Of a stretch of DNA of 64,000 bases, positions 1-64,000 are shown piece by piece. Made by a program: the position numbers and the translations under genes. The notes under the pieces were generated by a model. The model did not search any database and was not told where the DNA came from. It saw only the letters and a list, made by a program, of their open reading frames with translations. Every line of letters starts with the position of its first letter. Positions within the stretch are counted from its first letter, which is position 1. This DNA comes from Seison nebaliae (lineage: Eukaryota), in assembly GCA_023231475.1 (NCBI GenBank), contig JALJEE010002959.1, forward strand, positions 1-64,000, written 5' to 3'.

Positions 1-498
1 ATAATATAACGTTGGCTGATGTTAATATCTACATAAGATTTGGTAGACCATGTCTCCTGAATGCAGATGATGTTAAATGTTTCGATATCTTTTAAGTTCA
101 ATGATCGTAGGTTGCCGTTTATGTTGAGTGAGATTAGTTTGAGATTAGTTGTAGATACAAACCTCTTAAGTTTAAAAAGCTTGTTTTAAGTAAAAAACAA
201 TAAAAACCTATAGTTCTTATATTGCGAAAATGCGGAATATGATATATAATCAATAAAAAAAATTTATTCCAACGTAGTTCAGAAATCAAATAAATTTTAT
301 TCTGCACTATGGAAAGAAGGTTTTTTTTATTACATATAGATTAAAAACTGAATCTTATCATCTATTATTGAACGAAATTAAGTAAAAAAAGATTAATATA
401 TTCTCTATTAATTATAAGAAAAATTTATTCAGAAAATATTCAGATAAGCGATATAATTGACAAATAATAATTAGAAATTAATAATTCAATTTGATGAC

Positions 499-505
499 TA
501 TAAAA
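499..505 (+). promoter_or_regulatory. TATA-like box upstream of the structured RNA element
   Basis: TATAAAA(GG) about 40 nt upstream of the first helix at 542. Weak evidence in AT-rich DNA. Confidence 0.3.
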
Positions 506-541
506 GGAGAAGAAAATTAGAATATTGTGAATTTTAATTTT

Positions 542-996
542 GCGCGTTAGTGAGAACGTTAAATTTTATTCAATTTTGCATTTCTAATTATCTTTCCTTT
601 TAGAAAAAGAACGAACATCTTTCACTAACGTGCTATTCGCCTTGATGGGTCTAGTTGAAGCGGTTGTGCCCATTACCTCTTGGCGACACTTGGGTGTTCT
701 GATGGGCAGGTGTCATCCAATATGGTAAAGAAACGTTCTCAATGGTAACCATTGAGCGGTTATCGAGAACTATTTCTGAACCTATTGTCCAGGTATATCT
801 ATGATATACTTGGGACTCAGTCTCCTCCAAAAACAAACGGCTGAGTTGATCGACATCTGGTGGCAACATCCACCCAGTGGGCGGGGTAATTGGAGCCTCC
901 GCATGACCTATCAAGGGCAAAATTTGTAATAACCGGTTCGGTCTCTCATCTTCTGGGCTGAGGGAATAAGTCCACGGCCCGAAGAGACCGGACCGG
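542..996 (+). ncRNA. Unidentified large structured ncRNA (possible Sm-class RNA), probably containing a 46-nt spliceosomal intron
   Basis: GC-rich island with nested helices 542-555/620-633, 640-651/905-916, 667-674/701-708, 709-714/852-857, 718-787, 788-814, 815-846, 881-902 and 933-946/983-996. The non-Watson-Crick positions within these stems read as G-U on the + strand. AAUUUGUA at 921-928 precedes the terminal hairpin. Confidence 0.65.
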
Positions 997-1535
997 AATG
1001 GAAGAAAGAAATGGAAAAAAGTTAAAATTTCATTATTATTGAAGGATAAACTAATAAACCTTTTTCTTTCGAAGGAAATGGAAAATTCGATCAAAATACT
1101 CAGTTTAATTCTCTGTTCAAAATCTTTATTTCATTTCATAATTTTTAAATAAAATTTTATCATAAATTTTTTCTTATATTGAATCTGTTTGTTCTAAAAA
1201 TCTAATGTTTGTAAGTTATTAGAAAGATGTAACATTTTAAATCAATCAATCGAAATCTTCTGATATTTCTCTTCGAACCATTTATAGGAATATGAAAAAA
1301 TTAGTTAAAATGAATATATTATGTTTTATTATTATGTATATTTTTTGGGTAAGACAATTCGACGATAAGAAGAAAAGTTCAGTTACGAGTAAGGTTTTCA
1401 TTGTTACAAATATTGTTCGCTTTAATTGAACATTAAGTTATCCATCACTTACTGTTGTGATTTTTATAGACTATTGTGTAATCGTCGTTTCCATGTGTAA
1501 TCATCATAAGTCCTTACTATGGCCGTGCATAATAT

Positions 1536-1777
1536 GGGTTCCATGTGATTTCGTCACCCTATGTTTTTTAAGTGAAAATCGGTGATTTGGTCACCGTTTT
1601 TAGAGTATTTCGGTGATTTCGTCACCCTGGAAAAATTTTTGAACCTAAATTTTGCGTATTTTTGATTAAACGGTGATTTCGTCACCATTTTTAGAGTATT
1701 TCGGTGATTTCGTCACCGTTTTTAGAGTATTCGGTGATTTCGTCACCCATTTAGCTGTATTTCGGTGATTTCGTCAC
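1536..1777. repeat. Array of palindromic CGGTGATTTCGTCACCG motifs (~30-nt period), probable MULE/Foldback-type terminal repeat
   Basis: Seven copies near 1546, 1580, 1611, 1671, 1702, 1732 and 1763, several preceded by TTTAGAGTATTT. Lies next to a MULE transposase fragment. Confidence 0.75.
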
Positions 1778-1984
1778 TAATTAATAAAACATTTTTTATA
1801 ATTTGCTTAATGTTTATGGAAATAAATATAATAAAATGATTTTAATTATCAATGGAAACTTTGTTTTATTATTGAAGATACAATAAGAGTAATTGTTGTT
1901 TAATTGCATAATTGTATTATTTTAATGTTAAGTACTTCTATTTACGTTTAACCAAAAATAATATAACCTAATATTTATCAAAAC

Positions 1985-2359
1985 TTTGTTGATTATGTTG
2001 AATACGAAACATCTAGTAAAAGAATTGTACCAGGATTATTTCCGATAGAATTGTGGAACAATTATCACCGGACGATTTGTGGAATGGGACGAACAAATAA
2101 TTTATCTGAAAGTTTCAATTCGCGAATTAGAAATGAAACAATTAGTCACCCAAGTTTGGGAAAATTAATTACTGTAATTGAGAATGTTCATCAAGATAAT
2201 AAAATAATAATGCAAATGAAAAGAATTGGGGAAAAACCTCAGAAAAAGAGGAAAGAGATTGAGAAAGAAGAAAAGCTGAAAGAATTAATTTCGACATATT
2301 CCAAAAATGAAATAATATCATTTTTGAATGGAATAGAAACTATAGTTTGTATACGATAA
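1985..2359 (+). mobile_element. Truncated MULE/Mutator-family transposase C-terminal fragment
   Basis: Reads FVDYVE...LFPIELWNNY...RTNNLSESFNSRI...HPSLGKLITVI, matching the LFP..WN / RTNN..E / HP signature of animal MULE transposases. The N-terminal DDE part is missing. Confidence 0.75.
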
Positions 2360-2479
2360 TAAATTCACGTCAGTTTCATAGTTTTTTATATTTTTTCAAT
2401 TTAGTTCTTCTAATTTTTTCACCACAATAATTTTCACCATTTTTTATAAATGTTTAAAAAATTTTCCTCAAAATTGATT

Positions 2480-2719
2480 TTGGGGCGTGCGTAGCGCAGT
2501 GGTCTACACACGTTCCACGCATATTTGCGAAATAACGTACCCTGCAGCTCGATAGAGTCATATTGGGGCGTGCGTAACACAGTGGTTTATGCACGTTCCC
2601 AGCGCCACAACGATGGGACATACGTCTCACGCTACATAGAGATCTCCTACCACTGACCGTAGAGGAGATCGATCAGAAAATTTATCTCGACGGGAATTTC
2701 ACTTAAAAAAAAAAAAAAA
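2480..2719 (+). mobile_element. tRNA-headed SINE-like element with duplicated head and poly(A) tail
   Basis: Two ~37-nt copies of TTGGGGCGTGCGTA(G/A)C(G/A)CAGTGGT (2480-2516, 2563-2599). Perfect Pol III A-box TAGCGCAGTGG in copy 1. A15 tail at 2705-2719. No clear B-box. Confidence 0.45.
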
Positions 2720-2722
2720 TGA

Positions 2723-2841
2723 CGTACCTCCCCACTTCATACCTTCTTCCCTTGTACCTTCCCACTTCGTACCTTATCATTTCGTACCTTCTCACTTCGT
2801 ACTAAAATTCCGACATACCTTCTTGAATTCGTACCTTCTTA
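2723..2841. repeat. Degenerate tandem repeat of CGTACCTT(CCCACTT), likely transposon subterminal repeat
   Basis: About eight imperfect copies of the (C)GTACCTT core at roughly 15-18 nt spacing. Confidence 0.65.
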
Positions 2842-3612
2842 CTGGCGCTCATTTTCGATATAACTTCGAGATTTACGAGATGAAATCGACATTGGAAGAA
2901 AGCTTATCACTGATAACGTGTACAGTGAGTTATTTTATGTTTTATGTGTTCTCTTTAACTTTTCACGAGTAGTTGTACACGTTGCGTTAGACATGTAGAT
3001 ACACGTGTAAGTTTATGATTTGTATATAGTGCATTAAAAATGTAGGAAAATATATTTGAGATAGATTGTCCAATTAATTATTGACACGTTGCATAAGGGT
3101 TTATTCATCGATTATAAATAGAATGTAATCTGGTTTTATATTTTAATGAATATTTTTACAAAATATTTCAAATTGAAACAATTTTCAATGATGAGAATTA
3201 CTGATTCGAGTCATCCGTCTTTCGATACTCGGATCAGTATTCTTTGTATGAAAGAATAAACGAAGTTCTTTTCATGACATGAAAATTAGTCGGATGTTTT
3301 GACAATTATGTCAATGAAGAAATCATATTAATATTAAGTTCGTTCACAATTCCTCCATTCGACAACAATATTGCATTTGGATTATTGTGGATTATCCAAA
3401 TATGGACTTATCATTATTAACGGAAATTATCCGTGATATTTATCACATGTGCAAGACAGATCGAGAAAAAACATTTATTTCATTTCTAAAACTATTTAAA
3501 TTGCTTATTTCTTTCTAAAATAAAAATTCCCACATTGCTTTGTAATTTTAAATTTCTTTTAACAATATAATTTTTTTCTAATTTCATTCGTCAATAAAAC
3601 CAAAAAAGTGAA

Positions 3613-3683
3613 CTCCGTGAAGGGGAATTGAATTCGGTCTCTCGCGTGACAGGCGGCGATACTCACCACTACACTATCGCGGA
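3613..3683 (-). pseudogene. tRNA-Asp(GTC) pseudogene or degenerate copy
   Basis: Minus strand TCCGCGATAGTGTAGTGGTGAGTATCGCCGCCTGTCACGCGAGAGACCGAATTCAATTCCCCTTCACGGAG aligns to eukaryotic tRNA-Asp, with a T6 terminator just downstream. The T-stem is disrupted and the anticodon and acceptor stems have mismatches. Confidence 0.85.
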
Positions 3684-4525
3684 TATGAACATTTTCACTG
3701 GAACATTAAATTATTTAAATTTTATTTTGCAATTTAAGTTAATTCCATTTTGGGCAATTTTTAAGAAATGGAAATAAAGAAATAATTCATATTGGAAATA
3801 ATGACAATTGTCGTTAATATGGATACTGTTCCAAGACTTGAGGAGAATTTAAATTCTATTCCAGATTACATAGTCCAAATTACGGAATTTCCCGGTTACT
3901 TTTAGAATTCCTAACAGTCTATTAATGGAATTCAGGCATCTATCTCATTTTCCATACAATCCATGAATTCTATGGATAGAGTATACAATCGGTACTGCCG
4001 CATCTTACTCGGATGTAAACGTCCCTTTAATCGAGCATTTATGTTCTGTCAATCGTTTCCGATATTAACATATCTTCTTTTCCTCACCCGACATATGCAG
4101 AGTGTGAACAATTCAACAGTCCTGCAAAATATTTCTGTCAATATTATGCTTTATTATATCTCACCTCTATGGAAGATTGGGAAGCTTTAGTTAACAATTT
4201 TAGTCTCGAATCATTTATTCCTATTCATCTGAGGGATGAGTTGTCTCGTGGTCGTGAGTTTATTTCCAGCAACAATTATTCTTCTCTTATTGATTTTCTT
4301 TACGCTTTACCCTATGGGGATTCCGCGTCTTAATAAAAAAAAATACACATGAAGAATAATTAAATAAATTATTAATTGAATAAATAAATTTAAAATTTCA
4401 TTTCAAATTGTAACCAATCAACAATAGTAAATAAGACAATATAATCATCCAACTATAATTTTTAATCTATTAACTGTTCCATCACAATCGCTAATTCGTT
4501 TCGTTGGATTGACGACACTTCGAAT

Positions 4526-6306
4526 TTATGATGCGGGACCATTTGCTCCCTGAAAGATTCGTACATAAGACGGTCCTAACGAAGAGTTTGATGAGACGTT
4601 ACCTAAATTGCATAATTCGTAAACATAAGCTCGAATTCGATCTTCCCATGAGAGCAATTGACTCCATCCTGTCATTTCAGTTAGTACATGAACTAGTTTT
4701 GTACTCTTCGACATTCTTTCAACTTTTCCCGACGAATAACGTTCTATCAATTTTTTGGATTTCTTAAAAAATTTAGATTCATATATACTGAAAAGTTGGT
4801 AGATTATTGATAATTCGGATATACCCTTATCCTCAATAAACGTTGGCCATGTCTTTCCGACTCTTGTCACATTCTTGAGTTGATTATTTAAATATTCGCC
4901 ACATTCCACCCATTCTTTTGTTGCCATTGTTTGGGCCAGAGCGCCGATATGTTCGAAAGTTTGTGATTGATTTCGAACTTCTTCGAAATCTGTCTGCAAT
5001 TTTTCGATTTCTGCATCAGTCATCGCTTGGGATTTGAAGGATGTTGTGGTGAGAGATGCCTCGCCTTCGTTTGACGTGTTCGGACTGACCGTATGTTCAT
5101 GAGGATAATTTGAAGAGGCTTTGAAACGAAACGTCGATTCAACAGATGTCTCAATTAGTGGTTCGGTTGTACTACAAATGAAACTCGGTAAACTTTCGGC
5201 GTCCTCATCCGAATCTTCCGTCTTCAATGGATTACCAATATTCTTGTGCATTTTTGGTGGTTTGTCACTTTCATCCTCTACATTCGCTTCAGTTTCATCG
5301 TTCGAGTGTTCTTTGTAATAATAATTGTGTTTAACCGATTTGAATTCGGTTAATTGTTTGGGATCATTCGGAGGTTTTTTTCGTGTTCGGATCTGATTCT
5401 CGTACTCATTTAAATATTTTCGAAGGATCAGTGTCCGATCACTTTCCTCCGAAATGTTGATGGAATATCCATTTATTTGATCCTGCTGTTCTCCGTCAAT
5501 GATTGATGATTTATTCGAAAGGGTAAAAAGGTTGTCATGGTCTTCATCGGAAATTTCATTCCTCAACCCATTTCCATTCGAGTTTGTTTCAATAAATTCG
5601 GCCAGTTCCGATTTAGGTACCAGAATACTCAGTTCCTCCGTTTTCTTATATTTCTCTGGCTCATCTGCTGTAACATCGACCGTTATTGTGGAATCATCTA
5701 AACTTGTGTCACTTGTGCAAGGACTCAGCGAACTGGGAGAAGAATTTTTTTCCTAAAAGAAAAATTTTATAAACTTCAAAATTAATCAAATTTTAACAAA
5801 TTCCGTAATTTGAAAATGATCAATTTCTTTTTCTTCTTCATCAATATCATCCAATCTTTCTTTCTTCGATCCATCCTTCCTCCTCTTCAACTTAGAACAT
5901 GTTGTTGTTAACTGTGAGAGAAATTATTAGATTTCCATAAAGACCTTCCATAATGATTAACAGTGTTAGATTCATTGTCAGTAGTTTCATCATCCGACAC
6001 ATCCTCGAAGTACATTTGTGCCACGTCGGCGAATTTCATGCCATTTCCCGAATTGTACTGTTCCGTCAACTTTTCATTCGATGAATTCGCATCATTGTCG
6101 GATACTAAAATGATTGTTCACAAATTTTATGAATTTAATTTATTTGTTCAAATAAAAAAATAACTGTTGTCATCCTTATGGACTAGGATCAGTGGAACTT
6201 TAGCTTTAGTACTCGTTTCACTATCGTCATTGTTTGGCATGACTAACTTTGCATTTCGATAAAGTTGATCAGCATTTTCGGTTCGTTCTTCAATGGTTCG
6301 TTTCAT
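4526..6306 (-). CDS. Uncharacterised acidic, largely low-complexity protein (~541 aa, 4 exons)
   Basis: ATG at 6306. GT-AG introns 6105-6164, 5912-5961 and 5753-5797 join in frame to the 346-aa ORF. No domain recognised. Confidence 0.75.
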
Positions 6307-6891
6307 GGTTCGTGTGATTTGTAATAGAATTATGTTCGATTTCGAATTAAAGAATATCTAATAACGACAAATGACAGTATTATATTAATGAAAAGGAAGT
6401 TAAGAAGGAAGATTAAAAATGGTGGAAAAGAATTTTAAAAAATATAATGAATGTAAAAGTGCAAGAAATTCGAGATACTTATAGAAGGTCAACTAGAACG
6501 TTTATGCCACGTAAGTATAAGCGTGCATAAAATTCAACTTTAAAGATTATACCTACATATTAAGGGATGGAAGAGAGTAGAATATTTCAATATATCTTCG
6601 TTTCAAAACTGTATGTATGTGCATGAACTCATGAGATTATTGGATAGTTAGAGATAGATTGAAAAACACACTTCACTATTGGAAATGGTCCATAGAAACG
6701 TTGCATGACGTGTATGTCAAGCTTAAGTTGTACGAGATAGTTAACATGACATAAGCACTAATGAATTAAATTTTGAATTATTGCCAAAAAGGAAAAAAGT
6801 TGTAACTTTTAAAAATAAAAATATTTTTTTTCCAAATTTCTTCTTTTTTGAAAATGGAGCTGACATTTGGAAAACTGATTTTAATTCGACG

Positions 6892-8586
6892 ATGCCCTTG
6901 AACAAGTCGGAGCTTGCGAAGTATATTCGATTCCAGAAAGACACGTTCGACATTTTCGGTCACACGAAAAAGAAGAAATTTGTAAGAAATGAAGAAACTG
7001 TTCCAGTTCCATCACCACGACCGCCTACATTGTCAGAAGCTCCTCAAATTATCTCGTCAAAACGGAATGTTTTCATTGAGGATACGAAGATTTTAATGAA
7101 AAGTTTCAATCAATTCAAATCGAATGAGTGGAAACCATCGGAAAAACCTGAAAATGGAATTGCAGTTCCATTGAAAGAAGTTCAAGAGGAAAAAGATAAA
7201 TTGGTGAATGAAGATGATTTATGTGACGATCGTTTAAAAATGAAAGATTTGGGAAGATTAATGGAATCGATACGGATCGATAATCAGTTCGCTCGTTTTC
7301 CGAATTCGATAAGTGAAATTGGAAATATTCTACAGATAAATGTTTTTTTATTTTATTATATTTCTTCAAAGATTCTTCCAGGAGATTGCCCTTCCGAGTG
7401 TAACGGAGATTTTAAAAATGACAACACCAAAGAAGAATGAAGAGATTTTGAAGAAATGGAAAGAAAAGAAAATTAGGGAATTAGGTAGTATGGATGAATT
7501 CGAGAGAATGAGTAAACGTTAGTAAAGAATTAATAAATAAGAAAGAAATGTTAAATGAATTTCATCTTTTCTCATCATTTAGATACATTGTCTAATGGGA
7601 AAGAATTGCATTATATGATTACCAGATTCTTCGCTCATCGTCGTTTGATGGGGAAGAGCGAGAAAAACGTTAAGAAATTATTCAATGACTGTCTCCTACA
7701 ACTCAACATAAATAATCGATTAGCATGGAATAGTCTACGAAGTCTTCTTCTTTCCGGTTCTTATAATGATCGTCGCGATGCTGATTATCTGGTATCGCCT
7801 TATACAATCGGTGAATCAACATTCAGCGAAATACAAATTCAACATCCATTTCTTGGTTATCGTTGCGTCATTGATCATTTAAGTCGAGTAAAGTTAATTT
7901 TCAATAAGTTCTTTCAATCCTTTAATTTTCGACAAAAAATTTATTTTTCAATTTAATTCTTTGACACAATTTTTCTAAAGTTTTTCTTCTAAAAATTTAT
8001 ATCAACTTTTTTATTTAGAAAAGTAATATCAAGTTTTTTTGTTTAAAAAATTTTTGTCAAGTTTTTTTGTTTAAAAAATTTTTGTCAAGTTTTATTTAAA
8101 AAAAAAATTTCTATCGTTAAATTTCTTAAATCTTCTTAAATTCTTAGTGACAAATTATCGATAATTGATTGGAAGAGAAGTGATCGATTGAAATATTCGT
8201 ATGGTGACGCTTATGATTATCCTCTTCAATTAGCTGCTTATGGTGGTGCACTGAAACATTCGTTGTTATGTTATGAAAATGAAGAGAACAGAAATCAATC
8301 AAGATTTTACGATTCGTTGTCGATCGATATGTTGAAAGGAAGTGATGATTCCATCACGTTTAAATCAGTTAAATCATCTTCTTTTTACTCAATGAACGAT
8401 TTGCTTTCTATTTAAAATTAATGTTATGTGAATTTGTAGGTGAATAATTGTTATTTGATTTATGCGTACAATTTGGAAAACGAAGCTACAGTACTCCATA
8501 TGAATCCACAATTATTAACTTATTATTGGCAACTCTTCCTCCGACGCTATCTCCAATATTTCCGAAATAAACTCATTTTCAATTAA
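6892..8586 (+). CDS. MGME1: Mitochondrial genome maintenance exonuclease 1 (PD-(D/E)XK nuclease)
   Basis: Motifs LPSVTEIL, LKKWKEKKIRELG, GKELH, HPFLGYRCVID, IIDWK and YDYPLQLAAYGGAL. Introns 7342-7381, 7518-7582, 7893-8147 and 8368-8439. Start codon uncertain. Confidence 0.88.
8028..8097. repeat. Short tandem duplication in MGME1 intron 3
   Basis: About 2.5 copies of TCAAGTTTTTTTGTTTAAAAAATTTTTG. Confidence 0.7.
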
Positions 8587-8657
8587 TCTCATTTTAATAT
8601 TATTCTTTACATATCACAGAATCGTTTTCATGTTTGTGTGTATAGGAGAAGAAGAAA

Positions 8658-9109
8658 ATGAATAAAATCCTTCAAATCAAATTGAACAATTTGAGACGGA
8701 CGTGGCCAATATTGAAACAAAAAAGTTGTCTTTCTCATTTCTCCGTTATCCTAAAAATGTTTCTACTAATCATAAAGAATTCGATTATAGTCACATATTA
8801 TTTCGACAAATTGATGCGTATGATGAAGATTTGAAGAAGGTGACGATCAGTCAGGAGAAGATTGACGACATTCAACAATTCATTCAATATGCCAATCGAA
8901 TTCGTTTGAATAAAGCGAAGTTAGGTATTAGATATATATGAGATAATATGAGAGGATCTTCATCAATTTTTCATCGTTAATAATTTTTTAAATTTAGAGA
9001 TGATCATCTCACAATGTACAAACATGGAGCGACTGGATTGAGTTTGGAGAAATTGAGGCAGATTTGTTCGAAAGAAGCGTTCGATTTGTTGAGTTCGAAG
9101 AAGAAATAA
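8658..9109 (+). CDS. Small uncharacterised protein (~106 aa, 3 exons)
   Basis: ATG at 8658. Introns 8725-8777 and 8920-8997 give MNKILQIKLNNLRRTWPILKQKKFDYSHILFRQIDAYDED...EAFDLLSSKKK*. The basic N-terminus could be a mitochondrial presequence. Confidence 0.6.
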
Positions 9110-9184
9110 AAATTAAATTGTCTCCTTCATTTATTGGTTGTATAAAAATAGTTGTATATGAAAAGAAAAAATTAATTTTCAAAT

Positions 9185-10814
9185 TTACCACAATTCATTT
9201 TTCTTCCATTTGTGGAAGAGATCGGAGAGACTGGTAAGAATTGGAACGGATACGGGAAGGAAAAGTGGAACATAAATTGCAAATTTCTGATCTTCTGGAA
9301 AGTAGAGACATTCCAATAAAGACGGATCATAAAAGGCAGTTTCTGGAAAGAAGAAATATTTTATGAAAAATAAATTCATGATAAAACCTGATAATTCATA
9401 AGCGAGACAACTCTCGTGATAGACTTGATGGGAAAATTTTCCGTTTCGTATTTGAGTAAGAGCGAAATTGATTTTGTTTAATGAGAGTGAGATTCGTTGT
9501 TCAACTTCGTCTCTGATGACGATGTTGGAGATACGTTGCAATAGTGATGATAATGATTTTAGTGTTTTACTCACCCCGATGATATTATTTAATGTCCGTT
9601 CGATTTGCCATTTCTGTAATTTGATTTCGTTTGGAATAATTTCATTTTCGTCCATCTGTTTATGAATGAAAATGAAAGATTGGAGGAATGAAACGAAAAT
9701 GAACTTCGATTTGGAGATTTTTAAAGAAATTTCTAATTAATACACCTTTATATTTTTCCACGCTGATGGTTTCCGTCTTCTGATTATAGATGATGATATT
9801 GCCCCAATCTTCACTGATTAATTCATTGACAAATTGATTCTTCTTATCCGTTTGGAAGACTAAAGGATAAGAATTGTTTGGCGTTGGAATTAAGATAATG
9901 GAATTGATAGTTTTCTCCAATTTGACATTGGACAAATGTCGATCTAACGAATTGAGAATTGGCGATTGTTGGAGAAGAGGAATGAAATAAAATTCCTTTT
10001 GACTCATCTCCATGACTCGATGAGAAATCGGAATATCCGTCTCATATTTGCTCAAGATTTGTGTGGAGAATGTGACGTTGAAATAATTCGAATATTTTTC
10101 AAAAGTTTTTTTCATAAATTCTAAAAATGAAATGGTAAAATTTTGGAGATGAGATTGAAATACAATTGAACTGTTTATAATTTTATTCATGTCCCATTCA
10201 TAATAAGGAACAATATCACGTTGACCGTGGAAGAAGGAGACGAGAGAAAAGGCCAAATGGAAATTGGGCGAATAGTTGAGTTGATTCGTTTTCTTCCCGA
10301 AGAAATTGTGATGAATTTCCGTTTTTACGAAATGGAAAAATTTCTCGTTGAATTGAGAGGAATGGAAGAAGATTGTATTCGTCTGGAAACCATAACGGAA
10401 ATTCGTTTCTTCATTCGTTCGAATGAGATAAATTGTGAGATCATTTCCATCCGAATGATGAATTTGACGATGGATGTCGTCGAGATGATATTGAGTAATT
10501 GATTTCTCATTCAATTGATCGATTTGTCGATTAGTCAATAAATGATTTTGATTAATTAAAAATGGAGAATGATTTTCATTCAATTTCTTCAAGAATGATT
10601 CGATGGAAATGGATGAATAAATGTTAATGGTGAATTTGGGATGAATATCATCGAAAGATTTTGGCAGTTCTGAAATATTTTCATATGGTAACAATGAACG
10701 ATATACTCTCGTTGTCATCCACCATACCGGTACGCCAACAACTAATACGACGATGGCATAGATGAGAGTTGAGATGTATAATCGTGTAGAGGAGATACCA
10801 TACCTGAATGACAT
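9185..10814 (-). CDS. PIGS: GPI transamidase component PIG-S
   Basis: N-terminal TM GVPVWWMTTRVYRSLLPY and C-terminal SETAFYDPSLLECLYFPEDQKFAIYVPLFLPVSVP. Introns 10121-10171, 9656-9704 and 9343-9387. Confidence 0.95.
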
Positions 10815-10851
10815 AATCTAATTTTGATGGAAAAAAAAAGAAGGAAATAAT

Positions 10852-13800
10852 TTAATTTGTTTGTGAAGGGAAAAATATGGAGTTCAATGAGAGATAACAA
10901 ATGTGACCACATCCGGACGGACATTGTCCATGAAATGTCACTTTACTCGACCTCTCAACGTATTTATCATCCATTTCGTTCTCTGCATTAATTTTCACAT
11001 CGCCGTTAGTGAACCAATCGATCATATGTTTGGGATGACCACCATGTTCACAGACATTACACCATAAATATAAACCGTTAACGGGCAATTCGCAAACGAC
11101 ACATGAGAGACTTTTATGACATTTCTCACAAGAACTCGTCATAATTTCTGAATTGATTCTCGGACTAGCTGTTTGCATAATTCCGTTTTTACAATCGGCA
11201 CAACCAATCCGAATAAACATGTCACTACAATCGAGTGTGTTGATGGAGAGATGTGAAACAATCGGATTCTTCATCAATTCCACACTTCGATCGAACATTT
11301 CGAAAGAATTAATCACATGTAAATACTCGTCCATTACTAAAGTGAAATCTGTAGAAGAGAGACAAACTTCATTCATCAATTCCAACATCCACAAACTGAT
11401 CTTCTTAATGAGATAACGATGAGAATCATATAATGATGATTGATAATTTATGTTGAATTGTTGTGAGAAGACTAAATGATTCATATTGAATTCATTCTCA
11501 TTATTCTTCAATCTCTCATACTCATAATATTCATTCAATAAACAATATTTCTTTAATAACATCATCAGACATATATTGATCACTGTTATTCCTTGAACAT
11601 CATCACAATGTTCCAAATAGAAATCGATACATGTCCCCAAACATTCCGTCACTATTTGAATATAAGAAATGGCTTTACGCAATTGAATTATCTTTCTCTT
11701 CTTTCTCTTTCGATCACCTTGTTGTTGTTGTTGTTGTTGTTGTTGTTGGAAGGAATTGGAAGATTGAAGAACAAAATTTTCAAATTCGACGAGTGGGAAA
11801 GTTTTTGATAAATTTCGTTCATGTAAATCGATTTCAGCATCATTCCAAATTTCCGGTTTGTCAAAACGACGAAAGAATGGACGGAGATGATTAGTGAATG
11901 AACAATTCTCCCAATTATCCTCTTCATTCAACAAGAAGATTCCATAGAAATCATTTCTGATGGAAAGTAATCGATGACGGAATCGATCGTTATAATTCTC
12001 CAAAACCATTTCTTTTTTTTCATTTTTCTTCTTTTCATTCTTCAAATTTCTTCGTCCTAATAATATCTCTTTACAATGTTTCGGTAACATGTTAACGAGT
12101 GATACATCGAGATAATTTGATTTCTGTTCATTCGATGACATTGATGGTTGAGTATGAATTGATGAAGTTGAAGAAGATTTCTCATCTAATTCTTGACTAT
12201 TATCTTCATCAATAGATGAAGTAGAACTTCTTCTCGATTCTTTCCCATCTTTCAATTCCGCATCATAAAATGATGGATGTGCAACGATATTATCGAGAAG
12301 GAATCGATTATCGATCATTTCTAATAAATAACTTTCACGATTAATTCTCTCTCTCGATCTCTTCTCTTCATAAATAATATGAAGTAAATAATCGATTGGT
12401 GTTGTCATTCGTTCGATGAAGAATTGAACAAGTTTCCAAAGAAATCGAACATCATCCATTTGAACATCTTCCGCCAATTGTTTATTCCATTCACACACTT
12501 CCAATATATCCTCTCCATCATAATGATAACTGGCAATCAGTTTTTTAATCGCACGAAGATTCTGAAATTCCTGACAATCATCCAATTCACTTTCATTCTC
12601 CATTCGATAATCATACAAACGATATGATTCACTTTTTAACACAAATGATCTCACCGACACTTTTGGTAATGATTTTGGCATCAAAAAATTCCGAGGATAT
12701 CTCACTCGACCATGATGATTAAGAGAGAAAACGTAATTCATCAAATTATCGTTTCCGTTATTTTTCTGTTCGACGGTTTTATGATTCCATGCTATACCCA
12801 CATATTGATGTAAATTTGAGACTAATATCATACTACTCGTCAACCAATTGAAATGTGTGGAATTATGGAGATATTTATGGAAGATGACAGCTGGTGGTAA
12901 ACCGTTTTGATGGCGATTAAGATGGACATCCCAGATCGATATAAATTTATCAGCCGAACAAGAGAGAACAGCTAAACGAAAATAATTGGTTGATGGACAC
13001 CATCGAACTCGATTCATTGAACTTTCCGTTCGAATTGAAGTTGACATTATTTTCTCTAAAAGAATCGTTGGACTACCAGAAAACGGTTTCGTATTCGTCG
13101 TACTAGTAGTTGAATTGCCAGAAAATAATAAAGAATTAACTGACGTCCTCATTGGTTTAGATGCGACTGTTGTTAATTTGTCGACCATTTGTTCTTTCCA
13201 TCTCCAGAAATGGATATGTTTATCATTACCAACAGCAGCAATCCATCGGATATATGGATGAATGTCGAATGAATTTAATTCATATCGATTCAAATGAAGT
13301 GATGATAATTTCTTCAATTTCATTCCTTTCATACTCCAAATTTGAATGAATTCTTCACCCAAAATAATAAAACGACATTGTCGATTAGGAATCCATTGAC
13401 AATCGAGAACTTTAATCGAATGAAATGGAATCCACACTTTCATCAATTCCTTCTTCTCAATTAAAACGATATATAATAAATTCGCTTGTGCCACTAATAG
13501 AAAGATATTGGGATGAATCGCTGTCGATTCGATTTGAATTATCGATCGATTTAATCCAGAAATTTCTATCAATTTCGATGGTGTTATCGTCTTATGATTA
13601 CGAGTGAGAGATAACTGCTCATCAATATTCATTATACCCAATCGACGATCATTCAAAATGTAAACTAAAATCCATTTTTCCGTATGTTTCTGCCAACACG
13701 CACAATCCACCACCAATTGTGTTGCTCTTTTCTGACACATTTTCGGCATTTTATTATTATCATCCGACGAGAAATTCGTATTTATACGACGACTCTCTAT

Positions 13801-13968
13801 CTTGAAATTCTCTTCTAATTCTTCTTCCGTTCGATCGGTTACGGCAAACTGCGGATCCGAATTACTCCGCTTTACCTCACTCTCACTCTTCACATCGATC
13901 TCATATAATGAAGTTGTTCCATAATTTGTTTCATTGAGGAAAGCGTAAACTCTCCGACTTTTCTCCAT
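10852..13968 (-). CDS. WDR24: GATOR2 complex WD-repeat/RING protein WDR24 (Sea2), intronless, 1038 aa
   Basis: N-terminal WD40 repeats, VCEWNKQLA helix, and C-terminal zinc finger/RING CVVCELPVNGLYLWCNVCEHGGH...CPSGCGHIC. Poly-Q (CAA)n at about 11718-11748. Confidence 0.87.
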   Translation of the reverse strand: MEKSRRVYAFLNETNYGTTSLYEIDVKSESEVKRSNSDPQFAVTDRTEEELEENFKIESRRINTNFSSDDNNKMPKMCQKRATQLVVDCACWQKHTEKWILVYILNDRRLGIMNIDEQLSLTRNHKTITPSKLIEISGLNRSIIQIESTAIHPNIFLLVAQANLLYIVLIEKKELMKVWIPFHSIKVLDCQWIPNRQCRFIILGEEFIQIWSMKGMKLKKLSSLHLNRYELNSFDIHPYIRWIAAVGNDKHIHFWRWKEQMVDKLTTVASKPMRTSVNSLLFSGNSTTSTTNTKPFSGSPTILLEKIMSTSIRTESSMNRVRWCPSTNYFRLAVLSCSADKFISIWDVHLNRHQNGLPPAVIFHKYLHNSTHFNWLTSSMILVSNLHQYVGIAWNHKTVEQKNNGNDNLMNYVFSLNHHGRVRYPRNFLMPKSLPKVSVRSFVLKSESYRLYDYRMENESELDDCQEFQNLRAIKKLIASYHYDGEDILEVCEWNKQLAEDVQMDDVRFLWKLVQFFIERMTTPIDYLLHIIYEEKRSRERINRESYLLEMIDNRFLLDNIVAHPSFYDAELKDGKESRRSSTSSIDEDNSQELDEKSSSTSSIHTQPSMSSNEQKSNYLDVSLVNMLPKHCKEILLGRRNLKNEKKKNEKKEMVLENYNDRFRHRLLSIRNDFYGIFLLNEEDNWENCSFTNHLRPFFRRFDKPEIWNDAEIDLHERNLSKTFPLVEFENFVLQSSNSFQQQQQQQQQQGDRKRKKRKIIQLRKAISYIQIVTECLGTCIDFYLEHCDDVQGITVINICLMMLLKKYCLLNEYYEYERLKNNENEFNMNHLVFSQQFNINYQSSLYDSHRYLIKKISLWMLELMNEVCLSSTDFTLVMDEYLHVINSFEMFDRSVELMKNPIVSHLSINTLDCSDMFIRIGCADCKNGIMQTASPRINSEIMTSSCEKCHKSLSCVVCELPVNGLYLWCNVCEHGGHPKHMIDWFTNGDVKINAENEMDDKYVERSSKVTFHGQCPSGCGHICYLSLNSIFFPSQTN

Positions 13969-14544
13969 AATTCTTACTTATCATTTATAATTCATAATTA
14001 ATATCTTTAAACTTAAAATTCAAACGATATTCCACTTCTCATTTCCTTCATTGTTATCATTTCCATCATTTACCTTTTTCCCACCAATTCAAATTTTCTA
14101 CTTAATTTCCAAATTTACATTTTGACTACTCAATTCATTTTTTCTCTTATTTCTTCTCAATTAGACTTATTATTACTATCATTCATTTCTACTTTCCATC
14201 TATATATTATAATTTATTATATCATCTCTTTTGGACTTTTTCTGGAATTGATGGAAGTCTGAATTGGAATTGATGGATTTCTGATGGAATTTTGAATTTT
14301 TCTTAAACTTTTTTCTTGAAATTCCTCTACAACCAAATTACTAATAACAATTCGAATATCATCTATCGTATTGATTTAATGATTTTTATCATGATAATTT
14401 GAAGTAACTTCCATAATTTTCAAATATTCAAATTTAACGAATATTCAAAATTTTTTTTTATTTCTCTAAAAGAGAATTTAAGAAAATCTTTTCAGTATTT
14501 TATTTCACTTTCAAATAAGAATTTGTAGAGAAAATAAAGAGAGT

Positions 14545-15066
14545 TTATAACAAAAGTATTTCAGATATGACGGATAGTTGACGATGACTTGCTGGTTGAT
14601 GGAAATGTTTCCATTTTTGATACGAATCCAATTTCTTCTTTTCCTTTTCGCTCACACATCTTGCACAGACGAAATCGTCTAAAATTTTCGGCCAGAAACA
14701 TTTTAAACATATTTCATGTTTACAATCCGTCTTAATTGGTGCTCTTTCCGAATTGTTGAACTTCAATTCACAATTAGGACAAATCTTATCCAAAGGCGTT
14801 TCTTTCTTTTTATCCGGTTTTGGACTAGGTGGTGAATAAAAATCACCAAATGTATCACCGACAATATGAACATCTTCATCATTCATCAATTGTTTATTTG
14901 TCATTTCTATTCTTGCCAGATATTTATTCTCTTTGTTTGTTATTGGCAATAAATCTTTGGCACAAGACGGATTATCATATTCTATCATCTCTACATCTTC
15001 CGTTTCACTTGCAATTGATACAAAATTTATATTTGCCGTATGGTGGAATCGATTAAATGCCGACAT
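14545..15066 (-). CDS. C3HC4 RING finger protein
   Basis: CPNC...CKHEICLKC...CARC. First in-frame ATG at 15066. Confidence 0.8.
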   Translation of the reverse strand: MSAFNRFHHTANINFVSIASETEDVEMIEYDNPSCAKDLLPITNKENKYLARIEMTNKQLMNDEDVHIVGDTFGDFYSPPSPKPDKKKETPLDKICPNCELKFNNSERAPIKTDCKHEICLKCFWPKILDDFVCARCVSEKEKKKLDSYQKWKHFHQPASHRQLSVISEILLL

Positions 15067-15689
15067 CTCAGAATATTGTGATAAGAATGAAATTATCTTT
15101 TGAATGGAGTTAATCCTACAATACAACTACACTGAATCGAATTGAAATTTGAGAATGACAAAGAATTTCTCTATTATTTTATAATAATTATCTTCCCTTC
15201 TGATGAAAAAAGAATCTTGTTCCAACCTTATTCTCAATTACGAAAAACTATATATTTAAGCTTAATTTTAAAAATTGTTATGAATAACAATCATAATATC
15301 CATCATTGTCGTAATAAACCGTATTTAATTAACTTTTTGGATAGATAAGAAGTGGGAAAATATGAGTAGATGACTAACCAGCTTGATGATTTGTTGTTCA
15401 TGAATATTCTTATTCGTTTTAAGTTTGGGAAGAAAATTATTATTCAGATAACATATTTCACTCTTTTATGGTCGTTTTTAATGAAAAATTTTATAATGAG
15501 AAGAAATTTATTATTAACTCATTTATAAACAACACTACTCACTGTCAGTGGTTTATCATGTTTGCCCATTCTTGGGAAAGATCTTTGGGGGATACAAATT
15601 CATATTCTACGCTACGAAATTCATAGAGAAAAAGAATTAGTTTTAGTGGAAATTTTTTCTATTATAATAATTTTTAAAACTAACAATGG

Positions 15690-16000
15690 TGCACGTTCGC
15701 ATCCGCCGATATTTTATTTTTTTATTTAGTCGAAGTATTACACTCGGTTTTTGGCCTTTTTTTTACTCTGCATGTAGATGTAGATATGTATTTTTTATGT
15801 AGAATTTTTATACAGAATTGTATATAGAAAATATATTTTCTATGTAAGCCAAATGTAGAATATAAAAACAGAATAGAAAAAGGCCAAAATTCTGGTGGCC
15901 AAATACTTCGACTAAGGATAAAAAAATTTAACCATCTCTTTAACTTTATTTTTCCTGTCTTCATGTTTTTTTGGAGTCAAAGGGCCAATGCGAACGTGTA
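15690..16000. mobile_element. Palindromic MITE (Tc1/mariner-like ends)
   Basis: Terminal inverted repeats TGCACGTTCGCAT / ATGCGAACGTGTA. Inner inverted pairs TTAGTCGAAGTATT / AATACTTCGACTAA and TTTTGGCCTTTT / AAAAGGCCAAAA. Confidence 0.75.
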
Positions 16001-16369
16001 TTAAGTTATCCTTGGAAAGTTAAGTTCAAACTCATATTATTATTATAATTAGTTTTACTGATTTGGGATTTACTGAAATTTTTTTAAGTAAATTATATTC
16101 AATTTTTTTAAAATTAAATTTAAAAAATGTCAAGTATTAAAAAAGAGCTTTGTGAGAAATTTAACACATGATGAATGCCCCTCATAAGACACAATGCATC
16201 CATAAGTTATTTATAGAATAAAGTATAAATTAAATAACGATTAAAAGCGGAAGTATAATAATTATAATTTATATTTGTCTATTAAAATTTCGATCAACTA
16301 TGAATCTTCGATCTTTATAAATTATAAATTAAGAAAGAAGTCTATGGAAGAAGAATTTTGACATTGTTC

Positions 16370-16445
16370 ACGATTATTGGAGTTTTGGAAACGAAGCAAA
16401 AATGACTATCGTTTACTGAAAAATTAGCCACATTTTTGATTCCTC
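16370..16445 (+). pseudogene. Possible degenerate hAT transposase dimerisation-domain remnant
   Basis: RLLEFWKRSKNDYRLLK, then a frameshift to LATFLIP, resembling the hAT L.(W/F)WK...YP.L.KLA...L.IP motif. Confidence 0.35.
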
Positions 16446-18544
16446 ATTGTCAATAATTTTGAACTGAAACTATTATAGTTTTTTTTAGAGGATAGAACCA
16501 TGAAATATGATTATTTTATCATATTTGTTAAAGATCTATAATGTACCATATGATAACATATATGTTAATAGAGAACAACTTAGGATATAAAAAAAAAATT
16601 TTTGGTAAATTATGGTAAATAAAAATTAATTTTGAATTGGGTTGTCTTCTACTAAAGAAAATTCCAAATAAAATGGGAAGAATCTTATCAATTAAAATTT
16701 ATTTTGACAAGTTCACTTTGATTTCAATTACCTACTTTTTCCATCAACATTCTTTTAAAAAGCGACATAACATGTATTAAGTTATTTGAAGAAAATAGGA
16801 GAATAGTTTGATAAAATTTGTGAAGAATTTGTGTATTTCTCTTTACGCTAATTTTATAGTTCTGTAATAAAGGAGAGAGGTAGAAAGTCTGATAATTAAT
16901 TTCTCTTTCAATAAGTTCACTTATTTCATGATAAGTTGGAAACAGAAGAATTCGTAGATAGAAATTTACTTTCGTCAAATGACTCTGTAAAAGACTGACA
17001 CACACTTACTTATAAAGATATTGTTCATAAAAAAAGTGGATAAAGAATGAAGATAAAGAATGGGAAATAATTAGAAGGAGAATATCGATAAAAGTAGATA
17101 ATCAATAATCATGTAATGTCTCATCAAGTGGAGTCGAAATGGGAGAAGTTTAAGTTGGAATCAAAAATAAATTTCATCTAAACGAAAATGGGAGAAGTAT
17201 TTGACAGATGAATGACATGGTTGATTTCGATTAAAAAATTATCATGAAGATAGGTAATATTAACATGCATGCGATTCATTGAGAGAAAAAAGAAAAAAGA
17301 ATTGTCATTATAGCGTTGAGGGAGAAATGAAAAGAAAAAACTTCTTTCTTTCCTTTTCGACAGATGAAAGCAACGAAGCGTTCAGTAATGCACCAATGTA
17401 TTCCATATTTCCTGATGACGAAGGTCAATGCACATTCTCCCACTTATGTAAGTTGCTGATATGTTCGACAAATATACCCACACCCTCCTAATACATACTG
17501 ATAGGATTGGTGTGTAAACGATGGCAGATGAGGAGAAATTTATAATTTCCGATATATTTTGTTCCATATCGTCTGTGATTAGCATGAGCACCAGAATTTG
17601 TTGAATAGATATTGCATGTATTTATCGGAAAGGAGAAAATTGAAAAATAAATATAATTCTATTCTTGGCTGGTTTTCGTTCTCACAACTAATTAATATGA
17701 TATGTATAGCACTTCAACTACGTACTGCGGAGTACACGGACATTAGATTCACCGCGACTCTACCTATATCGCCTTGGATTTATATGGTTCGAATAAATAG
17801 TTATTATTCTCTTCTTCCAATAAATCTATTTCATCATCATCATCATTATCATCATCATCATTGTCATCATTGTCATTATTATCATTATCAGGGATAACGA
17901 AATGATGACAAATTGAGTTTACTTTTATTTTATTAAACTAGAAATGTTTTTCTAAAATAAATCATCAATTGTTTCCTGTCGATCATTATTATCGATAATA
18001 TGATAATAAATATTCTTGTCAATATTTGTATAACATTTAATTCTCGTTATTGTCTCGCACTTTCAAAAATGAGAAGTTTCGGGTGGAAACCGTTTTCTGG
18101 AATTTAGATCTTTCTTCTATCATGTCATTCAATGGAAGCAATATTGAATTCGATTTCGATTAATAAATCAAAGTATTTGCTTAAATCAATTTTTTTTCAT
18201 TATCATTCACCCATTATATTAATCATCATTTCTTCCATGGGACAAATATGGATAGTAATAATGATATGAATCACAGAATAACCTTCCTCATTCCATACCC
18301 CATCCTTCAAACCATTTAAACACAGAAAGAACGAATTCAATATTCATGGAAAAAAACTGATCGTATCACTAATAGAACTAGAGAATGTAATTTTCGTTGT
18401 TCTTGTTATTGTTAATGATGATGATTATGTTGGTGGTGATGGTGCAGTTAGTTGTTGCTGAAAAAGAATAAATTGGTCATTTTATTCTTACCAATTTTCA
18501 ACTTTCACAAATTTCCGGCAATTATTTCGTTGAAGTGTCCAATT

Positions 18545-18628
18545 AAGAGAATCTTAGCACAAGGGCTTACTCTCCCGATTTCAGATTGGAGGTGAGAAAG
18601 TTCGAGCCAGGAACATTGAGATTTTCTT
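18545..18628 (+). ncRNA. Candidate Pol III panhandle RNA, vault-RNA-like
   Basis: A-box-like TTAGCACAAGGGCTTACT, B-box GTTCGAGCC, 12-bp terminal stem AAGAGAATCTTA / TGAGATTTTCTT, an internal hairpin, and TTTT near the 3' end. Confidence 0.35.
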
Positions 18629-18967
18629 TCAATTTTACTCTTTCACTCAAAATAAATTCGATTGTTCTATGATTATATTTGATATGAGAGAACTTTATAA
18701 AATTTCCATCTCCTTTTCACACTCGCCGCCATATCATCTCTATATTAGCAATCAATTAGAAAAGATGAGAGCAATCATAAGTAACTCAATTTCTTACAGA
18801 CAATAATTCTTTCCTTTTTCATGTTGGAAGAGCGGGAGGTGGTCCTGTTGTTATGGATTCCACTAATAATCAGAAGGAGAATTGTAACGATTAGTGAAAA
18901 GGAAGAAAGAAAATGATTATATGTGTTTGCTCCCTCCCCATTTCATTAGTTATGAGATCTTGAATCA

Positions 18968-19689
18968 CGGTCTTTTTATCACCCTACAAAATTATCTATA
19001 TATATAAAATTATCCAAAATTAGCAGCAAAATGGTCATTTCCTCACCAACTTTTTTCACTAAAGACTTTTCCCCACTCAATTTTTTTATTATGGACTTTT
19101 TCTCACCCAATTGTCTACTAAACGTAAATTTCCTCATTTTCCATTAGTCTTCTAAATTTCTTAATCCAAATTAAAATATCTTAATATTATTATAATTGTT
19201 ACGATTATATGTTTTAATATTCTTTTATATTTTTATCGAAATTTAATATTATGCTTCATGTTATTAAAAAAAGTTTAATAATAAAAAACAAAGATTATTT
19301 AATGAAAAATTTCTTCGATAACGAAAATATTATATTCCAGATGTTGTATATTAAAATTTCGAATTATTACACGTAATTTTTCATTTTTTCCCTTGATGCA
19401 ACTTACAACTAACAACTTGATGTATATTTCGATAAAAGTATAAAAGAACATTAAAACATATATTCGTAACAATTAAATTAATCATGATTCATGATATATA
19501 ATTTATAATTAATTAATATTTTAATTTAATTGACCATAGAGCGAGAAGAAGTCCATTTAGTTGATAATAGAGTGATGAAAAGTCCCTAATGAAAAAAGTA
19601 GGTGGGGGAATAACCGTTTTGGTAGATAAGGACATGACCGTTTTACAAGTAATTTTCAAAAAATTTATATATGGTGAGGAAAAGACAGG
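18968..19689. mobile_element. Non-autonomous foldback/MULE-like element with ~270-bp imperfect TIRs
   Basis: About 19194-19242 is a near-perfect reverse complement of about 19426-19475. Outer arms also match (ATATATAAAATT...AAAATGGTCATTTCCT versus AGGACATGACCGTTTT...AATTTATATAT). Confidence 0.8.
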
Positions 19690-22600
19690 CGACGGATATC
19701 TTTATCAATTCTTTAATCAGTGAGTCTCGTTCTTCTCCCTCTCAATGATCCGTCGTGTGAAAACTCCTGTCACCAATCGTCAAACAATCCCTCATTGACG
19801 ATTGAGAATCTTGTGAGACTTTAGTCGGAGACTAATATGTTATTGTTATGGGAAGTATGATATTACCGAATGGAATTTTTAATTTGAAAATTCTAATATA
19901 TATCTTTTCTCCCCTTCTTTTTTTTGGAGGGGGAGAAGAAAGAACATTTATGATAATATCTCCATTACATAATTTCTATTCAATGATATTGTTCTCGTTA
20001 TTTCATAAATAAAAAGATCTTTCCTTCCAATTCTTTCTTTTTTCTCGAGCATTTTTTTTAATTATTTCGCACACAAATGACTGTATTCATGAGAGTTGAG
20101 AGCATTAAGTGAAAAACAGCAAATATCTCCCATTTTTCAATAACGCCACACAAATGAGAATGAAGGACAATTATGAATGAAAAGGAGGAAGAACTCTGGT
20201 GACTAAAAAAAAAAGGAGAAGGAATGAAATGAGGTGAATCCCCAAGTTGTTAATTAAGATGAAACTTTTCTATTATCATTTTCCTTACCATCTACTATCA
20301 TCACTGCAAATTGACCATATGCATGAAATGGTAAAAAGAATAAAGTTCCTTCTGTCGAGGTTCTTTTCTTTTCCAGAATCAAATTAATAATATCAACATT
20401 CACTGACAAATTCACCGTTTGCACTGGGAGGAGCCAATTTTGGAAGTTATTCTTCTACATAACTTCCACCATCACCACCAACCTCCTCCTCAAGATGATT
20501 AATGAGAGTGTTATGTATCAACTTAATTCACTGATGTTAAACATGTCATTTGAGAATTGTTTGTTTCTTTCCTCATTCCATACCAATTTTTTCCATCGGA
20601 AATTGACGTGAAAGATTTCAACTTTTTCCCCACTTCAACTTCTTCATAACTTCTCCAACTGAAATCGGAGGAATTGGACGAATTACCTGGTCGTAACCGA
20701 AGGAAATATATCGGACATTTGACGAAGGAGGGAGTTGGAAGAAAAATAGCAGAAGTTTCAGGTGAGATTAAGCGAATTGATCTATTGAAATTTTAATGAA
20801 ATTATATTTGTCGAACAGATATCGTTCGTCTATATTGATTTTGTACATATAAAGTTCATTCCCTTTTATATGAATGATCAATAATGATGAATATTATATA
20901 ATATATCATTCGATTATACCATATCAATCGTATAAAATGTGGAAAGAAATCATTTAATTTAATAAATACAAAATCTTTTCGTTTTCACATATTTACTTAT
21001 TCACTCATTTGTTCATTGATAAAAGAATATTGAGCAAAAAAATAAAGTTTGTTGAGTTACAGATATTCGATTGGGAAGGTTTTTTTATGGAATTCATTAC
21101 TGATTTTGCCTACCATTTCTCTTGGTTGGCGGACAATTACACGAAGTTTTGTTCACCTAAAAATTTGTTGCTGATAATTGTTATTGATTAGTTTGATGAC
21201 TGATATAAATCGATCAGAGTTCAATTGATGATAATGACGATTGTCCTTGTTACTTCTGTCTTATTTATTCTTATTATCGTCATTTCTAATATATTCTCTT
21301 GCCTATTTCCATATTGAATAAATGCATCAAACATGCACCGTTTCCCATCACCCCAATAGATAGTTTAGCAAAGGTATCAAAAGACAGAAACAGCTCGTTA
21401 TTTTATCATACATATAAATGATACATTTACAAACTTTCCTTACTCTAATTACAATTACTAATTTTCTTTCGTAATAATTACATAATCGTTGACTTCAATA
21501 ACAATCATCAAAAAAAATTCTACAATAAAATTTCCAAATTTTTCCTTTGAAAATCGTTCAGAACGATTCGTTTTTGTGTCTAACCATATACGATAATAGA
21601 ATAGAAGAGAAATAGAAAAATATTGACAGAATTAGAACTATTTTATTTAAATAAAAAATCAGTTCAAATGAACAACTGGAAGTAATTATAATTAAGATTA
21701 TCCTATTTCTAATTATTATTATTATCATCATCTAATTGGTGAATAACCTTTCATTATATTATTAAACTTTCAAACGAATCATCTTGTTTTCTTACACAAC
21801 AAATTTTAGTTCGTTTTGGAACGGAAAATTTATGATATTCGTATAAGTATGATAGACATGTAGTGCACGATTCGAAGTGCACGATCTATTGAATCGCGTA
21901 TGAAACAATTTGAAAATCGCTTTTTTCTCTTCCGATTTCAGTTTTAAAATAATTTAAATTCAATTTCAAAAAAAAAATCAATCTTTTTAAATGAAACGAT
22001 TTTAAAAGGAATTGTTACAGGAATCGATGAAAAGATGAAATGTATAATCGAAATAAATAAAATATTTTCTTATCGAAGATATAAGATACCAATTTATAAA
22101 TCTTTCAGTTACTAATTCTATTTATTTTCTATAACTTCTTTCTTATTCTTCCATTATCTTTTGCTCATCATTATAACGACTACGTGAATGTAATGGAGGT
22201 GTGCTTATGCTTGTGTGTATGAAATAGAAGTTGCACATTCAACCTCAGTTAGTTGGATTATTGAAGAGAAAGTTTTCCCCTTTCTCCTCTCGAAATTTGG
22301 GTAATGGTTGATAAGAATCGACGACGAAACAAGGTGACAAACCATGAATAACAATAGGGAAAGGAATGGGGAAAATTTGGGTGATGGGGAGGAGTTTGTC
22401 TTTCTTTTATTCTTTCTCTCATAAACGAAATCTATTGTTTGTGGAAACTAGTGATTTGGTGTAGCATTGGAGCAATTATCCTTGTCGTTCTCCCCAAATA
22501 CGTTTCATTAATAAGATTATTTAATCGTCGTCTTAATGAAATAATGAGAAGAGTGATGATGATAACAAAGAATGGAAGTTTCTATGCGCTCCTTTTATTT

Positions 22601-25600
22601 CGGTTTACATTTTGTCGCAAAATGGAAACGCACCTCTTATCCCAGAAAATTGGGAGTCAAATTGAAATTTTTTCCTCTTCTCTCCTTTCTTCTATTCACA
22701 TACTCCCGTTTTACCAGAAAGTAAATCTTATTCGTATTTATTCCTCTACCACACTTCATTCCATTCAACTTTTCATTTTGTGCACCAATTCTAATCTTGA
22801 CATATTAGTATTTACTTATTTTCTTTTACTACTTCTCTCCACTGATTGTGACAGTATCAAACTTCTTTTGTTCGAATTCTGCAACTTTTCTAAATCAAAT
22901 TTTTTTGATGTGTTAATTGCAATATATTTTATTCTGTCACTGTTATGTATTGACGATGAATGCCAATAGGGCTATTGTCCGGATACCATATTTCTCTCAC
23001 CATTATATCCGTCCAATCACACTCAATTCTTATTCTCATTTCTTAAATTCTCCTTTCTTGCCATTCTTTCTTCCATTCCATAATCGCCTGTCGAATAATA
23101 GACATAGGTACGAATCAACTAAACTACATTTCGTCTATCATCAACTGCTGACGGACTCTAAGTCGTCTCGCAACTTTCCCTTTGTCTAATAAGTACAAAC
23201 GAACGTTTTACATCTTATTTCTATCTACGTTCTCTCATATACATCTCGAAGAGTTAAGGAGAAAAAAAGTCTTTTTGAAAAAATTTCATTAAAATTTTGT
23301 TGACATAAACTTTTATCTTAATCGATTATCCCAAGTAACAATTCCAATTTGTTTATAAGACATAATCGTATGACTTACAACCAGTAATTATGGAAGATGA
23401 TGCAACAACACATTTTCACCCACACAACTGATCGATATACATGAAATGACACATAACAAATTTCCTATCTAATACTCGGCAAACCGGTAATGATTCGCAC
23501 CTCAAAATAGAGTTTGTTAATTGTTTTATGGAATAAATAAAGTGGATTGATGTTTCTGCTCTCCTAACACAATTTCCTCTTTTACTAATCGGCGATTCGA
23601 CGGTAAATGATCGATATATCATTTCTTCCTTCGTCTTCCTTTTCTTCTTGCAACAAACTGAAGAAATTGTTCTAGAAAAATTGGTCTTTCCAAAATTAAT
23701 TTCATTATTATTTCATAATCTAATTAACTTTCAACTGGAACGAGATTAGAGAAAACTCAAGGAATTATTAGAGAATTAAAATATTATTATGAATTTAGAA
23801 AATGAAATTATTATTCAATTCAGTTCCATTCATATTCCTGCTCTGTTACCGCTTTTTCGTCTCGACGATTAATCGAAGGATTAAGACGTATTCCCAAAGA
23901 AGAGCGTAACGAACTCGAACTTTTTCCTTTTTAGAGAAAGGTTTCTGGTTTGACGAGGGTAGACCTTCTCGATTAATAACCATTGTGGATAAATAAATTT
24001 AGATAACCTTCTCCTTCATCATTTGGTGCGAACAGCTTTTGTTCTTTCATGAAATTAAAGACGATTAACTTCATCAATGAATGAAATGCATTTTGCACGA
24101 TGTTGATTCCGTTCAATAATTGCTTCATATGAATGCATTTACATACATACCTTCGTTTCTGTTAACGGACTTTCTTCCATCGTCTCAGTTAAACCGAAAA
24201 GAAAAGTTTTTTTTATATTGTTTACGATCAAATACGATTTTATCAGATGATTTCAATTTGTGCACTAAGAATTCTTCGGTGATATTCATAACATTCCCTC
24301 GAATCAAGAAGATATCATTAAATGAGTGTTTATTCAGATGCGTTATGTCCACAGAAGTATCTGATGAAAAGGAGATTGGTCAACTTCTCTCATCAACACC
24401 AAATTGCACCAACTACTCTTATTGATATTTATCATCAATTTATGATAATTCTACCATCAAATATCTGCGTATTGACGAAGTAATGTGGAACGGTATGCGA
24501 ATAGTTTTCAGTTAATTTCGATTGAACTATTGATTTAATCAATAAATTTAATGAAATCAAACTCATCTGTCGATATCGACGATTGTTCCATCGATTCGTC
24601 AATGTAAATATTTTATTAGATATGAATTGGGAAGGAATCGGTACCTATCGTTTCCTCATCAGTTAGATGGAATCAGATTCATGTAACAGAAAAGAATATG
24701 AATTGTTACAAATAGTTCTCTCATCGAAAATGATCGACGCAAATCAAATCGGTTCCAACCCATAAATAAATGGACTAGAGAATCATAAGGAAAAAATGTC
24801 TCTTTAAATTTTTTTTCAAACAAATTTATTCAGTTGTTATACATTTACATAAGACAGTGAGCGAGAATGAATAAACGAATGAGGTAACAAAAGGAGAAGA
24901 AAGATTATTACGGCGATCAAATGGATAATTTTGGAATAGAATTAATTCATGTTCGCCACAGTCACATCATCGTCTTGTATGTGCCCAAATGTACTGAATA
25001 ATTGGATTAATTAAATCTTATGTTTCGCTTCTCTTCCCATCTCATATGATTATTTTCCTCATTCCCCACATCCTTCCTTCTATCGTCTCCACAATCTATC
25101 TTCCAAGAATAAATTATCACAATTTCTACTCCTCTCACATGTTCATAATAGGACGGAAATTTCGATTTGCTCAAATACTTAAACTTTAAGTTAATCCAAA
25201 TTCAATTTGAAGATTTTCCTCTTAAATGTTTATTTAAGAATTGAGAAGACGTTTCTTCTAGTAATCTGACCTTATCGAGAATTTTATGTTTGATGATCTT
25301 TATCTTTGTTCTGATTATGATAAATTATCAATTTAATTAATATTCCTAGAGTGGGTAGTGTTGGAAGAATTGGTATTCTTCTTTTGTCTCCAATCTAATA
25401 ATGATGTAATCACTTCATTAACATATTGATTGAACAACCAAGTTGTTGTATTGAATAATTTTGTGTCAATTAAATGGTCATCAGTTCTCCCGCACGGGAA
25501 AAACTATTATTTTTACATTTTATCATTTTTTTTTCATTTCAAATAAAAATATGAATTCAATCATATTCATGTATTGGTCAATTGGATTAAATGTAATTAT

Positions 25601-26870
25601 ATTCATCATTTAATCGTTTCTGAGAAAAATAACCATTTGAATACTAAATATTGAAAAAAAGTCATTTTATTATTACTATTGATTTTTCTTTATTTCTTTA
25701 TTTCAACCTTTTATCACTTACTTATAATTACGCATATAAACTGCTTCTTTATTCGTGCCAATTCTAATTTACTCATAATAGTCCTTTCGTCATTAACGAA
25801 TCAATTTGTCCACCATAAAAATAACTTTTAAAGAAAGAAAATTATTAGTAAAACAGAAAATTTCACCAAAGGCCTTCAACGTATTAGACGAAATGTTTAA
25901 CATATTTGATTCCATAACCTGACGGTTTTGGAAATGTTTTCATGATGTTGTTTGATTTTGAACTTATATTATAATATTACATTTTTTATTTATTTGAAAA
26001 TGTCCTTTCTGCTATTTAAAGATGCTTTTTATTTCGAAGAAAAGTTCCTTCCTTTTTGATGGTTTTGAATATGTTTTTGAGTAGTTTGAAATTGACGAGA
26101 AAGATTAAAGACTGAAAATGCCAAAAATTGAAGGGTGATATGAAGAAGTGGATTCATTTAGTAAATGTGTGTGTTTCCAGTAAAGAATGTTGTTTATAAA
26201 TAAATGAAGTGTTCAAGTTGAGCATTTGTATCCGATTGGATTGAAGGTGAATAGAAGAAAATTTATAATTTTCTTTTCTTCCCCTATATTTGGTGCAGAG
26301 TTGTGAAATTGAAGAAAATGAGGATGGAGAAAAAGGAAATTCCTTACATTGTCTACTTTTATTTCAATACTTCGGTTTGCACGAACAATGAATTGACGAT
26401 AACTCTTCATTCTTTAAAATCACTTCCGCCATTATTCCAATTCATTCCATTTATTGAAAATGAGAAATAAACTTTTTTTCTCTTTTATTAATAAAAGCGT
26501 TCTCCTCATTCCTAAATATGTAATTCGGAATTGATTCCGAATAAATGTGCAATAAAAGAAGTTTCCTACATTTTAAATCCGATTCCAAAGTGAATGTGGT
26601 GGTGAGAATATGTATATATTAATTTATATATATATATATATATTAAGTATTCATTTGTTATTCATATAAATACAATCAATTCTTTCTCCTTATTCATATG
26701 ACCGAATCTTATGATTTGACAATGTGGAAATTCTTCAATTTTTATTGATCTCTCAAAAATTTCCTTTTTTTCTCTCCCTCCTCAACCGTTACATCTCATT
26801 AGGAAGGACTATGCAAATTCGATGACATGAAGTTACCACATCTCAATCAACCGCACTTACATTCGTGTCA

Positions 26871-29800
26871 ATGGATGGTATTAAATTGATGAAGTTTCAT
26901 TTCACATCCAATTTCCAAACAAACCGCAAAACCACCAACAACAACAATCGATATTATTCTTACCATAATAAATTTCATTTCAATATATTCCTGTTCTACG
27001 GTTGTCTCACCATATTCGTCAATGGATTATTCGCTCAATCATCATTCCGTTAGAATTCGTCATCTGTTGCTGATTCTCTTTAACGATTCTTCTCCAGTCG
27101 AATTTCCATGGCAGAAATTTACAATACGACAATATGAAAAAGCATATCTATTTTGTCGTAAACATCATCCGTCCAAATATACGGTCACATGGAAGAAGCG
27201 ATCGCCGGATGATTCAATACAGAAGATTCTTTCAATTAATTCCGATTATGAATTTATTGATAAATATCATGAAATCTTAAAGATCGATAAAATACTTCAG
27301 AAACATTCTGGTACATATATTTGTCAAACAAATGCAGGTGTCAATGAAGTGAACGTGAATGTGATACAAAGTGAATATTTTCATTTTTTATTTTCATCAA
27401 TTTCTCATTCTCTCATCAAATCGTTTAAGATTCCCCAAATATTTTCCGTTTGAAAAATTCGCAGCAATCAGACGAAACGAGAACCATCGAACTTGGTACG
27501 AGAGCTCAGATACTTTGTCGAATCAAAGAATTTTATTTAAATATTAATGTTTTCTGGTTTCACAATTATCGTCTACTATTAACTGATAATCGTCGTTCAA
27601 TTGGTACCAACGGTAATTCTTTCCATTTTCCACTTCGCCAAATCATTCACACATTTTCATATATCCCCAATTTAGGAACGCTCATCATCCATAAGAGTGA
27701 CGAAAGTGATGACGGAGTTTATATGTGCTCGATCGTTATGCATCGAAATGAAATCATTTATTCTCCAACAACCACATTGAACGTCAGAGGTTTCTTTTTT
27801 CTTCTTTCAACAATTTACAGTGAAATAACTCAAATCATAAATTTCAGAACGTGAAGTACATCCATATATCACTCGAATATTTATCGCCAATTATTTCTTG
27901 AAGAGTTCCGTCGATAAATCAGACAAATCGATAACGAACTTCTTCATGCTACCATTTTCTGGCGAATCGTTACTACGTCCGAAAAAACCGATTTTATTAA
28001 GTTGTGTGGCGAACGGTTCTCCACTACCCAAAGTCGAATGGCGACAAAAGCCAAGTTATTTTTCATAAATTCTTCTATAAATTTCAATTGTCGTCGATAG
28101 ATAATCGATTATTGAGAGATAGTGATCCATTAAGAATACGATCTGTTACTAATATCAATGATCTGAGAGAATTATCGTCATCAATCTCATCTACCTCATT
28201 CTATGCCCAAGCGATAATTTCGTGCAGTGCAAAGAACCGTTTAGCGACATCGACGATAATGATAAATGTTAATTTTCCATCTAAACAATTACCGAAACCT
28301 GTCGATTTGATGATTCGTGTCAACATTCCCAATTATGTGGAAGTTGAATGGAATATGAATGAAATAATTTATTTCTTCTTAATCGAACCCAAATCTTCCT
28401 GTAATAATTTCCATTCGACGGGAAATTATGTTGGGAAATCATTAACGTCAGCAACCTCATCGAAATATTTCAAGGAGTATTGTCAATCGAATACGGAGCA
28501 GAAAATGAATAACATTCTCATCAATGATGATGTGGTCTTCTCCGATGAATATAATGCACAATATAATATCGATTCATTAATTTCGTCCAAATCATCGACA
28601 AATTTCAATTCGCAAATGAATGTCAGAAAAGTAGCTCATTTGAATCATTTCAATTCGTTAGGTATTGATCACTTCCAAATTAGAACGTGCGAAGTATTTC
28701 GTCGTTCTTCCATCAGCACATATCACGTACCATTATCCCAGACACTGTGTCTCAATCAAACGGTGAAGATGCAGGATTTCATTATGAATCATCGACGCGT
28801 AACAGTTAATTTATTCTCTTCAATTCTATTTCATTTTTACTTTATTTTTTATTTATCAAGTTAAAAAATTTGAAAAGTGCAACATCATACGCTACACACG
28901 TCCTGGCTCATAACCAGATTTATGGTTATGGTAAAGCGTCGGAAGCACTGATTTTCCGCACACATCGTTCATCTAATACCAGTTGGATTTTCGACAATTG
29001 TTTGCTTAATCTATTCAAATGATTTTTATAGTTAATATTAAATGTCGAAGTGTAACGGCAATGTCGGTGAACGAATCAGTAATATCGTTAGGATGGAATG
29101 TTTATGTTCATAAAGAAGAGGAAGTATTCTTATCAGTTCGTAATATTTCTTTGAAATCACTTTCACTCAATTCTCTCTCTTTAAGTATTTCAAGATGTAT
29201 TATACCGCTGGTCTAGGTAGTCGTCATCCGATGGAATCCTGGACAGTTCATCGAACTGATCATTTATTATTCCAACAAAACTTTTTGGTTGATGCCGAAT
29301 TACTGGAACATCATCATATTTATGTGAGATTGTGTGCATGCTTATCGAATGGACTTTGTGGAACATTGTCCGACGTTCTCACCATCCCAATTGACAATGT
29401 CAGATCAAACCGTTTCACATTTCATCACTTTCGTCATCGGTCGACTAATTTGACTTTTTTAATTTTCAAAGCGATCAAAGCTAAATATGAAATTTTGGAT
29501 TTTAAAGGAGAAGTTCTCTCATCAAATTCCCTATTTGTTCATTGGAAGATGAAGGGCATTGTATCACCAAACGAACCGTCACGTTATCTCCTACAATTTT
29601 GGTACGATGATGAAAAAATGAGTTTCGTAGAAAAAATTCCGAATTGAATTGTCAATAATTTTCGTTTTGAAGGAAATGAAAGTCGATTGATTGTCAGAGA
29701 CATTTCCTCACAGATTCGTTATCTTACTAAAAGTGTACGATGGTCGATTGTGTTGGATGATCTATTATCGTATAGAGCATACAATTTGCAATTGCAATTG

Positions 29801-32800
29801 GTGGATAGGAAAGCTGATATTCTTGCAGTAAGTAATATTGTTTCATTAAGAACTCGAGAGTATTGTTAGTACATTATTTATTCCTTCATCATTCCGTTTG
29901 GCACCATTGCGGCCATTATATGTCAAAGACGTAATAAAGCACAAGATATGCTCTGTTCTCACGACTTGATGTCGGGAACATAAAGAAAAATGATTCTTCA
30001 TCACAACAATTTCTTGATGATAGTATTTGATTGTTGATTTTGATTATCATTCACATTTCCTTATTTCATTGTGCAATTCTTCAGGTGCTTTCCACATTGT
30101 CGCCCACACCATCACTCACTCGAATCGCAAGAGACTATTACCAGAAAAATAATAATGAAAAAATTTTATGTTCATCAATGAACGAATGGTTAATAATCAT
30201 CTCTAATGATTTTTCAGAATTAAATGTTTATTTCCCAATAAAACTTTCTTTCCTGAAATTAGTTGAGATGACAAAAATTTCCAACACCAGTTCGTTCGTT
30301 CGTTTATTTTTGGAGGAAAATTTCCATCCAAATTTCCATTACCAATCGTACTGAGAACATTAGGTAACGGAAGTGTCGAATTTCATAATTTATTATTTGT
30401 TTCCAACTTTAATTCCTTCCCAATTTACTTCTTACTCGTCTTCTTCTTCTTTTTCTTCTCCTTCTTCTTCTTCTTTACGAGGGAATTGCGGGGAAGATTT
30501 CCCAATAACTAAAGGTAAAAATTTCAAGAGAATGATGAGACACTCAAAAGCTGACGAGTAATTTCTCGTATGGGTCAGGCGTGAAAAAGAATTTGTTTCT
30601 TTTTCTATCCTTCATCGTCGACCTGCTCTAACAATAAGTAAGTTATGGAAATTATGAGAACTGCCATCCTGAATTACTAAACTGATTTTCTTCTCATTCT
30701 TCATCATCTTCTTTTTTCCGAAGAAATGAAATTGTACTTCCGCCAATTGAAAGCGAAACGTATCAATTAGGTTCATCGATGATGACGACGATGATAATGA
30801 TAATGATGATGATGATGATGGCATCAACAATTAACATCCATAACCTACACACAATAACCGAAGTTAGCTAATATGAAGTGGTACTTGTGAAAATGAAGAA
30901 AATAAATAGATAAATAATATTTCGTTTGTTACTCGGGTGTAATGAGTGAACATTCTTATTATTATGATTATTAAGAGAATTGATGAATATCATCCGTATT
31001 AGATGTTTTCTTTAAGTATTGCGATTCATCCAATATACATGACTGAGAAAAAAAAACGAGAGGAATTAATGGGGAAAAAGAAGAATGTTCGTTTAGAAAT
31101 CGTTTGGGATAATGTCGACAATTGTTTGCAATGGGAAACGCAAAAGGAAAGGTGACGAGGCAAAAGAATTATTCTTCTTCTCGCAGGCAACTTATATTGG
31201 AATGAGGAGAATTGTTTCTACCCATTTTCCAGAAAGATGTAAGTACCAAACAATAACAGGAAAAAATATGAAAATCTGTATTACCTGCCAAAGGCACATG
31301 ATGATGATGATGATCGACTCCATCATATCGACACACTTCGTTCTTTTGTGGCGGTAGAGGAATATGACTCTGTTCAACCCAATTTCTGATAATACTGATA
31401 ATAATCATAACAACATATATGATGACGTTACTGATGAATTTTAATCAGGTAATTTTTGTCAAACATAGTGATAAATCTCACGTTACTATCTATATATATC
31501 TGAACATGCTCAATAAATAAATTTGTATTAAGGCAGTTCGATTGGCAATGAATATTATTTCTCCTTTCCGCGAATAACTGATTTTCTCCTTCCTGCAAAA
31601 TTTCATTCGATTTCAACGATTGCCACATCTTAGTCGAAATTTTCTGGAAATAAATCAAATTCTTTTCAACTGCCTCTCAGTTGTTGGTCGATTGTGTGGT
31701 AAGTTCGATAATTTCCGGAAATAATCTCTCCATTTCCTTCATCGATAAATTTAATAGATGAATTTAATTGGAACTGATTAGAATTTGAGTAAGAAACTCA
31801 TTCCCCGTTCGACTGTCGAGTTATGTGACGAAATTGAATGATATGAGTCGATGAAAGTTCTGCCGACGACACTCCTAATCGTCGATACACGTGAAAATGA
31901 TTCACTTTCCACATGTTTCTCAGGAATGCTTTCTCATCGATTCCATCGCCGTCCTCTTTCTTTATTCTTTCATTAGAACTAATAATTAATGGTCGTTCAT
32001 CTTCAGAGAAATCAATAAATTATTATTCCAGTTCCACTCATTATCTTCATTATATTTTTCGTGTTCATTATTATAAGGCAATTCCCGCGGAAATCGTCAA
32101 AAGAGAATTCTATACAATAATTAGATGGGAGAAAAATAGTCTAATGCAATTTAGTGAGAGGGTAGTCGATGTACAATCATTGATTTTTATAAGGCCTCAC
32201 CATGCGGTTTTTCTATTTCATTTCTAAAATTGTACGACATCGGTTCGTTTCATCTTTGTTTAGTTTCGCACAAATGATTATTCTAACATTATTCTCACCA
32301 ACATCTCTTTCGTTGGCCACTGATTCCTTCCACTGAACATACATCTGTTATCATCATTATTTTCCATTCTCACCATCACAACCATCACCACCATCACCAT
32401 CATTGGAAGAATTACCATAAAACTCAAAAGAAAACTTTCCCCCCATTTGGAAACGATGTTGGGTCCAAGAAGAGGAATATCGAAATATCTTCATTGAAAA
32501 ATGATTAAATTGCATTCGAATGAACAATTTCTCTAATTGTTCTACCGACGACTATCAAATGGAACCATTCACCTCATATCAATTAGGAAGGGGTTGGAGA
32601 ATGTGAGAATTTATCGATCTTCTACCAAATGTTTAAGTGATGTTCTGGAGGAGATTTCGATGTAAGTAATATCCGAACGAAAACTTATTCTTCTCCTCCA
32701 ACTTCAATTAATTAAAATCGTTTTAGATTTCTTCATACATCTGTCTACAAAATGAAAAAATTTGACGTTGATGACCGGCATCGTTTCTTTATGTAAATAC

Positions 32801-35800
32801 TATGTCATCGATCTGTAAATGAATTCTGTCCGATTACGAGAAAATGAAGAATGTTTGTAAACAATCAAATTATCCCCTCTTTCTTTACTGTTGTTATTTT
32901 AATAATTCTTCTTATATTCTCATTCTTCAAATGTTTATTTTGTCTGTTTTCATTAATTATCATCGAATTCGATATTCTTCTACCATTTCACGTTCATCCG
33001 TTTTACCAGGTAATTTATCGTCATATCTCTTTCCATTCATGCATATCTGGAATGCCGAAAGTTATCTAATTCCATTGAATTTGTTCCAATGATCATCGAC
33101 ATTTCAATAATCACTCTAAACATTTCAAGATGGGTTTTCCTTAAAAGAATTTTTTCAAATTTCAAATTTAATTTCAACTTTTATTCTATCGATTTTATAA
33201 TAATAAGAATTTATTCATTGATGATGGAAAAGGTGTATGTTTCAGGGAAAGATTTATTTGATTTTATTTCGAATTTCCGAAGGATTTAGATGAAAATGAT
33301 AATGAGAATTTTAGAGAAGAATATTTAATTTATTATTCGTTCATGAACGAATGAACGATAATTACTCTTGTGTTGTTGTTGTGTTTAATAGGATTTGAGA
33401 TGTTCATCTAATGAAAGCTTTAGTGAAGAATTGCTAAAGATTTCCGCATCGATCTCTTGCAAATGTTGATGGTTATTATTGAAAATTTCTTATATTCGCC
33501 AGTTATTTGTTTTGGATGAAACTTTTTAGTTATTTCTCTCTTAATTTTCTGTCTAATTCATCTATTGATGTTTTCTTCTTTCATGACGAAGATACATCGT
33601 CATAATATCTCACAATTCCTTTCCGGAGAGAATGTTCCTCCAATTCTCAATTTATTTATATTTCCCCCGCTACCAGAGACATACAAACGTAGACGATTCG
33701 GAATAACATTGATCATTCGTTCCTTCTACCACCTGCGAACCTGTTTTGTTTTTCGTTTTTTATAAGAAAATCGAAAAAGTTTTTCGGAGAGAAAACCGAG
33801 AATTCGCTTCTCAATCGCTTTCCTTATTCTTTTATTGATTCAATGGAGACTGGAAGTCATGTCGATATTGTGCAGGTAGTTAAACAAGTAGGGAGAATAG
33901 TTGAATAATGTTTGAGGAGAATGAATTCTTTTAAATTTCTTTTTTATAGATCATCGATTTTTTTCTCGACATTTCTTAGTCAATCTCCGATTCTTATCTA
34001 TTAATCATTGACATAATTCATTTGCTAACCATTAATAAATGAAATTTTTTCTTTTGTTTCATTATGATTGTTTTCCTTCTAATACAATATATTCATTAAC
34101 ACATAATCGACCTTTTCTGTAGAGATTGCTATTTCGTAGTTGTATTGGAGGGACAATACTACCATGATATGCATCGCCACTTCTCTTACACTCCTTATTT
34201 ATCTTACAAATAATCAATCGATTACATAACAATTTAAGCACATTTATTTTAAAGAAAGTGTAAGCCAATTCAAATAAGACTCCATCAAATTATCTTTCAT
34301 TTGCCATTTCTTATGTTTATTCGTCAACTTTCAGCCCTTCATCTCCGAATGGAAATGAAAGATTAGAACGGTTAATTCTCCTTCTATCTCTCTCGAACGA
34401 TCGAATGAAGATTTGGAGTGAAACTCTCAAAATATTTGTTAATCTTTCCAAATTAATTTCTTTCATATCAATCTCACTTGTCCGTCTCTTTCATTTTGTT
34501 CCCGAGACGGTAATAGTATAAGGATTGCGGTCACTTCACAATCGGATTAGCAAGAACAATTAACTCGATTCTTTTTGTTGGACATTCGCTTCTTACGGTT
34601 TCACATTCCTCCAACCATTCTCCAACATCTTCTGAAGAAGTTATTCGGCGGAATTAGAAAATTACTGAGAAGAGAATGGATAGACATGTAAAATGATCGT
34701 CGTCGTCGTCCTCCTTGTCCTGTGAAGAGACCGGTAATGTGGTCTGACTATTAGAGAGGATTCCGATTAGGTTTCAGCTCCTGATAAGAGAAAGTTGAAT
34801 GAATTTCGTTTTCTTCTTCTCATTCGATTTTGATTACTACTTGAGGGTACAACATATTAAACTGTTTCTTTTCTTTTTTATAGTCATCATGAAGGCCGGA
34901 AGATTTGGAGAGAATGTAAATTAAAGACTATTTAATACCAAATAAAAGAATAATATGAAAATTTGCACGAAAATAAAATGGAGAGACTTCTAATTACTTG
35001 TCGTCACTTTTTTTCCATACTGTCGTTCTCTTCCGATTCACTTCACATCTGATGTCATACGGGTCGTTTGCCTTCAATCATTCGTTCTGTCTTTTTCTCC
35101 TTCAATTGCATCCTTTCTTATGTGTTTCTATTCTCGTCCGATTGGATTTGTTGAATGTAAACGATTATCTTTTAGACCCATTATTTCCCAATTTACTTTT
35201 CTTTCTAACTAACGTCAACTAATGAAAATAATTATTTCGATTATTAACTTCTGATTTCATTTCTTTTTCGTGTTTTTATCTCCTCCATTTCTTCTCCTGT
35301 CATCCTCTCCCCTCCTTATCTTGTTGTTCATGGACGATAAAAAGAAAACTTTCCATTTATCTTACGCCAATGTTTATCCATCTAATTCTTATTATTATTG
35401 GCATAACAGGAACATTTTGCTTTTATTAGAAATCAAGTAAATAAGTCTCTCCTGCACACATCTATACTATATCCGCTCCACCATACATAGATACCTTGAA
35501 GGATTAATAAATTCAATAACTTTTCTTTATTCAACAACTTCTGTCTCCTCAGTTCTCTCGACATCCTTCTCTTCACGCCATCTATTACCAGCCACTCCTA
35601 CAGGTACAACTACCTATATTAACAAAATCAAAAAAAGTTCTTTAATGTATTTTCAGGAAAAGCAAATGAGAAGTTTACTTTATTAAAAGAATCTATAACA
35701 TATTTGTATTATTATGAATATCTTTCCTTTCTCTTCCATTGTTAACATTCATCCCTTACAAAGATTGACAAGGCCGCCAAAATTTTATCTTGTCAACAAA

Positions 35801-38800
35801 TGCTTTTCAGAAGAAAACTGAAACTAAACCTCTTCCTTTTCCTTAGATAGAACCTTTTTCACTTCTCTCATGTAACATTTCTTTAGGGATTTACAATTCT
35901 TTTTTCAAAACTAATTCTCCACTCTCTCGAATAAATTGTATGCAATAACCAGAAATGCCACCAACTTGGTGCCACGTGCTATTACATCATTTCACTCGGA
36001 CAGTTCTACTTCCTCAAAATTGAAAAAGAAACAAGTGTCGTTGCTTCTTTATTCCATACCCTTTCAACACAACGACAACTCTCATCAGCACCGTCAGTAC
36101 AGACAAATCAGCAACAAAGCAACAAATCATAACATTTAAATCATGATACACGGTAGAGTAAACTACCGTCGCCACTCCCTCCCCTCACACTACTTTAATT
36201 TTGGAGGGTTATGATTTGTTGGAAATGTCTTTCAGTATTCAGGTGAAAAAAAAAATTTTGTCTTTTCTACTTTTCTCTCTCGTGGAAATGTCAACAGTTT
36301 AGCGTTTTACGTAATTAATCGCATGGGGAAGACGGAACCAGAATGACATGATGTCAATCAGATATTGGTAGGTGAGAACGCGACTATATTTTGGTCATGG
36401 CTGGAGAGACTCCACTTATTTGAATATTGTAATGATTCTAAAAAAAAAATAGTTTTATATTCTTATGGTTATGATTATGTAATGAGAAGAGTAATGTTAA
36501 ATAATTTGGATAAGTTTCATTGTTCATTCTATTTTCTCCGTTTTAATCGAATGGGAAAGTATGTTATTTTATCGAAAACTTAAAATTAATCGATAATTCT
36601 CGGTATTATTCTAATCACCTTTATCCATCTTTTCACATAGTTTTCTCTCTTTTTTTTTTGAGGATAGTAATTAAACATATTTCTTTTTCTTTTTAGATAC
36701 GTTCACTTCGCGCTTATTATTTTATCATTTGTCACTAAACTTAAAGATCGATTGGATTGATATCAACATCAATCGATTAATTCATTCTTATCGATTTATT
36801 TTCTTCTTTCACTTGAGAACAGAAAAAGGAATTTTTAAATTTTCTTCTTTCTATCACGTGGAAATATTCAATTTTCAATATATTATGTAGCAACATGTAA
36901 TTACCGTAATGAGTTCCATTCTTCTGATATCAGGAGAAGAATTGAAAGAAGAAATTTTACGACAAAATTTCCCAAAATTATTTCAAGAACTTTCCTCTCC
37001 ATTTTCTCCCACACCCAATTTCCACACAATCGACTTCCCATTCATCATGGTAGTCATTCGAAAACAAATTAATTTCCAATGTAATCTTATATCAAATTCT
37101 CTTTATTGTTCTTGTTCTTCCCAAAGAGAAATATCATAATTTTTTCTAACTATCTAATTTAATGTATCATCTTTCCTTATCTCTCGAAATAGAGATACCG
37201 TTTTGCCAATCACTCATTTGGCACCTCTCTCCCGCTTAGGTGTATCTGCCACTGAGAAAGACACTGGTAGATGATATACTTCAAATAATTAAACTTGAAT
37301 ACTAAACTGATAATTATATTTGTCAGATTTTTCGAAACGAAAAATGGTTTCTTTTTTTTAATGTCAATGATCCGACGAATTCATACGATTCTCTTCCTCT
37401 CTCTCAATCTATTTCGGGAAAGATAACGATAATGAAACAGCTAGAACTAATGTTATTCATACGGAACATGTATTACATAGAAATTGTACTTAAATGTCTT
37501 CTACTTAATTGAAAGGATGATTGCTAGTACGAGATGGACATGCGACTCGAAGAATTTAGATTGGAATCGACTGCAAATCAAAAAGAAGAAATGTTTCAGA
37601 AAAATAACTTTCCAAAACTGATTTTTTCATTCTCCCATTATCAGTGATGGTTAATTTCATCACATCGATTTTTTATTGATAAATTTCCCAATCTTATAAA
37701 TATCATACTCGTCATCATGTTAAATGTTACACTTCAACGATCTTCCTTATCGACTCAGATAATGTTACCAAACCATTCCTACCATCATCAACTTTCTATT
37801 AAATGGGACGTTTAATTATTGTATAATAACGTATCTATTCGATGATTATCGATATTTCGAAGAAAATAAAATGGTTTTAACACAAAAAAATGGTATCAAA
37901 TAAATTGTGGTTAATGGGAATTTTAACATTTATTTCATCATTGCCAATTAGAAGAATATCAACTTTTTCTTCAAGTTATTCCATCGAAAGAAGTTTTTTG
38001 AGGAATTCCTTTTTCCTGTCTAAATGACTGAATGGATGGATATCAGTAAGCACTTTGACAACTTGAATTTTTTCTATCTCTCTCAAATCGCCACCTCTCC
38101 AATAAGTAGAGAGTGTCTAGAAATTCTCATCGAGATAGAAGAAGAAATGTAGCGATAGTGCATAAGAATAACATCTCCAATGACAACGAAAGTAGAAGAG
38201 AATATATTCTCTTCCATTATAATAACCGTAATATGGAATGATAATGAACAAGAGGAATATTTGCTCTGCATTCTCCCTAAAAAAAAAGAAACGACAGGTC
38301 GTCGAAATATGAAGTTATGGAAGAGGAACCTTGAAGATTTTATGTTATTTAAGCATCACCTGTTCCGTTCAACATCGATAGTGGTAAATTCCTACTGAAT
38401 TTTATTAGAAATTTTTTTATTAATAATTTTATAGAAATTCGATTGATTCGCTAAAAAATTGTTGTTGGAGAGATCTCGTTATGACGATGACTCTCTTAGT
38501 AATAATCATTATTTTCCTCCTAATGTTTATCGGCAAATAGAAGAGGAATATTAAGCAATTAATTATAATAGAGCAAACGAACAGTAATTTTCTAAACGGG
38601 AATATTATACACATATTTATGTGCAATTCAATGGCAAATTGTTTTTGGTTTATCCAACATTGAAATGAATGAGAATTTACTAAATATTTCTCATATCACT
38701 TCGATTTTAGTTGATTGAGGTAATGCCATATCGACCATATATTAACAAATAAATGGTTTTTTCCTTTTTCCATTTTCCGGTTTCTGCCACCTGACAAAAA

Positions 38801-41800
38801 AAATGATTTCATTATATTTTCTTAATTCTCTCGAAATTCCTTTAAAACATTCATTTGGTTTGAGCAAATAATATCGACGATACCAGATAGATAAATCAGT
38901 TGATGTCGAATATTTTTTGATTGAAAGTTGGCGGATGTTTAGTAGATCATCTCGAAATGATTTTATCACATTCCTCACAAGCATTAGTGAGAGCATCGAA
39001 AAATGTAAATTGTATCGAGGATGTCTTTCGGCCATTCTTCAAACCATTTCATTATTGACACAATGTTGAGAGTGATTTCTACTTCCTTTCCTCAACTAAA
39101 ATTGTTCGGGATCTCCAAATGTTTATCTGTTTGTGTGTGTGTGTGTGTGTGAATGTGTGTATGTGTGTGTGGAAGGGGAATGAATGTGAAAACGAGTGAA
39201 ATTTGAAGAGAATTATTTTAACAAAATTAACGATACTGAACATATTTCCGTCGTTCAACTCATTCCTGTCAATTGAGTAGTGTAAATAAGTAGTGGAAGG
39301 AATGGACGAATAGATAACTGGAGGAAACTTCTTCATATGATAAGTGGATATTTGAGTTCAATATTTTCCGTTTGTCGACCGAATATCCTTCGAAATCATC
39401 TAAAGGAGATTTATTTTCATTACAATATTATTAAATAATTTTCGATTGTTCATTAATTGAAAGAAAATTGTCAATTCGCGACAGAAACAAATTATATTTT
39501 TCTTTCTACGACTTTCCCACATAGATCAGTAAAAATAAATGCATCATCAGAATTGTATCAGGAAAATTTAGAAATTTACAGGTTTTTCTTCCTTCAATTT
39601 TTAAAGAATAGGACAGGTTATGTTAAAGTTTCTTAAAGAAACGAAATTTTCATCCGTTTACTAATTCGGTGACCGAGTAGAACAATTCTGAAATCAGAAA
39701 ATCCGGAGGCAAGTTGTATCATTATGGTAATATAAAGTAATACTGACACTGATTTTAGTAAATAATATATTTATTATGAGCACAAGAATTTACATCAATT
39801 ATTTTACGTACTTTTGGCAATGGTCTCCAAATTGTCTAATCGCCGAATTGTACGTGGTTCGATTGAGAAACGTGTGCTGTTTTAGAAGAAGGAACGTGTT
39901 CTCGAACTTTTAATTTTGATGTAGAATTGATGTTGTTCGGAGAGATGGGAAGTGATGAGATATCTACCATATTCTAATTTGTATGAAGTAGTAGAAAGAA
40001 GGTGGATCGATTGGTAAGAGATGATACCGTGGACCACAAACATCTATTGACAGATCAGTCGAATAGATTTTGATAGATTTTTGTCGTCTATTGATGATTT
40101 TTGTGTTTCCTCCCAGACATTTTCCAATTTCATCCTCCAATTTCATCTTGCTTTCTTACTCTCCCAACTAGTATAGAGGCGGATGGTCGATTTGTTATAA
40201 GGGGGAGAATGTTGTTCTTATTTTTTCACCGTTTGTCGTCATCCTCGTTATTTGAGAGATGACTGTTGATATTGGAAGAAGGAATGAGAATTGGTGGAAG
40301 GAGATGATGATTATGACAATAATTTCTTATGATGTATTGAATGTTTGACATAAAATTTCACATATTAATTAAAAGTAAAAATAATTGCAGATACAACGGA
40401 ATAACCATAGAGGATGATTACATCATGATTCTGAAGAGTATTCGATCGTATAATAGTGGAGCGGTGGGGGTGGAACACCTGATAATTCATTTGATGATAT
40501 TTTACGATTATTATCATCAATAATGACGATACAGATGGAATACAAATGAATATTTATAAAGATTTCATTGAATTTTTTCATACGATCTCTCTAAGGGGAA
40601 TGACCAATAATGATGAGGAAATTCTATTCTTTTCTCATCTTCCTCAGAGATTAGATGGTAAGAATGAGAAACCTCTTGTTCATCTACCCAAGTCCTTTTA
40701 TTATTATTTATGAAAACTATTGTTAGTTTCCTTTCTTCAGCTACTTTTAGAAGAACATATAATTTCAATTAATTAAAATCCAGAGAAAAAATTGTCTTTC
40801 ATCTCGTACCTAACAAATTGTTGCTTTGGAGGATGGACAATCGAGAAAAAACTGAATGAGATAATTCGATTAAATTATCGTTAATTTCATACAACTATCC
40901 ATCCCTATCTCATCTCGAATTCCTTCTCAATTCTCTTTGCTTTATTTCATTAACGATGAGTGGCATTTCTTTCTGCTTCGTTGTACATTTTACGATTTCT
41001 CCGGCCAAAAACACTTCAATATTATTTTTTTCTAAAAACTTATTCTGGTTATTTCCAGCTATTAAAATTGGATTTGAATTTTGTCAAAAATTTCCTCTAA
41101 ATTTCTCATCATCACTCTCTTAAAGATCATTTCTCCATTATATTCGAATCGTCTCGTTAATTTGGAATAATATTATCAGTTTGTCTTGTCAAGAGTGGAA
41201 TTGGAGCATATATTTTGCTCAGTTATGATGGATAATGTAGTCATGTACTCATGAGATCAACGAACAAATGGGCACAAACGGCGTATCAATTAATCGCCGT
41301 AATTGCCAGTGTTTCTTTCAGTTACTCTTCATTGATATCGATCGAGAGAAATGGAATAGATCATCACATTATTTACAAGAATCATCGAAGATCGATTGAT
41401 TGGAACAAATCGATTAAACGATATCGTCGATCATCACCAATATGTGACGACTATCTCATTGTACGAGTGAGAATAGCTCATGTGGATGAGAGAAGTATAC
41501 ACGTACGATATAAATTACGACCACCATCAACACACGATCAATGTGAACGATTGATGGAGAGACAGAAACATTATCCCGGTAAGTCATCCTCCTTCCCAAG
41601 TCAACAACGAGTGGTGGAACGACGTCTATTTCAACTTGACATTACAACTGCTGTCATCAAATGCTTCGTCGATCGACATCTATTCAAAGAATCTCAACGA
41701 AAGATCTCCGATTTGTATAAGGAAGTTGAATATGTTTTCGACGATCTGAAACCATTTACGAAATATCGAATCACTTTCGATTTGTACGACGAATTACGTC

Positions 41801-44800
41801 GACGCATTCCAATTACATCATTTCAATTTGATGCTGTAACGAAACAAAGCGGTTTGGCTTCAACTTATCGCTTCTAGCTCTTTCTGAAGAATATTCATTG
41901 GAATATTCTCATTTCCATCTTTCGACGTCATCTAACCAGATTGTCTGGTTTTCCTATTAATGATTTGGTGGTTAAGAGGAAAACTAATTTCATTTTCTTT
42001 CCGATTCATTACGTTATTTATTGAGATGACGAAACTATTATCATTTGTCCATTTCTCTCATTTTCATTCTCCAAAAAACCGTCATCATTACCATCATCAT
42101 AATTCTGACTATTCATTGATCATTAGTTAAAAAGAATGATGTATTTCTTATCAACAAAATTTCTAATTTTATTCATTTTGTTGATTATAGTGCCGAGTGA
42201 ACCATTAGATGTAATGGCCAGTATTCATAACTCAACCGCAATCAGAGTCAGTTGGCGTCCGCCCAAATACCATAACGGAGAAATCCGTTCATATGGTGTC
42301 AAATATCTGGCATTTGGAGATGAATCGAAGGTTTTGCATTTCATTCATTATTATTCTCTTATTTTCGACGATTTTGTTATTAGAAAGGAAAAATCGATTT
42401 AACGGCAAATCATCGTTCAGTCACTATCACATCTTTGTTACCTGAAACCAAATATATTTTAAGTGTCTTCGCTAATACAATTGCTGGTGATGGAAAGCAT
42501 AGTTCCGAAATCGAAGTCACAACACCATCATTAAGTTTTTTTCATAAATTCCTATTCGGTTTCTATCTCCGTTTTTAGAACCGTTAACTGCCATAGGTTT
42601 TAACGCCTACATTGAACATTCCAATAAGAAAGGTGCGATAGCAAACGGTAATTCTGGATTACTTATCGTTGTGCATTGGACTTATTCGCGGAAAGCATTC
42701 ATTCTACCTGAATTCTTCAATTTATGGGTTTGGAGAAGGAGTTTCCCATTGACATCGAATAGTCAGAAGAAACCACCGTCATATTTAATAGCCGGTCCGA
42801 TTCGAATTGAACGTCGTGCTACAAGTAGTTACAGTTATTCAATGAAAGCTGGTTAGTTGTAATGAAAGAAAATTTGCTTGTTCTTCAAATATCTTCATCT
42901 TCTCTTCTCAGCATATGGTTATTGTTACGAATTTTCGTTGGAAAGTCGAACGAGAAAATTTCGAGGAGAAAGAAATGCAACGACGAGATTATGCACTTGG
43001 AATATGTCTCCAATTTATTTGCAGAAGGCAGTGAGTAAATTGAATATCTCTATCGATACAAACAAGTACGAAGCATATCATGATGATAATTCGAACGTGA
43101 ATCCTCAAACATTTCCTCAAATATCATCGAAATTTAGAAGCAGTTTAGTTTCTGATTTTTTTCTTCTTCTTTTCTCGAAGTTCGAGACTCGTAAATTATG
43201 TGAATAAAAAATAAGATAAAATTTCCTCATTTACCTCAACTAACTAATGAGAATGATGAAAATGGGGAAGACTATAAGGAGAATAGCGATAATGATTGAT
43301 TTGAATAATCTAATTAAAAAGAAATTATATATAGCAGATCACTTTACCTTCCTCGCAGTCAATGTTCTTCTTCTTTAGCGCAGTTCTTTAACCGAATTTC
43401 ACTTCGACATTCCTCTTTGACGTATCGTTCCACTAAACAAATGGGAATTGGTAAACGAAATAATTCTTCCGAATATTTTCACAAAAACAGCATCTTTATG
43501 GAAATTTAATCGTCTATTATATTTTCAAGAACTACATTCCCTCGTGTGATAAGGTAAAGAAAAAATAATTTCATAATTGTTCTGCGTACCTTCCACGAAA
43601 CAGGAAATGTCAAAAATTAAATTGGTGGAAAGTTACATAAAAAAGAGGAGGGAATGAATTGAGCATAATTTTTTCTTCTTCCAAATGAATTCCTTGTGAA
43701 ATATTTTAGAGTAAGTGTATAGTATTGGGTGAATTATTTAATGAATGAATAATTGTGTAAACCGTTTTCTTTTGCACCGAATAGAATTAAATTCGTAATT
43801 AGTCCAATATCATGATAGAAATTCTTCTAATTCTTTTCCTCCTTCAGAATCAGAAAGAATGACAGTCTCTAGAATTGTAATTATTGTTTCATAAATTTCC
43901 CATTTAAGTATTGAGCATTAGTTCCAATTTAAGAAGGATCTCATCCGTTAAAGTTGTAAGGGGAAATTAATTTTTTCGTTAACATTAATTCAAATTCATG
44001 TACACAAATTCATATTCGATAGGCAATACTCATCTATTGGAACAACCTTTCGAAACCTTCAATTCTCCAATAGGCCAAGAAATTTTTTACGAAAGAAAAT
44101 CTAGGTTGAAAAATCTGGAGAAAATATTTTGAATTTGTTGAACACAGTCCCAAATCAAATCGACGGATAGTTCGTAAAATGTGAGGAAGAAGAATATGGA
44201 ATATTCTTTGCATTTAATTATCTCATTATAGTTCGCATTATATCATAAATTTAGGAGGAAATTCCCCATCTGTCTCGTAGTACATGAAACGCATACTTGC
44301 TATTCTTATATCGATTGTACATGAGCGCTCGTTTTCTTTTATTCGATAACGAATGAACTTGCACTTTACACAATTTCTCCGTAATTTGCTTACGATTGTC
44401 CTTTTATTCATATTAAATTTCCTACTCCACTTCTCCTTTCTCCACCGAACGAAAATGAGTTGGAATATGTATCATATAACTGGAAGAGAAGAACTGTAAC
44501 TATTACCACTATTTTTGGTTTGAAATTGTACATGGTGCCATTATACTTGAATAATAAGGAATGTACAACATATTTAGTTATTCGACGACGACGACGATGA
44601 TGACGATGATGACGACGAGGAACCTAGGGCACCGTAATAGAATTATGGAATAATTTCTTGTGTTATTTGTTAATCAATTCATTACTCTCATTTTTCCATA
44701 TGAAAAGCAATATATTCTTCTATGTGTATCATATGTTATTGTTGTTGTTGTTATTGTTGTGATCATTTATTATGATTATTATCAATATTTACAATTTTTA

Positions 44801-47800
44801 TCAAGCTAAAAGATATAGAGTATTATTCGACTGATCACAATGGACGATTTATTCGTACGAATATACATCTGTGAGATTATCCATAGATGCATTAAATAAA
44901 AAGTATCGTTTCTTTTATATGAATCTGGGAGAGGTCCCTATAGATATACAGTCGAAAAGTAGAAAGTAAAAGTAGTCTCAGAAAAAAATACAGTCTAATT
45001 TTCTTCTTCTTTCTTCATCGAATTCTATATGACAAAAAATAAAATAAATTTAGAAGAAAAAACTTTCTCGCACACTTCCTTTCACCATATCCTTCTTGTG
45101 ATGTGTACCAGATATTATTATTAGTATAATTATTATTATTTAGTACAATCTTTCATATCGATCAAATAATAATTTCCACCAACATTCGAAATGGAGGAGA
45201 TTGGTGTGCAGAAGTTCATCCTATTCGATTGATGGAGAAGATAGAGGACGATATGTATATGCCGACACGGAAACATGTGACTTGACTGCTGTAGTTATAT
45301 CGGAAAAGTAATCAATTCTCGATTTCTACTATGTTCCACTGATAATTCCCATTGGAACTGAACATATCTTTATCGAAACGTCAATCGATCTAATGAATAG
45401 TCTCATATTACTATTTATGTAGATTGAGCTTACATCCTTACTCTGCACGAAAAATGCTCGATGTATTTTATGAGTTTAATTAGAACGTATTGATCGATTG
45501 TCGTGTGTATGCAAGAGAAGAAAAGAATGCCACAAACTCCATTTAACCAGAAGCTGTCGGGAATAGCGGGCAAATGACAAACCGATAAAATTTAGGACAT
45601 ACCTATTCAACTGATCGTACATACTCTAACTGATATGTATTTATGGTTTTATGTTTTTCTAATGTATATAAATATATATATATATATCTTCGTTCCTTCA
45701 TTCGTTCGAGAACGAATATGAATGATGAATGCATGATTCTTCCATTTTTCCGTTTCATTCCAGTTTAATGATATTTATTTATGTAAAAAAGAATTTTATG
45801 AGTTTTATTTGAAATATTTAATATTTCTTCCGATCATTCGTCCAATTTTATAATCAAAATGCAAATCATTCAGTTAATTACAATCTCCAAACAAAAACAT
45901 AAACACCAAACTAATAAACAACTTTTTAAATCGATATCCGATCTCCTTCTCTTTCATCAACTCATATAATTACTTTAGTTAATTCCTAAATTAGTTTAAT
46001 CACATCTAATCCTTTTCTTTTGTTTTCTCAAATTACAGTTATCGAATTATGTTTTATGAGAACATCACTCTCATATGAGTAGTTTGATATTCATTTTTGA
46101 CCAATAACGAGCAGCAGCTGCACCCTATTCAACGGAAATGTATCTTGTGGTTATTAATCCGGTTTTCTTCTTCACCTATTCTCTACTGCATGAATCCATC
46201 AATTATTGTGCAATATTAGGAAATAGACGACATCATTGCTCGATATATATTTATGTGTGCGTGTGTGTGAGGAGAGTAATCTGAGAAAGAAATAGTATTT
46301 GTAGGAAGAAGGAACTGTTGTTCGTGCAGTCATCGAGAATTCATATATTGAATAGTTGAGCATGCAATTTCATTGTATAAGTGGATTTGTGACAGAAAGA
46401 ATGAGAAAAAGGAAGAAATTCCTCTTCTTCCCATGCTCAGGATTAGGTGGAGGGGTAGAAGGAATAATTTTTAAATGAATTTCTGATTCTTAAATTGTAA
46501 GGATGAAATGAGAACGAATTGTGTCAGGAAATAAGTAGCATAGAACAATTGAAGAATAAACTTTTATTTGAATGATGTTTCCTCTCACGCTAAAATACTA
46601 TTAAAAAAAAGTAAAGAAACAATTCCGCTAATAAGTGATCGTCGAGAGAAATATCGATATCATTCGTCCGTTTCTCGTCTACTCAATCGAAGTTTGTAAC
46701 GGTAAGACTAACTAATATTAGTTATATTGCCACAATCAACAACTTAATACTACAATCTGATAGTGAGCGAATGATTGGGCGGACTAAGTGAAAGTTCTAC
46801 TGTACACACGAGTAATATGGGAGAAACCATACATTTTCAGTAGTTCAACTACTATGGATATTTGAGAGGAAAAAATGAACGACTCTCACAATTGCATAGT
46901 GATGACAAAACCGATTTATATACATAATTGTTATTTCATTCTACATTGTAGTTTCTCCTTCAGAAATTTGACGGAATATGTGATGAATATATGAATATCT
47001 CCTAGAGAATATTTATTATTCCATATCATTATTTATTTCCACTTTTTTCTCCTTTAACTTTCTCATTCCTCTTTTTCGATTTTCAATCGAAAGATCCTCG
47101 CCCGTTTTCCTTCGATTGACTTCTCCTATTAGCATTTTCCGTTCAATGAACATCATTTCCAAACTGACGGGAAGATGTAGTACTATATGTCCTGTGTGCC
47201 CAACTTCGGTCCCAGTTGTTATTAAATATTACAATGATTAGATAGACAATTGGAGAATGGAATATTCATTTTTTCCTTCCCCCCTCCTCCCATTGTTCTC
47301 AGCTTCCCCAACTATGACGAAATAATTGGTAAGAATCAACTGCAAATTGTCATTGTATTTCCTTCGTTATGATGCCTTTTTCTCCTCCATTCTTCTCCAG
47401 CGTGACATCGACAGAAATTGACAGCGGAAAACATCCTAATCGTACTAGAGGAAAGAAAAACGGTTTTTTTTTCTGGTGATAATTCACTGAAAAGATTGAT
47501 ATGCACTTAATGGGAGTTAAAGAAAAATAAAGAATACATTCTCTTCAAATTATCTAATCATGCCAATATTCTCCCCCATTCATTGCGCAAGCATTATTCG
47601 ACGGTCGATAGTTACATGTTTTCTCTTAAGAATAACGAGACACAACTGCATAAGTAACGACTCTGAGTAATTGGAATGAGACATAACCAATATTCAGGAA
47701 ATAACCTTATACTTCACATTTATGAAACTTTCACATATATATCTTTCCAATTTCCTCACAACAAATTAAATTTTCTTTCTTTTCATTTATTGCAACAACC

Positions 47801-50800
47801 AATTTCACATTGTAGTAATTTTTTAAAGAAATTTAATATAATTTTTGTTAATAAGAATTTAACCATTTTTTTTTAAATTTTTTCAATAAAAAGTAAATGA
47901 AGAACATTAGAAATCGAAAAACTATTGTAGATTGGATGGTGAGATGTGATGAAAGCAATCCCCATAAAAAATCTCAATATTTTTTAATGAAAGAAATGAA
48001 CGAAATTGAAATGAATGTGCTAAAACTGATTTGGCATGTTAGTTGAGGAAATGTTGGTGAGTGTTCTACTAGTACACAGTTTGATAAGGAGGATGATGTT
48101 CAGGGGATAAGTGTAGATTCGATGTTCATAACTCATATGTCGTTCATTAAGAATAGGAATTGAGAAGGAGGAAGAAGTGCGAATTTAATTGTTCCAATTT
48201 CCTCAATTTTTTTTAGGAATAATACAAAATTCACGCCCTTTTGGTTAGATGACGTCGTTTTCTGATTTGGTATTGAGATCGACGATACCACTAATAATGT
48301 TCGTCACACATTCTCATCTGAATCGATCTTTCGTATTATTATTCATGCGATTGAGGGATTGTAGGAGCGCATCATCTCTACCTTCGGCATTATTGTCCTC
48401 TCACTCGACATTTCTTTTTTTCCATTAAAAATTGTTGATGGAATTCCTTATTCATTCATGTTTCCCAATTCCATCGTCAATGCCCCCAATCTTTCCTAAT
48501 ATAATCTGTGCATTTTAATGAAAAATATTAATAATAAACGGTAATATTCGGAATATATTCGGGAAAATAGAAGACGACAACACCCAATTGACTGTTATAA
48601 GAAAATTTTATATTCCACAATCATCGTTTAGATTCTGTTCATTTAATTTCGAGAGATTATATCAGAATGTTGAACTGAGGTGATTTGGAACATTATGAGA
48701 ATATAATTAATATTTATTGATTAGTTTTTCTTCGCTTGTTTCTTGTTTTTCCGATTCAATAAGAATAATAAGTTGGAGAGAAATGATTAGAATCTTTTTA
48801 ATAGAAAGGAGAAAGTTAATTTCCTTTTGAAGTCGAAAGGAAATGGATGGCGTTCAATTAGAACATTGTCCAAGAGAGTCGTCCCTAACCATCTAATGGT
48901 TTGGGATACAATGAATGTTGGTTGTTATGTTGCCTTAGTCGATGATGGAGATGAAATGGATTTTTAAGGAAGTGTACTGATTTTTTATATTCAAATGAAA
49001 TTATCTTTCTACTACGTATCATATTTACTCCGTGTTTTCCCTCCCACCGACATTATCTAATATGATGGAATCATTTAGCAGAAAGAACAATATCAGTATG
49101 AAAGGAAATTATATTTATGAATGTTACCTTTATTTATGAAGAGTAGTAACCACTCTTCTTCTATTCGATTCGTGAACATTCACTCCAATTGAGCGATCTG
49201 AACAATGTTTCAATGCACATAAACCAGAGTGACAATGTGCACGTTTAATGTAGGAAGTTGCTGAACATATTAGTCCATGGCAGGGGTGTTAGAAGAGACA
49301 AGTTACTTGTATTATCTCCCACGATAATACAAGTAATATAGAAGACGAATTTGAAAATGCTTCTCATTTCTAATATTGGAAAAACATTGCTGGTGGTAAT
49401 AATGTCGGAGAATACTGTCATTTCCTTTCTAATAAAATTTTCTTATTAGAAATTCTATTGTGTCAATATATTATGCAATAGGTGCTTGTTCGATCATACT
49501 ATCATTCTTCGATATATGACACGTTCTAAATTAATGTCGACATCTACCCATTTGCATCATGGCGAATGATGGAATTTTTCTTCTTCTTCTTCTTCTTCTT
49601 CATCTTCTTTCCACATTATCATCGTTGTGATGATGTGAACATGAATTATGCGAATTAACGAATTTCATAATGAACATGTTATGATGAATCAACTGGGCGA
49701 CTGGTAGAAAGGAAACGATAATTGAAATGAAGTTATTGATCTCTTGTTAAATTATCAGAGTTTCATCATGAGAATCGAAATAAGACAAATTCAATTCTTT
49801 TAATCGAATTTGTAAAACTCATCAGAACTCCAATGAAGATCTCTTCTCTAACGATCTGAGAAGGAATTCATTCTCTCCTTGCCATTTTAATACTTATCTC
49901 ATTATTCACTTCATATGAATTAGATAAATTACCTTTCTCCGTTTGGTGTGTGTTGATGAAAACATTTCTTTGTTATCTATCAAAGAAGATGGAAATGTTT
50001 CGTCGAACCATAAATTGACAGTCGATGACATGAACATTATTCGGAAATGTTCTTCCATTTTATTCTATTACTTCGATGGCCAATGACGATATCTTATTTC
50101 AACATTACTTTCATCGCAATTCTTTTCGTGCTCATGAGAACTACACGTCTCACTTCTCCTGGAAGACACGACGTCTATAAGAATGTCTACGAAGATATCT
50201 CGAAGAATGTCGACGATCATGTCCTTTACACGTACGAAGCGAAAACTTCCAATATCAAAGGTTTCAACTCCTACCATTCCCAATCATCGAACCTTCTGAG
50301 AAGATAAATTGAAAAATTACTAAACTTAATACTAAAAAAATTTATGGAAATAAAAAGGAAATTTAATTTTTTAGGAAATTAAAGAAAAAATTATTAAGAA
50401 ATTCCATTGACATATTTGAAGCAGTAGAAATTCTATTAAACTTCTCCTTTTTCACTCTTTCAAAACAATTTAATTATTAATTTTTTTTTTAGAATCGTTG
50501 GACCAACCAAATAATCTGGGATTATCACACATCTCTCCAAACGCAGTACGAATTGTGTGGGAAGTGCCACATGTGATGGAAAGCAGCACAATCGCATCAT
50601 ATCAAGTACGCTACAAAATAGTGACGAGAGAATATCATGGGAACCGTACAAAGACACCAGAAGGCCTCCTCTTATCTGATTCGAATTCGAATATCACCAA
50701 CACCTCTTCCAATTTCATCGAGTTGCATCATCTTCAACCGGAAACTGAATATATCATCCAAGTGACACCGTGGCTACAAATTGCCACCTCCGACTATCAG

Positions 50801-53800
50801 AGTCCAATTACTTTTCATATAGAAAAAGGGAAATCGTCGGAAACTTTTAGTTTCGTTACACTTTCCGTTAATCAACCAGCACCGCAAATTATTCGAGTGG
50901 ATCGACCTGATCCAGGTACTATCATCAATCTGGAATGGGAACCTGTGCGCGACATTTATGGACGACACGTTCCCGTCTATCGTGTCTGGTATTCGGATGG
51001 TGGTCATTGGAATGAAGTCGTCGTACCTAATCGAACGCAAATCCGTTTGACGAATTTGCGGCCTCGTGCCAGTTATATTGTAGCGGTCCAATCTACATCT
51101 TTGAGAGGAAATACTTTAGTGTTTGGGAACATGTCCGAACATCATGTATTACGTCCTTTCACCGGTTATATTCATGATAATGATATACCGAAACCGATCC
51201 GTTTACAAATTATAGAAATGTCGGCCGATTCCGCCAAATTGAGATGGTTCGAACCGATGTTCCCTGATAGTCATGAAAATCGATTGAAGAGTTATATCAT
51301 CACATATGGTGGTAATGGCGAGAAGAAGTTTGTGAATATGTTCGGGAAAGAACAATCGTTGAGAATTGAAAAGAAGACGACTAATCGAATTCCTGCAAAT
51401 CAAAGAAGAACCGATTGGCTAATAACGAATTTGGAACCGAATACTCAATATTATTTTAATGTATCATCAGTGACAAATGACAATCGTATAAGTCAACCAA
51501 TATCCGTCATCAATGCGACGAAAGAAAGTGTACCAAAATTTTTAACGGCACCGGCTGTAATCGGTGCAGGAAAAGGCAATGTAGTTTGGTTGAAATTAAC
51601 ACAAACTACTCAGAGATATGGAAAGGTAAATTATTATCTTCTCTTTGTTCTTATGCAGAATTCGAGCGAACGAATCAGTACGAATTCTATACATCTATTC
51701 GACGACCGTAATGTGTTGAGAGATCGACGTCAAGATATTCCGTTCGACATACATGAAATTTATTCGGTCGATTCTCTCAGAAATCGATACAAGAGAAATT
51801 TGAAGTCAGATATCACTTATCCAAATCAGAGGAATGATTCGTTATATATTTCGGCGAATATATCGAGTGAAAATTTCGTTAAAGAATTCCCGTTAGGTGA
51901 TGGAAAATTTTATAATAATTTTATCAATCGAAAACTTCATGACAAAGTTTTCTATCGTGTTTTTTTGAGGGCGTGTGGCAATTCTGATCAATCTAATCAT
52001 TATGTGAGTAGTACGTTCAGTAACTGGTTCACCACGAAAGATGTCTACAAAACGAAAACGTCAGGAGTTTCGACGAATTTGCGCAATTCGTCAATCTATG
52101 ATGGTTTGCATGCAGGTAATAATTCGGGTGATAAACAAAGAAAGAATATCAGTCTAATTTGGATTATTGGAAGTGTTTGTGCAATCATCTTCTCCTTATT
52201 GATTTGTGTGTGTGCCATATTATTTTATCGAAGTAATTATGGAAAACGAAAGAGCCATAATCGAAACCGCCATATTCATCATCAGAAGAATGAAGAACAA
52301 AACGGTCTGATTAATGGGAAGATATCGAAACGATTAAAACATCAACAACAACTTGATGCGGAGCAGACGCAATTGCAGAATGAATATAAAAATATTATCG
52401 GTAATGATTTACATCCAGATGATATTGATGGTCAATTGAATCAGATGGATAACTGTAAAATTCCATTAGTTATTTCAGAAAAAACTAATAATGCTTCCGG
52501 ACTAACTGCCAATGGAATCACTAACAAGACAACAGCAACAACAACAACCACACACATGTCGAATAATATGACAAATACATTGCACATAAATAAGAAGAAC
52601 AACAACAACAGTGACAATAAAATGACGAATGAAATCGATAATGAGATGCGAAATCATTTTAAGTTGATACAAAATTCAAATTCGTCAAATTGTCCAAATC
52701 CGTCGTCGAATATACAAAACGGAAATTTATTAACTGTTGGCGATGCGAATCAACAACCGACGGATTTGTATATTTCAACCGACTGTGTATTGACGAGTAG
52801 TGCTGGAAATGGTACGGGAATCTCCGAATTATCATCAATGGCATTATCGTCGTCCGGTGGATTCTATAATAGTTCGATGCCTTTCCACATGAATGAGAAG
52901 AATCGATTAAAAAGTTATTGTTCAGCAACGACCGCTAATAATGATCCGGTAGATGCAGTGGAAGCATTGAGATCACAAAATACGAATACATCGTTACATA
53001 TGCATCCTCCCATACCAGCAGAACGATTACAATCGTATATCGAATATTTGAAGACGAATGATTCCATAGAATTGACAAGAGAATATGAATCGATTGAAAC
53101 GGGACAACAATTCGCTTGGAATATTTCCTTATTACCACAAAATCGATCGAAGAATCGTTATGCTAATGTCGTTTCATATAATCATTCGCGAGTGATATTA
53201 GAACCTATGAATTCGAATACTAAAAATATACTCTCCCCATCTAATCTCGGTACATCATCATTAGATGGTGAAAGTAATGATTATATTAACGCCAATTATA
53301 TTAGTGGATATCGTCGATCGAAAGCGTACATAGCAACTCAGGGACCATTACCAGAGACGTTTGTTGATTTCTGGAGGATGATTTGGCAAGAGAAGACTCC
53401 CATAATTGTTATGTTGTGTCAATTGGAAGAGAAGAATCGTATTAAATGTGACCAATATTGGCCGTCTCGTGAAAGTGAACAATATGGGAATATTGTCGTT
53501 CATTTATTAGAGTGCACCGAGTATGCATACTTTACTATACGTCTCTTCCGTCTTCATTTGATGGATCCAATGAATCAGGAACAATCCCAACAACAACCAC
53601 AACAACAACAATATCATCAAGTTAGACAATTTCAATATACGGCATGGCCCGAACATGGCGTACCAGAATATCCAACGGCATTTATTATGTTTGTTCGACG
53701 AATTCAAATTTGGAAGAGGAAATTATTCGAACGACAATATTTAAGTGATTATTCTCATGATGAATTCTCCACACCATCACCCAGTACGACAACGAACACG

Positions 53801-55053
53801 AACAATACAATCACAACCGCTACAACTACCACTGGATCGACTAACCAAATCTCTCCTAATAACATTCCACCAATCGTCGTGCATTGTAGTGCTGGTGTTG
53901 GACGTACTGGTGTTTATATCGTACTCGATATAGCACTAGATCGAATGAGTCAAGGTGAATTGAATGTCGATATTTATGGTTATGTCACTCATATGAGATC
54001 TCAACGCAATTATGTTGTGCAAACGGAAGAGCAATACATGTTCGCTTATGATGCGACATGTGAAGCAATCGAATGTGGTGAAACGGTTGTACCAGCTCAT
54101 CTTTTAAGAAATCATGTACATAAACTATTGAGATCGGTAGCAAAAGCAACTGCTTCCAATTATTCAGCCGCTTCACTTTCCGTCACAGAAATGGAATTGG
54201 AATTCCGTCGTCTCGGTGCTGTTAAAACGATTCCGGCGAAATTCACGGCTGCTAATATGGTTTGCAATAAATTCAAAAATCGGTTAGTCAACGTCCTCCC
54301 ATCGGAATGGAGGAGAGTTCCACTCAAATCCGTTTTCGGTGTGGATGGAAGTGACTATATCAATGCGAGTTATATTGATGGGTTTTGGAAGCAGCATGCT
54401 TACATTGCCACACAGGGACCATTAGCTGAAACGACCGATGACTTCTGGAGAATGTTATGGGAGCAGAATAGTTGTATAATTGTCATGTTGACGAAATTAT
54501 GTGAATTGGGTCGAGAACGATGTCATCAATATTGGCCGTCGGAACGATCTGCTCGATATTCATATTTCATTATTGAATTCGTTGCCGAATATTTTATGGG
54601 TCAATATATTTTACGAGAGTTCAAAGTGTGTGATATCAGAACGCAGGAATCACGAATAATTCGACAATTCCAATATCTCGATTGGCCGGAACAAGGCGTC
54701 CCCAAATACGTCGAATGTTTCATCGACTTCATAACGAATGTACATAAAACGAAAGAACAATTCGGATTAGAAGGACCGATCACTGTTCATTGCAAGTTCA
54801 TCAATTTCTTTCTTATTCTTCTCTTTCAAATTTCTCCATTTTTTCTAGTGCTGGTGTTGGACGTACAGGTGTCTGTATTGCGCTAAGCGTAGTTTTGGAA
54901 GAGATAAAATTTGATCAAACAATCGACATATTTCAAACCGTACGACTGTTAAGAACACAACGACCAGCTATGGTGCAAACTGAAGATCAATATCAATTCT
55001 GTTATCGGTCTGCCCTCGAATATTTGGGATCAGTCGAAAAACCAAATACATAA
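26871..55053 (+). CDS. Lar: LAR-family (type IIa) receptor protein tyrosine phosphatase, long isoform: signal peptide, 3 Ig, multiple FN3, TM, PTP D1 and D2
   Basis: Ig motifs ([30 protein letters not shown]), FN3 repeats, [28 protein letters not shown]1 [15 protein letters not shown]2 [26 protein letters not shown]. Inferred introns: 27049-27097, 27371-27429, 27613-27675, 27790-27847, 28055-28100, 28805-28860, 28982-29031, 29136-29185 (or 29194), 29412-29471, 29622-29672, 29865-42190, 42331-42383, 42535-42578, 42852-42911, 43143-50492 (donor uncertain), 54796-54848. Confidence 0.9.
39133..39171. repeat. (TG)n microsatellite, imperfect
   Basis: Direct reading of the sequence. Confidence 0.8.
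41251..41851 (+). CDS. Alternative first coding exon B of the LAR gene (signal peptide, furin-type site, FN3)
   Basis: ATG, hydrophobic [20 protein letters not shown]3 ending [11 protein letters not shown]...TKQS. Phase-1 donor at 41852 joins 42191 to give KQSVPSEP. Confidence 0.7.
50047..50260 (+). CDS. Alternative first coding exon C of the LAR gene (signal peptide)
   Basis: ATG at 50047 or 50083, hydrophobic [24 protein letters not shown] phase-1 donor at 50261 is in frame with the acceptor at 50492. Confidence 0.6.
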
Positions 55054-55832
55054 TCTTTCACTTTCACCCAACTCAAATCTATTCAAAGCAAACATCATAA
55101 AAGATTGCCATCAATTTTCGTATCGAATTATAATAATTCTAAATTTGTACAGAGTTTTCTTTTTTATTTTCCAAAATCTCCTTTTTGCTACAACAACAAC
55201 AAAGTCGAAAATGAAGAAACTTTATAAAGAAAATTTGTAAAAAGAGAAATCGGATCGAATCGTCGATTGTAATCTAATTTATATATTCATTCTTTTACGA
55301 TAAACTTTTTTTCAGTAATTCTCTAATTCAGCTAATCTCATTCTTTGAAAATATGAAACTAATCTAATTATTTTTACTATTATTTCTCCTCCTTACTCAA
55401 CAATTACCTGTTTTTTTTTCCTTCAATGTAAATCTTCTTCTAATTATTTTCTTTTTTTTAATATTTTTTCCAATTTCATTTTATGGTAATAAATTATAAT
55501 AATATCAAAACTTTTATTTCCTACTACACGAACGAAAACTTTGAAAATTTTGAAAGTTACATATATTTGTTCTTGGAAGCTGAACTGAAATTAGGACACG
55601 ATGGAAAGTTATTGAGATTTTCATGAAACTTGACGGAAATGGTCATCCTACGTACTCAAATAAGTGCCTAAGCGGAAATTAAAGGTTGTGAATGTAACTA
55701 TTAGTCTTGCATATTGATCTAATTAACCAATTCTGTCATTCATCGAACGATTGACATTCATGTATGAATGTCTCCCATCCACTTTTTCCATTTAAACGAA
55801 AAATCTCATTCACAAATTAACGGAGAACGTGA

Positions 55833-58191
55833 ATGTTAAGGAAGAATATGAAGAGAGGACAGGATAAAAATTTGGTGTCTAATAAAAAGACATGTATATG
55901 GATGAATTCAAATCGAGTTCATCACCAAAAAATATTTACTATCGACCTCGATCCATCGGAAGAGAAAAAAAAACCGTTAGACGACGATGATAATCTTAAA
56001 AAGAATCTTTTCAAAACCGCAACCAATACCGTTGAACCTATCATCAATTATACGTCATGTCATGGATTTAACGTCCTCTCTAACATGAATAAGAAATCGA
56101 AACGAAAATTCTTCTGGATTTTAGTGATGACCGGTTGTTAGTTTTCATGTTGTTCATATGAACTTCTTATGAGATAATTGTTCTATTTTAGGTTTAGCTT
56201 TCCTTGTGCAACAAACGACAAAACAAATTGATTTTTATAAAACGAAGCCAATAAGTAATCGAATTACTAAACGAATCTACAGTGCCATGATGTTCCCGAA
56301 GATCTTGATTTGTAACAATCATCGATTTCTTCGTTCGAAATTACAACAAAATCCCGAAATGTTTAACTATTTGAAAAATAATGGGAAAGTTTTGAGACAA
56401 GTTAATCGGATTACTCAACAAATTAGTGTTGGAACATTCCATCGAGTTGTCGATAAGGCCGAACGGCGATTCAGACAACTGATATTGAAACCGTACGCTG
56501 CTCAAACAGAAACTGTCTCAAAAAATTACACAGAAATATATTTGTTAGTCAATCTGGTAATGAAGGCGTTGCACAACATCTCTCAAAATCATGCAGAAGT
56601 TGATGCCAATTTGGTGCTATTAAGGAAACTGGTTTGGAATAAAACGAACACAGCAAACTTTGAAGAGGATTTCATTCGAGGATATAATAATTCTGTTGAA
56701 GCATGGATCGATACTAGTCTGACAAAATATCATCCAAATTTATTAGATATCGTTTACTTCCTTCAATCCAAGTTCATGCCGTTAATAGTGACATATGTGG
56801 GTGATCTCCATAATATGGTAGTCGATACATTCGAAGCTCAAGGTTCTATATAAATTCTATAAATGATCATTATATTCAATTTTTTTGAAAAAAGTAGATG
56901 TTATGATGAAAGATATTGCGCCATTAGAAATTGTGATGGAAACGTTACCAATATTCAACGATTTGATGTTAACTAAAATGGGTAATTTGTTGGATTCTGG
57001 AGATGGGTCGCGAAAACTAGGTGTTTCAAGAAGTTAATTCTTATCATAAATCTCATGTTCAATTCTTCCTAGTGTTTAATATGTCATTGTTTAACATTTA
57101 TCGATCGGCATCTTGGTCATTATATGAAAGTTTAATTTATTGTCGATTTGCTGCTATGAATTGTGATATGAATGTTAGAACATTTAATTAGGACTTTTCA
57201 AAATGATAATCGTTTGACGTAGGAACATATGTTTAAGGAAGTGATTACAACGAATGGTCGATGTTATCAATTCAATCCGGATCGAAATAGACCGTTGCAG
57301 CAATATTTATCGGGCGAAGGATTTGGATTGCAGATGTCACTCGACATTAAAACTTATGATTCAGATGTCTTATTAAATTCGCTCTATAGTCTTACACAAT
57401 ATACGAATGCCATAAAAATTTATATATCAAGTCCGTTTGATGATGCGATGGATGAACCGCTTTTGTTGCAACCGGGATATCATCACAACATTGACATTTC
57501 ACTAACTCGCGCTATTAATTTGGATGAGAATCATTGGGGTGATTGTATAAAGACGAAAATGAGAATCGTTGATTTGGATTATACACCATCACTTTGTTTG
57601 ACTGAATGTTTATTAGATACGATTGAGGATGCATGTGGTTGTCGTCCTTATTATGATCCTCGAGTTTCTTGTTAGTCTTTTTTCCTTTTTTCTATCATTT
57701 ACTTTCTCTCATTATCAGTGAATGAAACAAAACATTGTGTAATACAATCGGATGTTGTTTGTGCACATATTACTGAACGTTAATATATGAGACATATTTG
57801 TAGATAGACAATAAATATGAGTTGTTAAAATTAATTTGTAGAAATGAATCGAGGTTGTCCCAAATGTTCAGCTCAGGCATGTGACTCAAGATCGTATGAA
57901 TGGCGGATGACAAGTGCACCGGTCCTATTGGAGAATATGGCGGAATATTTCCCGTTTACATTTTTGCGAATATTGAAATAATTCCAAATTTATTGTAGGA
58001 ATTCTACGGTCAGTTTCAATATTCAATTTAGCAAAATGTTAGCGACTCGATTCGTCCAAATCCAATTAACAACGATCGAAACTTTAATCGGTACATTCGG
58101 TGGATTATGCGGTCTCTGTTTAGGCATTTCTATCGTAACTATGTTCGAATTCATCGAGTACATCATTCTTCGTATAACTGCTTGCTTCTAA
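55833..58191 (+). CDS. DEG/ENaC (ASIC-like) sodium channel subunit, 8 exons
   Basis: Pre-TM1 TSCHG, TM1 RKFFWILVM, FPKILICN, GRCYQFN, Cys-rich thumb, TM2 LIGTFGGLCGLCLGISIVTMFEFIE. Introns 56137-56191, 56843-56897, 57021-57072, 57174-57222, 57671-57718, 57779-57841 and 57954-57998. Confidence 0.92.
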
Positions 58192-58536
58192 ATCCATTTC
58201 ATTACTTTCCACCATTTTATTGATTAATAATGTTCTCTTAATTTTCTCATATAATCAATTAAACATTTGATTTCCTATTATAAAACTATGAAATCTTCTC
58301 TTTCAAATTTCTCCTTTCAAATGTCCCCCAAATAAAATTCTTAAAAATATGAAACATAAATTGAAAATGGGAAGTTGGAGGAGTCTAGCTGAGAAGATTG
58401 TTTTTTCTTAAAAATATCGTTCGATCAATTTGAATGAAACTGTAAAGGAGGAAAATTGAAATTTTTAGTTTACTAAAAAAAATTTTTTATAAAAAAATTT
58501 TTAAAAGTTTTCAAATGAATTAGAACATTAGACGTC

Positions 58537-61500
58537 ATGATGAACAAGAATAGATCATCGATATATCTGATGACGAATCAGTTCGTTCAGAAAACGCAAT
58601 TATTAAGAGATGAGAATTATAGTTCGTCGGTGGTGGGAAATTGTTGGGGAAAAGAATTGGAAGTTAAATTGACAGAAGAGAAAGAAAGTTCGAACGATTG
58701 GAACAATAATGGATATTTTCTCATGAATCTATCGAAACATTTACATGAGATGAAAATTATTGATAAATTAATATATTGGTATTGTTGGAATGGGAATGAA
58801 TCAAGAAGAGAATCAGTGAAACGATTAGAAGAATATTTGATCGATTTTATTGTTATTGATTTATGGAATCATATTCTTAATGGACATTCTGATGAGAATA
58901 CTGTAAAATTTTATTTGTTATCAAGAATTCATTTCTCTTATAATTTCCCGTCGATTCTTCTCATGAATTATTTAAATTTTCATCTTTCATGGTCGAATGA
59001 TGGGGAAATGAGTTTGAAAATGTTCTTCAAAGAATTTCAGGAATATCTTCATGAAATAAAATTGAATGAAATTCTCACGAATTATAAAAGTTGTGGAAAT
59101 TCAAGAAATGTATTGATGGAAGGAATGTCGAAAGAATTTTTGATAAAATCCATTTTTACAAATATCGTTCAATTGATGAAAGAGAATGATGTGTCTTTTA
59201 AGAAACATGCATACTTATTGAAAATGTTGTTGAATATGTTTCATTTCATTCATTCGATTGTTCTCGTTGAAATTTACAAGAATATTTATGAAGTGTCATT
59301 GAAAGTGAATGGAGTGAAATCGACAGAATTTAGTCATCTTTATCGACAATTGGTGATCGGTGTCCAAACACTAAATCAGATAACACAAATCTTTATTCGA
59401 GAATTAAAGAATCGTTCAAGTAAGATACGATGTTATTCTATTAATTTATTGAATAACATTTATCTCTATGGAATGGGAGCGACGACGGAATTTCTTCGAT
59501 CATATCTCAAATTTGATTTGGTTCTCAATTCGGAGAATTGTGAGAAATTCATTCGATTTCGAAAGAGAACATTAAAAGAAAAAATCGAATTGAACAAAGA
59601 ATTTGAAGAACTAGTTGAAATAATGAAAGAGAATTCCATCAGGAAACCGTTAATGGTGGAAATGAAGAAGATTGAGAAGAGATTTATCAATTCTCATTAT
59701 CAAACACAAACGGATATGGAGAATGATGAGAAATTGATAAATGAATTTGGTGATATGAACGAAAATATTTTAAGAGAAATGAGAATTTTTTATCGATCGA
59801 CGCCCGTCCTCCCAGAGAAACAATTGAAAAGTGAAATTTCTTTCCTTCATCAATTGACGTTTGTGAGACAGAAGAAATTTTTAGTTGAATTTTTGAAATC
59901 GATTCAATTATTTTTTCATTTACTTATTGATAGGAAACAGGATAATCGAAGTTTATTTCTTCAATTACGATATCATCTCTCAATTATTCCGTTGGATGTT
60001 CTATTAAATATTGAGAATTTCAATTGTATTTATAATCAATTACTCTCTCGAAACGAATCGATTCGTTGCATCTTCAACGAATTCAATAACGATATTAACA
60101 TCAATATCGATTCGATAAATTTATTGACTAATTTAACTTTGTTTATTTCCTATGAAGATTTATCGGTGGAGTTTTATGTGAATGAACGTGCAAATCGACA
60201 TCTGATCGAACCGTTAGCAAATTCATATTTTTATCGTCAATATGAATATTTGGTGGTGGATGAAAATGATCGTTCGTCAACCATCATTCTCAAATCACTT
60301 CAAATTATTTTGAATTTATTCGAAAAATTGACAAATTTCTCGAGAGACATCGAAATGGAATCAAAAAAAGAAGATGATCATTCATTGAACTTTTGTGAAA
60401 TCGTTAAAGATAAATCTGATAATTATTCAACAGAATTGGAACATGTCATCAAATCCATTCATCTCAATGAAAGAAGAGAAAAACTTTTAAAGAATCGTCA
60501 ATTAAGAAATGAGGAGGAGATGTCAATGGAAAATATTCAGAAATTTAATTCGTTAGACGTGACACTATCATCGGCAATTGAAACTTTAACGATTAATATT
60601 GGTCGATATTCGCCAGATACTGTCTTGGAATTTGGGAAATATTTCGTGAAGATGAACAGAAATCGATTTGAACGATTGTTGAATTATCGAATTAATAATT
60701 TGTTGGAATTGAAGGAGAATGGAAAAGTAGAAGGAAATTCATTAAAATTATCAACGTTCGAATATGAGACAGTAAATGAAATGAGGAAAGAATTAATGAG
60801 AAAGAAAATTTATCATTTATTCGATGTGAGAAGAAAGATGAAAGAAAAGAAAAGAATTTCGAAACGAATACAAATCAATCATTCCATTCATCAACGATTT
60901 CTCAAATTAACACGAAAATATAAAAGAAAAAGAGAAAACTCAAGACATTTATCTAAAGTTATTGAACGAGAAGAAAATGTTGATGAAGACGATAAAGATA
61001 AAAATGATAATGGAGATGAAGATGAAGATAAAAATAAGAATGATGATGGTGATGGTGATGGAAAGAAGAAGAGGAAGAAGAAGAAAAAGAAGAAAGTGAT
61101 ACGAAAGAAACGTTTAATTGTTACAAGAAATATGATAGAGTTAAGAAGACAGAAAAGGAAATTATTTGAAATTGGACAGAAAATTGCAATAGAAAATGAA
61201 ATAAAATCCATCCAATCTCTCATTAATTTGAATCAATGTAATCTAATTGAGAATGATGATGGAATGATGATTGGAGGAAGAACGATGAATGAAATTTTAT
61301 TACAATTTGATAAAATTAAAAAATTTGGGAATCGTTCAACAACTACTACTTACATTTATAAACGGTCAGTATTTGAAGATGTTTTCTCTTGTCTCTGTGA
61401 ATTGGTCTCCCATAAACATGCGGATGTTCGTGAAAATTCGTTGAAACTATTACGATATTTCAGTTGTATTAATGTCCATTATCTTTGTCAGACGTTGAAT

Positions 61501-64000
61501 AAAACTTTGTTGAATGCGAGAAGTTTCCAACGGAATGTTCCTTCCAATCAACGTTTTTCTTCCGGTCAAAAATGGAATGCAGATTCGGTAGAAGAATTGA
61601 ATGTGAAAGAGGAAGAAATAGAAAATAGAAATATGAATAATGAGAAGAATGCTTCAATGGAATATGATGTGAGATCATTTCGAAATAATAAAAGTCAATC
61701 AATTCCAATTGTTCGTCAAGAAGGAACTGGAGCATTCATTCATGGTGTGGAAGATGAATTCGATATTGTTCGAATTACTGCTGTTGAATCATTAGCAATT
61801 CTTGCAATGGAATGTCCAATTTTAACGAGTGCACAATTAGGAAATCATGAAATGGCATCCGCTCAAGATTTACTCATCGATTTATTAAACGATGAATTAC
61901 ATCGTGTTCGAGAACATTCTCTCGTCGTTTTGAATGAGATTGCTGAAGAAATGAAAAAACTTCGGGATAATTATCGAGAACATTTTGAAGAAGATGATAA
62001 TCGATTAACATCATCATATTATCATCAACGTCAATATTTATTAGATCATGAACAATTGATAGATTTGACAGCGAGTTTAGATGATGCATCGAATATTGTC
62101 CGATATTTAATTCGACAAATTCTCATGAAATTATTCATTCAATCTCATTCCACTTTATTATTTGTAATCGAACGAATGTTCAAAAACATCAAACGATTCG
62201 CTTCCGCTATCAAAGCTAATGATGATGTAGAGAATGCAGATGCGACTCACATCTATTATTGTTTAGCAGCATTAGGACGTCATCATCCGTCACATATTCC
62301 CAATATTATCGGGAATTTATTCGATATTCCGTTATATGTCGATTCGAAAGGAATTCTCATAGGAATGGATCAATTGATGAATGGGAAATTCATTATGATA
62401 TTCAATGCCATCGCTTATGATGAACAATTCCTCCAATATAATATCGAAAGGAAATATATTCAACTACTTCCACAATACACTTCCAATTTTTACCGTTATT
62501 TACGATTACAATATGGAAATACTTTCGTACCAGAAATTAAATATTTCGAAAATCTCTCAATTGCCAATATGGCCAATTCGTCGTCGAACATGTGGATAAT
62601 TGAGAAGGAAATCACAATTATCGAAATATCGTTCAAAAATATGTTAAATCGAACGGATTTGATATGGAAAAAATATTTCAATTCCATTTCAATAATGGAC
62701 GATAAATCGATCGATTGGAAAGTAAATTCTGATTATCGATCATTGATGAGTGATTGTCGATCGATAGGGAATGAGAATGAACGATATCTCTTCAAACAAT
62801 TTTTGAGATTAAATCGATTATTATTCAATTGTAATCTCATAAATAAATCGACGAATAATAACGAAAAAATGTGTGACATTTATGATTTACTTCAAATGGA
62901 TTTCTTGAACGGACAACATATCGAATGGAGTGAACTAATGAATAAGTCGTTAATGAAAGAAGATAATTTCCATCAATTATCATCCAGTCATTTATCTCAA
63001 ATTCGACGATTATTATTATTAATTCGATATAATTTGATGAAATATCGTTGTATCGATTTATATTCGAGTGCACTTGTTGATATGATTGAATTCCATATGA
63101 AATATTATCGCAATTCGAATGTTGATGACGTTCTCAAAAATCTTTTATTTGTCGATCATTTCTCGTTGATTCAAACACTATCGAAATCGTTAGAGAAGTT
63201 GCGATCATTCCGTTACAATTATCATCAGATGAGATCTATGTTCATTTGGTGTGAACATGAAGATAATTATTTTCTAGATAAGAAATATTTTCAATCATTT
63301 CTTTTGACATTCACCATTGAAATTCCATTAATTCTTTTAACGTCGTTAATGGAGAATGTGGTGATGGAAGAAGAATGTTATGCTGATATGGAAATGGAGG
63401 ACGCCATTCTTAAAACGAAGAATAAAGGATTGATTCTAATTCTCTCACAAATGCTTCAATTACTCATAAATCTTTTGAGATTATTCGAACAATTTATTCG
63501 ATGTCTTACTTATCAATATCCGAAGAAATCAATGAAATATTATCAGAATTTATTACATGTCATCAATTCAGAATTAAGGAATATCTTCCAACAACAACAC
63601 CACAACTATCAACAACAACAATTATTCATGTTGATTCATTTCTTATTTCATTTGAGTGAAATTGTCATTTTGAGTTCACTTGTCGTTTCATATGAGGAGA
63701 AAGATGATTTGTTCAATGGAAATTTGATGGAAATTGAAGAGACGAATATGGAGAATGAAAAGAAATCATTTGATGAGATTGATGTGGAGAATATGAATGA
63801 GCATATTGAAGAGGAACATGTCACATCATCTCTAATTCTTCCTTCAAGTATTCGTTCAGTGAAAATTTTAAAAATTACTAAAAGTCGATTAACAATCGTT
63901 CACGATGATCAACTCGATACGAACGACAAAGATGAGAAAGATGATAAGATGGAATCGAATATCACAACGACTGATAATACGAATCCAACTAATAATTTGT
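58537..64000 (+). CDS. INTS4: Integrator complex subunit 4, enlarged and intronless, 3'-incomplete (at least 1821 codons)
   Basis: Open frame from ATG 58537 to the window end, absent from the ORF track apparently because it has no stop. Contains FEDVFSCLCELV...LCQTLNKTL and GTGAFIHGVEDEFDIVRITAVESL...DLLIDLLNDELHRVRE, matching the INTS4 HEAT core. Confidence 0.85.
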   Translation, partial: MMNKNRSSIYLMTNQFVQKTQLLRDENYSSSVVGNCWGKELEVKLTEEKESSNDWNNNGYFLMNLSKHLHEMKIIDKLIYWYCWNGNESRRESVKRLEEYLIDFIVIDLWNHILNGHSDENTVKFYLLSRIHFSYNFPSILLMNYLNFHLSWSNDGEMSLKMFFKEFQEYLHEIKLNEILTNYKSCGNSRNVLMEGMSKEFLIKSIFTNIVQLMKENDVSFKKHAYLLKMLLNMFHFIHSIVLVEIYKNIYEVSLKVNGVKSTEFSHLYRQLVIGVQTLNQITQIFIRELKNRSSKIRCYSINLLNNIYLYGMGATTEFLRSYLKFDLVLNSENCEKFIRFRKRTLKEKIELNKEFEELVEIMKENSIRKPLMVEMKKIEKRFINSHYQTQTDMENDEKLINEFGDMNENILREMRIFYRSTPVLPEKQLKSEISFLHQLTFVRQKKFLVEFLKSIQLFFHLLIDRKQDNRSLFLQLRYHLSIIPLDVLLNIENFNCIYNQLLSRNESIRCIFNEFNNDININIDSINLLTNLTLFISYEDLSVEFYVNERANRHLIEPLANSYFYRQYEYLVVDENDRSSTIILKSLQIILNLFEKLTNFSRDIEMESKKEDDHSLNFCEIVKDKSDNYSTELEHVIKSIHLNERREKLLKNRQLRNEEEMSMENIQKFNSLDVTLSSAIETLTINIGRYSPDTVLEFGKYFVKMNRNRFERLLNYRINNLLELKENGKVEGNSLKLSTFEYETVNEMRKELMRKKIYHLFDVRRKMKEKKRISKRIQINHSIHQRFLKLTRKYKRKRENSRHLSKVIEREENVDEDDKDKNDNGDEDEDKNKNDDGDGDGKKKRKKKKKKKVIRKKRLIVTRNMIELRRQKRKLFEIGQKIAIENEIKSIQSLINLNQCNLIENDDGMMIGGRTMNEILLQFDKIKKFGNRSTTTTYIYKRSVFEDVFSCLCELVSHKHADVRENSLKLLRYFSCINVHYLCQTLNKTLLNARSFQRNVPSNQRFSSGQKWNADSVEELNVKEEEIENRNMNNEKNASMEYDVRSFRNNKSQSIPIVRQEGTGAFIHGVEDEFDIVRITAVESLAILAMECPILTSAQLGNHEMASAQDLLIDLLNDELHRVREHSLVVLNEIAEEMKKLRDNYREHFEEDDNRLTSSYYHQRQYLLDHEQLIDLTASLDDASNIVRYLIRQILMKLFIQSHSTLLFVIERMFKNIKRFASAIKANDDVENADATHIYYCLAALGRHHPSHIPNIIGNLFDIPLYVDSKGILIGMDQLMNGKFIMIFNAIAYDEQFLQYNIERKYIQLLPQYTSNFYRYLRLQYGNTFVPEIKYFENLSIANMANSSSNMWIIEKEITIIEISFKNMLNRTDLIWKKYFNSISIMDDKSIDWKVNSDYRSLMSDCRSIGNENERYLFKQFLRLNRLLFNCNLINKSTNNNEKMCDIYDLLQMDFLNGQHIEWSELMNKSLMKEDNFHQLSSSHLSQIRRLLLLIRYNLMKYRCIDLYSSALVDMIEFHMKYYRNSNVDDVLKNLLFVDHFSLIQTLSKSLEKLRSFRYNYHQMRSMFIWCEHEDNYFLDKKYFQSFLLTFTIEIPLILLTSLMENVVMEEECYADMEMEDAILKTKNKGLILILSQMLQLLINLLRLFEQFIRCLTYQYPKKSMKYYQNLLHVINSELRNIFQQQHHNYQQQQLFMLIHFLFHLSEIVILSSLVVSYEEKDDLFNGNLMEIEETNMENEKKSFDEIDVENMNEHIEEEHVTSSLILPSSIRSVKILKITKSRLTIVHDDQLDTNDKDEKDDKMESNITTTDNTNPTNNL

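Follow-up and report, generated by a model that had tools for sequence, protein, structure and literature searches.

What is encoded, if anything, by positions 542–996 of contig JALJEE010002959.1 (assembly GCA_023231475.1) of Seison nebaliae? The surrounding window, i.e., the whole 64-kb stretch analysed, is animal DNA with a GC content of ~31%. The genes recognized in it encode PIG-S, a WD40/RING protein, an ASC channel and a LAR-type phosphatase. Intron-derived stretches aside, the PIG-S frame agrees with a protein named for Seison nebaliae, an epizoic relative of the rotifers. The LAR-type gene (50474–54886, + strand) contains a 1470-residue uninterrupted frame and, in its first catalytic domain, insertions rich in Q, T and N. 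Another frame, of 408 residues (4526–5752, − strand), has no Pfam family, and its Atlas matches, at 0.92 with few shared features, are uninformative. By eye, 3614–3685 (− strand) resembles a decayed tRNA-Asp copy; ARAGORN makes no call, and its fold is no better than that of shuffles.

Positions 1–3500 of the window are a patchwork of repeats, all of them multi-copy in public DNA contigs, and 542–996 lies within this repeat-rich block among transposon-like pieces. Downstream, a Mutator-like remnant (1521–2457, + strand) has an end with high-depth 31-bp tandem units followed by a transposase-like C-terminal frame (1967–2359), MULE being the nearest named Atlas cluster (0.89), which we take as a lead only. 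It is followed by a SINE-like element (2482–2720, + strand) with a duplicated GC-rich head, an A-box-like motif and an A-run at ~2705–2719, whose contig depth is 4000–5800 versus 13; SINEs are given as very few (0.03%) in the accessible part of the Seison genome paper. The GC-rich island of the preliminary description is found at 634–996 (49% GC) and does not extend over 542–633 (32% GC). The segment 542–996 itself is a real, unusually stable, few-copy fold that carries a strong intron-like signal and belongs to no known family.

Stability and architecture of the fold

The + strand of 542–996 folds at −181.9 kcal/mol (z −9.96; none of 100 shuffles is as good) and the − strand at −155.6 kcal/mol (z −6.2). 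The segment beats all 276 folds of the same length in the window (138 tiles of 455 nt, both strands). Once energies are corrected for GC, its residual stands at z −5.8, against −4.3 for the next best of the 138 tiles on both strands, the correction being a short extrapolation for a segment whose GC lies slightly above the range of the tiles. In tiles of 150 nt, 542–996 yields the two lowest energies of 426, whereas z-scores, based on 8 shuffles each, are lower in eight other tiles. Taken by itself, 604–996 still has a z of −7.65, and 200 of 200 shuffles are outdone in separate tests of junction 710–856, of the 5' stem and of the 3' hairpin. We note that the second place in stability among the 455-nt tiles is taken by 15561–16015 (z −6.9), a nested inverted repeat in AT-rich sequence that resembles a foldback or MITE element.

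All six pairings named in the preliminary description are present where it placed them. In the preferred fold, the 5' stem is followed by a rod (640–916) that ends in a four-way junction, then by a linker and a 3' hairpin:

542–555/620–633, + strand: pairing of the 5' stem, 14 bp with 2 G-U
542–633, + strand: 5' stem with its loop; mean pair probability of the stem 0.96, z −4.8, kept in the spliced fold
640–651/905–916, + strand: pairing that closes the rod, 12 bp with 1 G-U
640–916, + strand: long bulged rod, helix probabilities 0.82–1.00
660–663/899–902, 672–679/883–890, 687–696/871–879 and 707–717/848–859, + strand: inner helices of the rod
707–859, + strand: distal four-way junction with hairpins 718–787, 788–814 and 815–846; z −6.4 for 710–856
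917–932, + strand: linker, mostly single-stranded, with AAUUUGU at 921–927
933–946/983–996, + strand: pairing of the 3' hairpin, 14 bp with 1 G-U
933–996, + strand: 3' hairpin, z −5.6
667–675/700–708, 709–714/852–857 and 825–830/890–895, + strand: further complementary pairings of the earlier model

The rod replaces the inner architecture proposed earlier. Hairpins 667–708, 857–877 and 881–902 can form alone, but those of their pairs that were tested have an ensemble probability of at most 0.0001, whereas the competing rod pairs have 0.90–1.00, and the fold of the preliminary description lies 6.7 kcal/mol above the minimum. In addition, the commoner allele at position 697 disrupts a pair in hairpin 667–708 and is unpaired in the rod. 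The proposed kissing contact between 825–830 and 890–895 involves segments that are complementary, but 890–895 sits in the rod, and the contact is unsupported because it requires hairpins that are nearly absent from the ensemble. The match is near chance: 5% of shuffles contain a 6-bp match between one hairpin loop and another, and in 66% the 16-nt loop has a 6-mer partner at some position. Loop–loop pairs are beyond what the folding model scores, and the kissing form may occur as a minor conformer; as the main fold it is rejected.

Which strand is transcribed was earlier argued from G-U pairs, and that argument holds in part. The + fold contains 15 G-U pairs and no A-C 1×1 mismatch, but a strand-symmetric count of mismatches over 10 stems gives G-T 5 versus A-C 3, which is not significant. 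The four longest stems have one mismatch apiece, all G-T, and an AT-rich foldback used as a control also leans 5 to 2. Strand energy gaps as large as that of 542–996 are seen in 9 of the 138 tiles. The G-U excess is thus only suggestive of a + strand RNA.

Intron-like loop and variation between copies

A better strand argument comes from the loop of the 5' stem, around which the following signals are arranged:

499–506, + strand: TATA-like box, 36–43 nt 5' of the first stem
558–603, + strand: predicted spliceosomal intron of 46 nt (GT...AG, branch-like CTAAT, pyrimidine tract), inside the loop of the 5' stem
1021–1074, + strand: second intron candidate, with an 11-nt purine repeat on either side, 9.0 bits
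1148–1153, + strand: AATAAA, a weak candidate poly(A) signal

The 558–603 stretch has the characteristics of Seison introns (GT..AG ends, a length within 40–63 nt, a GTT start and a G-poor, pyrimidine-rich body) and scores 18.6 bits. Of the 14 window introns on which the model is built, 11 score lower than this when each is left out in turn (leave-one-out range −1.7 to 22.6); three of the 14 are confirmed by the Seison PIG-S protein and one by LAR homologues, the other 10 having been chosen by eye for their frame continuity. Sites of at least 18.6 bits number 11 on the + strand and 3 on the − strand of the 64 kb, with none in the 28.3 kb antisense to LAR, and the score is reached by none of 2000 shuffles of the 5' stem loop. 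All three T4 runs of 542–996 fall within 558–603. In-silico removal of the stretch leaves the remaining fold unchanged and reduces the 5' loop to 18 nt, A-rich. The + strand reading is therefore independently supported by this loop, the best strand argument available, which as a sequence-based prediction points to a spliced + strand transcript and spliceosomal processing. The candidate at 1021–1074 was rejected as an intron, since its score is at background level: in 28.3 kb, 31 antisense sites do equally well.

Another possible donor, at 550, scores 12.5 bits and is buried in the 5' stem. A hairpin predicted at 581–587/600–606 (probability 0.85) would take in both the acceptor of 558–603 and its branch-like site. 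By this folding model, RNA structure could gate splicing, with donor 550 in the stem and the hairpin over the acceptor. As an observation on the window as a whole, 12 of the 14 modelled introns begin with GTT, and position +5 is a G in only 2 (e.g., 10171–10121 on the − strand and 54796–54848 on the + strand; 10 of the 14 were picked by eye). Judged from these sequences, Seison 5' splice sites look derived; since the donors have this form, Seison U1 may be derived, and both U1 and U6 snRNAs of this animal may depart from the standard form.

The TATA-like box is a possible, weak candidate for a polymerase II promoter, and 12% of shuffles of the AT-rich flank yield one. At the other end, contig comparison shows that the similarity of one copy type ends at 1179, just past AATAAA.

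In public DNA contigs, 542–996 occurs in about four copy types, i.e., at 2–4 loci, a range that depends on whether the unit is a haplotype or a locus and for which summed contig depth is a rough guide. At each of positions 697, 756 and 958, the alleles sum in run X1 to a depth of ~50, compared with 13–19 for pieces identical to the window, and the depth at 958 splits into 13, 12.8 and 24.8; most of these variants recur in run X5, where the depth is about half as great. The neighbouring repeats reach depths of 500–5800. Similarity between copies extends hundreds of bases into both flanks, and one copy type lacks 527–715 through an internal deletion. Among 15 of the 16 joints, those listed, none removes the predicted intron 558–603.

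The copies are most alike in the junction, where a single contig covers 716–899 and 3 differences are found in 184 nt, although, as rare variants drop out of contigs, the apparent invariance of this core may be overstated or owed to gene conversion. The 3' part differs by ~10% between copy types (19–21 differences per ~200 nt) and the flank beyond it by 15%. At least eight variants lie within 542–996, among the 40 listed of 271 for positions 1–3500. One double change is compensatory (C958-G977 to U-A), two others turn G-U into G-C (including U959-G976 to C-G), two lie at unpaired positions, and two break pairs (839 and 986); G986 to A breaks a pair of the 3' hairpin in one copy type, barring repair by an unlisted change. 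Together, the eight listed variants cost 3.4 kcal/mol versus 12.4 for matched random changes (P 0.015). This is modest evidence for selection on the fold, with covariation resting on one double change. Coding sequence, by comparison, leaves no mark: all six frames show 5–7 residue changes from 8–9 changed codons between copies, with no synonymous bias. A 159-residue frame on the − strand was rejected as a protein, its 14 phmmer hits being repeat-summing artefacts (at most 12.4 bits per stretch in the 5 examined). Outside the species, no exact-pattern match was found in viral or metagenome contigs, and none by blastn against phages. Among sequencing runs recorded as RNA, none was listed as containing the stretch, a result that bears neither way on expression.

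Known RNA families and rival explanations

A search of the 64 kb with Rfam 15 gave no hit at gathering threshold. The best row over 542–996 reaches 20.6 bits against a cut-off of 44, and only chance-level rows appear at E up to 10. The diagnostic motifs are likewise absent or misplaced, and the preliminary description, too, had found none of those of SRP, RNase P/MRP, 7SK, U2, U3 or rRNA. The hexamer by which U1 reads the 5' splice site is absent from both strands, and the U1-70K and U1A loop motifs have no exact match in the element, although loop 751–757 with the commoner allele at 756 is one base off the U1A-binding heptamer. The branch-recognition, loop 1, ACAGAGA and U11 5' motifs sought for U2, U5, U6, U11 and U12 are absent or misplaced: a U5-like heptamer at 596 is the pyrimidine tract of the predicted intron, and the U11 9-mer at 849 falls within a helix. 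Box C of U3 and box C/D RNAs is found on neither strand, and the CR-I and CR-V motifs of RNase P/MRP are absent, again with no Rfam hit. The element is not described in the accessible parts of the literature on rotifer SRP RNA, telomerase RNA, snRNA or spliced leader, the minor spliceosome or Seison non-coding RNA; in the portion of PMC10639083 at hand, Seison is present merely as a label in a supplementary figure.

The most serious rival reads 542–996 as a leader or terminal repeat that belongs to a mobile element of low copy number and is folded for packaging or priming, a Penelope-like retroelement or a non-autonomous derivative being the most plausible kind. We consider this reading unlikely but to be reckoned with. 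The pseudo-LTR of Penelope carries a start site and a 75-bp intron in the 5' UTR, and such elements retain introns in genomic copies (PMC8557442, in excerpt); in the rotifer Adineta, Penelope-like elements are low-copy and leave solo repeats (PMC3846280, in excerpt). The multi-copy nature of the whole first 3.5 kb and the internal deletion in one copy type also agree with a mobile element. Against it, 542–996 is larger than such a pseudo-LTR and far more paired, and the pseudo-LTRs given for Adineta in the same excerpt of PMC3846280 measure ~200 bp and have a 5' palindrome. Neither strand has a hammerhead core and Rfam finds no ribozyme family, although some Penelope-like clades lack the hammerhead (PMC8557442, same part). 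No reverse transcriptase was recognized in the 19 frames scanned with Pfam or among the 27 frames of at least 45 residues read by eye in 1–4600, and no endonuclease frame was seen nearby. Finally, the 64-kb window contains no second copy, terminal repeat, tandem or inverted arrangement or clear target duplication. The preliminary description had named a dispersed multi-copy transposon part as the case that would overturn it; that case applies only in part, the element being low-copy, with about four types, and lying in a repeat-rich block, and a mobile-element origin keeps the chance just given.

It is quite improbable that the segment is a small-RNA precursor, i.e., a spliced primary microRNA or a hairpin RNA cut by Drosha or Dicer, exaggerated in the Seison style. 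Spliced, few-copy polymerase II microRNA precursors are common, and the rod offers a 12-bp basal stem with single-stranded flanks; pre-microRNAs of Seison range from 75 to >200 nt in the part of PMC12256650 available. However, the basal stem is followed by an 8-nt bulge and not by a well-paired duplex of ~22 bp, and the copies differ within the arms of the 3' hairpin. Compared by eye, none of the 29 Seison microRNA rows listed in the portion of PMC12553114 supplement 2 at hand resembles the element.

It strikes us as very unlikely that 542–996 is the structured UTR of an mRNA missing from the annotation; the coding exons would then have to lie beyond the window or to have been lost to the insertions downstream. 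The TATA-like box, the intron and AATAAA are mRNA-type signals, and the window starts only 540 nt upstream. However, after in-silico splicing no usable + strand frame exists over 401–1500, there is no coding signal, and 542–996 is nearly all paired.

We give slightly less credence still to a derived telomerase RNA made by a yeast-like route (polymerase II, splicing, an Sm site), which the preliminary description had left open and which gained no positive support. The size is near that of mouse and human telomerase RNA (397–451 nt; PMC12133305, in the part available), short repeats occur in two A-rich loops, and no rotifer telomerase RNA was found in the accessible literature. However, of the H/ACA 3' domain there is neither an H box in the hinge 917–932 nor an ACA after 996, a P6.1-like motif is absent as well, and no template matches four known telomere repeats, which may not be Seison's own. 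The unpaired segments of the rod fold contain no pseudoknot candidate. According to the accessible part of one survey (PMC5405514), no TERT was found in the bdelloid Adineta, and the text of the Seison genome paper has no match for 'telomer'.

A very derived SRP (7SL) RNA, or a 7SL-derived element, is barely credible. The element shares with metazoan SRP RNA (RF00017) a long rod that terminates in three hairpins. Over 13 nt, the base of the first of these hairpins matches the base of helix 6; this motif, at 713, reaches 16.4 bits, a score attained by 0 of 60 shuffles, and lies at the corresponding place in the fold, but it was chosen post hoc, and of six other segments five have no significant in-register match and the sixth matches best elsewhere. 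The comparison used 19 SRP loci (L001–L019; 17 of 19 confirmed), and the covariance model of the S domain, from 11 of them, is at noise (5 bits, E 5.6), leaving the 13-nt motif as the only match. The SRP54-binding symmetric loop, the tetraloop and the 3' motif of helix 8, helix 7 and the UGU box at the Alu position are all absent, and the element has additional 5' and 3' domains and a predicted intron, which does not fit a polymerase III gene such as SRP. Within the comparison set, L010 (7–535) is a metagenome contig in which fragments of LSU and 5.8S rRNA immediately flank the SRP RNA; its assembly is probably chimeric. An rRNA spacer was rejected, the depth being far too low and Rfam giving no hit.

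Proposed identity and its meaning

An uncatalogued spliced non-coding RNA gene is likely, because the fold is stable, its loop is intron-like and its copies are few and diverged. From the preliminary description, a novel structured RNA of the + strand survives, sustained by the family negatives, the stability, the pair-keeping variants and the intron-like loop, and the inner architecture and the kissing loop do not. In the more specific reading that we favour, and to which we give about an even chance of being right, 542–996 belongs to a small family of host genes (2–4 loci) for spliced, structured non-coding RNAs that are transcribed by polymerase II from the + strand and serve as protein-binding scaffolds in a nuclear particle. 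RNA polymerase II would start near the TATA-like box, the 46-nt intron would be removed from the first hairpin, and the spliced RNA of ~410 nt would fold into the 5' hairpin, the rod with its four-way junction, the U-rich linker and the 3' hairpin before serving as the scaffold. The helices with their stability, the intron-like signals and the copy types with their differences are observed in the sequences, whereas transcription, splicing and the ends (~530–542 to 996 or beyond) are all inferred.

Within the host-gene reading, it is conceivable but rather doubtful that an Sm ring would assemble on AAUUUGU as on U1 and U11, by analogy, with the near-invariant junction hairpins as a protein-binding surface. 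The canonical Sm pattern is absent from the element; the linker heptamer at 921–927 is identical to the heptamer of the U1 snRNA Sm site, a match noticed post hoc whose exact motif arises in 0.3%, and loose form in 1.8%, of linker shuffles. The tight four-way junction with three hairpins, the U-rich single strand and the terminal hairpin resemble U1 and U11, as do the several gene copies and the loop 751–757 near the U1A heptamer in the case of U1. Unlike those snRNAs, the element is ~410 nt when spliced, bears its junction on a rod of ~70 pairs instead of a helix of 4–5 bp, lacks the end that reads the 5' splice site, the U1-70K loop and the U11 5' motif, has a predicted intron, and obtains no Rfam score. 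It is Sm-like at best, membership in U1 and in U11 having failed.

Intron-bearing Sm-class snRNAs are not known to occur in animals. The closest precedent lies in fungi, where spliceosomal introns are frequent in U3 and U6, small structured RNAs of few copies, and those of U3 almost always sit in the 5'-most stem-loop (PMC5832005, in the accessible part); the present element is from an animal and lacks box C, the U6 ACAGAGA box and any Rfam hit. A spliceosomal-type RNA that is itself spliced is thus described for fungal U3 and U6, and literature searches, in the portions of the sources available, turned up no animal case. The boldest form of the host-gene reading, which we regard as improbable, is an Sm-class snRNA of giant size with an intron and a U1/U11 architecture, confined to Seisonidea and tied to the derived GUU-type 5' splice sites of this animal.

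Seison has lost about one-third of the conserved animal genes and most microRNA families, and it lengthens its microRNA hairpins (PMC8351084 and PMC12256650 for the losses, PMC12256650 for the hairpins, each in excerpt). Despite this loss, it appears to keep several copies of a ~410-nt RNA outside the catalogued families, likely with an intron of its own. Were the segment a mobile-element leader instead, the RNA fold would be new and well defined, but its interest modest. Per the accessible part of one survey (PMC5832005), no small structured RNAs other than U3 and U6 have introns frequently; a counterpart in an animal would come as a surprise, as would a new Sm-class particle in a lineage whose splice donors are unusual.

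Follow-up and report, generated by a model that had tools for sequence, protein, structure and literature searches.

Whether an animal can carry a U1 snRNA whose 5' arm has changed to match donors of an unusual kind is the question raised by the locus studied here. Few features of splicing vary as little among animals as the arm ACUUAC of U1 and a purine at position +3 of the donor, and compensating changes in U1 are described, in the literature examined, for two amoeba lineages only. The original prediction held that a structured RNA encoded near the start of the window (the whole 64-kb stretch of DNA that was analysed) may be an expanded U1-like snRNA re-tuned to donors that begin with GTT. 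We examined the donors of the host genome, the predicted fold and motifs of the RNA, and the variation of the locus.

Splice donors of the host genome

The window has a GC content of 32% and contains animal genes, namely those for a LAR-type receptor phosphatase, an Ig/FN3 protein, an amiloride-sensitive channel, PIG-S and a WD40-RING protein. In a protein search, the LAR phosphatase domains reached 53-54% identity, to vertebrate PTPRS and one unnamed record, among the 120 matches listed, indicating that the host animal evolves fast and lacks a close relative among these.

Introns were predicted from the DNA in seven gene intervals (4526-58191), chosen after reading the sequence, with a model informed only by GT and AG, the reading frame, composition and a prior on length. 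Its two settings returned 29 and 32 introns. Extension of the parse to the RING gene or past 29848 was unstable and low-scoring and was excluded from the counts. Some of the 32 parsed donors may be shifted by a few bases, and two of them, at 10390 and 5944, disagree with a reading by eye. The introns are typically ~50 nt long, with 29/32 measuring 43-72 nt. Position +3 of the donor was T in 26/29 and 28/32 introns at the two settings, and a purine in 3/32. The p value for this excess of T was about 3e-9 against a frequency of 0.36 after any GT in the same genes, and 1.2e-6 against 0.46 T within introns. Position +4 was A in 15/32 and T in 12/32 parsed donors, +5 was G in 9/32 (p 5.8e-4), and +6 was T in 19/32. 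GTTAGT was both the consensus and the commonest donor hexamer (4/32), and 0 of the 32 parsed donors read GTAAG or GTGAG. On the exon side, -1 was G in 10/32, which amounts to no preference, and -2 was A in 16/32.

The host appears to be a small-genome animal whose introns start mostly with GTT instead of GTA or GTG. GTT donors with no preference for G at -1 are odd for an animal, whatever the RNA proves to be; such an animal is unusual in itself, and this is the best-supported result of our analysis. The case for GTT-type donors is now firmer than when it rested on five GTTAGT sites. The automatic parse recovered four of these (7518, 42852, 56137 and 57671), but the fifth, at 29865, was a donor in none of the parses covering it. 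The AG of this site more probably closes a 42-nt intron beginning with GTAAGT at 29828, because a hydrophobic, transmembrane-like frame begins at 29870 (by eye). This GTAAGT donor, which probably exists and lies outside the 32, argues against a complete shift of the donors.

The Ig/FN3 exons (26874-29985) end in the transmembrane-like segment from 29870, and may therefore belong to a receptor gene of their own, distinct from the LAR phosphatase exons at 41236-55053. Many parsed acceptors were weak or rich in purines, and only 3/32 parsed introns contained a CTRAY branch motif. With the parsed intron 54796-54848 spliced out, the signature Cys of the second phosphatase domain would be followed by Asn, where Ser is usual.

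A strongly folding element with a U1-type Sm heptamer

The stretch from 621 to 996 is 49% GC, compared to 32% for the window. Folding was predicted at -159.3 kcal/mol for 618-1000 (z -7.42) and at -182.5 kcal/mol for 530-1010 (z -8.95), with 0/100 shuffles as good in either case, and the best two of 426 150-nt tiles of the window start at 901 and 751. A distant AT-rich tile (15751-15900, 27% GC, -44.5 kcal/mol) ranked fourth among the 426. Plus-strand frames from 604 reach 33, 31 and 49 aa at the longest; the minus strand has a stop-free frame of 159 aa, with its first Met at 87 and no Pfam match. An RNA from the minus strand was not preferred, as it folds less well (-157 versus -182.5; z -6.76) and has fewer G-U pairs (10/159 versus 15/158). 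The features of the predicted fold are as follows.

640-916, plus strand: large domain with a closing helix (640-651/905-916), an irregular rod (660-717/848-902) and a three-way junction; pair-keeping changes at 856, 873, 874, 900 and 910
718-787, plus strand: long hairpin with apical loop 751-757, reading AUUGAGC in the window and AUUGAAC in contigs; 737-768 kept in a second locus
789-813, plus strand: 11-bp hairpin, mean pair probability 1.00
814-847, plus strand: 9-bp hairpin with an A/C-rich loop, mean pair probability 0.97
921-929, plus strand: Sm-like site AAUUUGUAA, whose first seven bases are the U1 heptamer AAUUUGU
933-996, plus strand: terminal stem-loop at the position of stem-loop IV, with helices of 14 and 6 bp; C958-G977 is U-A in other haplotypes

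The closing helix and the terminal stem-loop 3' of it, both part of the U1-like arrangement first proposed, are present in this fold. The closing helix (12 bp, mean pair probability 0.94) occupies the position of helix H just 5' of the Sm site; it is longer than a usual helix H and lies 7 nt from the arm described below. Downstream of it, 917-932 is predicted to be mostly single-stranded. Here GCAAAATTTGTAATA at 917-931 agrees with the human U1 stretch at 12/15 positions, exactly as had been claimed, and the site ends differently from that of human U1, with AA in place of GG as its last two bases. One haplotype has T at 920, raising the agreement to 13/15. The heptamer at 921-927 is exact, with a chance of 0.004 in a 16-nt single strand (a window picked after the motif was seen), and among the listed variants 922-930 shows no change while 921 is A or G. 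AAUUUGU is described as the heptamer bound by the seven Sm proteins in human U1 (PMC4383343), and G replacing the fourth U of U4 as the mark of U1 in most species (PMC4383343, PMC4756616). The U7 Sm site opens with the same seven bases (PMC3390224), and the site found here does not literally fit the consensus PuAU4-6GPu (PMC2396436).

Other hallmarks of U1 fared less well. The proposed U1A-like loop is present at 751-757 and closed by C750-G758 in the window, but in each of five sequencing runs the listed full-length contig over 756 reads AUUGAAC, not AUUGAGC. This 7-nt loop agrees with the U1A loop, as quoted in the original prediction, at 5/7 positions in the window and 6/7 in the contigs; the loop bound by U1A in human U1 is given as ten nt (PMC4383343). 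A U1-70K loop is missing, as had been conceded from the start, the best matches to AUCACGAA being 6/8 and both lying in stems. The four-way junction of U1 is replaced by a predicted rod of some 40 bp followed by a three-way junction, and forcing a stem-loop-I-like hairpin (667-675/700-708) was 6.7 kcal/mol worse and still gave no cloverleaf. Rfam gave 0 matches at the gathering score in the 64-kb window and thus no normal U1 there; relaxing the search to E 10 yielded 6 and 3 weak matches (E 1-9), none spliceosomal and none to a U1 model. The hexamer ACAAAC, the arm of Entamoeba U1 and the complement of GUUUGU, occurs at 833-838, probably by chance, in the A/C-rich loop of the third hairpin.

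The element is non-coding, folds strongly, is under constraint and bears a U1-type Sm heptamer; it occurs in several haplotypes and with a second locus, and it is probably an Sm-class RNA gene. The most improbable of the explanations we considered is that it belongs to another known class (U7, SRP RNA, telomerase RNA, 7SK or U11) changed beyond recognition. A long rod ending in three hairpins is reminiscent of the S domain of SRP RNA, and 718-725 of its helix 5/6 junction; 539-545 and 617-624 similarly resemble the 5' ends of U4 and of a U7. The likenesses of 539-545, 617-624 and 718-725 were dropped since they have no Rfam support, and 617 and 620 vary. Inspection by eye showed no SRP54-type loop or GNRA loops in 718-847 and no complement of U12-type donors, and no Rfam match to such a class was obtained at E up to 10, with the models for SRP RNA, 7SK, RNase P/MRP, U3, U11 and U12 all unmatched. 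The heptamer is identical to that of U7, but U7 is described as the shortest snRNA, with its arm and Sm site side by side (PMC3390224), whereas about 290 nt separate the two here, and the four bases that follow the heptamer differ from those of the U7 site AAUUUGUCUAG.

A candidate donor-reading arm

Two features precede the large domain.

604-623, plus strand: variable linker 5' of the arm, with changes at 604, 612, 613, 617 and 620
624-632, plus strand: candidate donor-reading arm ACUAACGUG, of which ACUAAC (624-629) pairs with GUUAGU; single copy in 530-1000

The sequence ACTAACGT stands at 624-631, where the original prediction had placed it. Since GTTAGT is the inferred donor consensus, ACUAAC complements the real consensus of the host. 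By log-odds over donor positions +3 to +6, the complement of the arm ranks 2/256 and the version with A at +3 ranks 74/256; the change in the arm at the position that reads +3 is the change that GTT donors require. Compared by eye with the U1 5' consensus AUACUUACCUG given in PMC3033335, 622-632 agrees at 7/11 positions. The hexamer ACTAAC occurs 26 times in 128,000 positions, and the chance of finding it in the 22-nt 5' flank is about 0.003, this flank having been chosen after the motif was seen.

The bases that follow the hexamer are less well matched to the donors. G630 predicts that donors carry C or U at -1, and only 10/32 parsed donors have these; this fits a lost preference for G at -1, not a newly gained preference. 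At 631, the majority allele is C, which loses the pair with A at donor -2 (16/32 donors) and strengthens a helix formed in cis (see below). Because it helps the cis helix at the expense of the -2 pair, 631C favours a cis role for the arm. ACUAAC also doubles as a branch-point motif, which counts against the U1 reading. ACTAAC lies 25-30 nt before the AG at 653-654, and an intron 546-654 is conceivable, but it would destroy the closing helix.

A predicted leader intron that would mask the arm

Upstream of the linker we identified three further features.

499-506, plus strand: TATA-like box TATAAAAG, a putative Pol II promoter element with a predicted start near 530; the only TATA-like match in 381-630
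538-566, plus strand: invariant block with no listed variation in three haplotypes, which contains both the masking strand (542-555) and, at 546-551, the donor GTTAGT; it could instead be a proximal sequence element
546-603, plus strand: predicted 58-nt intron GTTAGT...TTTTAG, of modal length for the genome, whose acceptor scores above 26/32 parsed acceptors

Sequestration of the arm by 542-555 had been raised as an objection to the U1 hypothesis. The pairing is real and strong, but rather than an objection it looks like part of the gene, since the masking strand is an intron donor under constraint. The masking helix (542-555/620-633) comprises 14 bp with a mean pair probability of 0.96 and encloses an AU-rich loop, and the duplex of 618-637 with 500-616 (-22.4 kcal/mol) is stronger than in 2000/2000 shuffles and 1056/1056 window tiles. 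It has two wobbles, both G-U on the plus strand, and the change 631 T>C turns G544-U631 into G-C. With 542-555 present, the unpaired probability of 626-629 is 0; without it, in RNA folded from 604, it is about 0.9.

GTTAGT at 546 ties for the top 6-nt donor score among the 32 parsed donors, and with an 8-nt matrix it scores above 1/32 only, because of a G at +7. A comparable acceptor lies 43-72 nt downstream of 0.8-1.5% of positions in four non-coding stretches. The branch region and acceptor of 546-603 are predicted to pair mutually (581-587/600-606). Across three haplotypes over 539-650, variable sites numbered 0/29 in 538-566, 11/54 in 567-620 and 1/30 in 621-650 (p 0.0014, for the differences listed; two of the haplotypes have one further, unlisted difference each). 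The TATA-like motif, TATAAAAR, occurs 26 times in 128,000 positions. Further upstream, a segment at about 350-415 was found in other contexts in contigs, which would fit either a small repeat or a shared piece of promoter.

The simplest joint reading would be a TATA-driven precursor with a short first exon, in which the RNA's own arm holds the intron donor, much as U1 holds donors in general, and splicing releases it. Transcription by Pol II would begin near 530, roughly 30 nt downstream of the TATA box. A TATA box in human snRNA genes is described as directing Pol III, while five T4 runs in 532-601 argue against Pol III transcription from 530 here. The arm in the precursor would form 14 bp in cis with the donor of the RNA's own intron, as the predicted folding and the constraint on the DNA suggest. 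As the masking strand is the donor of 546-603, splicing would free the arm, and the model of maturation changes: removal of 546-603, or trans-splicing that replaces everything 5' of 604, would leave at most 4 bp and expose ACUAAC. To judge by the motif and its position, 921-927, flanked by the closing helix and the 3' stem-loop, may be where Sm proteins assemble, and the cap may be trimethylated. The arm, given its complementarity, could pair in trans with GUU-type donors, with A627 reading the U at +3. We propose this route only tentatively, and place it short of an even chance: the gene would encode an expanded U1-like snRNA whose arm stays masked by a 58-nt leader intron in the precursor and becomes free on splicing. 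About 36 nt would stay 5' of the arm in the spliced RNA, which counts against it; to our knowledge, no known U1 carries such an extension.

The main rival, which we consider unlikely but serious, retains the cis helix and gives up U1 identity. The product would be an Sm-class RNA other than U1, about 460 nt long and running from about 530-540 to 996. ACUAAC would serve simply as one side of a helix, permanent or regulatory, by which the RNA conceals its own donor; the intron would be retained, and a normal or separately re-tuned U1 elsewhere would read the donors of the host. The superiority of the 14-bp helix over all shuffles, the location of both its strands in constrained blocks with a variable loop between, its strengthening by 631C, the pairing of the branch region with the acceptor, and the want of both a 70K loop and a cloverleaf all agree with this explanation. 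It requires, however, that the 7/11 match of the arm, the U1-type heptamer and the U1A-like loop all be coincidences, and the layout fits no known class in Rfam.

The same expanded U1 might also start directly at about 621-624 from an snRNA-type promoter, with 538-566 as its proximal element, in which case the masking helix would never form. Constraint does resume at 621, with 1/30 sites variable in 621-650; an RNA from 624 has a mostly unpaired arm and an ordinary U1 layout, and the PSEs of human snRNA genes are described as lying about 50 bp upstream. We nevertheless regard this start as distinctly unlikely, since 538-566 sits 56-84 nt upstream, and the 14-bp complement with its G-U wobbles on the plus strand, the strong acceptor at the modal distance and the TATA box would amount to three coincidences.

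A donor, an internal complement and an Sm site are also the parts of a spliced-leader RNA, which here would have a short exon at 530-545, a self-paired donor at 546 and the Sm site and stem-loops downstream; leaders of 16 nt are on record (PMC7986045). This reading is very improbable. The Sm site is 375 nt from the donor as against 20-60 nt by default, the SL RNAs described measure 80-107 nt (PMC7986045), an acceptor 58 nt downstream would permit cis-splicing, and the would-be leader is not invariant, with changes at 535 and 537.

Possible U1-like identity and comparison with known systems

Counted over both the leader-intron and the direct-start routes, we give the RNA slightly better than an even chance of working like U1, judging from sequence. 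The proposal of a U1-like, donor-re-tuned RNA is partly supported, by the donors, the arm, the Sm heptamer and the order of the parts, which is that of U1 (arm, helix, domain, Sm site, stem-loop); it fails on the 70K loop, the cloverleaf and an Rfam U1 match. As these U1-defining features were looked for and are absent, we have not filed the RNA as a member of RF00003. Lineages with odd donors, in the accounts given in bioRxiv 10.1101/2022.06.08.495308 and PMC13326754, mostly keep a standard U1, which also counts against the U1 reading.

Metazoan U1, as described in RF00003, PMC4383343 and PMC3033335, is alike in 7/11 positions of the 5' consensus, in a helix that ends three bases before AAUUUGU, in a 3' stem-loop and in a U1A-like loop. 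The RNA described here differs in its length (about 375 nt compared to about 160), in having a rod instead of a four-way junction, and in an Sm site that ends in AA. It also has no 70K loop, which in the human U1 particle is loop I holding the 70K domain (PMC4383343), carries a masking strand and an intron-like segment upstream, and matches no model.

The nearest parallels are the U1 RNAs of Entamoeba, with ACAAAC for GUUUGU, and of Mastigamoeba, with ACGUAC (bioRxiv 10.1101/2022.06.08.495308). Their arms have likewise changed to match an atypical donor, and the RNAs were missed by standard searches, but they are reported to have the normal four stem-loops with 70K and U1A sites, and their hosts are amoebae. 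In contrast, the RNA here comes from an intron-rich animal with loose donors. Its change is confined to the base reading +3, its length is over double theirs, and it has no 70K loop.

Expansion by itself has a precedent. Budding-yeast U1 is much expanded, with a short helix H that has stem-loop I at its base; it keeps the arm and the Sm site and is not known to have the general U1 shape of Rfam. The closing helix of the RNA described here, unlike that of yeast, itself continues as a rod. Yeast U1 keeps ACUUAC in the 70/70 candidates given in bioRxiv 10.1101/2022.06.08.495308. Giardia U1 likewise has no recognisable U1-70K site and a divergent U1A site according to PMC3510501, but is small and cloverleaf-shaped, has no stem-loop IV and keeps ACUUAC (PMC3510501).

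With respect to the predicted intron, the one here would sit 5' of the arm and have the arm's perfect partner as its donor, unlike those of intron-bearing snRNA genes in fungi. Papers on Rhodotorula reportedly describe such intron-containing genes. Fungal U1, U2, U5 and U6 genes can contain introns (PMC5855946).

Fritillaria borealis is also an animal with shifted splice sites, having 95% odd introns (PMC13326754). Its U1 5' end, however, is described as strictly preserved, and the shift is ascribed to U2AF paralogues and m6A (PMC13326754). In Cyanidioschyzon, the 5' end of U5 has been proposed as a donor reader (PMC10158995), so that a donor-reading arm need not belong to U1. No report of an animal case of such an RNA was found in the openly accessible literature searched.

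If the RNA is the U1 of the host, it would provide a natural test, in an intron-rich genome, of whether U1 pairing sets the donor consensus. It would also mean that an animal U1 can drop the cloverleaf and the 70K loop and thereby escape Rfam searches, and may reveal a splicing-dependent switch in snRNA maturation.

Variation among haplotypes and a second locus

Variation was taken from contigs of sequencing runs on one organism in two samples; of seven runs listed, five contain the stretch, and no RNA run is listed among them. The stretch is present as several haplotypes with alignable flanks, and no second copy of it was found within the 64-kb window. Changes at pairs were assessed from 32 listed variant rows of one alignment, with 977 and 986 from another, 65 rows of which lay beyond the listing. 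Among the listed changes at paired sites in 621-996, 13/20 preserve pairing, directly or by compensation, and 7 disrupt it. The 13 are without exception transitions, making 13/15 transitions at paired sites compared to an expected 55% (about p 0.01, calculated by hand). The two remaining transitions and 5/5 transversions break pairs; three of the transversions have their partner close to the end of the stretch, for which differences are unlisted. Positions 958 and 977 show a double change, C-G versus U-A.

These data bear on the possibility of decay or drift, in which the locus would be a copy of an old gene for a structured RNA, now out of use. One haplotype, in 3/3 of the runs that hold it, joins 526 to 716 with 7 other bases between; 527-715 is absent, and with it the leader, the arm and the 5' strand of the closing helix, and this haplotype is likely a dead allele or copy. 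In addition, the listed contigs and the window disagree at 697, 756, 839 and 856, which may reflect a rare allele or assembly errors, and 873-960 is quite variable between haplotypes. The bias of transitions towards keeping pairs, the double change at 958/977, the invariant Sm core and a GC content of 49% in a 32% window all stand against decay, which we judge improbable.

A diverged second locus was seen in 4/4 runs examined, from two samples, and is known from loose contig ends at window positions 737, 768, 841, 865 and 906. It matches only 737-768 and about 841/865-906. Nine bases past 906 it reads AACTTGTGG, which agrees with the human nonamer at 8/9 positions, and its Sm-like site ends in GG. 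The flanks of its hairpin differ from those here yet look complementary by eye. Metagenome matches to the 19-letter pattern of the 744-762 hairpin were rejected as chance, because 13 of the 16 loci had an open frame of 200 aa or more and none was alike beyond 26 nt.

A doubtful extension of the U1-like reading is an animal that has shifted its donors to GUU and decodes them with two or more oversized U1-like RNAs of one family, the RNA of the present locus being made as an inactive precursor with its arm bound in cis to its own intron donor. The arm of the second locus could read another class of donor. With the arm locked on its own donor, a spliceosome would be needed to make more U1, and the arrangement would amount to a built-in feedback on splicing capacity.

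Downstream of the element, at 1545-1780 and 1967-2359, seven copies of a 16-nt motif adjoin a 130-aa frame that has no Pfam match and resembles a remnant of a Mutator-type transposase. Further short repeats occur at 2477-2599 and 2724-2843.

Follow-up and report, generated by a model that had tools for sequence, protein, structure and literature searches.

Nearly all introns placed in a 64-kb window of Seison nebaliae begin with GTT, and the splicing machinery likely reads their starts one base out of register

The donors of animal introns are treated as fixed in having a purine at +3 and a G at -1, because U1, U5 and U6 are nearly invariant. Minor (U12-type) introns are recognised by a GTATCC or ATATCC donor. 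In Entamoeba, donors read GUUUGU(U) and the U1 arm has co-evolved to AACAAAC (Roy and Bowser, bioRxiv 10.1101/2022.06.08.495308); the available text of this preprint leaves open whether donor signals change by snRNA co-evolution or by loss of the introns that do not fit. Shifted-register 5' splice sites are described in mammals, where U1 pairs all one base over while the cut is still made at GU (accessible parts of PMC4856993 and PMC9311317, citing Roca and Krainer 2009), and in human the validated bulge and loop registers are together put at 1.5% of sites (same part of PMC4856993). Our literature search gave no account of the donors of Seison, nor of any animal with GTT donors, and neither of the two supplements of PMC8351084 mentions snRNAs, splicing, introns or donors.

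Seison nebaliae is a tiny marine rotifer relative. In the window, by which we mean the whole 64-kb stretch of its DNA that was analysed, 35 introns were placed in 7 gene regions. These regions and their introns are listed below (positions in the window; a caret marks the exon-intron boundary).

4526..6306, minus strand: gene A, without a Pfam family, 3 introns (transcript row 3241)
6105..6164, minus strand: gene A intron 1, ACA^GTTATT, 60 nt, RNA gap with unique placement
5912..5961, minus strand: gene A intron 2, ACT^GTTAAT, 50 nt, RNA gap with unique placement
5753..5797, minus strand: gene A intron 3, TTT^GTTAAA, 45 nt, RNA gap with 2 equivalent placements, one of them GT..AG
6894..8586 (ends approximate), plus strand: MGME1-like nuclease gene; one exon has a PDB match to MGME1 (E 3e-4), exon 3 gave no match in the PDB search
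7342-7381 (GTTTTT), 7518-7582 (GTTAGT), 7893-8147 (GTTAAT) and 8368-8439 (GTTAAA), plus strand: introns of the MGME1-like gene, placed by frame and motif
8725..8777, plus strand: gene C intron 1, AAA^GTTGTC, 53 nt, hand-placed
8920..8997, plus strand: gene C intron 2, GAA^GTTAGG, 78 nt, RNA gap with unique placement
9185..10814, minus strand: PIG-S gene (Pfam PF10510), 3 introns (transcript row 3234)
10121..10171, minus strand: PIG-S intron 1, ACA^GTTCAA, 51 nt, in frame, placed from RNA only, gap with unique placement
9656..9704, minus strand: PIG-S intron 2, GAA^GTTCAT, 49 nt, RNA gap with unique placement
9343..9387, minus strand: PIG-S intron 3, CAG^GTTTTA, 45 nt, in frame, placed from RNA only, 4 equivalent placements, one of them GT..AG
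26871..29869, plus strand: LAR-type receptor phosphatase, Ig/FN3 part (NCBI model P0123)
27049, 27371, 27613, 27790, 28055, 28805, 28982, 29136, 29412 and 29622, plus strand: donors of this part, 8 GTT, 1 GTG and 1 GTA
27371..27429, plus strand: exception AAA^GTGAAT in P0123, no in-frame GTT alternative, no RNA row
27613..27675, plus strand: exception ACG^GTAATT in P0123, one in-frame GTT alternative nearby, no RNA row
29828..29833, plus strand: textbook GTAAGT within the last exon of P0123, read through in the model (from the sequence and the model mapping)
41251..55053 (start hand-placed), plus strand: LAR-type phosphatase, FN3 to PTP part; no NCBI model was found for the PTP-domain part
41852-42190, 42331-42383, 42535-42578, 42852-42911, 43143-50492 and 54796-54848, plus strand: introns of this part, all GTT; 43143-50492 is a hand-placed intron of 7.35 kb
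55833..58191, plus strand: ENaC/ASIC-family channel gene (NCBI model P0122)
56137, 56843, 57033, 57174, 57671, 57779 and 57954, plus strand: donors of the channel gene, all GTT

Nearly all introns in the window begin with GTT, where other animals have GTA or GTG: the base at +3 is T in 33 introns, G in 1 and A in 1, leaving a purine in 2/35. GTT was found in 15/17 introns of the NCBI models (P0122, P0123), in 8/8 bounded by homology, in 8/8 placed by hand and in both introns known from RNA only. At -1 the counts are A 17, G 7, T 6 and C 5, and no GTAAG or GTGAG donor occurs among the 35. These figures bear out the original prediction, which from six genes had reported T at +3 in 34/37 donors, with G in two and A in one, only 9/37 with a G at -1, and neither GTAAG nor GTGAG. 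Further into the intron, +4 is A in 18 and T in 10, and G is present at +5 in 10/35 and at +6 in 5/35. Donors are diverse, with 21 different hexamers among 33 introns, the commonest in 5/33. All 35 introns run GT..AG, which was also a rule of placement, independent evidence of the termini coming from seven RNA gaps. The introns are short (median 53 nt, 40-78 nt in 32/35) with an interior of 45% T, their acceptors are YAG or AAG, and a YTRAY motif lies in the last 45 nt of 12/35 at scattered distances, a count made without a control set. None of the 35 has the U12-type donor. The sample is one window, in which 28/35 introns are without RNA support and 20 of the first 33 lie in phase 1. Left out of the counts are candidate donors at 29865, 30168, 30187, 30362 and 50260-50261, whose partner acceptors were not fixable, and the output of a donor-blind gene-finding script that passed over many exons.

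The RNA evidence consists of two rows (3241 and 3234) of the transcript-to-genome table in Additional file 2 of PMC8351084, which together contain 7 gaps. All seven are GTT..AG in the standard register. Five equal introns that had been placed beforehand, and the other two are the in-frame PIG-S introns, invisible to frame-based picking. At these junctions this answers the concern raised with the original prediction, that RNA-defined donors might be mostly GTR or lie off the junctions chosen by hand. No rows for the MGME1, LAR or channel genes were found among the 19,906 transcript-table rows listed. In the LAR D2 domain HCN stands where HCS is expected, and in the channel P where R is expected. 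These residues prompted us to consider an intron with both of its ends shifted upstream by one base (N-GTT..A, the next exon opening with the G of AG); it was rejected because plus- and minus-strand gaps of one RNA row are in the standard register and 5/7 gaps have a unique placement with a base other than G at -1. The DNA runs X1 and X2 gave genomic contigs in which no splice joints were found; since their long contigs match the window over 49900-58300 without a difference, the donors there are not assembly errors.

The change in the donor code is genuine: RNA bears it out at 7/7 testable junctions, and base composition does not account for it. T follows GT at 39% of sites in the window (2178/5617) and at 54% inside introns (37/68), and the chance of 33/35 GTT is 7e-12 at the first rate and 2e-7 at the second. 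Around the 33 introns placed first, alternative donors that keep the frame show no such preference at +3 (T19 G17 C15 A13).

LAR-family genes of other animals served as controls. From 80 loci, 55 were dropped (<52% identity or no chain) and 13 of the remaining 25 were intronless; 2 of the 33 control introns, both with GC donors and T at +3, were excluded, and loci L034 and L035 have one intron in common. Among the GT donors so obtained T at +3 occurred in 0/31 (Fisher P 3e-16 against Seison), and -1 was G in 19/31 compared with 7/35 in Seison. Four control loci of 29-34% GC had 9/9 GTA and 0/9 GTT. One intron could be followed from the controls into Seison. It interrupts the HC^S motif of the LAR D2 domain (54796..54848, plus strand), a position common to L001, L006, L032 and L080, where it reads GCAG^gtr; in Seison it reads GCAA^GTTCAT, giving HCNAG, and there is no other in-frame placement. 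The last match of the D2 motif is invariant in 120/120 homologs, and in Seison its Ser is predicted to have become Asn. On this comparison the D2 intron appears to have been recoded in place, GCAG^gtr having become GCAA^gtt, which is closer to the new motif. Introner-type introns are expected at positions new to Seison, and D2 HC^S, the single position testable, is an old one.

On the exon side, G at -1 (7/35) equals what codon-position composition predicts (7.5). At -2, in a test picked after inspection of the table, A or C was found in 30/35 against 17.1 expected (P about 1e-5), and C in 13/35 against 5.6 (P 0.002); A at -1 was found in 17/35 against 11.8 (P 0.047). The -2 signal is present in both subsets (14/17 NCBI introns and 14/16 others), and the normal exonic pattern of -3 C, -2 A and -1 G is at chance (28 vs 24.2 expected). 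The donor is thus better written M(A)^GTT, the usual MAG moved one base to the right; the original N^GTT stands for its GTT, but its N at -1 hides the exonic signal.

A standard U1 arm does not tell these donors apart. By duplex energy, the 35 donors were separated from 226 decoys (nearby GT sites) with an AUC of 0.53, compared with 0.84 for the controls. Variant arms gave 0.73 (C8>A), 0.70 (U6>A plus deletion), 0.62 (U6>A) and 0.51 (single U deletion), the higher values being partly built in because the arms were designed after the consensus had been seen; on the controls the C8>A arm gave 0.72. With the standard arm, the pairing count for Seison is 4.45 when the register is normal and 4.73 when it is +1, and for the controls 6.16 and 3.32. 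Of 33 Seison sites, only 16 fit the +1 register better, and 14 fit the normal one better. A search of the 64-kb window for snRNA genes gave no Rfam match. As to the recognition apparatus that the original prediction held to be altered, the change in the donor code stands, and the AUC points to the apparatus only indirectly.

We consider it likely that in Seison the splicing machinery is offset by one base when it reads the start of an intron. In our best explanation, to which we give an even chance, these are ordinary short GT-AG introns with the donor (A/C)A^GTTA(A/G)T, on which U1 would pair one base further intronward, probably by means of a changed 5' arm. What was observed is how the donors read, a cut in its standard place at 7 junctions, an exonic signal that has moved and one recoded ancient intron. 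The steps involving U1 and U6, all of which we infer, would be as follows. U at +3 would take the pairing normally held by U at +2, G at +1 that of G at -1, and A at -1 and C at -2 those of A at -2 and C at -3. The standard U1 arm AUACUUACCUG would be replaced, the predicted Seison arm being AUACUUAACUG or AUACUAACUG, and a single C8-to-A change would give a complete match to CA^GUUAAGU. U6 would keep the cut at GU and would be the source of what remains of +5 G and +6 U. The intronic side argues partly against a shifted register: such a register predicts +6 G, present in only 5/35, whereas +5 G/+6 T in the unshifted position is significantly enriched (29 vs 17.6 expected, P 2e-4). Shifted +6 G gives P 0.14 (5/33; 1/17 in the NCBI subset) and shifted +5A/+6G/+7T gives 35 vs 28 expected (P 0.07); the shifted intronic pattern has P 0.004 in the 16 non-NCBI introns and P 0.18 in the 17 NCBI introns. 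A further-reaching version, which we put forward tentatively and think somewhat less than probable, is that the whole major-intron set was recoded in place to MA^GTTA, that a changed U1 arm (AUACUUAACUG or AUACUAACUG) makes the shifted register the default, and that selection was strong enough to alter conserved exon-end residues.

Compensation of the Entamoeba type would leave the register normal: with a U-to-A change at position 6 (ACUAAC, arm ACUAACCUG), U1 would pair with GUUAGU and the exonic pairing would be lost. This has a direct precedent (Entamoeba, available text of bioRxiv 10.1101/2022.06.08.495308), +4 A, +5 G and +6 T are in their normal places (47 vs 27.8 expected, P 2e-4) and GTTAGT is the second commonest hexamer (4/33). 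However, it leaves A/C at -2 and A at -1 unexplained, G at -1 should still help yet is at background, and the U6>A arm reached only 0.62; we regard it as unlikely. Also improbable in our judgement is that U1 pairing carries little weight (U1, U1C or LUC7 being reduced or lost), the short, T-rich introns being recognised by intron definition and their donor chosen mainly by U6 and U5. The non-discriminating standard arm and the intron size and T content fit this, as does the reported absence of about 35% of BUSCO Metazoa genes from Seison nebaliae (accessible part of PMC8351084). U at +3 lies opposite U6 G44 (available part of PMC11732430) and could pair with it in an unchanged ACAGA box, a GUUUGU/ACAGA pairing having been proposed in the Entamoeba preprint text, and A at -1/-2 fits a U-rich U5 loop. 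Against it, U6 pairing prefers U at +4 and G at +5, whereas A predominates over T at +4 and +5 G is found in 10/35; a U-rich loop does not explain C at -2, and other animals with short AT-rich introns retain +3 A (9/9). A change in U6 or proteins only (ACAGA box G44, Prp8, SNRNP27K, METTL16), with U1 standard, is very unlikely: these factors do shape donor preference in other lineages, but in the accessible part of PMC11732430 their described effects centre on +4 and on the balance of +5 G and -1 G rather than on a fixed +3 U accompanied by the loss of both. That the GTT excess is an artefact of AT richness or of junction choice by reading frame is scarcely credible and already largely refuted: GTT is the commonest GTN of the window, 19/33 introns have an in-frame GTA or GTG alternative and the NCBI models may stem from a predictor trained on the Seison genome, but 14/33 introns have no such alternative, the RNA gaps are all GTT, including two that were not predicted, and the AT-rich control loci are all GTA.

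That an animal rich in introns has replaced the +3 purine as well as the -1 G indicates that a donor code can change throughout a set of thousands of introns already in place, and the Seison donors bear on the question of co-evolution versus intron loss. The sequence of the U1 arm is a sharp and cheap prediction of the shifted-register reading, and Seison would offer a natural test of uncoupling the U1 register from the cut position set by U6. For gene prediction in the Seison clade, GTT donors are a warning.

Compared with known systems, the Seison introns are like the U2-type introns of compact-genome animals in being GT..AG, short and T-rich, with YAG/AAG acceptors and at least one ancestral position kept; they differ from ordinary animal introns of this type in having T instead of A/G at +3 and G at -1 at background. 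With Entamoeba, as far as the preprint text describes it, Seison shares U as the default base at +3, a poor fit to standard U1, an AT-rich genome and a host-associated life. Entamoeba is intron-poor with 88-90% GUUUGU, whereas Seison is an animal with 35 introns placed in 64 kb, heterogeneous donors and +4 A kept; the +4 U and near-uniform hexamer of the Entamoeba type were not found. The exonic signal is displaced in Seison, and its U1 arm is a prediction. The mammalian shifted sites, in the parts of the sources available, share with Seison an exonic C(-2) A(-1) plus +1 G in place of CAG. They are anchored by +6 G, which is rare in Seison (5/35), and in human they are a rarity read by a standard U1, whereas in Seison the shift would be the default.

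The window, with a G + C content of 28-37%, comes from Seison nebaliae, a rotifer-line animal whose hosts are Nebalia crustaceans (PMC8351084). The following were found in it:

gene A
MGME1-like gene
gene C, small
PIG-S gene
WDR24-like protein, encoded by a single exon
RING gene
26.9-55.1 kb, LAR-type receptor phosphatase, spread across this interval
ENaC/ASIC-family channel gene
INTS4-like gene
SNEBB_007521 (P0122), Seison nebaliae NCBI protein record, model of the ENaC/ASIC-family channel
SNEBB_007518 (P0123), Seison nebaliae NCBI protein record, model of the Ig/FN3 part of LAR

A total of 33 introns could be placed, guided by the reading frame, by homology and by both NCBI models; nine hand-read junctions, from 27371 to 29622, match the NCBI model obtained afterwards. 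RNA evidence came from the published Seison transcript-to-genome alignment table (PMC8351084, Additional file 2), of which at least two spliced rows fall in the window interval. All seven RNA gaps in those two rows are GTT..AG; five coincide with introns placed beforehand, and the other two, 51 and 45 nt long, are previously unplaced in-frame introns of PIG-S. Among the rows of this table that were read, most gaps of 40-90 nt are entered as deletions of 'indeterminate' direction and not as introns, which may reflect donors that fit the aligner's model poorly, or simply their short length.

In the resulting set of 35 introns (median length 53 nt), position +3 was T in 33, G in 1 and A in 1 (95% interval for T 81-98%). 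The counts were A 18, T 10, C 5, G 2 at +4; A 13, G 10, T 9, C 3 at +5; T 19, A 9, G 5, C 2 at +6; A 17, G 7, T 6, C 5 at -1; and A 17, C 13, T 4, G 1 at -2. The acceptors were TAG (21), CAG (8) and AAG (6). The rebuilt set thus reproduces in substance the original prediction, which had reported T at +3 in 34 of 37 donors and G at -1 in only 9. The GTT donors are real, and T at +3 is very probably the default donor base of the Seison genome.

T follows GT at 39% of the sites in the window and at 54% of intron-internal sites, and 33 of 35 has a P of 7e-12 against the former and 2e-7 against the latter. Alternative donors that keep the frame and are free of stops showed no excess of T (19/64); a GTA or GTG alternative was absent in 14 of 33 introns and present in 19. 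Contigs from two DNA runs, X1 and X2, were identical to the window over 49900-58300. Low-depth contigs of these runs diverge by about 13-20% (51527-51735, 55633-55761 and other short pieces), at 51559-51700 mostly at every third base, and none of the diverged pieces listed spans a donor; the runs contain a second, diverged lineage.

As controls, 80 metagenome loci encoding related phosphatases were fetched, of which 25 passed a 52% identity filter and 12 of these had introns. Protein score placed 33 introns, and exclusion of two with GC donors left 31 GT donors. Position +3 of these was A in 25, G in 5, C in 1 and T in none, with G at -1 in 19; in control loci of 29-34% GC all nine donors were GTA.

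Exon-side expectations were derived from codon-position composition. By this measure G at -1 was at background in Seison (7/35, 7.5 expected), and the usual exonic donor pattern was at chance level. A or C at -2 was in excess (30/35 vs 17.1 expected, P ~1e-5), as were C alone at -2 (13/35 vs 5.6, P 0.002) and A at -1 (17/35 vs 11.8, P 0.047). The -2 excess was spotted only after tabulation; it was present both in the NCBI models (14/17) and in the remainder (14/16). Since the controls carry the common triplet M(-3) A(-2) G(-1), where M is A or C, the Seison signal M(-2) A(-1) G(+1) is the same triplet displaced by one base. Within the intron, the unshifted pattern of A at +4, G at +5 and T at +6 was significant (47 vs 27.8), and the shifted-register G at +6 was not (5 vs 2.8, P 0.14). 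The donor signal is a hybrid, its left half shifted and its right half unmoved.

The HCSAG motif of the D2 domain is interrupted by an intron whose position and phase are shared with four control loci, where it invariably reads GCAG|gtr. In Seison it reads GCAA|gttcat, with no other in-frame placement, so that the motif becomes HCNAG (Asn as read from the DNA). In all 120 homologs, vertebrate where named (112 with two motif matches, 8 with one), the last match was [10 protein letters not shown]. The shared position and phase, together with GCAG|gtr vs GCAA|gtt, show that this intron, at least, is old and had its donor rewritten in place, at the apparent cost of one residue change. A cut one base upstream, hinted at by HCNAG, was ruled out by the RNA gaps. 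At the last intron of the channel (CC|GTTTAC, 57954-57998, plus strand) Seison has Pro where aligned ASIC chains carry Gly or Ser, possibly a second exon-end residue change.

Several other features of the window were observed. At its 3' end P0123 reads through T|GTTAGT to a stop codon, and long introns are probably where the annotation divided the LAR gene (29865-41251, plus strand), with putative linking exons at 30086-30362 and from 41251 onward. Very long exons lie beside introns of 40-78 nt (LAR, 4.3 kb, 50493-54795; WDR24-like, 3.1 kb, 10855-13968), and the INTS4-like open frame exceeds 5.4 kb (58519-64000), at least 1,800 residues vs about 960 in the solved human chain; the long exons of these three genes beside short introns suggest heavy intron loss. 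Between the WDR24-like stop and the PIG-S start lie only 37 nt (10815-10851, minus strand), among them a pyrimidine tract and a TAG 3 bases upstream of the PIG-S ATG, and one transcript row crosses this spacer unspliced; an operon-like arrangement of the two genes, with an acceptor for trans-splicing, is possible. Tandem repeats of 31 nt (1671-1777) and 28 nt (7968-8115) were seen, the latter lengthening MGME1 intron 3. The segment 15684-16117, with a depth of 587 vs about 20 in its flanks and opposite-strand joints, is a high-copy element with inverted ends. A stretch at 3605-3680 (minus strand), which resembles a tRNA-Asp, was not called as a tRNA by ARAGORN or Rfam and is perhaps a decayed copy.

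With the standard U1 arm (sequence from PMC4856993), control donors formed on average 6.16 pairs in the normal register and 3.32 in the +1 register, 30 of 31 favouring the normal one. Seison donors formed 4.45 and 4.73, respectively; 16 sites paired better shifted, 14 better in the normal register and 3 were ties. Duplex energy with free register was also used to separate true donors from nearby GT sites; by this measure the standard arm gave an AUC of 0.84 for the controls and 0.53 for Seison (35 donors vs 226 decoys). Arms with an extra A gave Seison AUCs of 0.73 (C8>A), 0.70 (U6>A with one C deleted) and 0.62 (U6>A), and an arm with one U deleted gave 0.51. Because the arms were designed from the Seison consensus, their ranking is a prediction and not proof.

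That U1 pairs one base further into the intron we consider an even chance. C8>A would be the simplest single event and would make the known shifted register fully paired; it could explain U at +3, the loss of G at -1, the gain of A at -1 and C at -2, A at +4 and A/G at +5. The U6 ACAGA box could explain +5 G and +6 U and would hold the cut at GU (for U6 and U5 roles see PMC11732430, PMC4856993, PMC8283771). The weak point of the C8>A reading is the scarcity of G at +6. Among the rival readings, an Entamoeba-type U1 change in the same register and a weak or lost U1 with donor choice led by U6/U5 are each unlikely, and a change on the side of U6 or protein is very improbable.

The Seison genome paper (PMC8351084) mentions introns as spans, and no text on splice sites occurs in its supplements. 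No animal with a GTT default donor was found in the mostly open-access literature searched, in which supplementary multi-species splice-site tables could contain one. Entamoeba has GUUUGU donors (88-90%) and a U1 arm ACAAAC; the arm of Mastigamoeba is compensated differently, and several GUAUGU lineages have no compensated arm (bioRxiv 10.1101/2022.06.08.495308). In mammals, shifted-register sites are a rarity, as PMC9311317 and PMC4856993 state, citing Roca and Krainer 2009. The Seison donor works like the co-evolved donor of Entamoeba or like a generalised form of the shifted-register donor, in both cases a likeness short of membership by full test.
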